64,000 bases of DNA. Source: a virus. The notes beneath the pieces were generated by a model that worked only from the letters and a program-made list of their open reading frames with translations, had not been told where the DNA came from and did not search any database. How positions within the stretch are numbered: position 1 is the stretch's first letter; each line of letters begins with the position of its first letter. Made by a program: the position numbers and the translations under genes. This document shows, in pieces, positions 1-64,000 of the stretch. The stretch is from IMG/VR virus record IMGVR_UViG_3300017971_002536, positions 1 through 64,000 of that record. One strand, written 5' to 3'.

Positions 1-1461
1 ATCATCGCCGTAATGGCGACCTACTATATCCCAGGTTTGACTCATAAGTTTTTTTCGTGTTTCGCCACGATCAGGAAATCCACTAAAAATCCATGCGTAA
101 AAATACTTGATAAAAAATGGAGTTGGATCGTCCTTTAACTGCCAGTTACTTCCTAATACATTCCACCTGTACATATGATTTACACCATACTTGAGCGGTA
201 AAAACTTTATTTCTTCATCATGTCCTTGTACAAAATAATTCAATACCGGTTGATCCGTTCCCCGCTTTACTACATTTGTTTGATAATCTACAAATACATC
301 ATGTTGAGCATAATAACGTTCTTTCATATGAAAAAGAATACCACTATGATTCTTATTGAGAATAACAAAACCACTATTGAAATACTTTTTCACATCAAAA
401 TCTACATCGTCAAATAATGGATGATAACCACGAGCACTTTCATATGTCCACTTCCAATTCTCCACAGATTTAAGAGCACAAAACTTGTGATCACTCATTT
501 CAAATATGTTCGGCATATCCCATTTAACCATAATCGACGCATCCGTTGAAAGTATTTGATCATACTTATCTTCGTCCAAAATATCTAAGATTTTCCACCA
601 ACGTTGCCAGTTTGGGCGGTGAGCCACTAAATCATCTTCAATCGGTTCTTCAAATGCGTAAAACTCAACTCCATTCTTTTCACACCAATATTCCCACGTC
701 CTCTTTGAGTAATCCATCCACGAATAATCACTGTGTCGCCCAACAAGAAATTTATCTTTACTCCGTAACCCAGTCCAAAATACTAAATTCTTTTTATTAT
801 CATCTTTTTTTAATTCTATTTTATCCATAATTGTATTCCATTTTTCAGATCCAACAAACAATTTTATATTCTTTTTTCGTAATTTATTTATTATTTTTGT
901 GTTTTTATCATCAAAATTCTTATCAATTCGGTGACCATGCAATTCCAAGTAAAGAACGTCAACATAATCAATAGAACCATCTTCAAACATCTTATCTAAT
1001 ACAAAATATTCGGCTCCCTCTATATCCATTTTAAGAACTATATAATCACCTTTATTAAATGTATTTATTATCCATTTACTAAAATCTATTCCATCTACTT
1101 CAAGTTTTTCTAATTTCCATTTTTTATTTAATGGAATTTCTCCGCGTTGAATCGCACCATCAAATTGTTTTTTCACACTATCCAATTTTTCTTTTATTAA
1201 TGAACTTCCAAAATGATCATGTGTATTACCATTTTTATCTTTTATATTACATCTCGGATCAAAATAAAATGCGTGTTTTTTGTCAGTAATTGACACTGCC
1301 ATTTCATAAAAAAATACATTCTTATTCTCAAGTTTCTTTTTAAATTCAGGATTTGGTTCAAAACTATATATTTCATATTTATCCGCGTCAGGATAATGTT
1401 TTCGAAATAAATCAATCGAACAACCATCATTAGCTCCAGCGTCAATAAAAACTTTTTTCAT
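1..1461 (-). CDS. FkbM-family methyltransferase fused to a GT-A (GT8/GT34-like) glycosyltransferase; 3' end runs off the window
   Basis: Not in the ORF track; translated by hand. ATG at 1461 overlaps the upstream TGA. MKKVFIDAGANDG..SFEPNP..LKMDIEGAE (FkbM) continues in frame into STDASIMV..YFNSGFV..GTDQPVLN (GT-A) with no stop down to position 1. Confidence 0.8.
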   Translation of the reverse strand, partial: MKKVFIDAGANDGCSIDLFRKHYPDADKYEIYSFEPNPEFKKKLENKNVFFYEMAVSITDKKHAFYFDPRCNIKDKNGNTHDHFGSSLIKEKLDSVKKQFDGAIQRGEIPLNKKWKLEKLEVDGIDFSKWIINTFNKGDYIVLKMDIEGAEYFVLDKMFEDGSIDYVDVLYLELHGHRIDKNFDDKNTKIINKLRKKNIKLFVGSEKWNTIMDKIELKKDDNKKNLVFWTGLRSKDKFLVGRHSDYSWMDYSKRTWEYWCEKNGVEFYAFEEPIEDDLVAHRPNWQRWWKILDILDEDKYDQILSTDASIMVKWDMPNIFEMSDHKFCALKSVENWKWTYESARGYHPLFDDVDFDVKKYFNSGFVILNKNHSGILFHMKERYYAQHDVFVDYQTNVVKRGTDQPVLNYFVQGHDEEIKFLPLKYGVNHMYRWNVLGSNWQLKDDPTPFFIKYFYAWIFSGFPDRGETRKKLMSQTWDIVGRHYGDD

Positions 1462-2300
1462 ACTAATGATCTCCTATTATGTAATTTTTGTACACCATCT
1501 TCATAAATTTTTGTTATATCAAGAGGCAAACCACTCTTTGACAAAAAACCTCGTTCACCTTCAATACAATAATTGCTTACTCGATAAGTATTTGACAAAC
1601 AATAAACTCTATCAAACAAATCATTATGTACCAAATAACCAACAAAATCAACTACATGATTATTCCACTCCGATACACCTTTATGATCCTTTGGAGTATC
1701 AAATTGACCTTCTCTTGTCAAGTTAACTCTTGAAAGATCAAACTTTCCACCTATCATTTCCATCATTTCTTTTGAAAAGAAATCAAATGATCCTCTCAAA
1801 TGTGGACGACCCGTGATAAAAGCATTTGTGATAACTAACCAATCACTTTTCCACATCTTCGGACGAAAACTTTTACTCAAATAATCATTATGATATAAAC
1901 CATCTACCTTTCCCTCAAGAGCAACCTCAAATATATTATTACCTACAATAAAATTATCGTCGTGTGTAATCAATAACGCATCATATGGACGATGATTCTT
2001 TTCTAACCATTGATTAGCACATCCCCAATCTCCTATTGTATTCGGTTCTAATGTATATCTCCAACCAAGTTTTTCTATTTGTTGTTGTGTCGCCACTTGA
2101 CGGTATAAAATCCTATCCAAATCCTTGAGTAAACTACCACCATCTATATTACTCTTTTCTTCTATGGCGTATGACGGGTCACGGTGTGAAACACAAATGT
2201 ATTCAACATACCAATCCATAGGTATTCTTTGTTCCATCATTCTACGATAAAAATGTAATGAGAAATGCCACCCAGTAGCAATCACTACTAATTTTTTCAT
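1458..2300 (-). CDS. Putative GT-A glycosyltransferase
   Basis: THDDN DxD-like motif; context in glycan cluster; start moved to MKKLVV. Confidence 0.5.
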   Translation of the reverse strand: MKKLVVIATGWHFSLHFYRRMMEQRIPMDWYVEYICVSHRDPSYAIEEKSNIDGGSLLKDLDRILYRQVATQQQIEKLGWRYTLEPNTIGDWGCANQWLEKNHRPYDALLITHDDNFIVGNNIFEVALEGKVDGLYHNDYLSKSFRPKMWKSDWLVITNAFITGRPHLRGSFDFFSKEMMEMIGGKFDLSRVNLTREGQFDTPKDHKGVSEWNNHVVDFVGYLVHNDLFDRVYCLSNTYRVSNYCIEGERGFLSKSGLPLDITKIYEDGVQKLHNRRSLV

Positions 2301-2878
2301 TTCGCCCCCCATATCACAGATAATCCTGTTCTTCTATCAAATAAAATTTCATGTTTATGTTTCATTTCAGAAAATCTCTTTTGCATTCTTTGATCACATA
2401 CAAGTTCTCTTTGTCCATTTGCACCACCTTCAAAAAATAAAGGCATACCATTCTCCATTTGTTCTTTTATAAAATCATTCGCCATAAAAAAATCGATAAC
2501 TGAACCATCATTGTGTATGTCCAAATATAACATATCTATTCTTTCAAACGGTGGCTCAAGTAACCACATATAAGCATCTTGATTCTCTAAAGTTATCCAT
2601 TCATTCAATTCAAGTTCATCAACTTCTTTTTGAACAAAATTTATATCCGTTCCCCAATCTGGCTCATTGTAATAATCATAACTTGTTAAGTGACCAAACC
2701 TATTTTCTCTTAATGCTACTCCCATACACAATGTTGTAAACCCTCGACCCGTACCAAGTTCCACAACTACTTCAGGTTTCTTTTTTACAATATGATCGTA
2801 TAAAAAAGTTCCCATTTCATAAGGATATTTGCTTCTTGGAGTTACAACTTTTAATTTTTCCTCAACCCGATATTCCAT
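2297..2878 (-). CDS. Class I SAM-dependent O-methyltransferase (Methyltransf_24-like)
   Basis: VVELGTGRGFTT motif I; IDMLYLDIHN. Confidence 0.8.
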   Translation of the reverse strand: MEYRVEEKLKVVTPRSKYPYEMGTFLYDHIVKKKPEVVVELGTGRGFTTLCMGVALRENRFGHLTSYDYYNEPDWGTDINFVQKEVDELELNEWITLENQDAYMWLLEPPFERIDMLYLDIHNDGSVIDFFMANDFIKEQMENGMPLFFEGGANGQRELVCDQRMQKRFSEMKHKHEILFDRRTGLSVIWGAK

Positions 2879-3782
2879 TCACTACCTCTACTATTTTTTC
2901 AATTTCTTCTTTTTTTAGTTTTTCATGAAATGGTATACTCAATGTTGTGTTTGATTCCATTATTGATTGTGGTAAAAACACATCTTCCTTACAATATACC
3001 GGATTCAAATGTTGAGCGGTATAATGAATTCCATACGCTATATTATTCTTTTTAAATTCTTTAATAGCTTTATCTCGATCAAATACATTTATTCTATATA
3101 AATGACTACTCGTATTTTCTTTACGAAAATAACAATTATATATTACTCGTATTGTATCTAACATAGAATCTTTATGACCTAAATTTATAAAGTTTTGTTT
3201 AATCACATAGGCTTGAGCTGAATTCATATACATTTTAAAACCCGGGAATTTTATCTCTCTTTCCCAATTATTATCGGCGTAACTCATTCCATTAAATGAT
3301 GCTTCTCTAAACCACTCTATTTTTTTATAGTCATTACTTACCACTAAACCACCGTCCATACCACTTATCGGCTTCGTCGGATAAAAACTAAATATCATTA
3401 AATCATCGTCATTTGCTTCTTTTTTAAATTGATCCTTTTCCAACTTTTGAGCAGAATCAATGATTTTGTACTGACCAAAATCATGTAAAACGTATGAACC
3501 ACCAACCCACTCAATATTGTCTACAAACTCTATTTTATTACCTGCCGTTAATATAGCATTCAATACAACAGGTGGAATGATTGATGGTACTTTTACGCGT
3601 ACTTGTTGACCTAACATTGAAAGAAATATAGCATTTGTAGCACTATTCATCGCACAACCATATTTAGCACCTACATAATCAGTAATAGATTCTTCCACTT
3701 CTTTTACGATGTCGCCATGTAAAAAATGGTTGAACTTCTTTGTGTTTATTTTGTGATTTGGAATGTTGAATAATTTTATCAT
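2862..3782 (-). CDS. DegT/DnrJ/EryC1/StrS PLP-dependent sugar aminotransferase (compact)
   Basis: NSATNA, IIDSAQ, FSFYPTK..GMDGG, GIHY, TLSIPFH. Confidence 0.85.
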   Translation of the reverse strand: MIKLFNIPNHKINTKKFNHFLHGDIVKEVEESITDYVGAKYGCAMNSATNAIFLSMLGQQVRVKVPSIIPPVVLNAILTAGNKIEFVDNIEWVGGSYVLHDFGQYKIIDSAQKLEKDQFKKEANDDDLMIFSFYPTKPISGMDGGLVVSNDYKKIEWFREASFNGMSYADNNWEREIKFPGFKMYMNSAQAYVIKQNFINLGHKDSMLDTIRVIYNCYFRKENTSSHLYRINVFDRDKAIKEFKKNNIAYGIHYTAQHLNPVYCKEDVFLPQSIMESNTTLSIPFHEKLKKEEIEKIVEVVNGISG

Positions 3783-4558
3783 TGGCGAACCTCATATCCT
3801 AATTCGTCGATTACTTCTAAAAATTCCTCAGATAAATCAAAATCTAATTTTATGTTTTCATGAATGGATGCTCCACGAACACCACCGGGATCAACATCAT
3901 TATATGGAACATCTAAAAATCTATAAATTATTCCTAAATTTTTCTTTGGTTCTCTACATATGTTTTCATACTTCATTGTAATAACTCTATCCGGTATTTG
4001 TTTCTTCATTTCTATAACATTCTTTTGTGTCTTTGTCCAAAAATCTATTATCTCTTTATTCGTGTCGCCCCATAACTTGGCAGTCTTTCCAAATGTTGTT
4101 GTACTACCAAGAAAATCTTGTGGGTGGCGAATAAGATGAATGTACTTTGGTTCAGGTAAATTTTCTTCAGTCCATTTGAATATCTCAGGTTCGCTTTGTT
4201 GTGTTGGTTTCTTGTCACCTAAATAAATCGTGTCCTCTCTCGTTTCCCTCTGCCAATGTGTTCCATTTTTCATCAACTCTCGTTGACACATTTCATATAA
4301 TTCAAATGGTGTGTGTTCTTCAAAAGTTTCCAAAAATCTACGAGACTTTTTTATCGTGTCGCCCATCGCCTGCGGCGAATCAATCTCACATGGTTGTATT
4401 TCACCTAATGGAGTTTTTAACTTATATAAATTATACAATATCCAAATAATATCACTTTCATGTGTTATATAAACATTGTCATTGTTACTTGTTAACAATC
4501 TTCCAACAAAAGATGTCCCAGATCTAACTATTCCTAAAAAGAATACCGGTTTAATCAT
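3779..4558 (-). CDS. PAPS-dependent sulfotransferase
   Basis: GIVRSGTS 5'-PSB loop; IHLIRHPQD 3'-PB motif; MKYENI. Confidence 0.85.
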   Translation of the reverse strand: MIKPVFFLGIVRSGTSFVGRLLTSNNDNVYITHESDIIWILYNLYKLKTPLGEIQPCEIDSPQAMGDTIKKSRRFLETFEEHTPFELYEMCQRELMKNGTHWQRETREDTIYLGDKKPTQQSEPEIFKWTEENLPEPKYIHLIRHPQDFLGSTTTFGKTAKLWGDTNKEIIDFWTKTQKNVIEMKKQIPDRVITMKYENICREPKKNLGIIYRFLDVPYNDVDPGGVRGASIHENIKLDFDLSEEFLEVIDELGYEVRQ

Positions 4559-4617
4559 TCACCAACCTCATAAATTTCATCCATCATATGATTTGTCCTG
4601 CTAATCCGTCCCAATGA

Positions 4618-5343
4618 TTACCTGCTCGATTTACATCCATTTACTATCTCCTTCATCTTTTCAATATTCAATGTCGTATTCTTCGCCATTCCCACATCTT
4701 TTACCTCGTCATAATACATCTTACCAATATCAGGATTATCTTCCTTAGCAAATTCATATATCGATCTACCTATTCCACCAACATTTATTATTCCCTTTTC
4801 GTCCAACAATTCATGGGTTATTTCGGCAGCTTCATCGTCATAAATTAAACTCTTTTTTATATCAACAATCGCCTTTGGATGTGGAAATGGGCGATTGTTC
4901 ATACATATTCTTAATATCAATGAATTGTCATACATATGAACTGAACACTCTCCACCTAACTTTGACCAACCATATCTATTAAAAGGTTTCAATGGATCAT
5001 CTTCGTTGTAATCGCCTTTCGTTCCGGGATAAACATAATCCGTAGAAATGTAAACCAACTTTACATCATGTCTCATACACGCTATAACTACATTTCCTGT
5101 ACCAATGATATTTGATTCTATACTGATTATTGGATCACGTTCATGTTTCACCATCGGACGAGTAAACGCAGCAGCATGAAGAAATATATCAGGTTGAACA
5201 TCCTCAATAATTTTCTCGATTGACCAATAATCTCTCACGTCCAATGTAGCTTTATTTGGAGCATAAATTGTATGTCTACCATTATTTGCTCTCAGGAACG
5301 CTTGAGCAAACTTACCATGACCACCAGAAATTAATATTTTCAT
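4618..5343 (-). CDS. rmlD: dTDP-4-dehydrorhamnose reductase-like SDR
   Basis: ILISGGHG, HAAAFT, YISTDYVY.G, P.NRYGWSKLGGE. Confidence 0.8.
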   Translation of the reverse strand: MKILISGGHGKFAQAFLRANNGRHTIYAPNKATLDVRDYWSIEKIIEDVQPDIFLHAAAFTRPMVKHERDPIISIESNIIGTGNVVIACMRHDVKLVYISTDYVYPGTKGDYNEDDPLKPFNRYGWSKLGGECSVHMYDNSLILRICMNNRPFPHPKAIVDIKKSLIYDDEAAEITHELLDEKGIINVGGIGRSIYEFAKEDNPDIGKMYYDEVKDVGMAKNTTLNIEKMKEIVNGCKSSR

Positions 5344-6278
5344 TTTAAATTCCTCAATAAATTCATTGTGTCTTGTATATCTTCTCGTATGTCGCCAGTT
5401 GTCTTAAAACCTCTTTCCGTTATTTTTACTTGACTCACATAATAAGAATATTGATTCAATAATGGTGTATCAACCCAATCAATATTTACTTTATGTGGCG
5501 AATATAAAGAAATATAATTGATTATTTGTTCCAAACTATAATTTTTTGTCAATACATTAAATGTATCTCCATCTAAATTGGCCCACTCTATAGCCATTTT
5601 TATCGCTTCAACCGCATCTACTAAACTCAAATATGGACGAACCATTTTATAATTCTCCGTCCACACAGTTAAAGGAATTCCCAGTGACGCTTGATAACAA
5701 AACTTATTCACTGCGGTATGAAATCTCATTCCCGGACTCACACCATGTATAGTTCCAAAACGAAATATTACATGATTGTTTCTATTAAATTTTGATCTAA
5801 TATAATCCTCAATCTCAACTTTAGCTTCAGCATAAGGGCTTTGTGGATTTATATAATTACTATGTTCAATAACAACTTGATCTTTACTCGCGACTCCATA
5901 CACACTTGTAGACGATGGAAATATAAATTTTACTTTCGCATCTACACATTGATCTATAAAGATTTTTGTTTGTTCAATATTCACATCTTCAAGTTGTTTT
6001 TTATTCTTAAAACTACCTGCAGCATCGGTAATCGCAGCAGAATGATAAACAACATCAAATTGTTGTAAAAAATCAACTCCAACCGCATCAATCGATTTCT
6101 CTACAAATGTAATTGGTTGTTCCATACTAAATAATGAACAATAACGATTTGTCATAAAATTATCTAAAATCGTTATTACATATTTATCCTCTTTCATATT
6201 TAAGGCTCTCGCCAAATATGAACCGATGTGACCTAAACCACCGGTGATCAATATCCTCTTTATTTTTTCATTCATCAT
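5340..6278 (-). CDS. NAD-dependent nucleotide-sugar epimerase/reductase (extended SDR)
   Basis: ITGGLGHIGS, SSTSVYG, YAEAK. Confidence 0.85.
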   Translation of the reverse strand: MMNEKIKRILITGGLGHIGSYLARALNMKEDKYVITILDNFMTNRYCSLFSMEQPITFVEKSIDAVGVDFLQQFDVVYHSAAITDAAGSFKNKKQLEDVNIEQTKIFIDQCVDAKVKFIFPSSTSVYGVASKDQVVIEHSNYINPQSPYAEAKVEIEDYIRSKFNRNNHVIFRFGTIHGVSPGMRFHTAVNKFCYQASLGIPLTVWTENYKMVRPYLSLVDAVEAIKMAIEWANLDGDTFNVLTKNYSLEQIINYISLYSPHKVNIDWVDTPLLNQYSYYVSQVKITERGFKTTGDIREDIQDTMNLLRNLK

Positions 6279-6678
6279 TCTTTAACTCCTTAAATCTCTC
6301 CATGTCAAATATGTAATCTTCCCTTGAATACTTTTGGTTGGCGAATACACATAAAATACTACCCTCGTGATATACTTGTTCATCCCAAATCATTTCCGGA
6401 ATAAATAACGCTTTCTTTGGTGAATCTAATACAAAATGTGACCAACTTTTACCATCACAACAAGATACCTCAACTACTCCACTCAAACAAACTAACACTT
6501 GTTCAGTTTTATAGTGTGCGTGTTGTCCACGAACATCATTATCCTTTACATCATATACATAAAATACTCTCTTTATGGGAAATGGAACGTCAATGTTGCT
6601 TTCAATCGGAACAAGATTTCCATTCTTCTCTGTAAAACATCTAAACTCATAAAAAAGAATGTCATTATTTGTTGTCAT
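6268..6678 (-). CDS. fdtA: FdtA/QdtA-family dTDP-6-deoxy-3,4-ketohexulose isomerase (cupin)
   Basis: GNLVPIE..VPFPIKRVFY..RGQHAH..EQVL..YSREDYI. Confidence 0.85.
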   Translation of the reverse strand: MTTNNDILFYEFRCFTEKNGNLVPIESNIDVPFPIKRVFYVYDVKDNDVRGQHAHYKTEQVLVCLSGVVEVSCCDGKSWSHFVLDSPKKALFIPEMIWDEQVYHEGSILCVFANQKYSREDYIFDMERFKELKNDE

Positions 6679-7859
6679 TATATAACCCTTACATTTGGAA
6701 CATGACTTATAAACTTTCCACCACGATTAACATACTCTTGTTCTTTACCCATAATCTCTTTTTCATAATTCCACGCACCAAGAAACGCGTAATCGATCCC
6801 ATCTAATGCGTTTTCTTTATAAGGTATAACAGGAATATGAACACCAGGTAAAACTTTCCCTTGTTTCTCTGGCGTTGTATCTAAAATATAATAAATGAGA
6901 TTTTGATTTATCTCACAATAATTGAATACCGTAGTTGACTTTGAAGTTGCTCCATAACTAATAACCATCTTACCTTGATCTTTTAATGTTAATAAAAGTT
7001 GTCTAAGAGCATCTTTTGATTTTTTAACGTTGTCGCCAAACTTCTCGTATGTCTCAATGTAATTTACTCCACGTCTTTGTTCGTCAACTAAATGTTTGAT
7101 CACACTCTCATGATATGAATGTTGGCGACTATATTTCTTCTTTACCCATATCCTGTTCGATCCACCATGTACGCTCAACTCGTCCACTCTAAATATGTCT
7201 AATCCATGTTGTGATAATATGTTCTTTAACGCGGTTACAGAAAAAATGTGCGCATGTTCGTCATATATTTGATCATATGAAGTCCTATCTAACATTGAAA
7301 ATAATGACGGATCTTCAAATACAAAAATTCCATCGTCGTGTAATATTGTGTCTATTCCTGCAAATGTGTCGTGTAAATCTTGAATATGACACATACAATT
7401 AGCAGCAAATACAACATTCATTCTTCCTATTTCATTTACTAACTGTTTCGCTAAAACATTCGTCCAAAATTTGTTATATGTTTTGTAACCCATTTCATTT
7501 GTCATATCACAAAAATTTCCACATGGTTCAACAGCAAATGCTTTGTCAGTATCGAAGTGTTTCAAAAAAACTCCATCATCACTACCAATTTCTAAAATTT
7601 TATCAGGATCATGTCTTGTCTTTATTATACTCGCCACGTCCTTAAAATGTTCCCTCATTGTTAAAGAAAGTGAAGAACGATATGCGTAATGATCGTGAAA
7701 CATTAACTTTGGCGGAACAAAATCTACAAGTGATACAAGTTTATTTTCATCATTGAACTTTACTTTCAAATCGAAAAAGTATTCATCGTCAAATTGATCT
7801 GGCGTTAAAAAGTTATTGGCTATTGGTTGTTTACCTAAATCCAAAAATACGTGTTCCAT
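6678..7859 (-). CDS. NDP-hexose C-methyltransferase (TcaB9/NovU/TylC3-like)
   Basis: LDLGKQPIANNFL, LEIGSDDG, YDQIYDEH, HGGS, YGATSK, GAWNY. Confidence 0.85.
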   Translation of the reverse strand: MEHVFLDLGKQPIANNFLTPDQFDDEYFFDLKVKFNDENKLVSLVDFVPPKLMFHDHYAYRSSLSLTMREHFKDVASIIKTRHDPDKILEIGSDDGVFLKHFDTDKAFAVEPCGNFCDMTNEMGYKTYNKFWTNVLAKQLVNEIGRMNVVFAANCMCHIQDLHDTFAGIDTILHDDGIFVFEDPSLFSMLDRTSYDQIYDEHAHIFSVTALKNILSQHGLDIFRVDELSVHGGSNRIWVKKKYSRQHSYHESVIKHLVDEQRRGVNYIETYEKFGDNVKKSKDALRQLLLTLKDQGKMVISYGATSKSTTVFNYCEINQNLIYYILDTTPEKQGKVLPGVHIPVIPYKENALDGIDYAFLGAWNYEKEIMGKEQEYVNRGGKFISHVPNVRVI

Positions 7860-7860
7860 A

Positions 7861-8574
7861 TTATTTCCTTTCTCTATCTACATTTCTTATCGTTCTATAT
7901 CCTTGTAACTTGTGATGGTGTAACCAACATTGACCTACTATAAAAAATCTCGCCCCATCTTCCTTCATTCTCCAAAACTCACCTTCTTGACCGCCCCACT
8001 TACCGTCTCCACCATCATATTTATGTTTCAACGCAAAAAGTTCTTCGTTTGAATGTCGATATGTCTCATAATATTTTGGTGTAAACGCAAAAAAGAATCC
8101 ATTTGGAATATCCTTACCGGCCCCACTCAACTCAAATGTTTCGTCTATTGGTTCATTTTGATTTTGTTTTGTTCCACTCCAAATACCATTTGATACAGGA
8201 CCAAATAATGACTCGTCTTTATGTGGATGTTCATTTATAATGTTAACAAAATTATTTATTGTTTCATTGAAATACATATCGTCCGCCATACCCATAATCA
8301 AATCACAACCATCTTCATAGGCTTGATGTATTCCAAGATTCCACGCACCGGTCACACCTTTTTCAAATTGATTTTCAATGTAAGTATATTCAATGTTTGT
8401 TGCGTTTAACCACCGTGAATAGTTATACTTTTCTACTGAACTATTGTCCACAAGATATATTTTATATGGAAATTTAGCAAAACTAACTAAACTATAAATA
8501 TACTCGTCTATAAATTCAAAACCATGTGGACGCATATCAGATTGATGTCCTATAATAACTGCTCCTACTTTCAT
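7861..8574 (-). CDS. GT2-like glycosyltransferase
   Basis: IYLVDNSS, GAWNLGI, MADD, GPVSN, HHHK. Confidence 0.7.
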   Translation of the reverse strand: MKVGAVIIGHQSDMRPHGFEFIDEYIYSLVSFAKFPYKIYLVDNSSVEKYNYSRWLNATNIEYTYIENQFEKGVTGAWNLGIHQAYEDGCDLIMGMADDMYFNETINNFVNIINEHPHKDESLFGPVSNGIWSGTKQNQNEPIDETFELSGAGKDIPNGFFFAFTPKYYETYRHSNEELFALKHKYDGGDGKWGGQEGEFWRMKEDGARFFIVGQCWLHHHKLQGYRTIRNVDRERK

Positions 8575-9575
8575 ATTACTACTCCACTTAACATTTTATA
8601 GTGATAATATTCATCCCAATATTCTATCATTTCATCTAACATACTTTCAAATGTATATTCAGGTTCCCAAGCTAATGTTGATTGTAATTTTACGGGATCA
8701 CCTTTCAATTCCCAAAGTTCTTCAGGTCTAAGATACTTTTCATCAGTCTTAATATATTTACGATCCAAATTAAGTTTATCAAAAACATAACGAACCAATT
8801 CACCAACCGAGTGTGAAACTCCGGTAGCACAAACAAAATCATCAGGAATATTATGTTGTAAAATTAACCACATTGCGTTTACATAATCTTTAGCATGACC
8901 CCAATCTCGTTTAGCCATAAGATTTCCTAAAACCAACTCTTTCTTCAATCCATATTTTATTTCAGTCGCCCCTTTTACAACCTTGTTCGTAACAAAATTC
9001 GTTCCACGTCTTGGCGACTCGTGATTGAATAAAATTCCATTCGCTGCAAACAATCCATAAGAGTTTCTATAATTTTTAACGATATTAAACCCAAAAAGTT
9101 TCGAACAACCATAAGGGCTTACAGGATTCATTGGTGTAGTCTCTCGTTGAAATCCATCTTTATCAACATTGTTACCAAACATTTCACTTGAACTCGCTTG
9201 ATAAAACTTGGCTTTTGGAACAACCAATCTCATTGACTCTAAAAGATTCAACGTTCCTATCGCATTCGTTTGTGTTGTGTATATTGGTTGATCAAAACTT
9301 ATCCTTACGTGTGATTGAGCAGCAAGATTGTAGATTTCATCAGGTTTTGATTTTTGTAATACACTAATCAATGAAGCCATATCATTCATGTCGCCATAGA
9401 CGAGCCTCAACTCTTTATCAATATGATCTTTATAAACATCTATTCGATCCGTTTGGTTTTCGCTTATACTATTTCTCTTGATAATTCCCCAAACTTCATA
9501 ACCCTTTTCAATAAGTAATCTGGCTAAATATGATCCATCTTGACCATTTATTCCAGTTATCAGTGCTCTTTTCAT
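8571..9575 (-). CDS. gmd: GDP-mannose 4,6-dehydratase
   Basis: ALITGINGQDGSYLA, YNLAAQSHV, QASSSEMFG, NHESPRRG, RDWGHAKDYV. Confidence 0.97.
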   Translation of the reverse strand: MKRALITGINGQDGSYLARLLIEKGYEVWGIIKRNSISENQTDRIDVYKDHIDKELRLVYGDMNDMASLISVLQKSKPDEIYNLAAQSHVRISFDQPIYTTQTNAIGTLNLLESMRLVVPKAKFYQASSSEMFGNNVDKDGFQRETTPMNPVSPYGCSKLFGFNIVKNYRNSYGLFAANGILFNHESPRRGTNFVTNKVVKGATEIKYGLKKELVLGNLMAKRDWGHAKDYVNAMWLILQHNIPDDFVCATGVSHSVGELVRYVFDKLNLDRKYIKTDEKYLRPEELWELKGDPVKLQSTLAWEPEYTFESMLDEMIEYWDEYYHYKMLSGVVI

Positions 9576-10357
9576 TTATAATCCCTCACAAATTTATCTA
9601 AATCATTAAAAACATCGTCTTTATTTTCCATATAAAAATCCGACCACGATCCCCAGAAATCAGCATATTTTGAACGAATATCATATTTTCTTGACGGCAA
9701 TAAATCATTCTTTGGTAAATCAACATCGAAAATTTCTTTAGCAATCTCACCCACTTTTATTGGCTCAGACACCAAATTAACTATATCTAATTCATGTTCT
9801 AAACAAGTTAATATATCATCCCAAAGATATTTTAAATTATATATAGGTAATTCGTTGTCAGGATTAATATCCTCTACTCTTTCATTATGGATTAAATCAT
9901 ATATGAAATTCTTTTTAAGTCCTTCGCCAAACAAAATTGGTAATCTAAGTATCAATGGATTACTATATTGAATAGAAATAAGATTCTCCAAAAATAAACG
10001 ATTTTTACCATAATCATCAAGTATACTTGGATGTATGTTTGAATCTTCATCTATTCTAACTTTGTTTGAATAAACTTCTACCGTAGAAACTAACACAACC
10101 TTTTTAACACCTTGAACTAAATTCAAGTGTGATAACAACGCACCAATCCCAACTCTATCTTCACCAGGAAATTTATTGGCGACAATCCTACTTCCACCGG
10201 GAGCAGCAATGATAACTAACTCGTATTCCTTTCCATATATTTCATGTATGTTCGATGTGTTGTATAAATGGATAGCATCATTTTGCTGAAGAAATATGTT
10301 GTGTCCTACAAATCCTGTGTGACCTATAAGAGCTGTTTTATGACCTATTATTTTCAT
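9572..10357 (-). CDS. NAD-dependent epimerase/reductase family protein
   Basis: ALIGHTGFVG, VSTVEVY, YGKNR, LRLPILFG. Confidence 0.75.
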   Translation of the reverse strand: MKIIGHKTALIGHTGFVGHNIFLQQNDAIHLYNTSNIHEIYGKEYELVIIAAPGGSRIVANKFPGEDRVGIGALLSHLNLVQGVKKVVLVSTVEVYSNKVRIDEDSNIHPSILDDYGKNRLFLENLISIQYSNPLILRLPILFGEGLKKNFIYDLIHNERVEDINPDNELPIYNLKYLWDDILTCLEHELDIVNLVSEPIKVGEIAKEIFDVDLPKNDLLPSRKYDIRSKYADFWGSWSDFYMENKDDVFNDLDKFVRDYK

Positions 10358-11490
10358 AATCTATCATACTCCTTTACTTTGTCTATAACTCTATTCATTT
10401 CACTATCAGTCAAATCATGATGTATTGGTAAAAGAATAACATCTTTATCAACTAATTCTAAATTAGGTAAATCATTTCGTTTTTCGCCAAAGATAGAATA
10501 CTTGTCATTACGTCTATTGTTTACAACGACTTGAATACCATTATCCCACATAAACTGGGCGAACTTCCTTCGTTTCTCAACGTGTATAGGAAATATTTGA
10601 TAGTTTGGCTCTCGATCCTTGTAATATGTCAATAACCTAATCTTCGATAATCCACCTAATTCTTTCCTATATTGTTCTCCAATATATGATCTCCAACCAA
10701 AAGGTTTATCAAAATTGTTGATAGCAGCTATTCCCAGGGACGCTATAATATCATTCATATTATATTTGAATCCTAACTCAGTAATATCATCAGGTAATGG
10801 ATCATAAAATAAATTTGATTGTTTATTATCTCTATCTATTCCATACCACGCTCGTTTTTTCAATTCACTATAATATTCTTCATTGTTCGTACAAATAAGT
10901 CCACCATCACCGGCCGTTACAATCTTTACAGCTTGTAATGAAAATGTAACCAATTCACCGGTCTGACCAATATATTTTCCTCTATACTTTGATCCAATAG
11001 CATGAGCAGAATCTTCAATCAATGGTAGATTATGTAAATCAGCCAATTCTCGTATTTCTTCTAAATCCACAGGATTTCCGGCATAATGGACAACAACAAT
11101 AGCTTTTGTTTTCTTTGTTATTTTCTTTTCAATCGTTTCGGCAGTAACATTCAAATCACCATATCGAACATCAGCAAATACAGGAGTAGCACCTTGTTCC
11201 AATATAGAAGTATTTGTTGCTATGAAAGTATATGGAGTTGAAACGACTTCATCACCAGGTCCTATTCCCAACATTGAATATGTCGCCCGTAAAGCAGCAG
11301 TTCCATTGTTCACTGCTACACAATGCTTCGCTCCAAATCGGTTACAAAATGTCTCCCTCAATAACTTCTCATTCTTTCCGGTATTCAACCAACCGGTCTT
11401 TAAAACTTCAGTAACTCTCTCTATCGCTTCGTCAGGTACGTAAACTCCCCACGTCCTTACATCACCTGGCATTTCATAATCTTTCGCCAT
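10354..11490 (-). CDS. DegT-family sugar aminotransferase (perosamine synthase-like)
   Basis: NNGTAAL, TFIAT, IEDSAHA, FSLQAVK..GDGG, GFKYNM. Confidence 0.9.
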   Translation of the reverse strand: MAKDYEMPGDVRTWGVYVPDEAIERVTEVLKTGWLNTGKNEKLLRETFCNRFGAKHCVAVNNGTAALRATYSMLGIGPGDEVVSTPYTFIATNTSILEQGATPVFADVRYGDLNVTAETIEKKITKKTKAIVVVHYAGNPVDLEEIRELADLHNLPLIEDSAHAIGSKYRGKYIGQTGELVTFSLQAVKIVTAGDGGLICTNNEEYYSELKKRAWYGIDRDNKQSNLFYDPLPDDITELGFKYNMNDIIASLGIAAINNFDKPFGWRSYIGEQYRKELGGLSKIRLLTYYKDREPNYQIFPIHVEKRRKFAQFMWDNGIQVVVNNRRNDKYSIFGEKRNDLPNLELVDKDVILLPIHHDLTDSEMNRVIDKVKEYDRL

Positions 11491-11500
11491 TTCGCCTCCT

Positions 11501-12430
11501 TTAATACGGGTAAACTGATTCGTAAAATTTTATAGTTTCTTTTACACCACTATAAAAATCTGTGAATTCAAAATCAGGAAAATTCAAACTAAAATTTTTA
11601 TTATCCATAACCTTTTCCATAGCTCCATCTTGTTTTGATAAATCATGCGTCAACAATCCCTTATACTCAACAATAGGTGTAATAATATCTAACAATGTAT
11701 TTACACTGAAACCACGTTTCTGACCTATATTAACATTATATTTTATCTCTTTATTATTCAAAATGGTTAGTAAAATAACCCTACCAAAATCCCGAGCATA
11801 TAACCATTCACGAACCGGTTTACCTGTTCCCCAAACAACCAACTCCCCTTGTTTCTCATGTTTCGCTTTTACCACCTTTGATACAAGAGCGTTCAACGCA
11901 TGGGCTTTGTTTGGATCGGTTGAATCATACGGCCCATACATATTTGGAACATAAAAATTGATTGACTTTATACCATGTTCCATTTCATAACATTTCGCCA
12001 CTACCGTCAACAATCGTCGTGTCGTTCCATATGATACCACAGAATCATGTAACTCACCTTCCCAAAAATCACTCTCTCGATATAAACTTAAATGACCAGG
12101 AAATCCACAATTCGCTATTGGATTTATTACAACTGCTTTGGATTGTAACCTCGCTAACAAATAATACATATTTAATATCATCTTAGAATTTGTATCAATG
12201 ACCTCCGCAGCTTTATCGGTTACATAATTTAAACTTCCCACATTAGCAGCACAATTTACGATATAATCTGCGTCTCTTAACACTCTATCTTGGAAATCAT
12301 TTGTTCCTAAAAATCGTAAATCAAAACCATTAGACCTTGAAAGTGAACAAACATTTATTTCATTTTCTTGTAAAACATTAAATACATTTTGTCCTACAAA
12401 ACCATGTCCACCTAATATAACTACTTTCAT
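11501..12430 (-). CDS. GDP-4-keto-6-deoxymannose epimerase/reductase (Fcl/ColC-like)
   Basis: GGHGFVG, AANVG, PNMYGPYD..AHALNAL, VWGTGKPVREWLY. Confidence 0.85.
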   Translation of the reverse strand: MKVVILGGHGFVGQNVFNVLQENEINVCSLSRSNGFDLRFLGTNDFQDRVLRDADYIVNCAANVGSLNYVTDKAAEVIDTNSKMILNMYYLLARLQSKAVVINPIANCGFPGHLSLYRESDFWEGELHDSVVSYGTTRRLLTVVAKCYEMEHGIKSINFYVPNMYGPYDSTDPNKAHALNALVSKVVKAKHEKQGELVVWGTGKPVREWLYARDFGRVILLTILNNKEIKYNVNIGQKRGFSVNTLLDIITPIVEYKGLLTHDLSKQDGAMEKVMDNKNFSLNFPDFEFTDFYSGVKETIKFYESVYPY

Positions 12431-13128
12431 ATTAAACCCTCTCTTTTCATATCCTCTATTATATTCTCGTCTAAAGAACGCGGATCGTTGATAAACTTGA
12501 ATCCTAAACTACCATCTAAATTTCCACGTCTTACACCTTGACAATGATGTAAACAATAATCTCCCACCGTTCCCAATATTTTGTAACCATCATTTTTAGC
12601 TTTATCTCCAGCGACAATCTCAAAATCATGTGGATCAAGTCCAGGTTCCAAATACCTCAACATATATTTTCGATTCCATATTCCCCATAATAAAGACAAT
12701 CTATATAATTGATCTTGTCGCCGTTCAATAATATCATACGTTCCACAATTCTCAATTATATCATATGTTTTGTTTGGCATATCATTTGTTAAACCTATTC
12801 TTCCTACATTATCATCTAATAAAGATACAAGTTTACTAAAAATTTCGAAGTTAACCGGCCACGTCAAAAAATGATCTTCAACGGTGTGAATAAAAAATTC
12901 ATCGTCAATCGACTCAAAAAACTTTCTCAAGTCCGTTGACCACATTTTTATTCCACCTTCTTGTTTTCCAAGTGAAATAAAGTTAAAATTATCAGGCAAA
13001 TCAAATGTTGGTTCATCATAACCCAAAATTGTTACTTGTTTTCCAGGACTCCAAAACTTATTAAACAAGTAATAAAAAGGTTTCATTAAATGTAAATATT
13101 GATTTGCTGTAGAAACATAAATTTTCAT
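12427..13128 (-). CDS. Putative GT-A glycosyltransferase
   Basis: WSTDL..HTVEDHFL, IWNRKY; RBS AGGAG and ATGA overlap support a start at 13128. Confidence 0.5.
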   Translation of the reverse strand: MKIYVSTANQYLHLMKPFYYLFNKFWSPGKQVTILGYDEPTFDLPDNFNFISLGKQEGGIKMWSTDLRKFFESIDDEFFIHTVEDHFLTWPVNFEIFSKLVSLLDDNVGRIGLTNDMPNKTYDIIENCGTYDIIERRQDQLYRLSLLWGIWNRKYMLRYLEPGLDPHDFEIVAGDKAKNDGYKILGTVGDYCLHHCQGVRRGNLDGSLGFKFINDPRSLDENIIEDMKREGLI

Positions 13129-13901
13129 AACCTTTCTCCTATCCAAATTCCGGACCCCGTTTTTCTAAGTTCTGGTTCTTCTAATATTGTTATTTCAAAA
13201 CGTGATTTTAATTTTTTATAAAAAAACTCTCGTCTTTCTATATCAGTTTCAGGTATATTTGTCAATAAATAAAATCCTCCGGCACCTTTTATAATATTGT
13301 CAAAATAAAAATTAAATCCACTATGATCAAATTCAGTTAAAGAAAAATTACTAATAACTAAATCACTCTTTTTAGGTGTGACATTATTCGTATCTTCATG
13401 AATAACATTTTCAACATTTAATAATGAAAGATATTTTTTTGATAATTCTATTGATCCCGGAACATCTATTAAAGTATATGATTTGAATTTGTGTCGCCTT
13501 GATATTATGAAACATTGACCACCATAAGCCGAACCTATTTCTATAATATTTTTATTGTCAAATGACCCAAAATGTTTTTCTATTTCTCCCAATATAACCA
13601 TATATCTTAATGTGTTTGGTGAAAACTTTCCTATCTTTGTTTCAAAAGTTATTGGTGTACCATATTTGTCATTTTCTTGAAATTTTTTAACATCTTTTAA
13701 TAATTGTTCATGTTTTTCTTTTATTTCCTTAATTAAAATATTACACGCATCTTCGCCCATCGTATCACAACCAACAACCGATCTATATATTTCATTTTGT
13801 TTGAATGTTAAAAATAAATCTTTATTATTGACTATATTTTTTAATGTTTCTTGATATAATGGTTCATTAAATTTAGGCACCCAATTACCTTGATATTTCA
13901 T
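13125..13901 (-). CDS. Putative sugar O-methyltransferase
   Basis: NDKYGTP, SPNTLRY, IIEIGSAYGGQC, DLVISNFSLTE. Confidence 0.75.
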   Translation of the reverse strand: MKYQGNWVPKFNEPLYQETLKNIVNNKDLFLTFKQNEIYRSVVGCDTMGEDACNILIKEIKEKHEQLLKDVKKFQENDKYGTPITFETKIGKFSPNTLRYMVILGEIEKHFGSFDNKNIIEIGSAYGGQCFIISRRHKFKSYTLIDVPGSIELSKKYLSLLNVENVIHEDTNNVTPKKSDLVISNFSLTEFDHSGFNFYFDNIIKGAGGFYLLTNIPETDIERREFFYKKLKSRFEITILEEPELRKTGSGIWIGERL

Positions 13902-14850
13902 ATTCGTCTCTCCTAACAATATTGAATAAATACTTCATTCTGTTTGTCGATGTATGATATTTTAAACCATGTTCATAACCATTTTCACCAACTTGAATCG
14001 CATGATCTCTATGTGATATATAAAATCTTGCTTTTGCTTTAAATTGTTCTATTGTCCTAAAATTTACTATATTTGTTCCCTCTCTAAAATCATATGGAAT
14101 AATTATATTGTATTCTTCAGAGAATAAACAAGATTTACTCGCAAGAATTTCCCAACGACGAGCATTACAATCTCCACCACCAAGAGCATCAACAGAAATT
14201 AATGATCTTGTCATATACTCAAGATATGTGTCTCTCGCAAAAGCTTTTCCTACAACAACTTTATATCCCTCTTGTTCTCCCAATTCAATACACGCTTGTT
14301 CAACTTCAGCTCTCAATCCAGTATCTACTTGACCAAACGCACAAAATAAATCGATGTCTCTTTCATTGTCTTTATTTGTATAATAATTGTTAAGTATAGC
14401 AAAAGGGAAAGGTATACAACCAAATTCATCTATATCTTGTTGATAACACTCCCTCTTGAAATACCACTTAGCCTTTGTTAACATTTCTTCGTTGATCCAA
14501 GGCTCGCCCCGACGACGGGAATAATCATATTTCGCTTCTAAAGCTTGACCGGGTTTTGGATTCGGTTGTCCGGTATATGTCCACTCACTACCATCTATAT
14601 AAATCGTTTTTTTAGGTTGATTTATTTCATCTAATAAATGAAATCGACCCATATGTTTGCCCCAAATAGCAAAAATATAATCAGCCGTTTTAGCATGTTC
14701 AATAACCTCCGGTTCAGAATAAATAGAAACATTTACTCTATCCATTGGATCACTCGCAATTATTTCCACTCCAAGATTTTGTAAACCCTCTATTACTGCA
14801 TGAGCGGTATAATCATATTTACGATTCGGTGTTATTGCTATTACTTTCAT
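13885..14850 (-). CDS. GT-B glycosyltransferase (CgeB/Glyco_trans_1_2-like)
   Basis: IYIDGSE, YFKRE, GGGDCNARRWEI, GYEH..KYHT. Confidence 0.75.
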   Translation of the reverse strand: MKVIAITPNRKYDYTAHAVIEGLQNLGVEIIASDPMDRVNVSIYSEPEVIEHAKTADYIFAIWGKHMGRFHLLDEINQPKKTIYIDGSEWTYTGQPNPKPGQALEAKYDYSRRRGEPWINEEMLTKAKWYFKRECYQQDIDEFGCIPFPFAILNNYYTNKDNERDIDLFCAFGQVDTGLRAEVEQACIELGEQEGYKVVVGKAFARDTYLEYMTRSLISVDALGGGDCNARRWEILASKSCLFSEEYNIIIPYDFREGTNIVNFRTIEQFKAKARFYISHRDHAIQVGENGYEHGLKYHTSTNRMKYLFNIVRRDEYEISR

Positions 14851-15550
14851 CTTTTATTGTCCTTACTAAAATTTGTGACGCACTCAATCCCGTCTCACCG
14901 TCTAAATATTCTTTCCCTTGTTCCTTTAGAACATCCGTACAATTCATTATTGGTTTTCCCAACTTATTTTTTACAAAAAATTCTTTTACCGCTCGTGGCT
15001 CACCTTGTTTATCAGGTTCACCTTCATAAGTTTCTGGTGTATGATTACATGGAGCACCATTACTTTCATACATAGGCCAATCATGTACCCAAATTGGAAC
15101 ATTATTTTTTAACTTTGGTAATACATTTTCACTATACCATTGACCAAAACTATAAGTGTGTTCAGAATCAATAAACATAAAATCACAATTTTCTATATAA
15201 TGATCCTTTAATTGTTCTTCCGCACTACCTTCAATTAAAGTTCTCGTAACTTTTCCGGTTTCTACATCAAATCTTTTACTACCAGCATGTAAATCAAAAC
15301 TATATATCTCACATTTGTTTCGATTTTTATTACATGCCTTTAATATTATATTTGTTGTAAATCCTTTGTCAGGTGACATTTCAACAATAAATTTTGGTTT
15401 TACTAATCGTATCATTGAATACAATACTTCGCTTTCAAATACATTAAACGCATTACCAACCAACTCAATTTCTTCCTCTAACTTTTCCCTATCAAATTCC
15501 TTACTAAATTTTTCCCACGCTTCCAATATCGTTTCTTTTTCTATTATCAT
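14819..15550 (-). CDS. Class I SAM methyltransferase (Methyltransf_24-like)
   Basis: IVEMSPDKGFTT, DFMFIDSEH, VHD. Confidence 0.75.
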   Translation of the reverse strand: MIIEKETILEAWEKFSKEFDREKLEEEIELVGNAFNVFESEVLYSMIRLVKPKFIVEMSPDKGFTTNIILKACNKNRNKCEIYSFDLHAGSKRFDVETGKVTRTLIEGSAEEQLKDHYIENCDFMFIDSEHTYSFGQWYSENVLPKLKNNVPIWVHDWPMYESNGAPCNHTPETYEGEPDKQGEPRAVKEFFVKNKLGKPIMNCTDVLKEQGKEYLDGETGLSASQILVRTIKDESNSNNTES

Positions 15551-16500
15551 TTTACTACCTCATAAAATAGTTTCCGTACCGCATCATATGAATATATTTC
15601 ATTTAAATTTTCCCACGCATTTTGCATCATTTGTATTCTATAATCATACTCATGTAAACATAATACAAATTCCTTCTCTAATATTGTCCAATCGTTTGTT
15701 GCTGTGTCCGACCACAAAAATTCGTGTGAATCATTCACACCACCAATATGTATTACACCTAACGCAGCACACTGCATTGCTTGTTGACCCGGATATTGTG
15801 GAGTTGGATCAAGATTAAAATGAAATGTACAAGGCGTCCATAATTTTAAAAAATCTTCCCATTGTTTCTTACTATCTTGTGTATGTGTCCTAACATATGG
15901 AACATTAAACTTCTTACTAATATACTCTGTAAATTTTTGTGTTTCGCCATGACGTGTGGCGTTGTGAACAGGAAAATACGAAAATATCTTTTCCTCTCGT
16001 TCCTCTTGATAAAAATTGTTGTATAAATAATTCGTGTCTACCGGTTGTGGTAAAAAATGAATAGGTTTCTTGACGTGCTCATTGATCCCAGGAAATAAGT
16101 TTGAATCACTTACCGGAACAATCACCGAATCACATTGATTATATACTTCAATTCTTTGTTGGTAAGTATGTGACCAATTCCACGTCTCTTTGAGAGCAGC
16201 ATATAACTTAGCATTTGGATATTTCTTTCTCAAATCACTAATCTTATATTTGAGAAAATCTCTCTCAATTATAATAAAAATAACATCCAAATCTAAATCA
16301 GGTAATTCTTCCCACTCACTCCAATTTATAAAACATCCATCAAATACAAATGGATAGCCCCAAAATCCAATGAACGACTCATTTTTCACTGAATGGTGAA
16401 ATGAATAAGGTACATCAGGATCTTTCATCCGGTACGCTTTGTTATCTCTTACTACATACGACTCTACTTTACATGAATCTACTATTAAGGCAAATTTCAT
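15547..16500 (-). CDS. Putative GT-B glycosyltransferase
   Basis: LPQPVD, FHFNLDP..PGQQAMQCAALG, YSYDAV. Confidence 0.55.
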   Translation of the reverse strand: MKFALIVDSCKVESYVVRDNKAYRMKDPDVPYSFHHSVKNESFIGFWGYPFVFDGCFINWSEWEELPDLDLDVIFIIIERDFLKYKISDLRKKYPNAKLYAALKETWNWSHTYQQRIEVYNQCDSVIVPVSDSNLFPGINEHVKKPIHFLPQPVDTNYLYNNFYQEEREEKIFSYFPVHNATRHGETQKFTEYISKKFNVPYVRTHTQDSKKQWEDFLKLWTPCTFHFNLDPTPQYPGQQAMQCAALGVIHIGGVNDSHEFLWSDTATNDWTILEKEFVLCLHEYDYRIQMMQNAWENLNEIYSYDAVRKLFYEVVK

Positions 16501-17795
16501 TGTTTAAATTCCTCTATAACTTTATTTATATAATTTATGACTTCATTTGTATAATGTGGCGAACATCCTACAAAAAATACCCTCTTTAATACTTCATTCG
16601 CCATAGGGTAATCTTCCCAATTATCTAAATCTTTGTACGCGGGATGAATTAAAATATTTCCTGCAAAATAATTCCTTGTTTGAATTCCATTTGTTTCAAG
16701 ATGTTTTACAAGTTTATCTTTCAACTCTCTTGTCTCACAAATAATTGGAACACCGAACCATGATACGTCAGCTGCGGGATCAACATATACTTTCTTTATC
16801 CCTTTGATCTTTGAAAATATTCTCTCTATTCTCTCTTTATGATCTTGACGTAATGTATGAATCTTATCAAACTTCTCAAGTTGAACAACTCCCATAGCAC
16901 CTTGAATATCTAATGGTTTCAAATTATATCCAAGATTTGTAAATACATATTTGTGATCAACTACACCGTCATACATTGGTTCTAACCACTTACAAAATCT
17001 ATTCTTACACGTTCCATTTGGTAAAAGATTCGCCATACCAACACAATAACAATCTCTACCCCACCAGGAAATACTACGAGCAATGTCTATGACTTCTTTT
17101 ATTTTTGAAGATACCATTCCACCCTCACCCGTTGTTATATGATGTGCGGGATAAAATGAACATGAAGATGCTACACAATGATCAGTCAAGTAATCATCTA
17201 ACCACTTTGACCCTAAACTATCGCAGTTATCAAGTATCAACTCTATATCATAATCCATTTTTATATCTTCAAGAACATCCATGTCGGGCGGATTAGCAAG
17301 AACAGGTGAAATGATAATAGCTTTCGTCTTACTTGTAATTTTTTCCTTTATCAAATCTACATCAAAATTTAAAGTGTCCATTTCAATATCAACAAATACG
17401 GGCTTCAATCCATTCATGATTATTGGCGATAATGTTGTAGGAAATCCTACTACCGATAAAATAATCTCGTCACCATCTTTCCAACCAAAATACTTTTTAA
17501 GAGCAGCAATCATAACTAAATTCGCTGAACTACCGGAATTAACCATCACTGAATGTCCAACACCAAACTTCTTTGAAAATTCATTCTCAAACTTATATAC
17601 GTTTTCGCCACTTGAAAACCACTTCCCAAATATTAAAGTTTCCATTATAGCGGATAACTCCTTTTCATCAAAAAATGGACCTGAATAAAATACCTTACCA
17701 TCAAACTTCTTATTATTATGAGCAAACTTTGGTACAATTCCAAATTCGTCAGTCAATTTATTTATAAATTCATCTATCTTTTGTTTCTTATCCAT
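16497..17795 (-). CDS. rfbH: NDP-4-keto-6-deoxyhexose 3-dehydratase (RfbH/DdhC E1- or ColD-like)
   Basis: VNSGSSANL; SFYPAHHITTGEGG (His at the usual PLP-Lys position); WGRDCYC..TC; DHKY; GYNLKP; TRNYFAGN. Confidence 0.85.
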   Translation of the reverse strand: MDKKQKIDEFINKLTDEFGIVPKFAHNNKKFDGKVFYSGPFFDEKELSAIMETLIFGKWFSSGENVYKFENEFSKKFGVGHSVMVNSGSSANLVMIAALKKYFGWKDGDEIILSVVGFPTTLSPIIMNGLKPVFVDIEMDTLNFDVDLIKEKITSKTKAIIISPVLANPPDMDVLEDIKMDYDIELILDNCDSLGSKWLDDYLTDHCVASSCSFYPAHHITTGEGGMVSSKIKEVIDIARSISWWGRDCYCVGMANLLPNGTCKNRFCKWLEPMYDGVVDHKYVFTNLGYNLKPLDIQGAMGVVQLEKFDKIHTLRQDHKERIERIFSKIKGIKKVYVDPAADVSWFGVPIICETRELKDKLVKHLETNGIQTRNYFAGNILIHPAYKDLDNWEDYPMANEVLKRVFFVGCSPHYTNEVINYINKVIEEFKQ

Positions 17796-18843
17796 TATCT
17801 ACTCCCACTCCGTCTAAATCTTTCAATAAATTATATAAATGTAATATCCTATTTTTTACACTATTTCGATATGTATATACTTCTTGCATTTGTCCAGCTA
17901 AATGTTCCATCCAATATCGCCAGTTTGTTAAAACCTCGTCAAGTCTTTCCTCTAAATCACTCCAATCCCATTTGATAGCCATATAAGTTCCCTTGTCAAT
18001 GTAAATGTTTGGTATCGTATCGATATGACTCATATCATTTTTGAATAACACACTACCAAACATCGATGATTCTATGTCCCGGGGCGCCATTTCGCCGTAT
18101 CCCAATGGAGCTATGACAATTTTACTGTTCCTCATTTTTTCGTAATATTCTCCTTGTGGAATTCTTACACCATTTTTGATTCTCGCTACCCTGTGTTTGT
18201 CCTCTAATACTTCTAACTTATCTACCAATCCACGACGAAAATCATCATAATGCTTTGACTGTAACGCTCCATGTTCATATACCTCTTTACCCATCGGAAA
18301 TTGAAACATTGCAGAAATGTCATTGTATTTATCATCCCCACGACCAGGAATATCCCACCTCGGTTGTATCGTCGATAACCAATTAAAACCTGTCAACTTC
18401 ATCTTGTGTTTCATCTTATCTATATCAGGTACAGAATAAGTTCCCTCTCCCCAATACATTCTTCCAAGATTCCATTTTTCTTTATATAAATCAAAATCCT
18501 TGAGATATGAAGTTTTAAGAAATAATTTACATCTTTTATCTTTATAAACATGACGAAATACGTCAATAGTTCCTATCAATGTCGTGGCGTCCTGCCCATC
18601 AACTATAATGTAATCTCCATCTATCTTGTCTAATGTAGTCAAACCATAATGTACAGATTCTCGTAAAGGTAATTTTTTATCCGCAATAGATGCTTGAGCA
18701 ACCATCGTAAAATCATATGAAGTTGTATCATCTAATACTAATTGAATACCTACTTCACGAAGTTGATCCATTATAAATAACCATGGGCGAAATGTTGTTT
18801 CATTTCTATGTATGTCGTATTCGTGTAACTTTATTTTTATCAT
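17788..18843 (-). CDS. GT-B glycosyltransferase (Glyco_trans_1_2-like)
   Basis: IVDGQD, SKIVIAPLGYGEMAPRDIE, WDWSDL. Confidence 0.7.
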   Translation of the reverse strand: MIKIKLHEYDIHRNETTFRPWLFIMDQLREVGIQLVLDDTTSYDFTMVAQASIADKKLPLRESVHYGLTTLDKIDGDYIIVDGQDATTLIGTIDVFRHVYKDKRCKLFLKTSYLKDFDLYKEKWNLGRMYWGEGTYSVPDIDKMKHKMKLTGFNWLSTIQPRWDIPGRGDDKYNDISAMFQFPMGKEVYEHGALQSKHYDDFRRGLVDKLEVLEDKHRVARIKNGVRIPQGEYYEKMRNSKIVIAPLGYGEMAPRDIESSMFGSVLFKNDMSHIDTIPNIYIDKGTYMAIKWDWSDLEERLDEVLTNWRYWMEHLAGQMQEVYTYRNSVKNRILHLYNLLKDLDGVGVDNG

Positions 18844-19067
18844 TTTTTCTCGACTTTTTTTGTTTCTTTTTCTGCAACTACAAAATAAACTTTCGTTATA
18901 TCAAATGATGCTACAACTTCAATATCAGAATATTCATCGGTTTGACCTTGATTTCTAACTACGTTTTTTGAAAAAACGGCAACAACTCCGTCAACATATA
19001 CGGAATCGGCTTCAACATTTACAGCGTATGTTGAATCATATGATACAACAGTATATCCTCTTTTCAT
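18840..19067 (-). CDS. Hypothetical protein
   Basis: 75-aa ORF with AGGAG RBS, translationally coupled to neighbours. Confidence 0.7.
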   Translation of the reverse strand: MKRGYTVVSYDSTYAVNVEADSVYVDGVVAVFSKNVVRNQGQTDEYSDIEVVASFDITKVYFVVAEKETKKVEKK

Positions 19068-19078
19068 AATCGTTCTCC

Positions 19079-19732
19079 TTATTTTCTACCATAACGCGGA
19101 TCAATCTCCGCATATTTTTGATTTTGTTTTACTTGTGTGTCTAATGTCTTTATATGTTTTATCGCCATGTGTTCGGCTAACTCCACATCAAAAGGTAATG
19201 GTGAATGTGTCTTATATCCAACTACCCTTTCATGTACAGGTTTCTCCCAATGAATACGGGGATAATCATTCAAATATATTCTATTTTGTGGATCAGGCCA
19301 GTTAATCCAACCCCTTTCGTCTAATCGTTGTCCAAATCGAGGCGCTAACTCAGCAGTCATTCCCTCGACTATATTGATACGCGGTAACCATATACATTCA
19401 GTATCACTTTGTTCTATTATCAAATGAATGTTCTCTAAAACGTACTCAGGAAATATCTCGTCGGCGTCAGGATTTATGATCCAATCACCGGTACATTGTT
19501 CCGTCATAAAGTTCTTTTGATCAGAGTAATGATTATTTAATGACCTTGTAAAAACTTTTATTAAATTACATGATTCTTCATACCTTTTCAATATGTTGGT
19601 TGTCGCCTCTTCCCCTACATCATGTACAATAATAATCTCATATTCATATTGTCTTGGAACAATCAATGAATCTAATAACTTTTCTAATGATTCTGTTTCA
19701 TTATGACAAAGTAACGCATAACTAATTTTCAT
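19079..19732 (-). CDS. GT2 glycosyltransferase (WaaE-like)
   Basis: ISYALLCHNE, QKN..CTGDWIINPDADE, WPDPQ.R, VHE; start moved to MKISY. Confidence 0.85.
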   Translation of the reverse strand: MKISYALLCHNETESLEKLLDSLIVPRQYEYEIIIVHDVGEEATTNILKRYEESCNLIKVFTRSLNNHYSDQKNFMTEQCTGDWIINPDADEIFPEYVLENIHLIIEQSDTECIWLPRINIVEGMTAELAPRFGQRLDERGWINWPDPQNRIYLNDYPRIHWEKPVHERVVGYKTHSPLPFDVELAEHMAIKHIKTLDTQVKQNQKYAEIDPRYGRK

Positions 19733-20009
19733 CTTCACTCCCACTTCCAAATGTTCTATCCCACCATTCAGGTTTTTCTCCGGGATCAACTTCACCAATA
19801 ACATGAACTGTACTACAGGTCATTGGATACCACGCAACCAAATAAAATTTACCTTTTTCATGTTTAAATTTTTCTGGATAATGATAATTTCCGAAATCTT
19901 CCGCTAATTCATCCACAGTTACACAACGTAACTCTACCTTTCCTATATCCTTTTTTAGATCATCTGAATAAAATGTAAAATCTAATTCATCATAAAAATT
20001 AATTTTCAT
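19722..20009 (-). CDS. Hypothetical protein
   Basis: ORF coupled to neighbours. Confidence 0.6.
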   Translation of the reverse strand: MKINFYDELDFTFYSDDLKKDIGKVELRCVTVDELAEDFGNYHYPEKFKHEKGKFYLVAWYPMTCSTVHVIGEVDPGEKPEWWDRTFGSGSEDEN

Positions 20010-20319
20010 CTTTTCCTCTTTTCCATTCTTGAAATTCTTCCCACTCTTTTGAAAACATTGGAGTTAATATAAGTGATCCTAATTTTTCTCGTCTTTCATT
20101 ATCTACTCGCCTCCAATATTCAGTCGTTGTTAAAAACCTTTCTCTCTTTGGATCATATGTTTTGTGGGCGAAACATCCACCTTTACCATCTACCGGAGCC
20201 CAAACGTTAATTAATCCATCGTCACATTTTGTCGGTTTGAACCTCTCCGGGATTTCAAATGGATCGTCTGCCTCAAAAAAATAAAACTGTAACGCTTCTT
20301 CAAAAACCTTTTTAAACAT
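19999..20319 (-). CDS. Hypothetical protein
   Basis: ORF coupled to neighbours. Confidence 0.6.
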   Translation of the reverse strand: MFKKVFEEALQFYFFEADDPFEIPERFKPTKCDDGLINVWAPVDGKGGCFAHKTYDPKRERFLTTTEYWRRVDNERREKLGSLILTPMFSKEWEEFQEWKRGKDEN

Positions 20320-20322
20320 AAC

Positions 20323-20838
20323 TTATCCTTTCTTCACTTTTCCTAATTCAATCGCTTCTTCAAGTCCTTCTGACGTTCCCATGTACATATCTTTAAATCT
20401 ATAATCGATTACTCTTACACTCGTCATTCCACTTCTTTCATATGTCCTATAAGGTGACTCTTTACCTTGATAATATGTATCAATAAATCGTTTCATTTGT
20501 TTTCCATAAAAGGCTTGTGGATTTCCAACATCAGCTTTAAGTAGTGGAAGTCTTAACCCGGTTAACTTTTGAATCTTTCCGGAAACCTTTTCTCTCACTA
20601 AATCATATAATTTTCTAAGTAATACATCACTAATATAATCCAATGTGATAGCGTGCATCTTACCTTTATAGTAAGGATTTAAAACCAATACTAAAGGACG
20701 GGATACCCTCGCATGTTTACCCTTGTAATTAAATCTTATTATTTGTCCCGGTCTAAGAGCAGTCAAATTCGTTGTAGCATCTTCACGAATAATGTTTCTC
20801 TCGTGAAATCTTAGCCAGGAACGCGGTTCTAAAGCCAT
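20323..20838 (-). CDS. T4 gp2-like DNA end protector protein
   Basis: PGQIIRFNY..PLVLVL..HAITLDYI..YRTY resembles the gp2 core pattern. Confidence 0.55.
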   Translation of the reverse strand: MALEPRSWLRFHERNIIREDATTNLTALRPGQIIRFNYKGKHARVSRPLVLVLNPYYKGKMHAITLDYISDVLLRKLYDLVREKVSGKIQKLTGLRLPLLKADVGNPQAFYGKQMKRFIDTYYQGKESPYRTYERSGMTSVRVIDYRFKDMYMGTSEGLEEAIELGKVKKG

Positions 20839-20848
20839 GTTATTTCTC

Positions 20849-21346
20849 CTAAATATTTATTGGATTTTCTAAATTTTCCATTTGAATGATGGCGCCCATT
20901 TCCTTGAGAGCATCGTAAAAGCGAGTAAACTTTTTCGCTTGTGTTGGATCAAGTTTTTGTGTATAATTCTTGTTCGAATTCGCAATAGGATAATTCTTTT
21001 GTTCTTTCTCAGGTATATCAACTATCGGAATATACGTCCAAATAATTTGTGATTTCGTTCCCTCAGGAAAGATCAAACCACGAGTCGGCATATTAATAAC
21101 TGTCGGTATCCAGTAGACAAATCTTTTTTTGTCAAATACTTTCATGTCATTAATAAGTTTTGGCGATGTACTAATCACTTTTCTTATTGTCATTGAATTC
21201 TTCTTATACATTGTGTTTGAAGTAAATCCACAATTTATACACATCCAAGAAGTTACTCCATTATCTACTTCCTCAAGTGCTGTATTATCACCACATACCG
21301 CACATTCTACAGTTCTACCAGAACTGGGATTAAACTTTTCATCCAT
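20849..21346 (-). CDS. Zn-ribbon phage protein
   Basis: CAVC..CINC. Confidence 0.6.
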   Translation of the reverse strand: MDEKFNPSSGRTVECAVCGDNTALEEVDNGVTSWMCINCGFTSNTMYKKNSMTIRKVISTSPKLINDMKVFDKKRFVYWIPTVINMPTRGLIFPEGTKSQIIWTYIPIVDIPEKEQKNYPIANSNKNYTQKLDPTQAKKFTRFYDALKEMGAIIQMENLENPINI

Positions 21347-22316
21347 GTTTATCTCCTTTATTTGTTTTTAATCTCCACCATTTTTCATTGTTTTCGTACC
21401 ATTCTATTGTTTGTAATAAATCATTATCAAAATTACTATGTGATTTCCAACCTAATAATTCAATCTTATTAGTATTTACAGAATATCTAAAATCGTGTCC
21501 AAGTCTATCAGTAACATATTTAATAAAAATTTCAGGTTTACCCATAAGTTTTAAAATTTTATGAGTAAGTTTAATGTTAGTAATTTCATTTCCATGACCT
21601 ATATTATATATTTCGCCAGATTCGCCTCTCAATAACGCAGTTCCTATACCACTACAATTATCTTGTACATGAATCCAATCTCTTATATTCTTTCCATCAC
21701 CGTAAACCGGTACTTGTTTATCGTCTATTAAATTCGTTATAAATAAAGGAATAATTTTTTCGGGCAACTGGTACGGCCCAAAATTGTTAGCACTTCTCGT
21801 TATTACTACATCTAATCCAAATGTCTTGTAATACGATAAAGCTAATAAATCTGCGGATGATTTGGTAGATGAATACGGTGACGCAGGATTTAACCTATCA
21901 TCTTCACTAAATGAACCATTCTTTATACTACCATATGTTTCATCCGTTGAAATTTGCACAAATCTTTCAATACCAAATTCCTTTGATAATTCTAAAAGAT
22001 TTTGAACACCTAACACATTTGTTTCAACAAATATATTTGGATTTAATATTGAATTATCGACGTGTGATTCAGCAGCAAAATTTACTACCACGTCAATGTT
22101 TTTCATAATCTTGTAACAATCATCATAATTACGTATGTCGCCTTCATAAAATGTGACATCATGCATAAAATCTTCAATAGTATCAAAATGACCTGCGTAT
22201 GTCAATGAATCCATAACTACAATGTGTGAAAACTCCGACACTTCATCTAATAAATATCGAACAAAATTACTTCCAATAAATCCAGCTCCACCCGTAACTA
22301 AAATAGATTTACTCAT
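21339..22316 (-). CDS. rmlB: dTDP-glucose 4,6-dehydratase
   Basis: VTGGAGFIGSNF, NFAAESHVD, ISTDETYG, SPYSSTK, NNFGPYQ.PEK, GHDFRY. Confidence 0.95.
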   Translation of the reverse strand: MSKSILVTGGAGFIGSNFVRYLLDEVSEFSHIVVMDSLTYAGHFDTIEDFMHDVTFYEGDIRNYDDCYKIMKNIDVVVNFAAESHVDNSILNPNIFVETNVLGVQNLLELSKEFGIERFVQISTDETYGSIKNGSFSEDDRLNPASPYSSTKSSADLLALSYYKTFGLDVVITRSANNFGPYQLPEKIIPLFITNLIDDKQVPVYGDGKNIRDWIHVQDNCSGIGTALLRGESGEIYNIGHGNEITNIKLTHKILKLMGKPEIFIKYVTDRLGHDFRYSVNTNKIELLGWKSHSNFDNDLLQTIEWYENNEKWWRLKTNKGDKHG

Positions 22317-23814
22317 TCTTCTTTTCCTCACCATTTTCTTCAGATCCTACTAATTTCAATTTTGGTAACTTGACTTTTGGGATTTCTTCTTCTGGTTTAA
22401 TTCCACTTCCATGATCATGTTCTTCCGCGTCAAGTTGTTTCAATTTTGGTAATACAACCTTTTTAGGCATTCCATCTTTACCAGTTCCTGCTGTCGGCAA
22501 CTTTATATCCTCACCTTTCTTCGTCAACTGTGGTAAATTTGGTAAACTCACTTGAGTTTGTTTTGGAAATTCAGGTAAATGTTGATCCAATATTTTCTCA
22601 AACTCAGTCTGCATTTTCTTTCTCGTGAATTTCGATTTATTTATTTCAGCAAGTTTCTTAGCATTTGTCGAATACTTTTGGTAATTCTTCCTAACTTCTT
22701 TCATCATAGCAGAAGCATAGTTGTAATTTACCGTAAACCATTGTGATTCTTTCAAAATGACCTTATCCCACGCAGCAGATGGATGTACATTTTGAAGTTG
22801 ACCCGGTAACATTATCGCTAATTGTGGATTTAAGAAATCAACTTGTCCACTCCAATTACTGGCGATTACTGGCTTTCCACTCAGGGATGCTTCTAAAAGT
22901 GGACGACCAAAACCCTCTCCCTTTGTAAAAGAAATGTGAGCTTTTACTTTTGGATGATTGTAAAGAGCATTCATTTCTTCGTCAGTTAGCTCACCGTGTA
23001 ACAGATGAATAGGTGGCAAAGAATCCGCCGGAGTTGATTGTTTAATAATGTTTATTTTCTTGAGTATTTCTTCTCGATCCATAACACTAAATGTCGCACT
23101 ACTTGTTTTTAAAATAAGTCCAGGTGGATTTTTTTGATTTTTAAATGTATCAAGAAATACCTTTATTAACATTCCTACATCTTTTCTATCTTGACCCATG
23201 TCGCCTTTGAGCCAATGACCCACAAATAAAAAATTCCACGGCGTCTTGATCGTGTCTAACTCAACCTTGATTGACTTTGGTACTTCGTCACCTTGTTTTA
23301 GCCTGCGGTATACATTCATGTCCGCGCCTTCAAATAATACCTCAATCGGTGGTTGCAATCGAAGTTCCTTAACAGGATTCCCTTGTTGATCTCGTTGCGT
23401 CCATACTGTAGTTTTAAACATATTCGCTACATGATTTGATGGAACAATGTTCAAATGCATTCTATTCATCCCTAACAACCATTCTGGCGAACACATTGTT
23501 GTCTCAACACCTGCAGTAATACCAATATTATATTTCGCCATGTTTTGAAATTCATTTGGTACAGTCAAATGTATATGAATGTCAGGCTGTCTCGCTAACT
23601 TATTGTCCATCATTAATCTTTCAATAATAGGTTGATGATCAGGATTATCGGTTTTAAGAGCATTTCTTGGAGTTCCGCCCCACCGTAAATCCATAATCTT
23701 TATATCAAACCTATTCATGTCAATCAAAGTTCTTACCACGTCTCTCCCGTGATGTCCATAACCGCTTCGTGTTCCCACTGGCGCCGTAAATAATAATAGT
23801 GGTTTATCACTCAT
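22309..23814 (-). CDS. GT4 glycosyltransferase with low-complexity C-terminal tail
   Basis: SGYGHHGR, FLFVGHW, GEGFGRPLLEA, WSGQVDF. Confidence 0.9.
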   Translation of the reverse strand: MSDKPLLLFTAPVGTRSGYGHHGRDVVRTLIDMNRFDIKIMDLRWGGTPRNALKTDNPDHQPIIERLMMDNKLARQPDIHIHLTVPNEFQNMAKYNIGITAGVETTMCSPEWLLGMNRMHLNIVPSNHVANMFKTTVWTQRDQQGNPVKELRLQPPIEVLFEGADMNVYRRLKQGDEVPKSIKVELDTIKTPWNFLFVGHWLKGDMGQDRKDVGMLIKVFLDTFKNQKNPPGLILKTSSATFSVMDREEILKKINIIKQSTPADSLPPIHLLHGELTDEEMNALYNHPKVKAHISFTKGEGFGRPLLEASLSGKPVIASNWSGQVDFLNPQLAIMLPGQLQNVHPSAAWDKVILKESQWFTVNYNYASAMMKEVRKNYQKYSTNAKKLAEINKSKFTRKKMQTEFEKILDQHLPEFPKQTQVSLPNLPQLTKKGEDIKLPTAGTGKDGMPKKVVLPKLKQLDAEEHDHGSGIKPEEEIPKVKLPKLKLVGSEENGEEKKNE

Positions 23815-24238
23815 ATCTATAACTCCTTATTCTTATTTCTAATTTTTGTGGTTTATCATTAGTATCAAAACCTTGTATTATAATTTTTTTATTGTTATAT
23901 AAATTTTGATTCAAACGTAATTTAATTACAAACCAAATATGTCCGAAAACTCTCTTTAATCCACCTTCCCGATATAAAAATTTCCAATCCGCTACACGTA
24001 AAGTTTTGAAAGCCCCTTTCCAACGGCGATCTTTAATTTTAACAACTTCCAATGTTACCGGTTTTGGAAACCAAGTTCCTGGTTCCCGCATAGCGGCTCG
24101 CCATCTTTCTATCGCATTTTGTATTTCTTTTTGATATTCTTCACTTTTTATCATGCGATAATATTCTAATGTATCTTCAGTAGATTTATTAAAATATTCC
24201 AACTCTTTTATGACCTTATCACTCATAATATAACTCAT
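23807..24238 (-). CDS. Hypothetical protein
   Basis: ORF coupled to neighbours. Confidence 0.6.
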   Translation of the reverse strand: MSYIMSDKVIKELEYFNKSTEDTLEYYRMIKSEEYQKEIQNAIERWRAAMREPGTWFPKPVTLEVVKIKDRRWKGAFKTLRVADWKFLYREGGLKRVFGHIWFVIKLRLNQNLYNNKKIIIQGFDTNDKPQKLEIRIRSYRYE

Positions 24239-24615
24239 TAATGTATTTTGTGATCAAGTAATTTTTTATTGCGTTTTCTAAATTTTCTAAACTCGATCTT
24301 TTTTATTAAAGAAACAAAAAATTGATTTATTCCACTTTCATCTTTTTTCTTTTTTACATTTTTCATTAATTGTTTCATTTCTTTTTTTGAAACCCACTCT
24401 TTCATTGTTTTCTTTTTAGGTTTTATACCCTCTTTGAAAGTTTTTAACAATCCACGAGATTCATTTACTTTTTCATCAAAAGTTTCCGCACCAAGTATCT
24501 CTTTTACTTTTGTTTTTATCGGATTTTTTCTCCGTTGTTTCTTCTTTTTTTCTACTTCTTCGGATAATTCTTCTAATTCCTCTACAATTTCGTCTACATT
24601 AGTTTTTTTCTTCAT
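24238..24615 (-). CDS. Lys/Glu-rich hypothetical protein
   Basis: AGGAG RBS; highly charged. Confidence 0.65.
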   Translation of the reverse strand: MKKKTNVDEIVEELEELSEEVEKKKKQRRKNPIKTKVKEILGAETFDEKVNESRGLLKTFKEGIKPKKKTMKEWVSKKEMKQLMKNVKKKKDESGINQFFVSLIKKIEFRKFRKRNKKLLDHKIH

Positions 24616-24626
24616 CTTATTTCTCC

Positions 24627-26108
24627 TTACACACTATAAACACCAAATCGTTTTCTGGGCTCCCAAATATCAATAGATGTGTCAAGATATTCAACAAAAT
24701 TCAATCCCATTTGACGAGCACTCATTCCTACCTCAAATAAGTATTCTCGTCCTCTCGTTCCAGCTTTAACTCTTTCATCTTCATTCTTATCATACCAATA
24801 TCTCATAGCAACTGCTACATCCTCAAAACTACACCTATCATCAAAAATATATGGAGTTGGAGGCGAACCTACAAGTGACCTATTCGATGGAAATACCGGA
24901 TAAGCCCATTCACCACATTCCTTGTAACGTCCATCGTGATTACTTCCCCAATCCGCATTAAAATGTTTGTCAGGATCAAGGTATTCACCATTTTCATCAA
25001 CAAAACCCATTTGATCTTGTAAACCACCCGTTACATTATTAATCACAGGTGTACCACACATCAATGATTCTGCACATGAAAGTCCAAATCCCTCATTTGA
25101 CGCTATATTAATAGTTACATCAGCTATATTATACAAATACATCATATGTCTTTGTTCAAGTTTATTATTTGAAAAGATTACATGACAATTAGGAGCAACC
25201 GCTTGTTTAACAGCAGCTAAATCAGTACCATTTTGATCAACTACTGCGGTATGCATTATCAATACAACCTTTTCTCTATCTTCTTCTGGTAATGTTTTTA
25301 CAAACTCACTAAACGCAAGAATTACATCACCTGGCATCTTACGACGAATATTTCTATTATTATAAAGAATAGAAAATTCATAATCTTTACCACCAAACAA
25401 CTTTCTTTTGAAGTCCAACATTTCTTCAAATTCAGTCTTTGTATATTCTTTACCTTGTTTGTCTTTCTTTTGAAGATTTTCGCCAGGATTTTCTATACTC
25501 AATGGTTTAAATGAAAGTTCATCTATACCATGTGGAATATACCATAATTCCTTTTTCTTCATTGGTTTTCGTTGGCGAACATTCTTTATTATGTTGAATG
25601 TTTGTTTCGATATTCCTGCTAATGTGTCACACGATTCATAAAAATCTTGATTGTACATTGGAAATGGTAAATCATCCCATATCGCGTAAAATAATATCGG
25701 ACAATATTGTCGTATCTCGTGTTCCATTTGATACAACCAAATCCAAAACCGAGGATCTGTGAAATGCATTATCGCATCAGGTTTCTCCGTTTGCATTAAA
25801 AAACGAATCAAATCAGGATCGCCATATCCGTCAACAGGATAAATTCTCATATAACTTTGTTCAAGTCCTATCATTTTCTTTATCTCTTGTGACATATCAA
25901 CTATTTTACCCTTTTCAGGATGTTTAATCGCACCACCTACTTGAATCCAATTAAAATGATGTATCGTATGTAAAATAATATCTCGCGATACCGTACCTAC
26001 TCCACTTGGAAGGCGTAAATCATCACTTAACAATAAAATCTTTTTTCTATTTTCAAAAGGGATATAAGTATCCTTTCGCCATAGTTCAGACGCTTTCAAA
26101 TCTTCCAT
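24627..26108 (-). CDS. GT4 glycosyltransferase
   Basis: SGVGT, YIPHGID, NRNIRRK, NEGFGLSCAESL, TGGLQDQ. Confidence 0.9.
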   Translation of the reverse strand: MEDLKASELWRKDTYIPFENRKKILLLSDDLRLPSGVGTVSRDIILHTIHHFNWIQVGGAIKHPEKGKIVDMSQEIKKMIGLEQSYMRIYPVDGYGDPDLIRFLMQTEKPDAIMHFTDPRFWIWLYQMEHEIRQYCPILFYAIWDDLPFPMYNQDFYESCDTLAGISKQTFNIIKNVRQRKPMKKKELWYIPHGIDELSFKPLSIENPGENLQKKDKQGKEYTKTEFEEMLDFKRKLFGGKDYEFSILYNNRNIRRKMPGDVILAFSEFVKTLPEEDREKVVLIMHTAVVDQNGTDLAAVKQAVAPNCHVIFSNNKLEQRHMMYLYNIADVTINIASNEGFGLSCAESLMCGTPVINNVTGGLQDQMGFVDENGEYLDPDKHFNADWGSNHDGRYKECGEWAYPVFPSNRSLVGSPPTPYIFDDRCSFEDVAVAMRYWYDKNEDERVKAGTRGREYLFEVGMSARQMGLNFVEYLDTSIDIWEPRKRFGVYSV

Positions 26109-26130
26109 ATTCGTAAACTCCTTTTGTCTT

Positions 26131-26685
26131 TTATTTCAATAACTCTAATATTTTGTAATGTAAAACATATACAAATGGATCAACCGCATCTTCTATCGTA
26201 TCACTCCAAAAACATTCCGCCATCTTCTCTAATTCACTACCATCACCATCGGCTTCTAATGTCTTTTCTTTTCCTGTTAAATCAACTGTATACAAATAAT
26301 ATTTCGTGTCACTCGATTTTATTCCATAAGATATGTCAAGAAACTTTATTTCATTTCGCTCGACTTCATAACCTGCTTCTTCCGCAATTTCATGTAACGC
26401 GGTTTCAATAGGATCATCGTTTTCTACTCCACCAGTAATAGAACTTATTTTTTGTTCCATTCCCCAACAAGGCGTTACTTCTTTCCTCAACAAAAATTCG
26501 ACTCCATATTTTTCATTTGGATTGTTTACGCCCATTCTTGTCTTATACCTATAAGGTAATATAGAAACTATTTTTCCATCACACCTAATTTCATGTGAAT
26601 AATCATAACCATGTACACCATTTTCCGGATCAATCATTCGACGTAATGATAACCATTTTGTCTTACATAATACCTCTATTTTCAT
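26131..26685 (-). CDS. Nudix hydrolase
   Basis: GGVENDDPIETALHEIAEEAG Nudix box. Confidence 0.85.
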   Translation of the reverse strand: MKIEVLCKTKWLSLRRMIDPENGVHGYDYSHEIRCDGKIVSILPYRYKTRMGVNNPNEKYGVEFLLRKEVTPCWGMEQKISSITGGVENDDPIETALHEIAEEAGYEVERNEIKFLDISYGIKSSDTKYYLYTVDLTGKEKTLEADGDGSELEKMAECFWSDTIEDAVDPFVYVLHYKILELLK

Positions 26686-26867
26686 ATTGAACTCCCTGAG
26701 ATAGCAGCATGGATCATATCATCAAAACCACCATTACCATTATATAACATTATTGTAGCATTCACTAATTGTTGTAGTGATATGTTTGTGTCCAAACATT
26801 TCATCTTGAACTTTTTGTATTCATCTGACATCACTTTAACCGACGTCAATTTTAAATCTTTACTCAT
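26682..26867 (-). CDS. Small ribbon-helix-helix-like protein
   Basis: KLTSVKV..YKKFK..C..ISLQQLVN pattern; AAGGAG RBS. Confidence 0.55.
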   Translation of the reverse strand: MSKDLKLTSVKVMSDEYKKFKMKCLDTNISLQQLVNATIMLYNGNGGFDDMIHAAISGSSI

Positions 26868-26901
26868 TTTTATTTCTCCTTGTAAATTATTTATTTGTAT
26901 A

Positions 26902-26919
26902 TATAAATATATATAAATA
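26902..26919 (-). promoter_or_regulatory. Tandem TATTTATA motifs (putative phage-specific late/middle promoter) at the head of the glycan cluster
   Basis: Plus-strand tataaata at 26902-26909 and 26912-26919; the same motif recurs in other intergenic gaps. Confidence 0.55.
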
Positions 26920-26925
26920 AAATTT

Positions 26926-27384
26926 TTACAAATAATATATCCTTACCAACTCATTCTTTTTATATCCGGTAAATACGTCCTCTATTATTCCTTTGATTGT
27001 CGCCCAATCTCCACGTGCTAACCCGGCACCGATTCGAGGCATGGCGAAACTGGCCCCACGAAATACAAACTCTATCGCGTCCAATCCCTCTCGTATCGCA
27101 TCATAATCGGCATAAATCTTACGATGTCCATAATCATATTGTGAATAAAGATTTATTACCGTTATATCTTGATCATAATAATAATGTTTTCCACTCCAAA
27201 ATGTATAATGACCTAATTTATTCTTGTCGCCCCACAAAGTCTCTTGATCTACTTTCCACGCACCAGGATATATCTCTCGTATCGTCTTAGCAACACCAGA
27301 TCCCATATTGTTTTTACAATTACAACCATGTATCAATATTTGCTCTTTCGCTTTGAATACGTCACCTTGTATTTCCTCAATCAT
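26926..27384 (-). CDS. Macrodomain ADP-ribose-processing protein (TARG1/DarG/T4 Tk.4-like)
   Basis: GDVF, HGCNC..MGSGVAK, NLYSQ, MPRIGAGLARGDW. Confidence 0.9.
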   Translation of the reverse strand: MIEEIQGDVFKAKEQILIHGCNCKNNMGSGVAKTIREIYPGAWKVDQETLWGDKNKLGHYTFWSGKHYYYDQDITVINLYSQYDYGHRKIYADYDAIREGLDAIEFVFRGASFAMPRIGAGLARGDWATIKGIIEDVFTGYKKNELVRIYYL

Positions 27385-27647
27385 TTCTTACCTTTCATAT
27401 AATAATATGCTAACCAGACCCATGCGACATTTCCAACCGCCATAATTAACCCAGCATAAAAACTTAACCATTGTTCTAAATGTGGATAATAATATAAATT
27501 CCAAAATCCCCAAAAGGCAAAAAATATAGATAACGGCCAATAAACACCTTTTACCTCTTTATCTATATAAATCTTGTATACATTTATCCATACAAATACA
27601 GAACCTATTAACTCAAATAACCCATTCGTTAAATCCTGATATGACAT
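27381..27647 (-). CDS. Small 3-TM membrane protein (PQ-loop/SemiSWEET/PnuC-half-like)
   Basis: Three hydrophobic segments with K.VKGV loop. Confidence 0.55.
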   Translation of the reverse strand: MSYQDLTNGLFELIGSVFVWINVYKIYIDKEVKGVYWPLSIFFAFWGFWNLYYYPHLEQWLSFYAGLIMAVGNVAWVWLAYYYMKGKK

Positions 27648-27872
27648 TTATGGTAACACCCTTTCTATTACTAACTGAAACTCTTTTTCTATTTCTTTAT
27701 CCGTCATAAATTTGTGACCACATTCTTTTGATTGATACGCGTCTTCGTAAATTACACTATATACATTATTCCAACTTGTTTCTATAATTCTTACAACTTC
27801 ATCTTCGTTTTCGCCTATACTCAACACTACCATTGGAACGGTAAACTTTTTTACTAATGTGTTTCTTGACAT
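27648..27872 (-). CDS. Hypothetical protein
   Basis: AGGAG RBS, 74 aa. Confidence 0.6.
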   Translation of the reverse strand: MSRNTLVKKFTVPMVVLSIGENEDEVVRIIETSWNNVYSVIYEDAYQSKECGHKFMTDKEIEKEFQLVIERVLP

Positions 27873-27883
27873 AAAAATTCTCC

Positions 27884-28309
27884 TTAATTTACGATTTTTA
27901 CCACTTTTCCTAACTTTTTCGCCTTTGTGTATGTATCGTTCGTTCCCCTACTTTGTGTTATATCCCAACCAGTAGGAAGAAAACATATCACGGCGTCACT
28001 ATATTCCGCTATTTGTGTGTTTCGTTGATTGTAATAATAAACTCGATATTCTTTTCCATAATGGTATGCTTCCATTATACAATGAGAATTCCACGGATAG
28101 TGGGCGGGAGGAAATTCGACATACTCTACTCCAAGTTCAAGGGCATATTTTTTCGCCATTCCATCGGCGCCTTTCTTTTGTCCACCGGAAACGATTTCAA
28201 TGTTTTCCTTACCTAAATTTTTTATTGAATCATGAATAAGTTTACGAATCTTACTCCCAGCAACAAACTCTCTACTTCCAACAATACCAATTCTAAAACG
28301 TCTTGACAT
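27884..28309 (-). CDS. SLOG-superfamily (YspA/DUF2493-like) protein
   Basis: IGIVGSR, IVSGG..GAD, RNTQIAEYSD, SRGT. Confidence 0.85.
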   Translation of the reverse strand: MSRRFRIGIVGSREFVAGSKIRKLIHDSIKNLGKENIEIVSGGQKKGADGMAKKYALELGVEYVEFPPAHYPWNSHCIMEAYHYGKEYRVYYYNQRNTQIAEYSDAVICFLPTGWDITQSRGTNDTYTKAKKLGKVVKIVN

Positions 28310-28311
28310 TA

Positions 28312-28731
28312 TTATTTTCCCTTATTTTTGTCATATAAAATTCTACGACTTTTAGGATGTGTCTCAATATAATTGTATACTTGATAAAAATAATGAATAC
28401 CTAATAACATTTGTGATTTCTGATCTAACGGATAAACGTGTGAATACCTATTGATACATACCATACTTTCATTTACTTTGTCACTTATAATATCAAACCA
28501 AGCAAAATGGGCATCAGGTAACCTATTTGTTACATAACATTTTAAAGATTTACCAAAAATTTCATCAAATCGTTTGGTAAAATCATCTATACTTTTAGCA
28601 TCAATCCCATTATGCCAGAAATATATTTTTTTGATGGGCGATTTATTGTGTGTCATACGTAATGATACTAAAATATCCTCAATAAGTTCCCCATTTATTA
28701 TATCATCTAAATTAAATCTTAACTCATTCAT
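28312..28731 (-). CDS. Hypothetical protein
   Basis: ORF in operon. Confidence 0.6.
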   Translation of the reverse strand: MNELRFNLDDIINGELIEDILVSLRMTHNKSPIKKIYFWHNGIDAKSIDDFTKRFDEIFGKSLKCYVTNRLPDAHFAWFDIISDKVNESMVCINRYSHVYPLDQKSQMLLGIHYFYQVYNYIETHPKSRRILYDKNKGK

Positions 28732-28741
28732 TTATATTCCC

Positions 28742-29743
28742 CTAATTTTTTCTATCACAATACTCTGGCTTATCCTTGAAATCACACCAACGACAATTCG
28801 ACTGTGTCGCGATCTTTGGGTAAAATTGTTCTAAATTATAATTACCCTTTTCATCAAAACAAGTCTCTACAAACGCATCAAACTTCATCATAACCTTGTT
28901 TATCGTCGGCTTACCGGATGGCGGAATAAATTTTAAAATACGTTTTTGTGGATAAGGTATGTCCTCACTTAATTTTCGTTTCAATATGATAAACTCAACA
29001 TCTATTTTTTTAACGTCCATATTCAATTTGTCCGCATAAAAGTTTTTATAGATAACTAATTGTGACGTTGTATTCTCGTCATTCTTTTTATATGACGCCC
29101 AACCTCTTGTAGAAGTTTTCAAGTCAATTATTCTCAGTTTCCCTGTTTCCTTGTTTCTTACTAAAACATCTATAAAACCAATAAAATATAAATTCTCTTT
29201 CAACTCTTTATTCAACTCGTATTCAATACCAACCAATTCTTCAGTTTTATAGTTAAAAAATGTAGTTCTATTTTTCTTGAACCAATCATTTATTTTTACG
29301 CCGTCATAGTAAAATTCCATCATTGTCTCTTTGGAAATGTGACCCTCAAGTACCTCTTGGGCTTTGAACTTCGCAATATATTCCATGTTCTCTTGAACTA
29401 TAAGTTTCTTACCATCAATTTCTACTTCTATTGACTTATCTTCAAGATTGTTCATGATCTCCAAACCCTCTTTTGTGTATTTGTCTAAATGGGCTCGATA
29501 TTCCTTTCCCATTTCGTCACGCAGAATCTCATTTAAATCAAGTTGATCCGCATACTTAGGCCCGTTGGCGAAGAACGCCGTTAGATAAGATTGTAATGTG
29601 AAATGCATCGCTGATCCAAATATAAGATGTATCGATGGCTCGTCACCACGTATCTTATCTATGTAACTTAATTTCCAACGCCAAGGGCATTGATTCCACA
29701 AAGAAAACTGGGAATAACTGACTCGTAACTTCTTTTTTGTCAT
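28742..29743 (-). CDS. PD-(D/E)XK RecB/Cas4-like exonuclease
   Basis: SYSQ..CP, FGSAMH, GFIDVL..IIDLKT, QL.IY, CRWC..C. Confidence 0.9.
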   Translation of the reverse strand: MTKKKLRVSYSQFSLWNQCPWRWKLSYIDKIRGDEPSIHLIFGSAMHFTLQSYLTAFFANGPKYADQLDLNEILRDEMGKEYRAHLDKYTKEGLEIMNNLEDKSIEVEIDGKKLIVQENMEYIAKFKAQEVLEGHISKETMMEFYYDGVKINDWFKKNRTTFFNYKTEELVGIEYELNKELKENLYFIGFIDVLVRNKETGKLRIIDLKTSTRGWASYKKNDENTTSQLVIYKNFYADKLNMDVKKIDVEFIILKRKLSEDIPYPQKRILKFIPPSGKPTINKVMMKFDAFVETCFDEKGNYNLEQFYPKIATQSNCRWCDFKDKPEYCDRKN

Positions 29744-29746
29744 ATT

Positions 29747-30385
29747 TTATCCTACTATTTCGTCTACTAATCCAAACTCTAAACATTTTTCCGCATCAAA
29801 ATACAAATCATGTTTAAGTAGTTCTTCTAATTTTTCTTCCGTAAGTTTTGTGTGTTCAAGATATACTCTTTTAAGAGCACTCATAAGATTTTCGTTGTTC
29901 TCTTGTTGATCTTTCATTTGTTCATGGGTAAAAGTTCCCCAATAATCAGTTCTAAGTTGATGAATCAACATAAAAGCGTTTCGTTGAATGAAACGTTTCT
30001 TACCTGCAAGAATAAGAAGTGTAGCAGCAGAAGCAGCAACACCGTCAACATATGTATAAATGGGAATGTCTAATGTTCTAATGTGATCATATGCTGAAAA
30101 TCCTGCGTGAGCATATCCACCATATGATTGTATATGTAAATGTAACGTCGGAATCTCAGATAAGTTCCATACTTGTCTACGTGTAATCAACTCGTCCTCA
30201 AGATTCTTCAAGTTCTTTGTCAGAGCTAACGTCTTTTCCCTATCAATATCAGCATAGTAATACATTTGATTGTTTATGATTTCCACAAAACCTGGCTCTT
30301 TGTATTCTACAAATTGTGGCTCTTGATCCATTTCAGGTGGTGGCACGCTTCCCTCTTGTAATTTCCAATTATTTTTCGTAATCAT
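29747..30385 (-). CDS. ClpP-like serine protease
   Basis: IQSYGG, DGVAASAAT, MLIHQ, DLYFDAEKCLEFGLVDEI. Confidence 0.85.
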   Translation of the reverse strand: MITKNNWKLQEGSVPPPEMDQEPQFVEYKEPGFVEIINNQMYYYADIDREKTLALTKNLKNLEDELITRRQVWNLSEIPTLHLHIQSYGGYAHAGFSAYDHIRTLDIPIYTYVDGVAASAATLLILAGKKRFIQRNAFMLIHQLRTDYWGTFTHEQMKDQQENNENLMSALKRVYLEHTKLTEEKLEELLKHDLYFDAEKCLEFGLVDEIVG

Positions 30386-30396
30386 TTTGTATCTCC

Positions 30397-31827
30397 TTAT
30401 TCTAAATCAAAGAACTTGTTTGGTTCTTCTTTGTTTGTTATTGTTTTGTTTGGTACAAACGGACGAATAGATGTTTTCACGTCCTTACATAGTTCCTCAT
30501 ATTTCTTCGTGTCGCCATGAATGAAATACTTTGTGTACTTCGAATTTGGATCATCCTTGACCCCTTGTTGTATCAACCAACGACGGGCAAATTGATATGA
30601 AGAATTTTCACTCATAACTTGTGATGTCTGATCTAATATTTCCCTCTTTTCGCCTATACCATTGAGAATATAATAAATCCACTCACGACCATATTTTGAA
30701 TCTTGAATCTTCTTGGATAAAACCTCTTTCATCGCTCGATGTAAATTCTCTCTGAAAGTCCTTTCAAAATCTTTCAATTTCCAATCAAATGTTTTAGGTA
30801 ATTTCTTTAGTTTCTCTAAAAACTCGTCTTTTGTCTTAAAAAAGAATGGATAATCCTCTCCCAATATTCTCTCTAAAGTGGGATGACGGTAAACTAAGAC
30901 AGGTTTACCAAGATTAACTCCATCTTGTGCTGATAAGTTCCATGTTGCATAACCATTTACAAAACACATAGATGCTTCACTATTCTCTAATAAATATCTA
31001 TATTGTGTAAATTTCAAATTTTTGGCGACAAATTCCTTGTCAGCAGTTACATCTGTACACCAAACAATGTATTCTCCACTATCTACAAGTTCCTTTGTGT
31101 AATCCATCATCATATTGATTCCAGTTGACTTGTTCCAACGATGATTGAATACCAAAATCTTTTTGTCAGGAAGTTGAATAGGCTCAGCTTTCGGAAAATC
31201 CCCAGCAGCCAGAGGCATCAACTCCATCTTGTCTTTCAAATTTTTAAGATTTAAATCAACCGTCTTTCCCTTCTTGAAGTTCCTTTCAAAATAATCAGGA
31301 GCTTCGGGTATGTGAAAGAATGCTTTATCCGCCATATTGATTCCCTCAAGTTGTCTCATAAATCCATGTGGAACCTGAGTTGAGCCTCTCGATTGTGGAT
31401 TGTCTACCCAATGAAAGAATAAAAATCGATTCACTAATTCACCATATCGTTTTTCACTCAATCCTATCAATATGTTATACATTAATTCAGGTTGATGATT
31501 AAATACAAAATCAAAATCAGTCAACTTCATATCGATATTCTTACGAAAACCCATTGAATCAAAATGTGACCTATTTACAACGGCGTTTCTCGTATAATTC
31601 AATGGAATATATGAAACATTCTTTCTCTTATCAAATCCTACTAACTTGTTTTTCAGGGGAACTGTTACATAATGGTGACACATCGGTAAGTAATTGATTG
31701 TCATATTCAATACTTTATAGTTTGAATCACTTTCATGTAGAAATGTTCCAGCTTTATCCGTTCTAACAGGAGCATTATAATGTAATATCCTGAGACCGTA
31801 TAACGGATGATCTATATATTCGTTCAT
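30397..31827 (-). CDS. GT-B glycosyltransferase, candidate DNA-modifying; paralog of 38642-40147
   Basis: DFVFNHQPE, FFHWVD, VFNHRWN..TG, YATWNLSAQDG; C-terminal NKFFDLE. Confidence 0.7.
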   Translation of the reverse strand: MNEYIDHPLYGLRILHYNAPVRTDKAGTFLHESDSNYKVLNMTINYLPMCHHYVTVPLKNKLVGFDKRKNVSYIPLNYTRNAVVNRSHFDSMGFRKNIDMKLTDFDFVFNHQPELMYNILIGLSEKRYGELVNRFLFFHWVDNPQSRGSTQVPHGFMRQLEGINMADKAFFHIPEAPDYFERNFKKGKTVDLNLKNLKDKMELMPLAAGDFPKAEPIQLPDKKILVFNHRWNKSTGINMMMDYTKELVDSGEYIVWCTDVTADKEFVAKNLKFTQYRYLLENSEASMCFVNGYATWNLSAQDGVNLGKPVLVYRHPTLERILGEDYPFFFKTKDEFLEKLKKLPKTFDWKLKDFERTFRENLHRAMKEVLSKKIQDSKYGREWIYYILNGIGEKREILDQTSQVMSENSSYQFARRWLIQQGVKDDPNSKYTKYFIHGDTKKYEELCKDVKTSIRPFVPNKTITNKEEPNKFFDLE

Positions 31828-31875
31828 AAATAATCCTTTGATTAAAAGATTTAGATGTGTAACCTTTGATAATTT

Positions 31876-32124
31876 TTAATATGTTAATTCTTCAACTACT
31901 ATTTTGTGTGGCTTTTTCTTGACGTATTTTTCTATCATTTCTTTCGCTTGTTCTTTTGTTCCGAATTCACGAACTACTTGCGAATCATAATCCCACACTT
32001 TCCAGTAACGCCATTTCCAATTTCCTAACCAATTCTTTTTCCATTCTTGAATATAGTATATAACTTTTTCATTAATTTCATGATCATAATAAATTTCTTC
32101 AATTATACGAAACCTTTTTTCCAT
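31876..32124 (-). CDS. Hypothetical protein
   Basis: Trp-rich 82-aa ORF. Confidence 0.6.
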   Translation of the reverse strand: MEKRFRIIEEIYYDHEINEKVIYYIQEWKKNWLGNWKWRYWKVWDYDSQVVREFGTKEQAKEMIEKYVKKKPHKIVVEELTY

Positions 32125-32125
32125 T

Positions 32126-32578
32126 TTATTTTCCCCACTTTTTTTCTTTCACTAATCGACAAATTTTACCATAAACAGATAAATCTTGCCAAGCATCTTC
32201 AACAGATTCATTAGCAGCATGGAGTGAATCACGAACAAGAATAATGTTGAATAAACGTTGAATTTTGTCGTTCATTCGAAACCAGAGTCCTTTCAAACTA
32301 ATCATAATTTCTTTATCGTCTTTTAGTTGTGTTCCAACAGCAATATTTCCAGGACCATAATCATATTGTTTACGACAAAATGTAACAAATTCTTCTATCA
32401 TATATTCTTTAAATCTGCCAACCGTTTCCGGATACATTTCAGTTAATTTATTTATAATATCAATAGTTTCAACATCTACTTCTTGTAACAATTTTAATTC
32501 AAACACTACTTTTTCATTTGTAACTTGTGTAGCAGCAAAACCTACATTCCCCTCTTTTTCTTCTTTCTTTTTCGCCAT
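32126..32578 (-). CDS. DUF1599 / nucleotide modification-associated domain 1 protein
   Basis: RKQYDYG, RMNDKIQRL, ESVEDAWQDLSVYG. Confidence 0.8.
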   Translation of the reverse strand: MAKKKEEKEGNVGFAATQVTNEKVVFELKLLQEVDVETIDIINKLTEMYPETVGRFKEYMIEEFVTFCRKQYDYGPGNIAVGTQLKDDKEIMISLKGLWFRMNDKIQRLFNIILVRDSLHAANESVEDAWQDLSVYGKICRLVKEKKWGK

Positions 32579-32588
32579 AACATTTCTC

Positions 32589-33134
32589 CTATTTCAACAA
32601 TATTTTAATTTCTTCATCAGTATTACCATACATTCTACAAATTTCAACTAATCTCTCAGTCCACTCAGGTTTTGATAAAAAGATTGTTATGTAGTTTATC
32701 GCCTCTCGTTGAGGCACTTCATAATATAAACTAATCAACTCAATCAATTCTTTATTATACTTCTTTTCCTTTTTCCCCTTTACCCACTTGAGAAATGTCC
32801 TACCCTTTGGAATAAAGTTGGCATATACCTTGTAAAGAGCCTCACTCGTCATATCAAAACTATATTGTTGTACAATGTTAGTAATAAATAACCATTCAGG
32901 ATTCATCGACAAATAACGATTTATCATATAAGTTGAAAAGGTTTTTTTGTCCACTTCCGTCATATTGTCAAAATACTTTGGATCATAAGGCTCTAAATAA
33001 ATAGCCTTTAAATGATCAAATAAACCCTTTCCCTTTATCTTCTCTTTCTTCTTTGGTTTTATGAGAATTTCTTCCTTTTCAGGTTCCTCAAAATAACCCT
33101 CAGATTCAAAAAATTTGTTCGATAATTTACTCAA
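32589..33134 (-). CDS. Clamp loader small subunit (gp62-like)
   Basis: LFDHL, YMINRYLSM, FLKWVK, YYEV..REA; next to gp44/gp45. Confidence 0.7.
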   Translation of the reverse strand: MSKLSNKFFESEGYFEEPEKEEILIKPKKKEKIKGKGLFDHLKAIYLEPYDPKYFDNMTEVDKKTFSTYMINRYLSMNPEWLFITNIVQQYSFDMTSEALYKVYANFIPKGRTFLKWVKGKKEKKYNKELIELISLYYEVPQREAINYITIFLSKPEWTERLVEICRMYGNTDEEIKILLK

Positions 33135-33447
33135 CGGTTTCTTCCTTACCTAAATCGCCATCTTCAACATCTTCTTTTGGTACAGCTTTTCCACCAAATT
33201 CATCAGGTATATAACCACAATTCGTACAAGAAAGAACTTGCATCGGAGCAAACATTTCTTTCCCGCTCGTATTTACCGGATTCACTGCACTAATTCTTTT
33301 TACCACTACTAAATTTTGAAACAAATGATGTCCACATTCACTACATACAAATGTTTCTAATGTAGAAGCATCAATGTTTAATTGTTGTGGTTGACCCATT
33401 TGTTGACCGGGATTTGGCCCACCGGCGGCTCCTGGAGTGTATTCCAT
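33127..33447 (-). CDS. Zn-finger phage protein
   Basis: CSEC..CTNC. Confidence 0.6.
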   Translation of the reverse strand: MEYTPGAAGGPNPGQQMGQPQQLNIDASTLETFVCSECGHHLFQNLVVVKRISAVNPVNTSGKEMFAPMQVLSCTNCGYIPDEFGGKAVPKEDVEDGDLGKEETVE

Positions 33448-33460
33448 AATAATTCTCCTT

Positions 33461-34393
33461 TTAAGATTGATCTTTTATGTTTATTAACTTTATCATCATA
33501 TCCATGAAATTTATTTCCTTGTCAACTACAAATGGATCACTCTTTACTCCATCTGCAATCGTCAATAAAGAATTCGCCACATTTGTTGGCGCATATTCGT
33601 CAATGTGATCATATAAAAATCGATAAACGTCCGAAAACTCATTTACGTGATTGTCGTTAACTAATTGTCGTATATTAGTAAATACTGCCCGTTTATCTTT
33701 TTCCTTTAATATCTCTAATAACTTTAATCGAAAATCCGATTCAATAATCTTGTGTCGATCTACTGCTAACTTTCCATCTATTGAATTTAATTGTGCGGAA
33801 TTGATAAGTTGACGTATATCAGGATAAGTAGATTCAACTAATACCTTTACATCCTTTGGATCATATTCAACTTTTTCTTCGCCCAAAATCTCGGCGACCC
33901 GGATCGCTACGTCCGCCCGTGACGGTGGGATAATCTCAAATATCTGACATCGAGACTGTATCGGAGCAATAATCTTCTCGTGATAATTACACGTCAATAT
34001 AAATCTCGTTGTCTTACTAAACTGTTCCATAACATTACGCAGGTTCGCTTGAGCATTAGGTGTCATATAATCAAACTCGTCCAATATAACTAACTTTAAA
34101 GGTTTAAATGACACACTACCAGCAAAAGGTTTTATCTTCACTCGTACTACATCTACTCCAGTTTCATCGGACGCATTGATGTAAATCGTATCACTATCAG
34201 TATTCTCAGCAATTACCTTAGCTAATGTTGTTTTACCTGTTCCTGCCTTTCCATAAAATAAAAGATGTGGCGGATCATTCTCTTTAATGTATTGTGTTAC
34301 CTTTTGTCTTACATGATCATTACCAACATAATTTTCTAATTTATGTGGGCGGTATTTCTCCGCCCATAACGTGTTTTCTTTCTTTTTCGCCAT
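33461..34393 (-). CDS. gp44: Clamp loader AAA+ subunit (gp44/RFC small)
   Basis: WAEKYRP, GKAGTGKTT, INASD, LDEFD, SRC. Confidence 0.95.
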   Translation of the reverse strand: MAKKKENTLWAEKYRPHKLENYVGNDHVRQKVTQYIKENDPPHLLFYGKAGTGKTTLAKVIAENTDSDTIYINASDETGVDVVRVKIKPFAGSVSFKPLKLVILDEFDYMTPNAQANLRNVMEQFSKTTRFILTCNYHEKIIAPIQSRCQIFEIIPPSRADVAIRVAEILGEEKVEYDPKDVKVLVESTYPDIRQLINSAQLNSIDGKLAVDRHKIIESDFRLKLLEILKEKDKRAVFTNIRQLVNDNHVNEFSDVYRFLYDHIDEYAPTNVANSLLTIADGVKSDPFVVDKEINFMDMMIKLINIKDQS

Positions 34394-34405
34394 ATGAGAC
34401 TCCTA

Positions 34406-35149
34406 TTAAGCGTCAGTTTCTGCTTCTACAAGATAATAATTTGCGGTGTAATCTCCATCCTCAATATGAATATACGCAAGTCCTTCATTACTTACTTGCA
34501 ATGTAGCGAGTTTAGCTCCCTTGTTCGCGGTAAGAATGTTTTTGAAGTACTCAGCATTAAAAGATATAGGCCTATCCATTGTAGTATCAGAAACACCCTC
34601 AATACCCATCGTAATTCTATTGGTATTTACTTGAGAATAACCTAATACAACTTTATGTGTTCCATCTTTATCTTTCAACATTGTAAAGATTTTTGTTTCA
34701 GATAACGCACCTTTAGCACGAATATATGTATCAACAAAATCTTTTGTCAAATTAAATGACCAATGAAACTCAGGAGTTTGTTTCAATCCTTTTGAACGTT
34801 GAACAACAGACAAATCAGATAACATATAAGTTACATCATTACTATTATCTACTAAATCAATCGAAACATATTTTGTTTCATCGTCCGCTTCAACTTTATT
34901 GAGATTTAAATTTATATCATCACTCAATACAGATAACATTCGAACTAATTGACTTGTAGTAAGAACACCGAGTTCAACTCCATCTTCAAAACCTACAAAA
35001 TTGTCCATTTTTACATCACCAATCATTGATTTGTCGCCAGTAATAAAACGAGTTAACAATGATCCTTCGGCAGTTTCCCATACGGTGGCTTCAATTTCTC
35101 CACCTAAATGATAACGACCAACAAAATCTAACAATCTTTCTTTTTCCAT
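34406..35149 (-). CDS. gp45: DNA polymerase sliding clamp (gp45-like)
   Basis: 247 aa, beta-rich; ISFNAEYF..LQVSNEGL..YYL; lies between clamp loader and polymerase. Confidence 0.75.
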   Translation of the reverse strand: MEKERLLDFVGRYHLGGEIEATVWETAEGSLLTRFITGDKSMIGDVKMDNFVGFEDGVELGVLTTSQLVRMLSVLSDDINLNLNKVEADDETKYVSIDLVDNSNDVTYMLSDLSVVQRSKGLKQTPEFHWSFNLTKDFVDTYIRAKGALSETKIFTMLKDKDGTHKVVLGYSQVNTNRITMGIEGVSDTTMDRPISFNAEYFKNILTANKGAKLATLQVSNEGLAYIHIEDGDYTANYYLVEAETDA

Positions 35150-35163
35150 AACTTTCTCCTTGT

Positions 35164-37734
35164 TTATAGTTCAAAAAATTTATTTATTTTCTTTTGTTCA
35201 AATGAAGGCATTAACCATTCTAACGCAACATAAAAATCTTGTAATTTTGATTCTAATACCTTACTAAACATTTTATTCCTATCAACGTATGTTTCTATGA
35301 AGTTTACTATTTCAGGTGGATCATCATAACCTTTGAAAGCGATAGCATCCATCCCAAAACCATTTTCTTTCAAATATAACCATTTAACTTTTTCACTTGA
35401 CGCAATCGGTGGAAATTTTTTCTCTAACTTATAATATAATAGAAGTTCATTATAACATATAGCAGCTTTAACGTGTGCTGGAGTTCCTTTCACCCAATTA
35501 CCAAAAGGTTTATAACCATCTTTAATATTTAAACTACCGTTTGTTGATAAAGTTCCAAATTTATCTAAATTATGTACGGAAGTTGGCGTGGCTATATCTT
35601 CAGGCGTCACTGTCTTAACCATATTTTTAAACTCAACTATTTTACTATCTATACTTTCTTGTGTTTCGCCTTTTAAAATGTCTGTCAAAATCTCCTTGAG
35701 AAATGTCTTGAACGCAACAGGAAATGATGATCGTTTTACATCTAATCCCGTATACGCCATGTTGTCCTTTGGAACACCATTCTTATTTACAATCCAAAGC
35801 GCATAACGTTTTTTCGTTGTCCAAAATCCAGCTTGCGCAATCACTTCTTGTTTCAACTCAAACTTGTGTTCGTCTATATTTAAAAACTTCTTTCCATAAT
35901 AATCAAATGTTCCATTCATATAATCTTGAACTTCAGCAGTTATTCTTAAAATCGCTGACGACATTTGTTCAGGATCATTTATATCTACATCAGGATATTG
36001 TTTTTCAACTAATGGTTTGGCAGGAAAGAATACAGAATCAGTATCAATGTAAATACAATAATCTTTATCCTTTTCGCCAGTTATTTGATTGTAATAAAAA
36101 TTTCCTATCTTCTCAGTATATTGAATAAGATTAACTCCAGTAGTTGTTACCGCTTCCGCATTATCAATATCATAAAATCTAAATATTGGAAGTCCTAACA
36201 CTCCATATACTGAGTTTAACATAACCTTGGCTATTGTTCTACGTTGAGCATAATACTTTTCTTTTTCCTTGTTGCCTTTATTCCCATATTGAGTTTGTAA
36301 CTTATCAAAATTATCCTTGTCTTTGAACCATTCCTCTAAAATCTCAGGTATAATCCCTTTTTTGTCCACTCTATACATAACTCCATTCGCGGAAATGGCT
36401 AAACTATTCTCCCTCAAAATTTTGTCTAAATCATTACCATCCGCGTAAATATGATCACCTAAAAATTTTCCCTCATACTTTACATTCTTATCACTTATAT
36501 GTCTTTCAGCTTTCCAGCCTTCAATCTTACCAACTTTTGTTTCGGGTGAAATGTTCAAACTCATAACAATCGACGGATACAATGAAGTAAAATCTAAATC
36601 GTATATCCATTCATGACGACCTGTAAATGGTTCTTTTACATACGCACCACTAAACTTGTCCTCAGAATCCATGTGTTTTCTGTTTTCGGGATTCTTGTTT
36701 GGAGCAACTAAGTTCTTCCTTTTCATGTATGTCAACATCGCTCCCTCAATCCATCTACTTGAGAAAAATACATCTTCATATGGTACATGACCTTTATGAG
36801 CAATACCTTGTAACAAATCAATAAAGTTTAACTTTTGATCCAACTTTACAACCAACTTTGTATCAACTAAATTGTATTCAATAAACTTGTCTATATCGTC
36901 TCTCTTTAAATTATCTAAACTACCATCATATTTTATTTTTCCCTCGCCTAACTCATGACGAGAGACAGCGTCCAAGGCGTATGACGGTAACGCGGTGTAA
37001 GTGAACATCTTATACATAGCCAGATAATCTAATGAACTTACCCCAGCTATAAAATATCTCCCACGTCTCTCAAAATATTTTACTATGCCTAAAGGTGAAA
37101 GCCGTTTCGCCTCATAATCACCTAATACCCTTTTTAATCTCGCATATAAATAAGGAACGTCAAATCCATCTACATTCCATCCTGTAATAATTGTTGGATT
37201 TATCTCACTCCATTTATTTATGAACGCTGTTAGTAAATCTTCCTCTTTTGAAAATGGTATCGTTTCTTCATTTCCATGTCTCATTTGTTCCACAACTTTA
37301 TCTTCGTCTAAAACATATACATAATATTCATCAGTCTTTTGATCATAGAATGAAACAGATGTTATCTTATTATATGCTTTTTTGATGTCAGGTAACCCGT
37401 CCGTAACTTCAACTTCAATATCGAAGAACAATACCGTATGATCTTTTGAAATGTCGTCACTATCAGTATAAAGATCAACCAAAACCCTTGTTTCAACAGG
37501 AACATCAGATTCAAATATCTTACCACCGTCTACATCCCATTTAGCCCAACTTGTGACCTTACTAACCTTGTCGCCATAAATACTTCTTTTATCACCTTCT
37601 GAATCTAACCGGTACGCATAATTTTCAAAATCATATGTATCATAACCGCGTTTATCATCCCAAATGTGAACTATCGTTTTATTCCCGTCAAATACATCGC
37701 CTCGAATTCTTTCAATATACAAATTTTGATACAT
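35164..37734 (-). CDS. gp43: Family B DNA polymerase (gp43-like)
   Basis: FFDIE, GWNVDGFD, YNLVD, DFTSLYPS, KVMLNSVYG, YIDTDS, KKRYA; C-terminal QKKINKFF. Confidence 0.97.
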   Translation of the reverse strand: MYQNLYIERIRGDVFDGNKTIVHIWDDKRGYDTYDFENYAYRLDSEGDKRSIYGDKVSKVTSWAKWDVDGGKIFESDVPVETRVLVDLYTDSDDISKDHTVLFFDIEVEVTDGLPDIKKAYNKITSVSFYDQKTDEYYVYVLDEDKVVEQMRHGNEETIPFSKEEDLLTAFINKWSEINPTIITGWNVDGFDVPYLYARLKRVLGDYEAKRLSPLGIVKYFERRGRYFIAGVSSLDYLAMYKMFTYTALPSYALDAVSRHELGEGKIKYDGSLDNLKRDDIDKFIEYNLVDTKLVVKLDQKLNFIDLLQGIAHKGHVPYEDVFFSSRWIEGAMLTYMKRKNLVAPNKNPENRKHMDSEDKFSGAYVKEPFTGRHEWIYDLDFTSLYPSIVMSLNISPETKVGKIEGWKAERHISDKNVKYEGKFLGDHIYADGNDLDKILRENSLAISANGVMYRVDKKGIIPEILEEWFKDKDNFDKLQTQYGNKGNKEKEKYYAQRRTIAKVMLNSVYGVLGLPIFRFYDIDNAEAVTTTGVNLIQYTEKIGNFYYNQITGEKDKDYCIYIDTDSVFFPAKPLVEKQYPDVDINDPEQMSSAILRITAEVQDYMNGTFDYYGKKFLNIDEHKFELKQEVIAQAGFWTTKKRYALWIVNKNGVPKDNMAYTGLDVKRSSFPVAFKTFLKEILTDILKGETQESIDSKIVEFKNMVKTVTPEDIATPTSVHNLDKFGTLSTNGSLNIKDGYKPFGNWVKGTPAHVKAAICYNELLLYYKLEKKFPPIASSEKVKWLYLKENGFGMDAIAFKGYDDPPEIVNFIETYVDRNKMFSKVLESKLQDFYVALEWLMPSFEQKKINKFFEL

Positions 37735-37744
37735 TCATTTTCTC

Positions 37745-38632
37745 CTAAAATCTTATCTCTTTTTTCTCTATTATATCTCTTAAATAAAGTCCATATTCAT
37801 TATTATATTGTAATGATAATTTACGTAATTGATCTTCATTAATATAACCCATTCGATAGGCGACTTCCTCAATACATCCTATTTTCAAACCTTGTCTTTC
37901 TTCCATCATTCTTATAAAATTACTTGAATCATTCAATGAATCTTGTGTACCAGTATCTAACCACGTAAAACCACGACCCATAACCTCAACATTTAATTTA
38001 TTCATTTGTAAATATATTTTGTTAATGTCCGTAATCTCAAGTTCCGCTCGACCAGACGGTCGAAGTCCTTTAGCATACTCAATAACATCATTATCATAAA
38101 AATATAATCCCGTCACCGCATAGTTGGATTTTGGTTCATTTGGTTTTTCTTCTAATGATTTCGCCTTTCCATATAAATCAAACTCAACTACTCCATATCT
38201 CTCAGGATCTTTTACATAATAACCAAATACTGTAGCTCCTTCGTTACGAGCATTCGCACGTGATAATAGAGCAACTAAATCATGACCATAAAATATGTTG
38301 TCGCCAAGTATCAAACAACAATCATCGTCACCTATAAATTCCTCTCCAATTATGAAGGCTTCGGCAATACCATTTGGTTTATCTTGTACTATATGTCTAA
38401 TGTATATTCCTAAATCATATCCATTCCATAATAAATCTTTGTATAAAGGAGCATCCCTCTCAGTTGTTATGAGTAATATTTCCTTGATTCCTGCTAACAT
38501 CAATGTAGATAATGGATAATACACCATCGGTTTATCATATACCGGTATGATTTGTTTACTTATTGATTTTGTCGCCGGATGGAGGCGAGTCCCAGCTCCA
38601 CCGGCTAAAATAATACCTTTTCTATTTATCAT
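37745..38632 (-). CDS. rmlA: Glucose-1-phosphate thymidylyltransferase
   Basis: [42 protein letters not shown]. Confidence 0.97.
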
Positions 38633-38641
38633 AACTCTCTC

Positions 38642-40147
38642 CTAAAAAAATTTGTTCTTACTCACTTTAACAAATTTTGGATCACGTTTCGGCTCACTTG
38701 CGTGGCTTCGATCAATCCATTTTGAATCATTCAATAACAATTCTATTTTCTCTACCACTTCCTCAGGTATCGAAAGTTTGACATCGGGATCATTTGGATC
38801 ATCCATTGCTCCCATCATTAAACACCACTTTCTAAGATGTTCCCACGAATTTGACAAATGTAAATCTCGATGTGTATTATGTAAAATGTTCTTTTTATAT
38901 CCATTATCATTCATTATGTGCCATAACCATTCTCGACCATATAAACGTTGTCCATCTTGTGAATGCGGTTCTTGTTTACGGCGACCTTCATATTTATCAA
39001 TAGCTTCTAACATCGCACCATGTAAATTAAACATAAAATTATCTTCATGTGGTGGCAATCCCCACTCAAAAGATTCAGGTAATTCTTTCAACTTCTTTAA
39101 AAATTCATCTTTTGTTTTGAAATAAAATGGATAATCTTTTCCAACTACTTCATCCATCATTGGATGATAATACGTTAATGATGGGCGACTCAAGGCGATC
39201 CCGTCTTGAACCGATAAATTCCACGTTCCATATGAATCTACAAAACATAATGTAGCATATGACTTCTCAACAAGATATTGATATTCTGCTCCACTTGGAA
39301 GATTTTGTACACGCATCCACTTTGGAGCTGGTTGTCCGGCTCTCGGTTTCTTCGCATCTTCATCAGTTACCCAAACAAGATACTCGTCTCTATCTAAATC
39401 TTTTGTGTAATCGATTAATCTTTTGATACCAGTTGTCGTATTCCAACGATGATTAAACAATAAGATTTTCTTGTCAGGAAGTGGAACAGGTTTTGACTTC
39501 TTTGTTGTTCCTATAAATCCACCTGCAAGAGGCATATACGTGATCTTTTCCCTTATCTTTTCATCTATGATTTCGCCAGTGATTCTTGGACGTTTTGGCG
39601 ACCAATTTGACTTGATGTAATCCAATGACGCATTACAATGAAAAAATGTCTTAGCAGATAAATCTATCGCTTCTATCTGTCTCCAAAATCCATCGGTGTA
39701 CGTCTCACTCGGTTTTGAAGCTGGTGAATCTACCCAGTGAAAAAATAAAAACGTGTTTACTGACGTTCCCATTCGATCACTCAATAAACCACTTATTACA
39801 TTATAAAATAACTCAGGTTGATGTAAAAATACAAAATCTAAATCATGTTTTCGCCAATCAAAATACTTTCTCAAAGCTTTATAATCAAAAAATCCACGAT
39901 TTGCTAAAACAGAAATGGGATACGGGAAATGAATCCAAGTTATATTGTCTTGTTGTACCACATCTTCAACTGTATTATTCGGTGGTACTAATACATAATG
40001 GTGACAATCAGGTAAAAACTTGATCGTCTTATACATAACTTTCCAATTTGAATCTCCATGATGTAACCACTTTGTCGCATTCCATCTAACTGGCGACATC
40101 ACATGAAGTATCCGTCGTCCATATAATTTTTTTCCTACTTCATCCAT
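38642..40147 (-). CDS. GT-B glycosyltransferase, candidate DNA-modifying; paralog of 30397-31827
   Basis: DFVFLHQPE, FFHWVD, LFNHRWN..TG, YGTWNLSVQDG; C-terminal KNKFF. Confidence 0.7.
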   Translation of the reverse strand: MDEVGKKLYGRRILHVMSPVRWNATKWLHHGDSNWKVMYKTIKFLPDCHHYVLVPPNNTVEDVVQQDNITWIHFPYPISVLANRGFFDYKALRKYFDWRKHDLDFVFLHQPELFYNVISGLLSDRMGTSVNTFLFFHWVDSPASKPSETYTDGFWRQIEAIDLSAKTFFHCNASLDYIKSNWSPKRPRITGEIIDEKIREKITYMPLAGGFIGTTKKSKPVPLPDKKILLFNHRWNTTTGIKRLIDYTKDLDRDEYLVWVTDEDAKKPRAGQPAPKWMRVQNLPSGAEYQYLVEKSYATLCFVDSYGTWNLSVQDGIALSRPSLTYYHPMMDEVVGKDYPFYFKTKDEFLKKLKELPESFEWGLPPHEDNFMFNLHGAMLEAIDKYEGRRKQEPHSQDGQRLYGREWLWHIMNDNGYKKNILHNTHRDLHLSNSWEHLRKWCLMMGAMDDPNDPDVKLSIPEEVVEKIELLLNDSKWIDRSHASEPKRDPKFVKVSKNKFF

Positions 40148-41171
40148 TTAAATTCTCCATTAATTTTTCTAACCATATTTCAGGTGAATACATTTGTTTA
40201 ACTATTTTTTGTTGTTTTTCAACAATCTTTATCTTTTCATCTTCGTTTTCCATATAATAATTTAGTTTGTCGCCCAACTCGTCTAAATCATCATATAATA
40301 ACTCGTCAATCATATACTCTTGATAACAAGTTTTGTCGTTTCTTGGACACAAATAACATAATCCGGCGAAAATTCCCTCTATAACACCATATCCAAATGT
40401 ATCATGTTCTGCAAATGAAATCCCAAATCCACAATTTTTGAGATTTTGCTGATATAACGCTTCGTTGTTTTTTGTATCAACATATCTCGTTCCATATTTC
40501 ATAGGGAAATGACTTCCGTAACCTGATGGAAGTGTGAAAGGTAAACTCCATAAAATCTTTTGTCTCAATTCTTTTGGTAACTTATCCGCATACTCAGGAT
40601 TCTTTGACTTGTCTAATCGATGATTGTATATGATTGAATCACTTTTTCGAGGCGACCACATTTCTTGAAATACCGGAAGTCCTATCGTTTTTGTTGGATA
40701 TGGTAATACTTCGTCAAACCAAAATGTAGCTGAAAATATCTTTGTAAACTTCGTTGAATTTCGTACCTCAATTTCTTGATTTCTTTTTCGTTCTTCGTCG
40801 GTGATTCTTCTATTTCCGGGTTCGGTATCTAAAAATGATGATCCATGTATAAAACCATAAAACTCAACATAATCCGAAAATTGATCCATTACTTGAAATT
40901 CAAAATCGCCTACGTTTGTAAAAAATACTTTCGTAAACTTTCCTTCTCTAAGAAATTCTTCAAATTCTTTAATGTACATATCTTGTGAAACCCTTGACTT
41001 TTCCCACGATCCAAAAATAAAAGGTTTTTTACTTACGAATACCCTACTAAGAAAATTTGATAAATCTCTCGACCACTTTACTTCATAAAAATGTGGTATC
41101 AATAATACATCTTTTCTTACATAATCTTTTGTGAATTCATATGGATCATCTATATCAAAAAATTTACTCAT
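40140..41171 (-). CDS. GT-B glycosyltransferase (GTDC1/DUF3524-like), candidate nucleobase glycosyltransferase
   Basis: FIHGSS, YNHRLDKSKNPE, SFAEHDTFGYGVIEG..LCP; N-terminal MSKFFD. Confidence 0.7.
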   Translation of the reverse strand: MSKFFDIDDPYEFTKDYVRKDVLLIPHFYEVKWSRDLSNFLSRVFVSKKPFIFGSWEKSRVSQDMYIKEFEEFLREGKFTKVFFTNVGDFEFQVMDQFSDYVEFYGFIHGSSFLDTEPGNRRITDEERKRNQEIEVRNSTKFTKIFSATFWFDEVLPYPTKTIGLPVFQEMWSPRKSDSIIYNHRLDKSKNPEYADKLPKELRQKILWSLPFTLPSGYGSHFPMKYGTRYVDTKNNEALYQQNLKNCGFGISFAEHDTFGYGVIEGIFAGLCYLCPRNDKTCYQEYMIDELLYDDLDELGDKLNYYMENEDEKIKIVEKQQKIVKQMYSPEIWLEKLMENLNG

Positions 41172-41989
41172 AACATTTTCCCTAATTGACTTAAAAACCT
41201 CGGCCCACCTGGGCTGTGGAATATTGATGGTTGTGTATTATATAACTCATTTGTAACCTTTTTGTTCCTAAAATCAAAAATTAAATCGAATAATGTCGTG
41301 TGATGCTCAACAAACCTGCCAAACCGGGTTGCTAATTGTACGTTTTGGAATACTTTGTTTTCATAATCAATCTTTATTCCATACTTCCCACTCAAAAATA
41401 ATAAATGGAAAATAACTTGATCATGATACTCAGGTCGTTTTCCCGATAATAAGTTTCCATTTACTTTACTTGAAAATTTACCATCTTCATCTAAGTCTTT
41501 CGCCAGTTGGGCGAATAACTCGTTGTCCTTGTTCACTAACCTTTCTCTCATTTCTACCTGAGCATCAAACAATACATTCAAATCACTTACATAACCCATG
41601 TACATTCCACCATTTAAATAACGACCCTTGTAACCATGATCAGGAAATTTGTTGCCTAAACTATACCAAGCTGGAATACAAAAAATCTCGGAACTCCACA
41701 AAATACGTGTGTCATATTCTAAAAACTTTTTGATAATATTGTCAGGATAATCTAAAATGATCGTGTCACGAAAATCCATTATCACAACCAAATCACTATC
41801 ATCAAATCGCTGGAACGCTTTTCGGTACTCGTGTACTCGATTCCCAAAACTAAACTCGCCCATGTTTTGACCTAAAATATGTAAATCTAATCCAAACTTC
41901 TCACAACTTTCTAATAATGATCCACCAGCTAATTTTCCGACATATGTATGAATAGGCTCAGTTTCTACTGAACATACGTGTAACTTCAT
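41168..41989 (-). CDS. GT-A glycosyltransferase (PLOD/LH3 GT-domain-like)
   Basis: VIMDFRDT, WSSEIFC.P, YLNGGMYMG, HDQ, IDYENKVFQN, IFHSPG. Confidence 0.8.
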   Translation of the reverse strand: MKLHVCSVETEPIHTYVGKLAGGSLLESCEKFGLDLHILGQNMGEFSFGNRVHEYRKAFQRFDDSDLVVIMDFRDTIILDYPDNIIKKFLEYDTRILWSSEIFCIPAWYSLGNKFPDHGYKGRYLNGGMYMGYVSDLNVLFDAQVEMRERLVNKDNELFAQLAKDLDEDGKFSSKVNGNLLSGKRPEYHDQVIFHLLFLSGKYGIKIDYENKVFQNVQLATRFGRFVEHHTTLFDLIFDFRNKKVTNELYNTQPSIFHSPGGPRFLSQLGKML

Positions 41990-42330
41990 ATAATTTCCTT
42001 TGGAATTAATATAGATTTTTCCTTAGTCTTTACATAGATTTGTGAAACCACATTTAAAACTGATCTCATACCCATTTTGTTTGTCTCGTAAATCAAAACA
42101 TTTTCTTTCAGGGACGCTTCCTGAATGTCTTGTGGATAATCCTTCATACATGGTATAATGATAACAAGAGTTTTGTTGTATATTTTTAATAGATTAGCAA
42201 TATTCGTAAAGAAAGTGTCGCCCTTGTTTCCAAAGGCGACAAACCTCTCACAATCCTTGTTCTCTACAATAAACTTGTCTAACTCTCGATTCACATAACT
42301 TATTTCTTCATAATCAAAAAACTTTTTCAT
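41986..42330 (-). CDS. Hypothetical protein (weak resemblance to a fold-type II PLP-enzyme fragment)
   Basis: N-terminal MKKFFDY; FVAFGNKG..IANLL..TLVIIIP. Confidence 0.5.
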   Translation of the reverse strand: MKKFFDYEEISYVNRELDKFIVENKDCERFVAFGNKGDTFFTNIANLLKIYNKTLVIIIPCMKDYPQDIQEASLKENVLIYETNKMGMRSVLNVVSQIYVKTKEKSILIPKEII

Positions 42331-42363
42331 ACATATTATACTCTCTCAATACAAATAAGTTCC

Positions 42364-42849
42364 CTAATTTCCTGTTGAACCAAATCCACCTGCACCTCTG
42401 TCAGTATCGTCTAATTCGTCAACTTCCACTATTGTTGGCGTCACAACAGGACAAATAACCATTTGCGCAATCCTATCACCTTTTTTAAATTTAAAATCTA
42501 TTGTTGATTCATTTCTAAGAATTACTTTTATCTCTCCACGATAATCATTGTCTACCGTTCCCGGTGTATTTACTATCGTTATTGATCGTTTAGCAGCTAA
42601 ACCACTTCTCGGGCGAATTTGTGCTTCCCACGTAATTTTTTGTCTAAAATCTACTCCAAGTTCATAAGGATATACATTTGTCTCTAAAGGTTTCGGTAAT
42701 TGAATAGCAATACCGGTTCTAACCATTGATTGATCATTTGGATATACAATTCCATCCTCAAGAGCATATAAATCCATTCCAGAATCAGTAGGATTTGATC
42801 TTGTTGGTATAATAGCATCTTCGTGTAACTTCTTAATTTTCAGTTTCAT
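42364..42849 (-). CDS. dut: Trimeric dUTPase
   Basis: SGMDL, RPRSGLA, PGTVDNDYRGEI, DRIAQ, RGAGGFGSTG. Confidence 0.97.
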   Translation of the reverse strand: MKLKIKKLHEDAIIPTRSNPTDSGMDLYALEDGIVYPNDQSMVRTGIAIQLPKPLETNVYPYELGVDFRQKITWEAQIRPRSGLAAKRSITIVNTPGTVDNDYRGEIKVILRNESTIDFKFKKGDRIAQMVICPVVTPTIVEVDELDDTDRGAGGFGSTGN

Positions 42850-44875
42850 TTTCCACTCCTACTTTTATTTCTTCAATTTCAGTTGTCAACTCACAAACAT
42901 CATTGTTACAAAATTTATCAACTACTGCTTCGTGTTGTTCTACATTTGTAAAATCAAGTTTCTTTACTTTCTTTAGTTTCTCCTTATAATCTTCCTCACT
43001 AATTTCTTCGTAAGGCATTTGTGGATATGAACCACCATTGATTTTAGGTAAAAATGATATACCCTTGAGTTGATATTGAAAAAAGTTCAACGCATTAGCT
43101 ATATTTTTTCCCTCTTTATCAGGATCAAATGTTATCGTACAACTTACTTGATTGTCTGCCCAATGTCTCTGCATAAAGGCAGCTAACGAAAGTTGTTCCC
43201 ACATTGAAACCTCATTTATAGTCCGTATTCCCTCTCCAACATCAACAGGAAAATCGACCACTAATGAACTTGGATCACCAAATGCTTCTTCTATGTTATA
43301 TTTTGCTCTTTTCAATGGTTTTACTAATTTTGAGTTTTTTGCCAATCTCATTCGACGAATATAAAATCTCGATTCCGGATAATGTACTCCAGGTGTCGCT
43401 CCAGCTAACAGGGAAACTGTACCACTCGGTTTTACACTCGTTGTTTTTACTGATTTAGGGATTGCTAACCATTCACTATAAATTGTATCATAATCTTGTA
43501 TTGTATTATATCCCGTTTCTAACCATTGGCGAAGTGTCTCAATACCATTCTTTGTAATAAATTGAGCAACTCCACTCACTGAACAACCAATACGACGATT
43601 CCTTAACATTACTCGATTTGTTTCCGGCCAATGTGTTTGTCCAAGTGTTACTGTTTTACTATAAAGGTAGGCGTATTTGAGTGTCTTGAGATAATCTTCG
43701 AGGCTTTCGTGTCTCATTGGAAATGTTTCTACTAAGTTACATAACTCATATGATTCTAATGATTGTTCTACACAAGGATTTACACCTTTGGCACGAAAAT
43801 CCTTGTTGTCCATTCCATTCTTTATTCGTGAATACCCTTGTATATTCTCTAACCATACATATCCAGGTTCTCCGTTATGCCAGGTTCTATCAGCTGCTTT
43901 CGTGTAATCCATTCCTAATGTAGCATAAATACTATTGTTCGATGTCCAACCATATTCCGCACGTTCAGGATTTATATCATAATTTTTTAGATTCAAGTAT
44001 TCTTCATCATCAGCTTCGCCAATCGCAATCTCAGCGGTTCGGCGTACATTTCCTGCTACTACCGCTTTTCCAATGAAGTTCATTATATCAACTATCGCTC
44101 GTACCGTTATCGGCTTACCGACGAGTGGTTCTAAAACTTCTCGTATATTGTAATGTAATTTTACTAATGGATCAGGTCCTGACGAAACTCCACCGAAGCC
44201 ACGAATAGGCTCCCCAGGTCCTCTAACTAATGAAAAATCAAACAAGATGTCAGGTTGTCCAGTAAAATAAGCGTCTATCAACTTCCCAACACTCTCTACC
44301 CAACCCTCTCTTGTATCAGGTATTACAAATGTCTCAAAATCCTTTTCTTTATTTATACCCTTTATAACAATTTCGCCAGAACCCTTAGTGTCAAATCCAA
44401 CTCCCACACCAAGCATACTGGCGTCCATCAAAAATGTAAATGGTTTCGATAAATCGTGTTTCAAATCCTCAGTTGAAACAAAAGCGCAGTTATTTAACGC
44501 AGCAAATAACCCTTTTTCTTCCGTGATAGGCGTTCCCATCGCCCATAAACCTCTACCCGGCGGTAGAAATTTCATGTTGTACATTCGATCAAACATTTCT
44601 TTTGCTGAAGCTTGTGCTTTCCACTCATTCCAATATAAACGATTTCCCATGATCCACTTTTTCTGCATATTGTATGCTCCATTGACCACTCGGGCAACAG
44701 TCTCCCACCATTGCTCGTTTGTTCCATCGTCTTTTATCCGGGAATAAGTGCGCATATATACAAGATAACCCAAACCATTGAAACCAAATGGCGGGATTTC
44801 ATCTTTATATTTTTCAAGGAAAGCTTCAGACAGTGAGAAAGGCTTAAAATCATCCAAATATCTGTCTGTAGGCAT
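42833..44875 (-). CDS. nrdJ: Class II adenosylcobalamin-dependent ribonucleoside-triphosphate reductase (monomeric type)
   Basis: PPGRGLW, NNCAF, GNVRRTAEI, NPCVEQ.L..ELCNL, VKPSGT, C-terminal FCNNDVC. Confidence 0.93.
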   Translation of the reverse strand: MPTDRYLDDFKPFSLSEAFLEKYKDEIPPFGFNGLGYLVYMRTYSRIKDDGTNEQWWETVARVVNGAYNMQKKWIMGNRLYWNEWKAQASAKEMFDRMYNMKFLPPGRGLWAMGTPITEEKGLFAALNNCAFVSTEDLKHDLSKPFTFLMDASMLGVGVGFDTKGSGEIVIKGINKEKDFETFVIPDTREGWVESVGKLIDAYFTGQPDILFDFSLVRGPGEPIRGFGGVSSGPDPLVKLHYNIREVLEPLVGKPITVRAIVDIMNFIGKAVVAGNVRRTAEIAIGEADDEEYLNLKNYDINPERAEYGWTSNNSIYATLGMDYTKAADRTWHNGEPGYVWLENIQGYSRIKNGMDNKDFRAKGVNPCVEQSLESYELCNLVETFPMRHESLEDYLKTLKYAYLYSKTVTLGQTHWPETNRVMLRNRRIGCSVSGVAQFITKNGIETLRQWLETGYNTIQDYDTIYSEWLAIPKSVKTTSVKPSGTVSLLAGATPGVHYPESRFYIRRMRLAKNSKLVKPLKRAKYNIEEAFGDPSSLVVDFPVDVGEGIRTINEVSMWEQLSLAAFMQRHWADNQVSCTITFDPDKEGKNIANALNFFQYQLKGISFLPKINGGSYPQMPYEEISEEDYKEKLKKVKKLDFTNVEQHEAVVDKFCNNDVCELTTEIEEIKVGVENETEN

Positions 44876-44971
44876 ACGTAGTTCTCCTTTAACATTAACT
44901 TTTCCGTGTGAATTTCTGTAAACTGTTTGAGGCTTTTATGATGTGTAGTAAATTTTTCTCAACCTCGCTTA

Positions 44972-44979
44972 TATAAATA
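44972..44979 (-). promoter_or_regulatory. TATTTATA putative phage promoter upstream of nrdJ
   Basis: Recurrent intergenic motif. Confidence 0.5.
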
Positions 44980-45060
44980 TAGACGAAATTAAAAAACACA
45001 TATAAAGAATTATACTATTTTGCTAAAGGAAAGTTCCCTAATCGGTAGGTATTTTATTAA

Positions 45061-45639
45061 TTATTTAAATAATTTTTCCCAATCTTTTTTTAACTCTAAC
45101 TTATATTTATCTAATAACTTAGATGAAATACTATTAATGCAATATCCCTTTCTTTGTGGATTTTCTAATTCATCAACAGGAATTAAAGAAAAATTCCAAT
45201 TATTTATATTTTTACGAACTTCTTTTTTATCTCGTCCTTTATAGTGAATTAACGTAACCAAAACCGCATCAAATTCATCAATACTATATGGAGTATAACC
45301 ATTAAGTGAATTATTTACATTTTTATCAGAATTTCTCCTTGTATTTTCAAAACAAATTTGTCTTGAGTACGGAGTTTTACCATCAACTTGTCTCAACTTA
45401 CTTTGGATTTTTTTATATTTGAGATTTGTATATATATCAAAACCTGCACCATTACCATCATCATTTATAACATCACTTACAACATTATTTCCTAAATAAT
45501 ATTTTATCAAATCACATTGAATATACTCATTTGCTTCTGCAACAGTTTTTCCCCATTCTCTAAGACATTTTCTCAATACAAATCCATTTTCAATAAAATC
45601 TCTAACATCCTTATCAGTTATAATACTATTATCTAACAA
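45061..45639 (-). CDS. Putative PD-(D/E)XK-type (D..QxK) endonuclease
   Basis: GFDI..KIQSK.R, YSIDEFD; start reassigned to TTG 45639, just after GGAGAG, because the track start lies inside a terminator. Confidence 0.5.
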   Translation of the reverse strand: MLDNSIITDKDVRDFIENGFVLRKCLREWGKTVAEANEYIQCDLIKYYLGNNVVSDVINDDGNGAGFDIYTNLKYKKIQSKLRQVDGKTPYSRQICFENTRRNSDKNVNNSLNGYTPYSIDEFDAVLVTLIHYKGRDKKEVRKNINNWNFSLIPVDELENPQRKGYCINSISSKLLDKYKLELKKDWEKLFK

Positions 45640-45660
45640 ATTTCTCTCCAATCTTTTAAT

Positions 45661-45692
45661 AAAAAACCCATTCAATATTGAATGGGCTTTTT
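45661..45692 (-). terminator. Rho-independent terminator (probably bidirectional)
   Basis: Perfect palindrome cccattcaatattgaatggg (45667-45686) flanked by A6 and T5. Confidence 0.8.
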
Positions 45693-45701
45693 AATTTTTT
45701 A

Positions 45702-46073
45702 TTAGAACCAACGCATCAACGAAATCCGGCGATTGGCAGATTCCTTGTGACCTACAAAACGAGTTGTATGACCACCATCAAAACGTCTCTTTAAAGACAT
45801 TTTTTCGAAACCACTAATCATAGCAGCAAGAGTGAATAACTTTTTTAGTGTCGCCTTACGTCTTTCAATACGACCGGGATCAAGAATGGAAACAATATCT
45901 TCCAACATCTTGACGTTGGCTTCGGCGTTCCGGCGACCACACTCAGGACAATTATATGCTTTCGCACGTCCTACCATTACACCTATTGCGAAATGTTCGC
46001 CCTTTTCTATGCTAAAGGGAACGGTCACTTTATGACCACATTTGTATTCTACATCAACCATTGTTTTTGACAT
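45702..46073 (-). CDS. Early hypothetical protein with Zn-binding motif
   Basis: CGH..CPEC; directly downstream of a sigma70 promoter. Confidence 0.65.
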   Translation of the reverse strand: MSKTMVDVEYKCGHKVTVPFSIEKGEHFAIGVMVGRAKAYNCPECGRRNAEANVKMLEDIVSILDPGRIERRKATLKKLFTLAAMISGFEKMSLKRRFDGGHTTRFVGHKESANRRISLMRWF

Positions 46074-46105
46074 CTTATAACCTCTTTCTTTATTTACGTT
46101 ACTTA

Positions 46106-46141
46106 AATATACGAAATAAAAGCATTCTTGTCAACTGTTTT
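46106..46141 (-). promoter_or_regulatory. Early sigma70-type promoter
   Basis: AAAACAG-TTGACA(46134-46129)-17 nt ending TTTCG-TATATT(46111-46106). Confidence 0.85.
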
Positions 46142-46151
46142 TTTACTTTTT

Positions 46152-46355
46152 TTATCGCTGACCAAATCTTTTATCATCTATCCACATAACTAAAGTATCT
46201 TCCGTAGGATATAACATAACCTTTAATCCCGCATCCATCACTTTATCAATAATCGCTGTTCGTTTGCGTTTCGTGTATTCAAATTCTTCTTGATGTTTAT
46301 ATCCAAGAACGTGTTCCCAATTCGAATACCAATACGCTACCATAATTTTTTTCAT
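46152..46355 (-). CDS. Early hypothetical protein
   Basis: AGGAG RBS; ATGA coupling. Confidence 0.65.
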   Translation of the reverse strand: MKKIMVAYWYSNWEHVLGYKHQEEFEYTKRKRTAIIDKVMDAGLKVMLYPTEDTLVMWIDDKRFGQR

Positions 46356-46573
46356 GATTCTCTCCTATCAATATTCCATACCAAACCGGATAAAGTGTTC
46401 GAAGAATCCCAATAATGAAATCCACCACCTTTAACCGTCCACCAGGGATAAGTCATACCGGGTTGTTTATTGATCCAATATTTCTTACCATTTAGATTAT
46501 ACTCATAACGACCACCGCGGTGGCGAATAAGTTCACCTTTGTATTCATAGTCACGAATATATTTTTTCATCAA
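46352..46573 (-). CDS. Early hypothetical protein
   Basis: Coupled ORF. Confidence 0.6.
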   Translation of the reverse strand: MMKKYIRDYEYKGELIRHRGGRYEYNLNGKKYWINKQPGMTYPWWTVKGGGFHYWDSSNTLSGLVWNIDRRES

Positions 46574-46836
46574 CTGTACCTCGCTACTAATTTACCATTG
46601 TAATAAACTTCGCGGGTAAAAAGAATCGGTGTCCAACCCAATTCTTTGCGACGCGCGTCAGCGTGAGCAATCTTCCACGCTTTTGTGAAAAGAGTATTAG
46701 TAACAACTTCAAAGCCACTATTATACTTGTGACCACCTGGTGCAAAAGTATCAGCTTCTGCCCATTGAATCTTGACAGTCCAAGTACCACGAACTGAAAA
46801 CTTTACATCTTTACTTTTGAAATCGTAACGAAACAT
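46570..46836 (-). CDS. Early hypothetical protein
   Basis: AAGGAG RBS, downstream of promoter. Confidence 0.65.
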   Translation of the reverse strand: MFRYDFKSKDVKFSVRGTWTVKIQWAEADTFAPGGHKYNSGFEVVTNTLFTKAWKIAHADARRKELGWTPILFTREVYYNGKLVARYS

Positions 46837-46874
46837 TTTTAACTCCTTTAGTTGTTATCTCAATTAACTACTAT

Positions 46875-46910
46875 AATATACGAAATTCAGATGTATTTGT
46901 CAACTGTTTT
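46875..46910 (-). promoter_or_regulatory. Early sigma70-type promoter
   Basis: AAAACAG-TTGACA(46903-46898)-17 nt-TATATT(46880-46875). Confidence 0.85.
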
Positions 46911-46931
46911 CTGGTTTTTCTGGTAAATTTT

Positions 46932-47324
46932 TTATAGGGAAAATCGTAAACTTACGGTGTAACCGCTTCGTTGTAACGTGTTGATGTTTAATATGACGGG
47001 CGTCCATGATATGATGTTATATACAATTAAAGCTAATCTTCGTTGTCCTACCGATGATGTAAAATTCTTTATTACCATTATTCCGAATGCAGATATGATC
47101 ACTTTCGTGGCGAATAACTGTGTCATACTGGGATGCGAGCCGTATAAAGGATTTACCTCTTTCATCCCATATGTATTTATCGCATGATTTGTTAAGCCGT
47201 AATCTAATACCTGCGCTATTACAAAAGTGGACGCTAACGTATAATCTACGGGCGTCCACTCCAATGAATCTTGACCAAAAATACAAATTGGTATCAATAA
47301 GAATATTATTAAACGGTGTGCCAT
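46932..47324 (-). CDS. Membrane protein (DUF5658-like)
   Basis: Signal peptide; LD..LT..G.KEVNPL; further TM helices. Confidence 0.6.
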   Translation of the reverse strand: MAHRLIIFLLIPICIFGQDSLEWTPVDYTLASTFVIAQVLDYGLTNHAINTYGMKEVNPLYGSHPSMTQLFATKVIISAFGIMVIKNFTSSVGQRRLALIVYNIISWTPVILNINTLQRSGYTVSLRFSL

Positions 47325-48265
47325 TCTCTAATCATCCTCTTTACTAATTCTTGTACTTCATTGTATCTCGGACGTTTCGGTAACGCGGTATACTCAACAG
47401 CATCATGAATCTTAGCTTCAAGTTCCTCAGCGTAATCCAAAACGTATTTCATTTCCCACTTTCCTAACTTCACATCCAAAATAGTTTGACGATAACGTAA
47501 AGGAAATTCGAGGCGTCCGGTGGACAATAATTCTTTTCCCTCTAACATCAATCGAACTAAATGTGATGCAAATTTAGTGTCATATCCATGAGAAGTTAAC
47601 AAATCTTTCCTATTGGTAGCTTTAGACAATCTTTCATCAATCATCTTCTTTACTTTCCTCAACATGAAATGTCTTTGGAAATTTAAGTCACCAATAAGAA
47701 TGTTGTCGCCTTTAACACTCATAAATGGAAGTTTCTTGTCAAGAATCTCAACTAACAATTTCTTTCCATCTTCAGGAGATTTAATAAATCCATACAACCA
47801 ATCTTGAGCATTCTCAAGGGAATGATAATTGTCAGTGCGAATCACCATCTTGTGTTTTTGACTAAAAGCATATCCAAGAAATTTTTCCTTTAATCCACGA
47901 TGCGGGAACAAATGAGCGTTCCTCAAAAGTTCCTTTCCCCAAAAGTTACTGTAAACTAAGTTTGCTTCGTTAACAAACATTTGTTCCAAAATATTCGGGT
48001 TATTATCCATCGCCAGACGAACAAACTTTCTCAACTCATAAATCACCATATCAACGGCGTTTTCGTCGTTCTTTCCATCGTCCTTTTTAGACTTGATACT
48101 CAAATCAACTTCGTCGGCACGTTCGAATCCAAATACCATGTCCTCACTCGGCATGAAAACTCCACTGTAATCAGTGTCACTGGTTGGAGTTGCAGTTCCA
48201 TACAACCTTGACCCAACCATATATTCTAAAATCTTATTTTCTTTCGCAACTTCTCTCGCGTTCAT
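47309..48265 (-). CDS. Pol-beta-superfamily nucleotidyltransferase (T4 NrdC.11/YcgL/RlaP-like)
   Basis: GSRLYGTATPTSDTDYSGVF, NNPNILE, GYA, GYDTKFASHLVRL. Confidence 0.85.
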   Translation of the reverse strand: MNAREVAKENKILEYMVGSRLYGTATPTSDTDYSGVFMPSEDMVFGFERADEVDLSIKSKKDDGKNDENAVDMVIYELRKFVRLAMDNNPNILEQMFVNEANLVYSNFWGKELLRNAHLFPHRGLKEKFLGYAFSQKHKMVIRTDNYHSLENAQDWLYGFIKSPEDGKKLLVEILDKKLPFMSVKGDNILIGDLNFQRHFMLRKVKKMIDERLSKATNRKDLLTSHGYDTKFASHLVRLMLEGKELLSTGRLEFPLRYRQTILDVKLGKWEMKYVLDYAEELEAKIHDAVEYTALPKRPRYNEVQELVKRMIREWHTV

Positions 48266-48450
48266 TTCTTTTCCTTATTCTTAAACTGAAAATGATATTC
48301 ATCTTCACCTTTATCAATCGTATCTATAATCCTTGATAAAAATTGAATGGGAGCAGTAGTTCCACCGGCCCAAGCAAGATTATAAACCGTTACTTCACTA
48401 CGAATATGTTGATATACATCGTCGTCAATTAATAAAGTAATTTTTTTCAA
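48262..48450 (-). CDS. Early hypothetical protein
   Basis: GGAG RBS, TTG start, downstream of promoter. Confidence 0.55.
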   Translation of the reverse strand: MKKITLLIDDDVYQHIRSEVTVYNLAWAGGTTAPIQFLSRIIDTIDKGEDEYHFQFKNKEKK

Positions 48451-48474
48451 TTAAAACTCCATTTCTTTGATATA

Positions 48475-48510
48475 AAGTTACGAAATAAAAATGTATTTGT
48501 CAACTGTTTT
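48475..48510 (-). promoter_or_regulatory. Early sigma70-type promoter
   Basis: AAAACAG-TTGACA(48503-48498)-17 nt ending TTTCG-TAACTT. Confidence 0.75.
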
Positions 48511-48518
48511 CTGATAAA

Positions 48519-48812
48519 TTATGAAGATAATGACGTTTTTTCAAATACTCTCCAATTATCACCATCAAAGATTGTTATAACATAATGATAATGTGGCGTT
48601 TTCTTCATATTACAATAACATTCATCCTGCCACTCCCGACCACCATTAATCTTTTTATATTCTAATGATAAGATTGTGTGAACTAAACCAAACGCACTTA
48701 TTGGATTTAAATGTTCAATAATTTCTGGCTCAAGATTTGTCCTACTCCTTATTAATTCTTTCGCCTTTTCATACTTTCTTTTTTCTTTTCCTAATACTTT
48801 TCTCACTACCAT
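48519..48812 (-). CDS. Hypothetical protein
   Basis: GGAGGGG RBS. Confidence 0.6.
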   Translation of the reverse strand: MVVRKVLGKEKRKYEKAKELIRSRTNLEPEIIEHLNPISAFGLVHTILSLEYKKINGGREWQDECYCNMKKTPHYHYVITIFDGDNWRVFEKTSLSS

Positions 48813-48892
48813 ATCCCCTCCGAAAAGTTGGTATGATTTTTGTACAATTATATGGTATAAAAACCATTCAATATAAATAGGAGAATAAAAAA

Positions 48893-49585
48893 ATGAGTAT
48901 CAAACTATTGTTTCTTATTGTGATAAGTCTACTCTTATCCTCTTGTTACACACACTTTCGTTACGTCTATACCGAAGAACCTGTAGACGAAGTTTACATT
49001 TATGATGTCAACTATGTTTACACTAATCTTTGGTATGACGATTTCTACTGGCGTTACGATGTCTCTAATTACTATTGTACATTTGGTTTATATTATTATT
49101 CGCCAGGGTACTATGGCTACCCTTACCACTATAAATATAAACCATACTATTATCATAAACGCCCGTATTATAAACGCCATTGGAAAAAACGCCGTCATAA
49201 TGTTGATAAAAACCCACGTTATAGACCAAAACGACACTTATTGATGGGAAAAACCAACATTAAAAAATCTCAAAAAAATGTCCTGCTAAACCGTAAAAAA
49301 TTCAAAAAAAGAAAGGTAATAGGACAAAAATCGAGACAGAATGTCCAGATAAAAAATCGTATCACGACAAAATCTCGTCAAAATGTCGAAATACGTAAAA
49401 AACGACAAAATAAACGTAATTATCACGACACACAAAAACGTGTCCACCGAACACCCTCGTTCAAAAAACAAGTCCAAAAAACGAGAAAAAATACCCACGT
49501 TCAAAAACGTAATAATTCGGCTTTCAAATCAAAAATTAATAAAAAATCTCAAAGAGCAAATGTTAAAAGAAAAGGGCGAAAATAA
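48893..49585 (+). CDS. Putative lipoprotein with Tyr-rich middle and very basic disordered tail
   Basis: AGGAG RBS; MSIKLLFLIVISLLLSSC lipobox; only credible plus-strand gene. Confidence 0.75.
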   Translation: MSIKLLFLIVISLLLSSCYTHFRYVYTEEPVDEVYIYDVNYVYTNLWYDDFYWRYDVSNYYCTFGLYYYSPGYYGYPYHYKYKPYYYHKRPYYKRHWKKRRHNVDKNPRYRPKRHLLMGKTNIKKSQKNVLLNRKKFKKRKVIGQKSRQNVQIKNRITTKSRQNVEIRKKRQNKRNYHDTQKRVHRTPSFKKQVQKTRKNTHVQKRNNSAFKSKINKKSQRANVKRKGRK

Positions 49586-49597
49586 TCGCCCTTTTTT
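49570..49597. terminator. Bidirectional terminator between convergent genes
   Basis: aaaa-gggcga-aaataa-tcgccc-tttttt. Confidence 0.8.
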
Positions 49598-49599
49598 AC

Positions 49600-50499
49600 T
49601 TATTTTTCTTTATTTTTCGCTAAATATTTCGGCGAATATCTAAGATAACATTGTGTCGCAGGCAAATCTACACTATAACCCTCACTATCTACTTTTATAA
49701 GTGCTGGTGTTTCTCTCGATGGATTTTTTGTCAATAAATCATTTATACGAGTAGAAATATGTGTCCATGGCTCAGCATCTGGTTCATATTCCATATGTTT
49801 TCTGTTGACTTCACTCAATAAATCTTTGTAGTGAATTTGTCCATATTCTTCAATGGTTTCTTTGATAAGAGAAACTTGAGAATACTCAGATTTATATGTA
49901 CTCGATCTTAATTCAGTTAAATCATTACTCTCAAACCAATTAAAAATACTAGCATTATTATCTAAATGTTTCATGAAAATTTCATGTAATTCTGGAAATG
50001 TAAAATAAAATGTAGAATATTCTTTTGCAACCACTAAGGCTTTTTCTTTTATAAAAAGTGTTCCGAGTTCTCCAAAATCCAAACGCTCTTTATAAACTTC
50101 TTTATCAAGAATACTTTTATATATAACAAGTTGTTCTTTATATAGATCACTACCTATTTTTACTTCTATATAAAAAATTCCATTACCATATTTTTTTGAC
50201 TTTATACGTAAAACAATATCAAGACGCCTATCATGTATTTCCTCTCCATCAGACGCATAAATAACTTCTTTTTTAGGTTCTTCTCTACTTACACTATATT
50301 CTATTTCATCATCCGAAAAATCATATTTTTTAGTCTTTTCACCTATTAGTGTAATTATTTCATCAGCAACCTTTGGATTATTATTAATATACAAACAAAC
50401 TCCACCAGTCACTTTAACCTCTTGACCACCACCAACTATATCTATCCAATATTTTTCTTGATCTTCCATCAGTGGATTTCTATTACAACGAATTTTCAT
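49600..50499 (-). CDS. PD-(D/E)XK nuclease (PDDEXK_4-like) with C-terminal possible winged helix
   Basis: RRLDIVL..FYIEVKI..EQL..Y; own early promoter. Confidence 0.7.
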   Translation of the reverse strand: MKIRCNRNPLMEDQEKYWIDIVGGGQEVKVTGGVCLYINNNPKVADEIITLIGEKTKKYDFSDDEIEYSVSREEPKKEVIYASDGEEIHDRRLDIVLRIKSKKYGNGIFYIEVKIGSDLYKEQLVIYKSILDKEVYKERLDFGELGTLFIKEKALVVAKEYSTFYFTFPELHEIFMKHLDNNASIFNWFESNDLTELRSSTYKSEYSQVSLIKETIEEYGQIHYKDLLSEVNRKHMEYEPDAEPWTHISTRINDLLTKNPSRETPALIKVDSEGYSVDLPATQCYLRYSPKYLAKNKEK

Positions 50500-50529
50500 T
50501 ATATAACCTTTCTTTATTTGTCTATTACT

Positions 50530-50565
50530 AATATACGAAATTTCAGAGTAAATGTCAACTGTTTT
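50530..50565 (-). promoter_or_regulatory. Early sigma70-type promoter
   Basis: AAAACAG-TTGACA(50558-50553)-17 nt ending TTTCG-TATATT(50535-50530). Confidence 0.85.
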
Positions 50566-50570
50566 TTTAA

Positions 50571-51266
50571 TTATTTTGACTTTAGAATAACTATAACTCG
50601 TCCAGTAGAACTTTCAATTATAACTACTTCATGAGTTTTCTCAAATTTTTTCTTCCAATCAATTAATACTTCAGTATGTCCAGGATCTGCTGCAAATGTT
50701 TCGTGTTTTGGAGTTGGATATGTGAACACACAATTTTTACATACTCTCATAATTTCATTAGCTGCTTGATCTTTTAGAGCCGGTGGAATGTGTTCGATTG
50801 TTTCAGTACACCAGCCCCAATCCCATTGATGATCTTCAAAATCTTTCATATCAGTTACATCCATAACATAATCAATTTTTGGACCTGGACGTAAATCTAA
50901 TGATTTATATATTTTTGTTCGTTTTCGTAAATTTCCTTTATACGGTACACTTAATCCAGCTCCAATATCAAGTATAGATTTAGCTTTTGTTTCTTCCGTC
51001 AAATGTATAGTTCTTATATAATCACGATTAAATTTATAATTACCATCTTCGCCAAAATATACAGGTGGAACATACCACAAATAATGACGTATCACTTCCT
51101 CGCCATTACGGTGATGATCAACTGCAGTTTCAGGAAAAATATATTCAAATGTTTCTTCCTCTTTTTTCGGCACGTACTTTAAACGTTGTCTTTTTGGTTC
51201 ATCAGCTACGTCTTCCGCAGCTTGACTATCAAAAAAATCATTCTTTTTCATTTTCAATCTGCCCAT
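50571..51266 (-). CDS. Class I SAM methyltransferase (Methyltransf_11-like)
   Basis: ILDIGAG, SLDL, CTETIEHI, FTYP; N-terminal KKNDFFDS. Confidence 0.85.
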   Translation of the reverse strand: MGRLKMKKNDFFDSQAAEDVADEPKRQRLKYVPKKEEETFEYIFPETAVDHHRNGEEVIRHYLWYVPPVYFGEDGNYKFNRDYIRTIHLTEETKAKSILDIGAGLSVPYKGNLRKRTKIYKSLDLRPGPKIDYVMDVTDMKDFEDHQWDWGWCTETIEHIPPALKDQAANEIMRVCKNCVFTYPTPKHETFAADPGHTEVLIDWKKKFEKTHEVVIIESSTGRVIVILKSK

Positions 51267-51300
51267 GTAACAACTCCTTTATTTATCTTTTTAAATTATT

Positions 51301-51624
51301 TCAACATCCACCCTCAGGATACCTCTTTCCCTCTTTTATTACTCGTATCTCAGAAAGTTCAGGTTTTGGCGGTGGACCTGGACGCGAAGTAGGTACATTC
51401 GCTTTCCTTCGTCGTTCCCACTCCATAAAACCTTGTATTCCGGTTAACTTACTATCTCCACCACATTCTCTACATAAATAAAAATGACGATTGTATATAA
51501 GCGCCCAGTGGCCGCGTTCTCGGCGAAATTCTTCACCACATAAACAACACTTGTGCCATATAAATAATGGGAATATACGACCAATACAAGTTATTATTTG
51601 TGGTTTTTCTACTTGTCTTTTCAT
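51301..51624 (-). CDS. Zn-binding hypothetical protein
   Basis: CCLC..CREC. Confidence 0.55.
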   Translation of the reverse strand: MKRQVEKPQIITCIGRIFPLFIWHKCCLCGEEFRRERGHWALIYNRHFYLCRECGGDSKLTGIQGFMEWERRRKANVPTSRPGPPPKPELSEIRVIKEGKRYPEGGC

Positions 51625-51627
51625 AAC

Positions 51628-53022
51628 TTACCCCAATCCATCTACTTTCATTTCGTTTATCTTCTCGGCGAGTAACATCTTTTGAACCTTTTCGCCACTC
51701 TCCATTGATTTCTTTGTTTTCTTTCCCTCATCGGTCTTTTCATCAAAAATTTGTACCTTTCCATTCGACGCATCCATCTTTGACGGAAATACAAATCCAT
51801 CCGGACCAAACCTATTCTTTATTACGTGAATACGACCTGTGTGAGCAATCTTGTCTTTCGTCTTTCTTTGAAGTGATATAACAAAGTCGGCGATCATTAT
51901 CTTTCCAAAACTCTCACTTATTCGTCCCGCTTCAATGTGATCATCTTCAAGAGCAGACCTGTTAGCCTGTGACGCTGTCCATAATGGACATTCCATTTCA
52001 CCTGCTAAACCTCTTAGATTTTCAAATATACTATCCAACTCAAATCGTTTTTCTGTTGTCTTATATCCACTACTTGTATCTTTTAGTAAGTCGCCGTAAT
52101 CAACCACAATCATGTCAGGCTTAAATCCAAATCCCTCACATCGATTTAAATGTGATCTTAATGTTTCTATTCCTGCCGTCTTTGTTGGAAAATACTTTAC
52201 AATCAAGTTACCACGTAACTTTTCTATTTGTTTGTATACATCGTCTTGATGAAATTTTATGTCTTGTGACCCAAATCCCGTAATATTAGCATCATATCTC
52301 AAACCAACATAATCTTCATTTAACTCTAATGTATAATGTACTACATTCTTTCCTTTCGATACTGCGTACGCACCAATGGCGACCAATAACCACGATTTAC
52401 CTAATCCTGCTGGAGCAACCACGATTCCCATTTCTCCATTTCCAATACCACCATCAGTTATCTCGTTTAATATATCCCACGGTAATGGAATAACACTTCT
52501 CAATGTGTCAGTTACTCGTCGTTGAAAATATTCTTCCTCTTTGTATATTACACCTATATCTCTCGTTGTTCCTGCTTTCAAGGCTTGATCTATTACATTT
52601 CTCGCCTCTTCATATTTTTTAATGTTAACCAAATCAACGGCGTCAAATAATGCCAGTTTCATTGTTTGATCTTTAGCAAAATTTAAAAAATTCTCTTGTA
52701 CATAATCTAAGTCGGGTGATTCGAAATTCAAATATACATTCTTTAAATTCTCTATTATGGTTTTTTTCATCACCTCTGATGTTACTCTTTTTTCTAACTC
52801 AGTCTTAAAAACTTCCATTGTTGGCGGTTTTTTGTATTCACCAAAATACTCTTTTATGACCTTTACTAACCATTTATTAGCGTCTGAATCATAATATTTT
52901 TCTTCCACAATATCATTTATTTGTTCTAAAAATTTGGGATTTTTAACTAATGTAGTTATGGTTTTTGTTTGAAATGAAGTTCCAAATTGAGTTAGAGTAT
53001 CAAAATCTTTGTCCATAGGCAA
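51628..53022 (-). CDS. gp41: Replicative DnaB/gp41-like helicase
   Basis: APAGLGKS, YTLEL, VVDYGD, TASQANR, KNRFG. Confidence 0.93.
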   Translation of the reverse strand: MPMDKDFDTLTQFGTSFQTKTITTLVKNPKFLEQINDIVEEKYYDSDANKWLVKVIKEYFGEYKKPPTMEVFKTELEKRVTSEVMKKTIIENLKNVYLNFESPDLDYVQENFLNFAKDQTMKLALFDAVDLVNIKKYEEARNVIDQALKAGTTRDIGVIYKEEEYFQRRVTDTLRSVIPLPWDILNEITDGGIGNGEMGIVVAPAGLGKSWLLVAIGAYAVSKGKNVVHYTLELNEDYVGLRYDANITGFGSQDIKFHQDDVYKQIEKLRGNLIVKYFPTKTAGIETLRSHLNRCEGFGFKPDMIVVDYGDLLKDTSSGYKTTEKRFELDSIFENLRGLAGEMECPLWTASQANRSALEDDHIEAGRISESFGKIMIADFVISLQRKTKDKIAHTGRIHVIKNRFGPDGFVFPSKMDASNGKVQIFDEKTDEGKKTKKSMESGEKVQKMLLAEKINEMKVDGLG

Positions 53023-53025
53023 TCA

Positions 53026-54069
53026 CTACTCCTTTGAAGTTTTAGCAAATGTATTTAGTTTATTAAAATTCAGGTTCAACCATGAATCAATGTTTGGGAT
53101 GGCACTATAAAGTTTATCTTCCAAGAACAATCTTTTAAGTTGATACCTATTGATTGTACTAACAGGTTCGTCTAAAAGTTCCCTGATTTTAACTTTTGTT
53201 GTACCACTAATTTCTACTTCGCCTAACTTCATTAACTTAAAATTCATCTTTAGTTGTTCTTCGTTTTCCATGATTAATCGGGCGGCTGTGTTCTTTCCGG
53301 GTTGACGATTCGCATACTCCAAAATACTCTCCAATGAAACCTTTTCTTCGTCTAATAATATAGGTAAATGTTTTTGTGCTGTCTTTAATCCTATTCCCTT
53401 TATTCCTGGTATATTATCACTTGAGTCGCCATCTAAAATACGAAAATATATGAGATTCTTTGGCGAAAAATGATAATCTTCCTTGACTGCCTTTTCGTCG
53501 TATAACTTCTTTTTTGTTGGATTCCATACCTTTATCCTATCATCGACAAGTTGTAAAAAATCCTTGTCCGTTGACATTATTACTACTTCCTCTTTCAATA
53601 ACTCCTTTGATACATACGAAATAACATCGTCAGCTTCTATGTTATCATAAATAAACATTTGTAAAGGTAAGTTGTCTAAATAATCTGCTGACCTACTTAT
53701 TTGTCTACTCGCTTCGTCAACTTCCTCATCGGGTGTGTGAAAATCGTATGTACGATTTAACCTTACTCGTAAACCTGTTCTATGTGCTTTGTAGTCGGGA
53801 TAAATTTTTCGACGGCGAGCTGATCCGCCTTTTCCATCAAATACCACGATACAACGTGTAGGATTTATCGTGCGGATACCAACTGCTATTGTGTTCAGGA
53901 AGCCGACAATACCACCTATATGTGTACCATCGTCATTCATTGCGGGATTTACCGAAAACGCTCTAATGAAATTATTTAAACCATCGATTAATAAAACTTT
54001 TGAGTTGAGTGATTTGGCGTTTTCGTTTTCTTGTTTAATTTCTTCTAATAGATTATCGATATTAACCAT
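53026..54069 (-). CDS. rnh: 5'-3' exonuclease / T4 RNase H (FEN-like)
   Basis: LIDGLN, VVFDG, YKAHR, EADD, STDKDFLQL, GDSSDNIPGIKGIG.KTA. Confidence 0.93.
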   Translation of the reverse strand: MVNIDNLLEEIKQENENAKSLNSKVLLIDGLNNFIRAFSVNPAMNDDGTHIGGIVGFLNTIAVGIRTINPTRCIVVFDGKGGSARRRKIYPDYKAHRTGLRVRLNRTYDFHTPDEEVDEASRQISRSADYLDNLPLQMFIYDNIEADDVISYVSKELLKEEVVIMSTDKDFLQLVDDRIKVWNPTKKKLYDEKAVKEDYHFSPKNLIYFRILDGDSSDNIPGIKGIGLKTAQKHLPILLDEEKVSLESILEYANRQPGKNTAARLIMENEEQLKMNFKLMKLGEVEISGTTKVKIRELLDEPVSTINRYQLKRLFLEDKLYSAIPNIDSWLNLNFNKLNTFAKTSKE

Positions 54070-54085
54070 TTTATTATGTCCTTTA

Positions 54086-54685
54086 TTAGAGTAAAAGTTT
54101 TTTCAAATTTTTATTAAAATGATTGATCAACTTTAAAGAATTTGTCGTATCTCTCCACATAAAATAATGTTCTTCACATCCAGCATACCATTGTGTTATT
54201 TCTTTTACTCTACATGGATCACGGGTAATATTACCAATAAAAACTGTCCAAAATGGTAAAACATCATTTCCAAGATTACCCTCACTTTTTAATATTTTTA
54301 ATAATCCAGGTGTAAAATATTTACATGATCTTTCGTGAGCATTTCCACGACCATCTTGGCGTTTTCCGCCCTCAACCCAACCATCTTGTCGTTTTACTTC
54401 CACATAAATTGTTTTTTGAGTTTGAGTATTATCAATAGCGTAATCTGGCACGATTCCATGTGTCTCAATCTTTTCTTCTGGAATATAAATTTCTTCTAAT
54501 ACCTTTTTATCAAGTTCTACATCAACATAAATATTCGTGAATTCTTGCGGACTTTCTCGTATCACAAATTTTGTGTTTTTAAATTCTTGTAAAAAAACAT
54601 TATAAAAATCGTGTTCAGCTATTTTTGCTTTTTTTCCACTATTTTTTTGCCAAGTAGATCTGTTTTTTAATTCTTTTGAGCCCAC
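54086..54685 (-). CDS. munIR: MunI-family type II restriction endonuclease (predicted C^AATTG); no adjacent DNA methyltransferase
   Basis: PDYAI..YVEVKRQDGWVEG..GRGNAHERSCK.FTPGLL..LPFW.VF.G.ITRDP.R..EIT.WY..YFMWR matches R.MunI as I recall it along the full length; GTG start. Confidence 0.9.
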   Translation of the reverse strand: MGSKELKNRSTWQKNSGKKAKIAEHDFYNVFLQEFKNTKFVIRESPQEFTNIYVDVELDKKVLEEIYIPEEKIETHGIVPDYAIDNTQTQKTIYVEVKRQDGWVEGGKRQDGRGNAHERSCKYFTPGLLKILKSEGNLGNDVLPFWTVFIGNITRDPCRVKEITQWYAGCEEHYFMWRDTTNSLKLINHFNKNLKKLLL

Positions 54686-54695
54686 AAAAACCTTT

Positions 54696-55100
54696 CTAAG
54701 TTGTTTTGTATTTACTCACTATCTTTTGTAAGAAACGAGTTCTGTCGGATAATCTTTTCCAATCATATTCCCAAATAACTTCAATATTGTAACCATTTTC
54801 TTCAGCAGATTTGATTTTCTCTTTATCCTTTTCCCATTTTTCCCAAGCATACCTTTTCTTTACCTTGTCATAAAAATCAGGTGGATAAATGTTTTTGTTG
54901 TAGTGCCACCGATCTCCATTATACTCAATGATTAAATTTAATTCCTTTATGAATATATCATATGGAACGCCATCAAGCATAAATTCATTACGAACCTTAC
55001 AGCCGAGTTTTCGAAGTGTCTTAAACACTTCACTGTGACCCTGACTCATTGTCGTTGACCGTCGAACTTTTCTCTTTTTACCACGTTTCTTCTTTTTCAA
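54696..55100 (-). CDS. Vsr/DUF559-like endonuclease (free-standing homing endonuclease-like)
   Basis: YDIFI..IIEYNGDRWH..DKEK..GYNIEVIWE; basic N-terminus; TTG start. Confidence 0.8.
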   Translation of the reverse strand: MKKKKRGKKRKVRRSTTMSQGHSEVFKTLRKLGCKVRNEFMLDGVPYDIFIKELNLIIEYNGDRWHYNKNIYPPDFYDKVKKRYAWEKWEKDKEKIKSAEENGYNIEVIWEYDWKRLSDRTRFLQKIVSKYKTT

Positions 55101-55102
55101 TA

Positions 55103-55161
55103 TGAATAATCCCGATATGAGTTCTACTATATATAAATAGTGTTCAAATCGGGATTATTCA
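55103..55161 (-). promoter_or_regulatory. RBS-sequestering hairpin with the TATTTATA motif in its loop
   Basis: 14-bp perfect inverted repeat tgaataatcccgat/atcgggattattca; motif at 55132-55139. Confidence 0.7.
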
Positions 55162-55173
55162 CGTTTCTGTTAA

Positions 55174-56316
55174 TTAATCGTCACCAATTATTTCATCAGT
55201 GACTATCATTTCATCCGTACTTAACCCTATGTCCGACTTATCTTTATACTTCATTATTTGAAAATCACAAATCTTGTTGTATAAAAATTCTTTGAATTCG
55301 GGCTCACTTTCAAGTAATTCGCCCCAATTCTTCGTCTCAAATCGTCTTTCCTCTCCCTTGTGATCAACTATTTTAAATCCAGGGTTGGAACGGGAAACTA
55401 AATCATTGTCTTTTAAAATCTCTAACCAATTTTCATAGTCATATATACCCCTGTCAAAATAAATGTCAAAGTCGGCGATCCGGTAGGACGGCCCCATTCG
55501 ATTCTTGATTACTTGAGCTCTCGCTTTGATGCCAATTACTTGTTCTTGTGTTCCTATCTTTTGTTTGATTTGACCCATCGCTTTTAACCGGACACGGATA
55601 GAAGCATGAAACGGCAAACCCTTTCCACCTGAAGTAGTCCAGGGATCACCAAACATTACGCCCATCTTCTGGCGTAACTGATTCGTAAAAATACACACAA
55701 CTCTCTCTTTACCTATCAATCGTGTAATCTTACGAAATGCTGCGGAAACAATTATCGCTTTAGTAGTATTCCAACCCTGCTTCTCATAATCGTTCTCCAT
55801 TTCTAATGAAGTTGAAGCAGCTGCTAATGAATCAACTACAATCACTACAAGTTTGTCCTTGTCGGATTCCCTAATAGTTGTAATTATTTGTTCAATAGTT
55901 TGAAATATTTGTTCCACAGTATCAAGTTGGACATATAACATCTTTTCAACATCTACACCAATCGCTTCTAAAAAATCTTTACTTAAAGCATTTTCAGTGT
56001 CAATATAAACACCTACTCCACCTTTCGCCTGAGCACTCGCTATTGAGTGAGCAGCAAGTAATGACTTTCCACTCGATTCTAAACCATTAAATTCTATTAT
56101 ACGTCCTGTGGGAAGTCCACCATGCGGGCGGTTAGATATTGCTAAATCTAACATCGAACTTCCGGTTGAAATCCAATCAATCACATCAGTTGGTGTATCA
56201 TCACCAATAAAATGGGCTACCTTTCCATCACTTTTGAATTGTTTGTTCAACACATCCGCTAATGAGTGTACAAGATCGCCCTTTAATTCTTCCTTTTCAG
56301 CTTTCTTTTTCGCCAT
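55174..56316 (-). CDS. uvsX: RecA/UvsX recombinase
   Basis: ISTGS..LD, GLESSGKS, YIDTE, VVDS, FTNQLR, TSGGK. Confidence 0.93.
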   Translation of the reverse strand: MAKKKAEKEELKGDLVHSLADVLNKQFKSDGKVAHFIGDDTPTDVIDWISTGSSMLDLAISNRPHGGLPTGRIIEFNGLESSGKSLLAAHSIASAQAKGGVGVYIDTENALSKDFLEAIGVDVEKMLYVQLDTVEQIFQTIEQIITTIRESDKDKLVVIVVDSLAAASTSLEMENDYEKQGWNTTKAIIVSAAFRKITRLIGKERVVCIFTNQLRQKMGVMFGDPWTTSGGKGLPFHASIRVRLKAMGQIKQKIGTQEQVIGIKARAQVIKNRMGPSYRIADFDIYFDRGIYDYENWLEILKDNDLVSRSNPGFKIVDHKGEERRFETKNWGELLESEPEFKEFLYNKICDFQIMKYKDKSDIGLSTDEMIVTDEIIGDD

Positions 56317-56332
56317 TTATCCTCTCCAAAAT

Positions 56333-56358
56333 AAAAAATCGGGGAATAAATCCCCGAT
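56333..56358 (-). terminator. Rho-independent terminator after gp32
   Basis: atcgggga-ataaa-tccccgat with U-tract on the minus strand. Confidence 0.8.
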
Positions 56359-56364
56359 CATATA

Positions 56365-57165
56365 TTAATTTTCGAACATCTTTTTGAATGCGTCTGCAGG
56401 ATTTGCAGCAGGTTTTTCAGCAGTTACTTCCTCTTTTGTTTCCGCAACAGGAGCATCTTGAGTTGTCGTTTCAGTTGTCGTTTCAGTTGTAGTTTCCTTT
56501 TGTTCTTCCGCTGCTTCTTCAGGATTCAAATGTAGTTTCAACGCTTCTTCAAGTTCTTCATATGATTTAAGTTCATACAATTCCTTGATGTCAGGTTGTT
56601 CTTCCGTGATTTTCTTCAATACATCAGGATCTTCCGTGACAGTACTTGGATTTGGTTTAATCCGAACTTTCGGCGTGGCGAATTGTTTACCTTCCTCTTT
56701 CACCGTCCATACAACAATATCACGTCCATTTACAGGATCAGTAATATCACCGTAATCAGGATCAGAGATATGGGAAAGTAAATCTTCATACACAGTTTTA
56801 CCGAATCCCCAAAACTTTACACCTTCATGTTCCTTATCACGAACAATAACAGGAGCAAATGTACGAAGTTTAGGCTCTAAAGAACGTCCAAGTTTCCAAC
56901 TTTCTTTACTACCCTCTTGTTTAAGTTTTTGGGCGATTTCCATAATCGGATCGCGTTCACCAAATGAAGCTGGAGATAAATAAGTTTTATTATTTAACTC
57001 GTAATGAAAATACAATTCGATGAAAGGATTTTCAGGATTGAATTTGTAAGGTACGATACGAACCGTTGTTTCTTTCTCAGAAGGTTTCCAAGTAAGATTT
57101 GATTTTTTGTTGGTTTTCTTTAAGGATTCCAACCGTCCTTTGATTTGTGCTAAGTCTAATGCCAT
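56365..57165 (-). CDS. gp32: Single-stranded DNA-binding protein (gp32-like)
   Basis: WKP..VRIVP, PF.E.YFHY, GVKFWGFGKTVY, YGDITDP..GRD, acidic tail. Confidence 0.85.
   Translation of the reverse strand: MALDLAQIKGRLESLKKTNKKSNLTWKPSEKETTVRIVPYKFNPENPFIELYFHYELNNKTYLSPASFGERDPIMEIAQKLKQEGSKESWKLGRSLEPKLRTFAPVIVRDKEHEGVKFWGFGKTVYEDLLSHISDPDYGDITDPVNGRDIVVWTVKEEGKQFATPKVRIKPNPSTVTEDPDVLKKITEEQPDIKELYELKSYEELEEALKLHLNPEEAAEEQKETTTETTTETTTQDAPVAETKEEVTAEKPAANPADAFKKMFEN
56461..56496. repeat. 3x 12-bp tandem repeat encoding ETTT in the SSB linker
   Basis: agttgtcgtttc x2 plus agttgtagtttc. Confidence 0.85.
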
Positions 57166-57250
57166 GATTCATTCTCCTTCTTTAATCATTGATGTTTAAA
57201 AGTTTAAATTACTCAAGCTACACCGCTTGAGATAACCATTTGTTAAGTTG

Positions 57251-57275
57251 TATAAATATTATACTCTTATAAATA
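57251..57275 (-). promoter_or_regulatory. Two TATTTATA motifs upstream of gp32
   Basis: Plus-strand tataaata at 57251-57258 and 57268-57275. Confidence 0.5.
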
Positions 57276-57306
57276 TGTAAAGTTCCATTATTTTTGAACT
57301 TTTTTC

Positions 57307-57335
57307 TTGACTTTTTCACTTTTTTTTCGTAAATT
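57307..57335 (+). promoter_or_regulatory. Antisense-oriented sigma70-type promoter
   Basis: TTGACT-17 nt ending TTTCG-TAAATT, same architecture as the four early promoters. Confidence 0.5.
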
Positions 57336-57630
57336 ACGGCCAATCAATCCTCATTTCGTTGACCTTTGTATTTACTTCGCCAATAGGTTTTTCCTTTGGT
57401 ACTAAATCATAATGTTTTAACATGATCCTCAATACCATCATAGCTATCTCTCTGTCCTTGTCCTTTTCTTCCTCGTCTAACTCACCATAAGGCTTAAACA
57501 TATCCTCTTTCCATCGTTTTAACCTCTCAGGATTTATTGTCTCAGTTTTCGCTATGTCTTTCGCCCATGACATCCATTGCGCATGTTCTAAATCAGATAA
57601 TTCCTCTAATACTTTTTTCTTAATCTTCAT
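57334..57630 (-). CDS. RyR-domain-like small protein
   Basis: LEHAQWM..KPYGELDEEEKDKDR. Confidence 0.65.
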   Translation of the reverse strand: MKIKKKVLEELSDLEHAQWMSWAKDIAKTETINPERLKRWKEDMFKPYGELDEEEKDKDREIAMMVLRIMLKHYDLVPKEKPIGEVNTKVNEMRIDWP

Positions 57631-58022
57631 TATACGTCTCTTATATCAAAAATTTTAGTTTGTATTTTCTTTAATCCATTTTCATCAGTTACTAATAATG
57701 TGTTTCTAAACTTTGACCAATCTACCTCAAATCTCGGATCAACCTTTCCATCATTTAATAAACTTACTACATGATTTAACGCATTTATAGTGTATAATGT
57801 GTTTGTTTGTTTCTTACGATGTATTGAAATTGTACTTCTTAGGGCTTCGCCAGATGGATCAAACTCTACATTATATGTACATATCAACTCTCGTTTGTTA
57901 TCCAAGTTTTCTAATACATATATCCTACCAAAGGCGATTGTATATGTGTCCAAAATTTCTTCAATCGTTTCTTCTAATTTGTTCTTCCGTGTAAACGTAC
58001 ACAACAGTTGTGTTTTACTCAT
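57630..58022 (-). CDS. Conserved-looking phage hypothetical protein
   Basis: QLLCTF, TYNV, HRKKQTNTLYTINALN; AGGAG RBS. Confidence 0.7.
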   Translation of the reverse strand: MSKTQLLCTFTRKNKLEETIEEILDTYTIAFGRIYVLENLDNKRELICTYNVEFDPSGEALRSTISIHRKKQTNTLYTINALNHVVSLLNDGKVDPRFEVDWSKFRNTLLVTDENGLKKIQTKIFDIRDV

Positions 58023-58024
58023 AA

Positions 58025-59863
58025 CTATTTCTCCTTGTTTTTCCGTACTCGATGTCTAAATAATAATTTAGGTGTACTTTTCGTCTCCGTTTTTAAATCT
58101 ATTTGTATATATTGATTCTTTTGACCATCGATTTCAATAATTAACTTTGTACCATCAACATTTACTTTTAATGGTTGTTGTGGTTCACAATAATGTTCAG
58201 GTGGATATAAATCTACTTGAGCTGTCTTTTTATTTATTACACTTGTATGTACATCGTTACCACAACCGTGTACTTCTTTCCAAATGTTTTCAAGTTGATC
58301 TTGACCCTCAGGTGTCTTGGCGAGTTGTTCTAATGATTCTCCCATTTTTTTGGTATACCAAGTTTTTAACTTAGCTTTCCTTTTCATAATCTCTTGAGCA
58401 TCCATCGTGTCTACATCCCACTTGTTTTCTTTCCATACTTTCGCCCAATCTTCGTCAAGTTTCTTTCCTGCTTCACCACCAATATAATGTGACCCTGCAT
58501 TTCCCGTTCCCGAATTTTTCATTGTTATATTCGATGGATCGGTATAAATCTTAGCAGATATTTTCATCATTTTATCTTTTCCATCTTTATCTTTATACAT
58601 AACAACTAAATCCGTCGGATCAACTTTTTCATCAATACCGTATAAATCCATAAGTTTTTTTGCACCAATACCACCAGTATTTCTAGCATCAGTTATTGTA
58701 GCTCCTTCAGGAAGTGATCCACGAATTTTATCGGCTAACTCTTTGTTTGTCTCATTTGACGCTTTAAGATTTCCACCAAGTTTTTTATATTCTTCAGTAT
58801 TATGATCATGTAATTCTTTAGCTTCTTTATAGTTTTGTGAATCTTCAGGTATCAAATCCAACACTACTCCAGATTCATTATATTTTCCGGACATATCAGC
58901 TAATGCTCTATCTGCAGACGAACCACGAATCGGCACCGATATTCCCTCTTTTTTTATCATTTCGTTCATTAATCTTGTTACTACAGTTCCACTATCTCCG
59001 GTCATAGCTTTATAATGAACACCATATTCAGGACCCGCTTGTGGAGTTAAATAAATCTTTTTACCACCAGCATGACCTTCAATAATAATGTAATCGGCTA
59101 ATCTATTAAGATTTTCTACTCTTTCTTCGTATGTCTTAGCATTTATAAATCCATCCCATGAGTTAGAAAGAATGTCTATCCTTTTCTTTGTTTCCGGGTC
59201 AGCATCTTTTGTTTTGTCTCTTATCTTATCGAGTTTCGCCTTTTCTTTTTCATAAGCCTTACCCTTGATCACGGGCTCAACTGGAGTTCCCTTTGGTTCT
59301 TCCTCTTTTTCTACGGGCTCGCCCTTTTCGGCTTTGGCGATGTCCTCCGGTGACGCGTCCTTTTTGACTAAAACCTGACCGCGTTTTGGATCGTGTGACT
59401 TAACCGTGTAAATGTTTCCTGTCTCTTTCTTCTTTACTATGTCATCCTCGTTTATCTCGTCCTCGTCCTCGGTGTCCACATCTAAATAATCTAACTCTAA
59501 CATTATTTCTTCGGTGTAAGGTGTGTCTCGTTCTTCCTCGTCTCTATCATCCATTGGTAACTTGTCTTGATCCGCATGATCTTGTGGTTGTATTGGATTG
59601 ATATAAGGTTGCGGTTCTGCTTGATCGGAATGAACGCCATCAAAATCTGTATAAATACCAACTTGATCTATTTTATTTGGATTCTTTTTCACAGGGATTC
59701 TGAGATTGTTCATTGTCTTTTCTATTAATTCATATGACATCCCTTTTTCTTCAAAAATCTCTCGTAATATTATTAAATGATCGTTGTTTTTCAAATCAGG
59801 CAAACCATTTGATACTCGATATGATAATTCTTTAATAACTTCCTCTATAAACTCTTTGTTCAT
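58025..59863 (-). CDS. Large hypothetical protein with acidic linker and possible C-terminal PD-(D/E)XK-like domain
   Basis: YNESG..DPTDLVV..KISAK; TATTTATA at 59893-59900 upstream. Confidence 0.55.
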   Translation of the reverse strand: MNKEFIEEVIKELSYRVSNGLPDLKNNDHLIILREIFEEKGMSYELIEKTMNNLRIPVKKNPNKIDQVGIYTDFDGVHSDQAEPQPYINPIQPQDHADQDKLPMDDRDEEERDTPYTEEIMLELDYLDVDTEDEDEINEDDIVKKKETGNIYTVKSHDPKRGQVLVKKDASPEDIAKAEKGEPVEKEEEPKGTPVEPVIKGKAYEKEKAKLDKIRDKTKDADPETKKRIDILSNSWDGFINAKTYEERVENLNRLADYIIIEGHAGGKKIYLTPQAGPEYGVHYKAMTGDSGTVVTRLMNEMIKKEGISVPIRGSSADRALADMSGKYNESGVVLDLIPEDSQNYKEAKELHDHNTEEYKKLGGNLKASNETNKELADKIRGSLPEGATITDARNTGGIGAKKLMDLYGIDEKVDPTDLVVMYKDKDGKDKMMKISAKIYTDPSNITMKNSGTGNAGSHYIGGEAGKKLDEDWAKVWKENKWDVDTMDAQEIMKRKAKLKTWYTKKMGESLEQLAKTPEGQDQLENIWKEVHGCGNDVHTSVINKKTAQVDLYPPEHYCEPQQPLKVNVDGTKLIIEIDGQKNQYIQIDLKTETKSTPKLLFRHRVRKNKEK

Positions 59864-59918
59864 ATGTTTTCTCCATTACATTATTATCCATATATAAATA
59901 TAAGTATGTCTAATATTT

Positions 59919-61268
59919 CTATTCCGAATTGAATGTTTTTGTTATATCTTGTAAGTCTTGATAATCATATCCAAAATAAGCTTTTGTTGGAAATACTTTT
60001 AATATATCTCGTAATCCATTTATCATTTCTTTTCCATCTTCTTGACTTATGTCAAATAAAAAAGAATCATATACATACATCACTAACTTTGATTTATAGT
60101 TTTTCAAATACTCATTTATCTTTTGAATTAAAATCATATTGGCTTCCGTTTCCATACATTGAATAAAATAGTTGAATATTTTTGTGGGGCTCGGATCAAC
60201 AATATGTTTCAAATATATTCTTCTTTGAGATAATGGAGTTTCATAATATCCATCTTTTTTTATTTGTCGCCAAATACCAAAATAAAAATCCTGTACCTTG
60301 GCGAAAAATGGAACAGCTTCCCTGACTTCCTTTGGTACTCCACCATATAAAAGTTGAAAATTCATCGTCTTAGAATCATTGTATTCTTCCTCAGTTAATT
60401 CCTCTTTTCCAAAATAATATCGACCTAAATATGTGTGTATATTCTTTTCGCCAAACTCGTAGCCGATTAACCTGGCGATAAGATTCAAATGATATGAATC
60501 AAAATCAAATAATAAAAAGGCGTCATTGGTTGGAATGAATGACTTTCTATGTCCTTTATCCTTGTCTATGGCAGCAAAATTCAACCCACCATACTTATTC
60601 GATGGGCGACCGGTAGATGTGTAAAAGTTGTACTCACTATATATCTTGTTGTCACTCGATATGTACTTTTTTATTTTTTCGCCGTAATACTTCTCTAATG
60701 TGTCCACATTTACACCTATTCCATTCCTCTCTACATCATACATCGTTTCTAAATTCTTCGTGTAAAAATCATATCCACTTGGAATTAAATGATTCATTCT
60801 TATAGAAATAATTTTTCCGGCATTATCTTGATGTAATTCAACGTGTTTTGGTAATGGAATGTAACTATTTATATTTTGTTCGTGACTATATTTTCTGTTG
60901 TAATAAAGGTGTGTCTGAGTGTCCAGATTCCACACGGGCGTATTGTTATGATACAGATAGTAAAACATATCCATATCTTTTATGTCCTTGTTTTTTATAA
61001 AACTTAGAAGTCGTTTTTGGTTGATAGTCCATATTATGCTTGGTTGAATCTCGTCTAATATCGATATATCCATATTAACGGTGTCGGTGTGATTAAATCC
61101 AATAACATATTCGTCGCCAGAATCAACTACCCTAACATAAATCAATGATAATTCATTGTCACAATAATGTTTTGTTGGATTTACTAAAGTAGGTAAAATA
61201 ACTATTTCTTTGTTCTCGATTACCGATAAAAATACCTTGTAATCGTCCATTGTTTCTATAATATTCAT
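59919..61268 (-). CDS. Divergent family A DNA polymerase-like protein
   Basis: TSTGRPS, RKSF, FDFDSYH (motif A), SKTMNFQLLYG (B), YVYDS (C). Confidence 0.8.
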   Translation of the reverse strand: MNIIETMDDYKVFLSVIENKEIVILPTLVNPTKHYCDNELSLIYVRVVDSGDEYVIGFNHTDTVNMDISILDEIQPSIIWTINQKRLLSFIKNKDIKDMDMFYYLYHNNTPVWNLDTQTHLYYNRKYSHEQNINSYIPLPKHVELHQDNAGKIISIRMNHLIPSGYDFYTKNLETMYDVERNGIGVNVDTLEKYYGEKIKKYISSDNKIYSEYNFYTSTGRPSNKYGGLNFAAIDKDKGHRKSFIPTNDAFLLFDFDSYHLNLIARLIGYEFGEKNIHTYLGRYYFGKEELTEEEYNDSKTMNFQLLYGGVPKEVREAVPFFAKVQDFYFGIWRQIKKDGYYETPLSQRRIYLKHIVDPSPTKIFNYFIQCMETEANMILIQKINEYLKNYKSKLVMYVYDSFLFDISQEDGKEMINGLRDILKVFPTKAYFGYDYQDLQDITKTFNSE

Positions 61269-61288
61269 TCATAACCTTTGGTAAGATG

Positions 61289-61663
61289 TTAACCTTGCCA
61301 GAATTGTAATAAATTTCCCAAATACAACGAAATTCCTGGCATATTTTTTTCTTGAAAAATAAGTGTATTACTATTTTTACGCTGTATTTCGTCAAAAGTT
61401 CCATTAATTACCCAGCGTAACCGAATCGCTGAGTAATAACTTGACGCGGATGTAGGAAATATACCTGTTAACTTCAAATACTCGTCCTTGTCTATCTCTA
61501 TAATTTGAGCTTTTTCATTTACTCGTGGCTTGGCGAAATATCGTTCAATATATCCAATACGATAATCTTCAGCATCAGGTTGTGGAAGATGTTGTTTTGG
61601 ATATTTGCGTATTGTCGCTGATTCGCCGGACGCTCTACTATATTCTTTACGTAATTGGTTCAT
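61289..61663 (-). CDS. Hypothetical (probably baseplate-associated) protein
   Basis: P..EDY..GYIERYF..IIEID; start moved to MNQLR after GAGGG. Confidence 0.55.
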   Translation of the reverse strand: MNQLRKEYSRASGESATIRKYPKQHLPQPDAEDYRIGYIERYFAKPRVNEKAQIIEIDKDEYLKLTGIFPTSASSYYSAIRLRWVINGTFDEIQRKNSNTLIFQEKNMPGISLYLGNLLQFWQG

Positions 61664-63875
61664 TTTCAGTAAATCCCTCGTCACTTGTTGAATCTTCGTT
61701 TTCTTGTGCAGGTGTAATAGGTGTAGATGATTTTTCTCCACTATTATCATAAGTATTAACAGGTCTAAAGAACGCTCTTAATGTCGTTGTCCAATCATCA
61801 GAAGTAATTTCATGAGCAATTTCCACTACTTGAAATACACCAGAATCTTTATACATTTTTGGTAAATTATCTAATGTAAATACATTTCCAGGTAATATAC
61901 CACTTATACCATCTATTGTTACACTTATTTCTAATGGATAAATGGGAATAAGTTTTTGTTCATTTTTCTTTGTTCTTTGTCGTAAATATTCATCGACCAA
62001 CTTTATATCATTTTCATTTCTATAAAAATATCTTTCATCTTTATTTGGTTTTTTACCATCACGCCAAAATACGCCACCAGCATCATCAGATTCCAAATCT
62101 CTACCCCTAACATTTGATTCTTCCTCAGCCGCTTCATCCGTCTTTTCCTCTAAAGCAACATCAGGTTCAAATCTCAAGTTTCTCAACACTCTATCTACAG
62201 TATTACCATATACTGATGTAACACCACTATCCGAATCGGCACTATATACCATATTTTGTGATTTTTCTTTATCTTTATTTTTTCCAAAAAAGTAAGTTAA
62301 TGCTACTTGATTTGTCATTTTTGATGTAAATCCCACATTTCGTAAAATACTCTCACCACTATAACCACCAAAATTAAAAATCTCATTATTCTTGGCTTCG
62401 TCGTCTTTATTACTCATTAACATTCCTACGTCGGCTAATGATTTTCTACTTACATACTTTTGATCTATAATATGAGACTTACTTTCGCCAAGGGCGTTCG
62501 TTTGTATCTTTAAATCCCATAAATCAAATAATGAATTCCTAACCTTGTTCATCATTTTCATTACTGCTTCTTCAAGAGTCTCACTCGTGTTAAATGAATC
62601 AACTACTAAACTTCTTTTCAAATATACATTCTTTAAAAATCCATCTTTTAACGGATCAATTTCACCAAACAAATCTTTATTATAATCGTCAGGTGGAGTA
62701 GGAAATGGTATCATAGTAGCATTATTATTGTTATTAATAAGTACATCCGAACTACGAGAATATAAAAAATCTCCATCATTCGACACTTTTGTTTGTGAAC
62801 TATCCATTTCAAAAGCGAAAAACTTTGGATCACCATTAACTATCGGACAACCATGTTTATTTATTATTTTCTTTTCTATAAATTCCCACGACATAAAAAC
62901 ATCGCCTTCAGTATCAGGTATATGTGTTATTGTAGGTGAAAGTAAACTACCAAAAAAACTTACACTTGTAGTTCCTTCAACATCTTCTACTTTTACAAGA
63001 TGTCTTTTATCGTCAAGACTATCTATTTGTTTTCCTAAATTTTCTTGACTAAATGCTTTTTCAGTAAATTCTCGTATACCATATACTTTCTTATCATCTT
63101 TTTTCGTCGTTCCTTGATTTTTTACATCCTTGTTTAAATTCAAGGCTAACATAGTCTCACCAAATGTAGTTAACTCGGTCGTACAAGTAAAACTACCATC
63201 TTCATTCATATTCCATGTCCAATTCGTGATAATACCAATAAAGAAATCTTGATTTCCGGCGTAGGCTCTATTGTCACCTTTCAAAACAACTTTTTTCATA
63301 ACTTCAGCAGGATAACGATATAATTCAGCCATTGCTACATCGTCCTCAAAATTTACACCAACCGGAATTTGACCTATATTCGACCAACCCCATTCTACCA
63401 TTACACTTATTCCTGGCGTCAACCAATAAGGCATCAAAATGTCCAAATCCTCTACACTTGGACAAACCCAATTTATTGTGATCTTCCTCAATGATCCATA
63501 TTCACCTTTACTGGCTACTGAAATCGATTCTATACCTGGCATCGGTCTATCTAACAACTCTCGTCCTTTCGCCACTCGTTGATAAACGGGCTCAAAACCA
63601 CCACGCGTGGCGCCTGACGGACGAAGTAAACCACCTACCATTATGTTGATGTCCTTTCGTATTTCCTCAGGAAAATGACCTGTCTCGGTCACTCCACTGT
63701 TGCCAACTTTTCTCGTTTGGGATGTTACTCGTACAGCATTTGACACTGCTCGTACCCAAACGGCACGCGGTTTGTTGTCCTCGCCGAATGTTTGGTTTTT
63801 TCGTCTCAATAACTCTTTCTTGATGTTTGGATGAAAATCACCTAATACCGGCCATGTCCTAAATTCATTCGCCAT
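61647..63875 (-). CDS. Baseplate hub/tail-associated protein (gp27/gpD-like)
   Basis: PMPGIES..VMVEWGW; C-terminal TIDGISGI.PG..FQV..IAHEI...WTTTL; follows a LysM/gp53-like gene. Confidence 0.55.
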   Translation of the reverse strand: MANEFRTWPVLGDFHPNIKKELLRRKNQTFGEDNKPRAVWVRAVSNAVRVTSQTRKVGNSGVTETGHFPEEIRKDINIMVGGLLRPSGATRGGFEPVYQRVAKGRELLDRPMPGIESISVASKGEYGSLRKITINWVCPSVEDLDILMPYWLTPGISVMVEWGWSNIGQIPVGVNFEDDVAMAELYRYPAEVMKKVVLKGDNRAYAGNQDFFIGIITNWTWNMNEDGSFTCTTELTTFGETMLALNLNKDVKNQGTTKKDDKKVYGIREFTEKAFSQENLGKQIDSLDDKRHLVKVEDVEGTTSVSFFGSLLSPTITHIPDTEGDVFMSWEFIEKKIINKHGCPIVNGDPKFFAFEMDSSQTKVSNDGDFLYSRSSDVLINNNNNATMIPFPTPPDDYNKDLFGEIDPLKDGFLKNVYLKRSLVVDSFNTSETLEEAVMKMMNKVRNSLFDLWDLKIQTNALGESKSHIIDQKYVSRKSLADVGMLMSNKDDEAKNNEIFNFGGYSGESILRNVGFTSKMTNQVALTYFFGKNKDKEKSQNMVYSADSDSGVTSVYGNTVDRVLRNLRFEPDVALEEKTDEAAEEESNVRGRDLESDDAGGVFWRDGKKPNKDERYFYRNENDIKLVDEYLRQRTKKNEQKLIPIYPLEISVTIDGISGILPGNVFTLDNLPKMYKDSGVFQVVEIAHEITSDDWTTTLRAFFRPVNTYDNSGEKSSTPITPAQENEDSTSDEGFTENEPIT

Positions 63876-63878
63876 TTA

Positions 63879-64000
63879 TTACCTCGTTTGATTTATTATT
63901 TCTAAATCAGAAAATATTTTTGATAGATTTTGTGGAATTCTAAGCTGTGTGCCAGGAATAACATTTAATGTTCCTTTTCCAACATGATTTGCTTGAGCAA
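63879..64000 (-). CDS. 3' end of a LysM/gp53-like baseplate wedge protein (truncated by window)
   Basis: Hand translation AQANHVGKGTLNVIPGTQLRIP..QTR-stop. Confidence 0.6.
   Translation of the reverse strand, partial: AQANHVGKGTLNVIPGTQLRIPQNLSKIFSDLEIINQTR

Follow-up and report, generated by a model that had tools for sequence, protein, structure and literature searches.

The sliding clamps of T4 and RB69 are PCNA-fold trimers, and they and PCNA itself are held by short, flexible terminal peptides with a hydrophobic or aromatic pair, which are borne by the polymerase and by other clients (gp43, ...SLDFLFG; gp55, ...SLDFLYEAND; gp33; the PIP clients of PCNA). [quoted passage not shown] Enzymes that modify DNA also associate with clamps: T4 alpha-glucosyltransferase, a GT-B enzyme that acts on DNA after replication, co-purifies with the clamp gp45 (Sommer et al. 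2004; PMC13216743), and DNMT1, docked on PCNA, marks new DNA at once. The DNA arabinosyltransferases of phages RB69, DLP3 and HY126 have a GT4-like GT-B fold and adjoining sugar-activation genes (PDB 9iqz; PMC13326640), and the arabinosylation relies on a ThyA-homologue 5-hydroxy-dCMP synthase (PMC13326640). The original prediction for the DNA described here invoked the contact of alpha-glucosyltransferase with gp45, which is thus documented, and proposed that glycosyltransferases and a methyltransferase use a shared terminal KFF motif to ride the clamp and glycosylate nascent DNA.

The stretch of DNA analysed (hereafter the window; positions 1-64,000 of IMGVR_UViG_3300017971_002536) contains the replication core of a T4-like phage that has not been cultured, whose whole record holds 168,383 bp and 183 ORFs at 34.6% G+C and is 78% complete. 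Its features are collected in Table 1, and proteins are named by their first coordinate. The gene order PolB, clamp, gp44, zinc ribbon, gp62, Nmad1, with the GT-B family beside or inside it, was found in 78 IMG/VR loci picked for containing that family. In 43 loci the clamp is conserved with PolB on one side and the clamp loader on the other, and the zinc-ribbon protein occurs in 42 related loci and the DUF1599/Nmad1 protein in 26. The DUF1599/Nmad1 family had been invoked in the original prediction, as one associated with phage base-modification loci; the window copy itself falls below threshold, and 9 of 11 homologues match PF07659 (best E 3.6e-8). The clamp has no sequence match in Pfam or the PDB, and its AF2 model (pLDDT 93.7) matches yeast and human PCNA over the full length (Foldseek TM 0.70-0.76).

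Table 1. Features of the replisome operon and the tail-bearing proteins
Feature	Position	Strand	Evidence or remark
ClpP protease gene	29747-30385		adjoins GT-B paralogue 2, conserved in 16 loci
GT-B glycosyltransferase paralogue 2, 476 aa	30397..31827	-	44% identity to 38642, same family (P0081)
Its NKFFDLE tail (...PNKFFDLE*)	30400-30420	-	tail read directly
DUF1599/nucleotide modification associated domain 1 (Nmad1) protein	32126..32578	-	via homologues
Clamp-loader A subunit (gp62-like)	32589..33134	-	Pfam Phage_clamp_A 5e-12; phmmer vs T4 gp62 3e-8
Its family-wide KGLFDHL motif	33009-33029	-	alignment A4: F39 nearly invariant
NKFFE in its extra N-terminal extension	33105-33119	-	TTG start, SKLSNKFFE...
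Small zinc-ribbon protein, between the gp44-like and A subunits	33127..33447	-	weak zinc-ribbon Pfam matches
gp44-like AAA+ clamp-loader ATPase	33461..34393	-	Pfam AAA 1.8e-18, DNA_pol3_delta2 4e-11, weak Gp44_lid
PCNA-like sliding clamp, 247 aa, presumed tail receptor	34406..35149	-	AF2 model and Foldseek
Family B DNA polymerase (PolB), 856 aa	35164..37734	-	Pfam DNA_pol_B 1e-33, exo domain 2e-21
Its C-terminal PIP box QKKINKFFEL	35167-35196	-	tail read directly: ...QKKINKFFEL*
RmlA, glucose-1-phosphate thymidylyltransferase, without tail	37745..38632	-	TIGR01207 451 bits (cut-off 361); Pfam NTP_transferase 2e-71
GT-B glycosyltransferase paralogue 1, 501 aa	38642..40147	-	AF2 and structure comparison
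Its NKFF (...SKNKFF*)	38645-38656	-	tail read directly
GT4-type GT-B glycosyltransferase, 343 aa	40140..41171	-	Pfam Glyco_trans_1_2 23.1 bits, below cut-off 25
Its N-terminal overhang MSKFFD	41154-41171	-	terminus read directly
PLOD-type glycosyltransferase domain protein, same operon, without terminal motif	41168..41989	-	Pfam GT_PLOD 1.9e-20
Orphan ORF, 114 aa, N-terminus MKKFFD at 42313-42330	41986..42330	-	candidate member only
Small class-I SAM methyltransferase	50571..51266	-	via family members
KKNDFFD in its 47-residue N-terminal extension	51228-51248	-	N-terminus MGRLKMKKNDFFD...

All seven terminal motifs read as the original prediction had them. The PolB end, EQKKINKFFEL, is a textbook PIP box and the only one; all that the other tails retain of it is the aromatic pair with its basic or polar flank, and those of the glycosyltransferases lack both the canonical Q and the canonical hydrophobic position. 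Across the whole record, [KD]FF[DE] occurs seven times, and six of the copies are at most 12 residues away from a protein end, where 0.6 would be expected (binomial p ~3e-6, a generous value because the pattern was picked after the data had been seen, as holds for all the motif p-values). NKFF is terminal in 4 of 4 cases and KFF in 6 of 11 (183 ORFs). As had been claimed, no glycosyltransferase of the 1-26 kb cluster has a terminal copy, and an internal RKFFE in 12427 is the only copy there.

The GT-B character predicted for 38642, 30397 and 40140 is supported. Protein 38642, which has no sequence match in Pfam, PHROG, NCBIfam or the PDB, is modelled by AF2 (pLDDT 91) as a GT4-like core (residues 7-387), a helical domain (388-480) and a disordered tail (481-501, pLDDT 64 dropping to 35) that ends in NKFF; the model superposes on sucrose-phosphate synthase, BshA and MshA (VIA Z 20-22, rmsd 3.2-3.7 A over 317-347 residues). 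With 30397 it forms a pair of ancient paralogues in a new, virus-only GT-B family, and orthologues of 30397 in other clades retain the tail (SIKFFEL, EVSWF, KHDFF). The Atlas structure of 40140 matches GT4 clusters from about residue 19 (TM 0.74-0.82), which leaves the motif outside the fold, and homologues begin MNNFFDVDD, MKDFFG or MSKTFESE.

The remaining bearers are more varied. In alignment A4 the extension of the clamp-loader A subunit is confined to the window and locus L002; its start codon is plausible, since in the sister contigs L062 and L063 the extension opens with an ATG and reads MNKLSNKFFD (MNKLSNKFFDSEGYFEE). The start of methyltransferase 50571 is likewise plausible given its AAAGGAG Shine-Dalgarno sequence. 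Seven of eight members of its family match Methyltransf_11/25 (best 1.5e-5). The tail of this family can change ends: here it is N-terminal, on a new extension, and P0126 retains the N-terminal KKNDFFD, while in relatives it is C-terminal (KKAWTFT, NKFFSFD, DKFFKF). ORF 41986 has no Pfam or PHROG match, and a search of 5.8 billion proteins returned only itself.

The data from the relatives are independent of the motif p-values and extend the observation well beyond the window to many related phages. The aromatic pair falls in the last six residues of 105 of 117 GT-B homologues (38-100% identity), compared with 10 of 413 tails (2.4%) of other conserved ORFs at the same loci, and it ends 23 of 26 distinct PolB homologue tails. 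When about 120 conserved ORF families were screened without bias, the pair was found in 95% of GT-B and 88% of PolB tails and in 0% of all other large families.

The tails also change jointly with that of PolB, through the dialects NKFF, SWF/AWF, STLxxF and NFW, an agreement seen in a handful of clades and thus in few independent events. Where PolB ends NENAWF, the glycosyltransferases end DDSWF and EVSWF and the methyltransferase KKAWTFT; SQFFGF of PolB goes with SNKFF and, in the methyltransferase, NKFFSFD; KKFAEFFDF with KKFSEFFT; and STLEDFFG with STLSKFMS and, in a Mom-like protein, STLDKFYN. In a further case the glycosyltransferase has NDNFW and a DNA methyltransferase NSNFWE. The same shifts are thus found in the small methyltransferase family and in true DNA methylases and Mom-like modifiers of sister phages. 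Tails of this kind end their PF01555 DNA methylases (REKFFE, RKNKFF), three tandem homologues (KHEFF, KKFFEWK, KEFFDY) and a Mom-like family (PDB 8bv8, E 7.8e-11; KSKTFFDI). In the clade with the F-to-W change, the clamp alone has drifted further from its window counterpart (27.7% identity, versus 38.3% in the F clades), whereas PolB (47.7 versus 48.4%), gp44 (53.3 versus 54.0%) and gp62 (38.3 versus 40.4%) have not. These findings support the view that the shared terminal peptide is genuine and under selection and that it serves for docking in the manner of the polymerase tail, with the PCNA-like clamp as its most likely receptor. That the tailed enzymes bind the clamp is a well-supported inference.

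Prediction of the complex that the original prediction had suggested gave a weak pass. Three clamp chains with GT residues 460-501 scored 0.60 against 0.26 for the best control, a mark attained by 58 of 80 complexes of known structure and by 2 of 110 mismatched pairs, though at 0.60 or below by just 7 of the 80 and by both mismatches. The runs showed at least 60% contact agreement and a partner pLDDT of at least 51. Since PIP-PCNA complexes have already been solved, the predictor may have passed by recalling known structures.

We propose, with a probability of roughly 0.55 for the reading as a whole, that clamp-docked GT-B enzymes and a methyltransferase act on new DNA, the former by adding sugar. 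The PIP box of PolB would grip the trimeric clamp, and other proteins (38642, 30397, 40140, methyltransferase 50571 and, as an extra copy, the clamp-loader A subunit) would have placed on a flexible terminal tail a copy of the working part of this peptide, which consists of a basic or polar flank, two aromatics and, in many cases, an acidic residue. Such tails could dock in the free pockets of clamps on newly made DNA, so that the enzymes would act behind the fork, a docking that would parallel alpha-glucosyltransferase on gp45 and DNMT1 on PCNA. The GT-Bs would most likely transfer sugar from a nucleotide sugar to DNA, with RmlA next door as a possible supplier of the donor. Because they share the clamp-holding end peptide of PolB, the tailed enzymes probably modify DNA during copying; DNA as the sugar acceptor is inferred more weakly. 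The methyltransferase, which had been predicted to modify DNA, does carry the tail, but it belongs to no DNA-methylase family, and as its distant homologues include fusions to GT4 domains its substrate is more likely a sugar than a base, probably a DNA-linked sugar that it would O-methylate.

It might be asked whether the tail has a protein-level function at all, since the genome is AT-rich, K, F and N are frequent amino acids, TTT-rich codons encode every copy in the window, and the terminal LNGFF of ORF 45061, a copy that the original prediction had not listed, is an artefact whose TTG lies within a terminator hairpin. A by-product of composition or a gene-end DNA or RNA signal (T-runs, AAATTTTTTGA) is nevertheless very improbable: the terminal enrichment, the rarity of the pair in other conserved tails and the dialects common to several families speak against it, and the retention of the tail at 38-55% identity, in some homologues with tryptophan (TGG) as WF, WW or FW, effectively refutes it. 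A functional tail could instead bind another hub (a gp32-like SSB, the helicase or the phage ClpP) or serve as a degradation or localisation tag. We consider this improbable. The predicted complex with the clamp is a weak pass, the glycosyltransferase tails depart from the full PIP consensus, and the ClpP gene adjoins GT-B paralogue 2; yet the Q-x-x-I-x-x-F-F of PolB sits where T4/RB69 gp43 and archaeal and eukaryotic PolBs bind clamps, the motif is present in the clamp-loader A subunit, which binds the clamp for certain, and the extra divergence of the F-to-W clade falls on the clamp.

The substrate is the harder matter. The tails may dock as proposed while DNA bases are not what the GT-Bs glycosylate. 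On this alternative, which we hold to be unlikely, the clamp or the factory around it would serve only to concentrate the enzymes, and their substrate would be a replisome or virion protein, an intermediate of the nucleotide-sugar or nucleotide pool, or a glycan shared with the 1-26 kb cluster. The dTDP-sugar route of that cluster draws on RmlA as well, so the glycosyltransferases at 37-42 kb could serve its glycan pathway; tail-less GT4 and GT2 genes accompany the module in relatives, and the GT4 fusions of the methyltransferase domain fit as well. Searches of this record and of its closest relative (G006, 91% complete) found no Thymidylat_synt, ThyX, Tet_JBP, 2OG-FeII_Oxy_3, TGT or QueC, hence no hydroxymethyl- or hydroxy-pyrimidine, TET or deazaguanine pathway, and the sole ThyA found, in G007, is of the canonical type. 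Avoidance of restriction-site palindromes is strong (11 of 49 testable 6-mers below 0.2 of expectation, against 0 of 38 in a T4 control; CAATTG and GATATC absent; CTAG 9 times against 193 expected), which argues against blanket hypermodification. The clamp-tethered glycosylation of DNA originally predicted is therefore supported in its docking part by conservation and co-variation, and set back in its chemistry by these two results. What speaks for DNA is that the other tail bearers of recognisable function all act on it (PolB, the clamp loader and, as indirect support, the true N6/N4 methylases and Mom-like enzymes of sister phages), as do known clamp clients, that every clade has GT-B genes embedded in the replisome operon and, weakly, that the acceptor-side N-domain of the GT-B is basic (pI 9.07; family median 7.96; window median 6.2).

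Compared with the T4/RB69 system, the present phage has the same kind of clamp and peptide and an LF motif at the N-terminus of the clamp-loader A subunit (KGLFDHL; MSLFKDD in T4 gp62), but its set of clients consists of glycosyltransferases plus one small SAM methyltransferase, joined in sister phages by DNA methylases and Mom-like proteins, and no transcription factors; a gp55 homologue is not detectable in it. Only PolB fits the Qxx[ILM]xxFF of PIP clients, the others having [NK][KD]FF[DE], at either terminus. T4 alpha-glucosyltransferase shares the GT-B fold and, on our proposal, the clamp and the timing. It has no sequence relation to the enzymes here (Pfam PF11440 and PF09198 unmatched, phmmer E >0.05), and its C-terminus, ...KEQFDIITK, does not repeat the end peptide of gp43; T4 also has hmC supplied via gp42, an enzyme not found here, and lacks the palindrome avoidance. 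For the arabinosyltransferases, 9iqz is among the Foldseek matches (E 1e-8), with a fit no better than that of many generic GT4 enzymes; their 5-hydroxy-dCMP synthase was not found here, and they are not reported to bear a clamp tail. Methyltransferase 50571, more likely a sugar methylase, differs in kind from DNMT1, whereas the PF01555 DNA methylases of the sister phages, with their PolB-type tails, resemble DNMT1 and other PIP-tailed DNA methyltransferases.

The record to which the window belongs (168,383 bp, 34.6% G+C, estimated completeness 78%) carries nearly all of its genes on the minus strand, and its nearest cultured relative by PolB is Microcystis phage Mel-JY01 (45% identity). A T4-type replication module occupies 28-57 kb of the window. 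It holds a PD-(D/E)XK nuclease, ClpP, a GT-B transferase, a DUF1599 protein, the clamp-loader A subunit, a zinc-ribbon protein, a gp44-like ATPase, the clamp, PolB, RmlA (ORF 37745) and three more transferases, a dUTPase, a class II RNR, a methyltransferase, a DnaB-type helicase, a 5'-3' exonuclease, a MunI-like nuclease, a RecA/UvsX-like protein and a gp32-like protein. ORFs given by a single number are named by their lower coordinate in the window, and the remaining positions are collected in the table.

Positions of the features discussed (G000, the whole record; L0xx, related IMG/VR viral loci)
Feature	Record	Position	Strand	Remark
ClpP protease	window	29747-30385	(-)	kept beside GT-B paralogue 2 (30397) in 16 loci
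Clamp-loader A subunit, gp62-like	window	32589-33134		
gp44-like ATPase	window	33461-34393		
Clamp	window	34406-35149		
PolB	window	35164-37734		
ORF 45061	window	45061-45675		
Hairpin	window	45640-45700	(-)	GC-stem and T-run, AAAAAGCCCATTCAATATTGAATGGGTTTTTT
Gene next to hairpin	window	45702-46073		hairpin probably its terminator
5'-3' exonuclease	window	53026-54069	(-)	
MunI-type enzyme	window	54086-54685	(-)	PF11407 2e-71, full-length
gp32-like protein	window	56365-57165	(-)	
Family A polymerase-like gene	window	59919-61268	(-)	second polymerase besides PolB; PF00476 1.5e-15
220-aa protein	G000	112255-112917	(-)	same as L089:8255-8917
Best match to T4 gp55	G000	121483-122172		
PfkB-family sugar kinase	L006	15941-16726		
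TonB-dependent-receptor-like protein	L006	7138-9894		
TonB-dependent-receptor-like protein	L044	1102-3867		

The original prediction had placed a clamp-binding motif at the termini of seven proteins, and all seven termini read as it stated. In PolB, Q846-K-K-I-N-K-F-F fits the PIP box Q-x-x-[ILM]-x-x-[FY]-[FY] as claimed, and PolB is the sole tail-bearing protein to match the full consensus: the ends of the transferases 38642 (VSKNKFF) and 30397 (EEPNKFFDLE) lack both the Q and a hydrophobic residue at -3, and 40140, 41986 and the methyltransferase 50571 retain only [KD]FF[DE]. As far as their sequence goes, the transferase and methyltransferase tails are PIP-like cores, not canonical boxes. 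The whole record, with 183 ORFs, has seven copies of [KD]FF[DE]. Six of them fall no more than 12 residues from a protein end, where 0.6 would be expected (p 3e-6), and all four copies of NKFF are terminal. In the 1-26 kb sugar cluster, whose transferases were said to be free of the terminal motif, none of the transferases carries a terminal copy.

Several other possible tails were considered. The LNGFF of ORF 45061 was dropped as a motif, since its TTG "start" sits in the terminator hairpin, and the true start must be further downstream. The MIKPVFFLGI of sulfotransferase 3779 was dropped as a tail, being a hydrophobic N-terminal stretch without a basic/acidic flank, which we assumed to be tied to the nucleotide-binding strand. 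The 220-aa protein that ends in SISFEFFDDAG, which has no match in Pfam, PHROG, PDB or the phage search, may be another tail-bearing client. Close to the C-terminus, the exonuclease family keeps L-x-x-[FY] (KLNTFA, TLQAFL, TLNKYA), and the gp32-like family keeps F-[DK]-[DEK]-[LM]-F (AFKKMFEN, AFDELFNR); both are possibly further, weaker docking peptides. No homologue of T4 gp55 was detectable in the whole record, the best match (MKLDEGFFKDI...) having an insignificant E of 0.17.

The transferases 38642 and 30397, paralogues with 44% identity, gave no match in Pfam (the GT4 gathering score included), PHROGs, NCBIfam or PDB sequences by profile search, nor by tblastn against the 50,697 phage genomes of the INPHARED collection; the fold comes from structure prediction. 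In the model of 38642 (pLDDT 91), a GT4-like GT-B (Z 20-22, rmsd 3.2-3.7 A over 317-347 residues) is followed by a helical domain (388-480) and, outside the fold, by the disordered tail (481-501, pLDDT falling from 64 to 35); the Atlas clusters nearest to it are all viral. As regards the E-x7-E donor-binding motif of GT4 enzymes, what alignment A1 shows is that N310, Q314 and D315 are invariant and belong to the C-terminal half of the fold, on the donor side. ORF 40140 is a GT4-type GT-B, with structure matches to GT4 clusters (TM 0.74-0.82) from about residue 19; its first ~18 residues, which bear the motif, are outside the fold, and its score against PF13524 is 23.1 bits, below the cut-off of 25. 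Homologues of 40140 begin with MNNFFDVDD, MKDFFG or MSKTFESE. The GT-B identity proposed for 38642, 30397 and 40140 is thus borne out by the GT4-like predicted folds of 38642 and 40140 and by the paralogy of 30397.

Conservation of the tail in homologues, which the original prediction had put forward as a check, was found to be high. The family of 38642 and 30397 comprises 180 metagenomic relatives, and among the 117 near-full-length ones, 105 have two aromatics within the last six residues (KFF, KWW, SWF, KFW, GFF, TWF, EFF and others), most of the remaining ending in near variants such as MF, FM or LF. Of the other conserved ORF tails in these loci, 10 of 413 have the aromatic pair. A blind screen covered ~120 conserved ORF families from 78 related viral loci; there the pair was present in 95% of distinct GT-B tails and 88% of those of PolB, and in 0% for every other large family. 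Neighbours of the GT-B gene are PolB (51 loci), the gp44-like gene (50), the clamp (43) and the clamp-loader A subunit (51). Several clades have the replisome core flanked by two paralogues, and in one clade a copy lies between the clamp and gp44. Two phage clades have, immediately upstream of GT-B and PolB, a gene for a 918-aa TonB-dependent-receptor-like protein (Plug and CarboxypepD_reg, ending GLTVNF), which is unusual for a phage.

The tails fall into dialects that the proteins of a clade have in common. In the clade with tryptophan in its tails (the W-clade), PolB ends in NENAWF or ENSWF, the two GT-B paralogues in DDSWF and EVSWF and the methyltransferase in KKAWTFT, whereas in the FF-clades PolB ends in SQFFGF or EKFFSF, the transferase in SNKFF and the methyltransferase in NKFFSFD or DKFFKF. 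Elsewhere, PolB KKFAEFFDF is paired with GT KKFSEFFT, PolB STLEDFFG with GT STLSKFMS and with the STLDKFYN end of a Mom-like enzyme, and GT NDNFW with a DNA methylase ending NSNFWE. The pattern is consistent across five protein families, the co-variation reflecting few independent events in loci picked via the GT family. When identity to the window is compared between the W-clade and the F-clades, PolB, gp44, gp62 and GT are alike and the clamp alone is lower (27.7% vs 38.3%), which is what an altered receptor pocket would yield. A subgroup with WW tails (NKWW or NQWW; L007, L040, L046 and L073) has its GT-B gene beside tail or structural-like genes, away from the replisome, and PolB was not found on its contigs, which are fragments 17-44% complete. 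In this subgroup a 281-aa neighbour protein ends in NEWW or HNYW, and a 268-aa protein next to the GT-B ends in NDLFEELFGEKK, resembling the T4 clamp peptide SLDFLFG.

Tails of this kind are also found on DNA enzymes of sister phages. Two PF01555 DNA methylases end in REKFFE and RKNKFF, three tandem homologues in KHEFF, KKFFEWK and KEFFDY, and members of a family related to Mom of phage Mu (PDB 8bv8, E 7.8e-11) in KSKTFFDI, ITLEEFMT or STLDKFYN; the record under study has none of these enzymes. Its own 50571 is a small class-I SAM methyltransferase that belongs to no DNA-methylase family. The tail is C-terminal in 50571-type relatives, while in the window copy the C-terminal extension is gone and the motif sits on a new, charged N-terminal extension of 47 residues, missing from the relatives. 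The window gene has a strong Shine-Dalgarno sequence. Distant relatives of the domain are C-terminal fusions (P0158, P0162-P0164, P0167, P0169 and P0193; 512-545 aa) to GT4 domains resembling those of ORFs 24627 and 22309, which ties this type of methyltransferase to glycan chemistry and points to a sugar as the likely substrate of 50571.

ORF 41986 found no homologue in the protein search. ORF 32126 is linked to DUF1599/Nmad1 because of its homologues only, 9 of 11 of which (38-56% identical) match PF07659 (best E 3.6e-8); the window copy by itself is below threshold, and a direct PF07659 search of the whole record was empty. In 14 loci of the W-tail clade, the gene for the PfkB-family kinase is placed between gp44 and the zinc-ribbon gene, within the replisome operon; it adds to the sugar-activation genes built into the module.

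The receptor to which the tails would bind is encoded in the window. The clamp has no match in Pfam or PDB sequences, profile search included, and its AF2 model (pLDDT 93.7) superposes full-length on PCNA (TM 0.70-0.76), indicating a PCNA/gp45 fold. The clamp-loader A subunit, whose binding to the clamp is certain (PMC3331839), is recognized by PF16790 (46.8 bits, cut-off 27), by phmmer against T4 gp62 (3.3e-8) and by its place beside the gp44-like ATPase. Its N-terminal LFDH motif, comparable to MSLFKDD of T4 gp62, is family-wide; the extra KFF or DFF extension occurs in the window and in the related locus L002, and in sister contigs L062/L063 it starts with ATG (MNKLSNKFFDSEGYFEE). Judged from the sequence, the start codons of the methyltransferase and of this extension hold up. 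A complex prediction of the kind proposed for each peptide came out weakly positive: the clamp trimer with residues 460-501 of 38642 scored 0.60, against 0.26 for the best control ("weak support" in the tool's verdict), with runs that agree in at least 60% of contacts and a partner pLDDT of at least 51. Of 80 solved complexes, 58 attain the mark applied to this run, as do 2 of 110 mismatched pairs; at 0.60 or below, it is attained by just seven of the solved complexes and both passing mismatches. Since PIP-PCNA complexes have already been solved, the predictor may simply be reproducing structures that it knows. By comparison among the related phages, docking on the clamp is a well-supported prediction, and DNA as the presumed sugar acceptor of the GT-Bs is indirectly supported.

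These phages pose a puzzle, in that sugar transferases stand in a replisome operon and no known route to a glycosylatable base was found in the record or its closest relative G006 (78% and 91% complete, respectively). Searches of both with PF00303, PF02511, PF12851, PF13640, PF01702 and PF06508 returned no ThyA homologue, ThyX, TET/JBP, 2OG oxygenase, TGT or QueC, and hence neither a gp42-type hydroxymethylcytosine supply (PF00303) nor a deazaguanine pathway; the sole ThyA found, in the related genome G007, is canonical. A blanket base replacement is unlikely given strong palindrome avoidance: CAATTG, GATATC, ACATGT and GGTACC have 0 copies in the record, CTAG has 9 against 193 expected, and of the 49 6-bp palindromes that could be tested, 11 reach less than 0.2 of their expected count, compared with 0 of 38 in the T4 control. 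If the DNA is modified, the modification would be partial, confined to certain sequences or new in kind. The MunI-type restriction enzyme belongs to the replication operon and has no neighbouring methylase; for its site, CAATTG, 30-53 copies would be expected in 168 kb.

It is tempting to speculate that a widely distributed group of uncultured aquatic T4-like phages glycosylates DNA from the clamp without a hydroxymethyl- or hydroxy-pyrimidine precursor. This reading, to which we give a probability of roughly one in four, would involve a new acceptor chemistry (e.g. a canonical base or the backbone), a new GT-B family, possible extension by a GT4 enzyme and O-methylation by the tailed methyltransferase, with the polymerase-type tail as a tag that tells DNA-directed from other glycan enzymes. 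If the tails act as proposed, they point out, from sequence alone, the enzymes of uncultured phages that act on replicating DNA; within the loci studied here, this mark picks out DNA methylases, Mom-like enzymes and the unannotated GT-B family. Tail dialects and clamp appear to change together, offering a natural system for hub/client co-evolution, and new DNA glycosylation enzymes would be of interest for epigenetic sequencing tools and for phage escape from restriction.

In the open literature we found no paper joining PIP box, bacteriophage, glycosyltransferase and sliding clamp, and nothing of use on Nmad1/DUF1599. The precedent for a clamp-linked transferase is T4 alpha-glucosyltransferase (PMC13216743), which itself lacks a tail like that of gp43 and is unrelated in sequence to the window GT-Bs: 38642 and 30397 do not match PF11440 or PF09198, and phmmer searches with the T4 alpha- and beta-glucosyltransferases against all ORFs of the record gave E >0.05. 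Clamp-tethered DNA modification is already known in principle; what is new here is the GT-B family, a set of tail dialects common to five enzyme families and, in the genomes searched, the lack of a known acceptor pathway.

Follow-up and report, generated by a model that had tools for sequence, protein, structure and literature searches.

The textbook view of restriction enzymes is of a bacterial defence that kills its carrier unless a methylase accompanies it. The locus considered here lies in a window of 64,000 nucleotides of viral DNA, the first 64 kb of a 168,383-bp IMG/VR contig (G000), and raises the question of how a virus can keep a gene for a MunI-type restriction enzyme with no DNA methyltransferase beside it, and what such an enzyme would act on. 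A preliminary description, made from the letters of the window, had proposed that the recognition site CAATTG was purged from the genome and that the enzyme is a domesticated weapon that cuts host or competitor DNA, the virus protecting itself by avoidance of the site. We examined the gene and its protein, the genome that carries it, the genes around it and the content of recognition sites, and weighed the explanations that these leave.

A MunI-family nuclease with its catalytic and recognition residues in place

The gene in question is the following.

54086..54685, minus strand: solitary R.MunI-family Type IIP restriction endonuclease gene (assigned from PF11407, PDB 1D02 and conserved columns)

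It encodes a protein of 199 aa from a GTG start codon, with a GAAAGG ribosome-binding site 5 nt upstream. The Pfam RestrictionMunI profile (PF11407), which covers MunI/EcoRI-like Type IIP enzymes, matches the protein with E=2.1e-71; the score is 240 bits where the curated cut-off is 25, and the match pairs residues 7-192 with profile positions 6-191 of 193 (186/193). Sequence alignment to MunI itself (PDB 1D02, a crystal chain that carries D83A) runs end to end, from residue 1 to 198, with E=7e-62, and the identity to the characterised enzyme, read off this alignment, is about 55%. The catalytic PD..EXK centre is intact, with D81, E96 and K98 (PD..EVK) aligning with MunI D83, E98 and K100, and the recognition segment GRGNAHERSCK is identical to that of 1D02, GRGNAHER occupying residues 112-119. 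Residues R113-R119 (RGNAHER), which correspond to the segment that reads CAATTG in MunI, all fall in conserved columns of the family alignment. The preliminary description had reported a full-length MunI homolog with PD..EVK and GNAHER motifs, and profile, structure-family alignment and motifs all bear this out.

When the phage protein is aligned with about 127-128 homologs, 71 columns show conservation of 95% or more; it retains 70 of these, the sole deviation being the conservative replacement R161K. We predict that the protein is active and that its specificity is that of MunI, C^AATTG, because the catalytic residues and the GRGNAHER segment are the same as in MunI. The MunI-family tree does not resolve the donor lineage: the phage protein forms a lone branch nested in no bacterial clade, with a length of 0.52 against a median of 0.23. 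A long private branch on which all key residues are kept would fit a long stay under purifying selection more readily than a newly arrived passenger in decay.

A closed genome of about 330 kb

An exact 30-mer from an ENA extension of the contig led to a second IMG/VR record, UViG_3300017971_000200 (G001; 161,620 bp, 34.6% GC). The right end of G000 (168369-168383) abuts G001 with a 15-nt overlap through which a 309-kb ENA contig reads, and the other end of G001 overlaps window positions 1-12 (12 nt), a join spanned by a single ORF. Since both contig ends overlap and the joins are crossed by the 309-kb ENA contig and by one ORF, the two contigs form a circular map of about 330 kb. The CheckV completeness of 78% for G000 was set aside, as the contigs close; the values of 78% and 70% each refer to one half of a single jumbo phage. 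The assemblies of the phage all agree in DNA sequence. In four independent ones (ENA, JGI, Logan) the breaks fall at exactly the same two positions, with 100% identity elsewhere, and the shared break positions suggest strain-level variation or a repeat at the junctions.

The genes identify a T4-like myovirus, with a Gp23 capsid protein, Gp20 portal, T4-type terminase, sheath, gp25, clamp loader and PolB. Two proteins encoded in G001 (L084-L089) carry T9SS C-terminal sorting domains, and the contig also codes for a TonB-dependent receptor (Plug and barrel); these genes hint that the host is probably a member of the Bacteroidota.

A variable slot in a conserved replication cluster

The nuclease gene belongs to a minus-strand run that comprises a gp32-like SSB, RecA/UvsX, a Vsr-like ORF, the MunI homolog, FEN and a DnaB-type helicase. 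The features on either side are as follows.

53026..54069, minus strand: 5'-3' exonuclease/FEN of the T4 RNase H type (PF02739, 1.7e-35; PF01367, 4e-12)
54070..55173, minus strand: insertion of ~1.1 kb holding the hairpin, the Vsr-like gene and the MunI gene (RecA is directly next to FEN in most relatives)
54696..55100, minus strand: small Vsr/DUF559/MTES_1575-like nuclease ORF (Pfam MTES_1575, 4.8e-6, 27 bits, below the curated cut-off)
55102..55162, minus strand: strong RNA hairpin that separates the recA stop from the Vsr-like ORF (-27 kcal/mol; z = -6.4 relative to shuffled sequences)
55174..56316, minus strand: RecA/UvsX-type recombinase (PF00154, 1.1e-60)

The placement of the MunI gene between an RNase H and a Vsr-like nuclease, as first described, is correct, with FEN downstream and a weakly matching Vsr/DUF559/MTES_1575-like ORF upstream. 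The spacers are short: FEN starts 16 nt downstream of the MunI gene and the Vsr-like ORF ends 10 nt upstream of it. The latter ORF is 134 aa long from a TTG codon, or 117 aa from the ATG at 55049 that the ENA call uses. A terminator scan of the interval between RecA and FEN returned no intrinsic-terminator-like site. The hairpin at 55102-55162, 61 nt with an AT-rich loop containing TATTTATATATA, has no T run after the stem and was ruled out as a standard terminator.

The order gp32-RecA-FEN-DnaB is kept in 43 syntenic IMG/VR loci from relatives with 45-55% amino-acid identity. In most of these loci the gap between RecA and FEN amounts to tens of bases, and a MunI homolog is present in none (0/43). 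Because RecA adjoins FEN in most relatives and none has a MunI homolog there, 54070-55173 is an insertion into a conserved slot. The same slot in a distant 279-kb relative (L021; 9612-9941) holds a homolog of the Vsr-like gene with 38% identity, and a paralog with 29% identity occurs in the phage itself (G001, 80027-80326); another DUF559 ORF lies near 166.9-167.7 kb of G000. The Vsr-like gene is probably a free-standing homing-type endonuclease gene: it is a nuclease gene between conserved genes, present or absent among relatives, a pattern that characterizes homing cassettes and that here applies to the Vsr-like gene and not to any mobility of the MunI gene.

CAATTG and other recognition sites

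The window contains no CAATTG, compared with a mean of 32.4 matches in shuffles (both strands scanned). A first manual scan had counted some 80 CAATT and 55 AATTG pentamers; these tallies were too low, the window having 102 and 66, although the statement that none of them forms CAATTG is right. The absence extends to the 168-kb contig (0 against 30-84 expected under Markov orders 1, 3 and 4) and to the closed 330 kb, in which 160, 88 and 68 sites are expected under orders 1, 3 and 4, respectively. Even at the lowest expectation (68), the Poisson probability of finding none is about 2e-30. Hexamers that differ from the site by one mismatch (CAATTA, CAATTC, AAATTG) occur at or above expectation across the 330 kb, so the loss is specific to the hexamer.

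CAATTG is not the only word to be missing. ACATGT is equally absent from the 330 kb (0 against 58-122 expected), and several other palindromes are strongly depleted over the same 330 kb.

GATATC: 3 observed, 98-130 expected
GGATCC: 5 observed, 42-59 expected
GGTACC: 2 observed, 30-42 expected
CTTAAG: 2 observed, 24-78 expected
GACGTC: 2 observed, 21-40 expected
GTCGAC: 1 observed, 17-35 expected
CTAG: 18 observed, 465-605 expected

GAATTC, AAGCTT, TGATCA and AGATCT had been named as words that do occur, and all four are present, AGATCT being itself depleted (8 observed, 19-96 expected). Palindromes account for 9 of the 15 most depleted hexamers, as against 64 of all 2080 words, and asymmetric Type IIS-like words (CTCTTC, GAAGAC, CTCCTC, CATCTC, CTCATC and others) are down five- to ten-fold. 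This broad loss of palindromes looks like classic avoidance of host restriction sites, and the avoidance of so many palindromes argues that the DNA is probably not generally shielded by base modification. No cognate nuclease for ACATGT or the other depleted sites was found in the phage genome, and PDB sequence searches with the Vsr-like ORF and the ORFs at 45061-45675 and 49600-50499 gave no restriction-enzyme match for ACATGT or GATATC.

Relatives of the phage and bacterial carriers of MunI genes

Relatives that lack the MunI gene retain the site: their 533 kb hold 324 CAATTG, or about one per 1.6 kb, against an expectation of 258, which leaves the idea of a purge tied to the gene standing. 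The same relatives also keep ACATGT (88 observed, 74 expected) and most CTAG; they are distant (45-55% amino-acid identity) and probably infect other hosts, so the comparison does not tell whether the purge was the work of the phage's own enzyme or of the hosts of this phage. The phage collections searched hold no close relative or near-identical phage record, and only one short fecal contig in the phage collection has a MunI homolog.

Among the named bacterial genomes matched by the MunI protein, 11 of 23 belong to Bacteroidota. Bacteroidota genomes with a full MunI system carry 480-842 CAATTG each, about one per 4-5 kb. MunI-family genes occur in only 2 of 400 other sampled Bacteroidota species genomes, and host pressure on CAATTG is for this reason not obviously common.

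No methylase or controller gene detected

Bacterial MunI genes are accompanied by partners that the phage gene does not have. Our comparison comprised 28 other MunI loci (23 named bacterial genomes, four metagenome contexts of the closest homologs and one other IMG/VR locus). In all 28, an adjacent, convergent MT-A70 methylase gene follows the R gene, and in 24 a small HTH_3 controller (C) gene precedes it. Pfam searches of the neighbouring ORFs detected no methyltransferase adjoining the phage gene, in agreement with the preliminary description, and the gene upstream of it is the Vsr-like nuclease gene and not a C gene. No remnants of C or M genes were found anywhere in the 330 kb by tblastn with M and C proteins (E<=10).

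A search for an m6A methyltransferase across the genome found none of the families tested: MT-A70 (PF05063), N6_N4_Mtase, MethyltransfD12, N6_Mtase and C5 DNA_methylase have no match with E<=1 in either contig, and Dam (PF05869) is absent from G000, the contig to which that profile search applied. Novel methyltransferase families may escape such profile searches. The only methyltransferases among the matches listed in Pfam sweeps of all 510 called ORFs are class-I enzymes of the sugar or small-molecule type in glycan clusters. The question of a cognate methylase is in part moot, there being no site in the genome for such a methylase to protect.

Three candidate methylases were rejected. In G001, an ORF bearing an NPPY motif belongs to a tandem array of six Laminin_G_3 lectin-like paralogs, and an ORF with a DPPH motif in the window is an AAA+ subunit of the clamp loader. 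The tandem paralogs, of 223-254 aa, lie at 138.8-143.3 kb of G001 (L091, 5863-10252); four of the six match Laminin_G_3 or concanavalin-like lectin domains, and one carries the chance NPPY. A class-I methyltransferase-like ORF at 50571-51266 (minus strand) was rejected as a protector, as it has no DNA-methyltransferase motif IV and there is no CAATTG to protect. This ORF, 2.8 kb from the nuclease gene, has weak Methyltransf_11/25 matches and no homolog within 10 kb of the replication cluster in any of the 43 relatives.

A restriction enzyme probably made safe by the absence of its site

The enzyme has no substrate in the phage's own DNA, and self-protection is by lack of sites, not by methylation: a genome without CAATTG needs no methylase, and in such a genome an active enzyme would act only on foreign DNA. 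The explanation that we favour, with moderate confidence, is that the phage keeps an active CAATTG-specific MunI-type endonuclease without C and M genes, that avoidance of the site came first and that host or rival DNA is the target. Lying in the gp32-RecA-FEN-helicase cluster with no terminator-like site between it and the flanking genes, the nuclease is probably made together with the replication proteins. Its targets would be unmethylated foreign DNA, that is, the host chromosome and co-infecting phages. An unmethylated host chromosome would be cut every few kilobases, given the 480-842 CAATTG per Bacteroidota genome; the resulting fragments with 5'-AATT ends could feed phage exonucleases and the nucleotide pool in a T4-like manner, and breakdown of the chromosome would silence host expression and provide nucleotides from which a 330-kb genome can be built. 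We infer that breakdown of the host chromosome and exclusion of co-infecting phages, which are not mutually exclusive, are the most likely roles, and the proposed function as a domesticated weapon would be a reasonable one.

As to the order of events, the CAATTG-free state most likely arose first, within the broad avoidance of host restriction sites, because a phage whose genome held tens of sites would have had little chance against an active, naked R gene. A site-free genome would have made the capture of such a gene survivable, and the enzyme would since then have made each new CAATTG lethal, which would hold the number of sites at exactly zero. A host population with MunI-type systems would account most simply for the pressure as well as for the origin of the gene. 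The enzyme itself is probably not the original cause of the missing sites, since many other sites were purged too, and the absence of a site does not by itself point to a self-encoded enzyme, since ACATGT is equally absent and about eight others are nearly absent with no cognate nuclease. What the preliminary description had put forward as cause and effect holds in part: the nuclease is solitary, the genome is free of the site and protection requires no methylation, but the enzyme as the cause of the purge is confounded by ACATGT and the other depleted words. Further considerations weigh against the favoured explanation. Were the gene an inert passenger, chance alone would place its site with the most strongly purged palindromes in about 3-14% of cases (2 to 9 of 64), and a host with a MunI-type restriction-modification system, if that was the source, would have methylated DNA and be excluded as a target.

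A bolder account, which we hold only tentatively and regard as somewhat improbable, would make the nuclease the cause of the purge and an offensive weapon against host and rivals that tells self from non-self by sequence content; cutting in mixed infections followed by recombinational repair would then turn relatives that bear the site into carriers of site-free alleles and spread the gene, a restriction-based gene drive, and the absence of ACATGT would mark a second, unrecognised nuclease of this kind. At the other extreme, the gene may be a harmless passenger that came with or beside a mobile homing-type nuclease, without cost or benefit, the loss of CAATTG being wholly host-imposed. Other palindromes were indeed broadly purged without a cognate nuclease, the RecA|FEN slot holds a Vsr-like gene in another lineage too, and the genome has more free-standing nuclease genes (GIY-YIG/T5orf172, NUMOD1 and extra DUF559 copies). 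The homing-type neighbour in a variable slot would likewise suit a selfish passenger. Decay is to be expected of a neutral nuclease gene, however, and in the phage protein a long branch goes together with the retention of 70 of the 71 conserved positions and of all catalytic and recognition residues; C and M, moreover, were cleanly removed without remnant, and an active enzyme would cut site-bearing host or rival DNA anyway. We consider a passenger unlikely on these grounds.

The matched recognition segment, the intact catalytic residues and the identity of about 55% to a characterised enzyme also speak against a protein that is inactive or has changed its job, as does the exact absence of CAATTG with neighbouring words unaffected, which is what an active enzyme requires. 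It is quite improbable, in our judgement, that CAATTG is not cleaved (through weak expression, lost activity or a new specificity) or that the protein serves as a DNA-binding or structure-specific nuclease in recombination near RecA and FEN, even though the gene lies within a recombination and replication cluster, begins with GTG and has counterparts among sequence-intact solitary restriction enzymes without detectable activity, such as HindVP and BthVORF1149P (PMC3488263). A last possibility is hidden protection, by an unrecognised methyltransferase or by sugar hypermodification tied to the glycan clusters, with the nuclease as one half of a non-canonical modification-restriction pair. The nucleotide-sugar and glycosyltransferase clusters are very large, some of them beside the DNA polymerase gene, relatives gave no counterpart of the class-I methyltransferase-like ORF at 50571-51266, and a new methyltransferase family may go unnoticed in profile searches. 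A cognate modification would nevertheless have no CAATTG in the genome to protect, a genome that so strongly avoids many palindromes is presumably open to attack by Type II enzymes, the presence of ThyX and dUTPase is a sign of ordinary thymidine, and no hydroxymethylase, deazaguanine or PurZ-type family is among the Pfam matches listed, all of which makes such protection very improbable.

Comparison with known systems

R.MunI (Mycoplasma sp., PDB 1D02, PF11407, C^AATTG) belongs to the same family as the phage protein and has the same length, catalytic residues and recognition segment. The canonical MunI system consists of C (HTH_3), R and M (MT-A70, convergent), whereas the phage has neither C nor M, and its gene sits in the replication cluster of a lytic phage. 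T4 endonucleases II and IV (denA and denB) break down host DNA, hydroxymethylcytosine protecting that of the phage. The likeness lies in a nuclease of a T4-like phage that is able to tell host from phage DNA and is probably made during the replication phase; T4 discriminates by a modified base, whereas the present phage would do so by a missing hexamer, and the enzyme families are unrelated.

The recognition site of PacI is an 8-bp, AT-only word, and its absence from a bacterial chromosome is largely compositional. The phage, unlike the carrier of PacI, lacks a 6-bp site that is expected 68-160 times in an AT-rich genome, and this absence requires selection. In both cases the carrier genome has no recognition site, and the phage has no methylase of the families tested: PacI, from Pseudomonas alcaligenes, is cited by Ershova et al. 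2012 (PMC3488263) as a solitary restriction enzyme that is safe as the host genome has no sites, and similar solitary enzymes are inactive in other cases (PMC3488263). Type II restriction encoded by viruses is known from chloroviruses, where it is directed against host DNA, and from marseilleviruses, where it is directed against co-infecting viruses (Jeudy et al. 2020, PMC7253447); these viruses protect themselves by a cognate methylase, whereas in the phage none was found and protection relies on the missing site. A survey of 831 phages reported 12 solitary restriction endonucleases, 7 of them in virulent phages (Oliveira et al. 2014, PMC4176335); the phage enzyme is of the same category, for which the survey gives counts only, with no site content, specificity or mode of self-protection. 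Our literature search found no described phage-encoded, methylase-free Type II enzyme accompanied by loss of its site.

The locus presents a phage of virulent type that keeps a methylase-free restriction enzyme and is safe through the absence of its target. If the enzyme is active, discrimination of self from non-self would here operate by sequence content and be used for attack, and an unmodified phage would gain the option that T4 gets from hydroxymethylcytosine. The case is especially easy to test, as the specificity is predictable from a family with a crystal structure, the genome is closed and the count is exactly zero. It also carries a caution for genome analysis, in that the cause of a hexamer missing from a phage may lie in a nuclease of the phage's own no less than in enzymes of the host.

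Other features of the genome

G001 encodes genes for NAD salvage (NAPRTase, NAD synthase, an NMN transporter and NADAR), together with Ro60/TROVE, Thg1, an RNA ligase, a PAS histidine kinase with response regulators, Hsp20, peptide deformylase, IMPDH and a Lar-like protein. The nucleotide-sugar and glycosyltransferase genes in window positions 1-32000 and at the far end of G001 (L090-L092) form one island of well over 30 kb that spans the junction, and the ORF that crosses this join fuses methyltransferase and glycosyltransferase domains.
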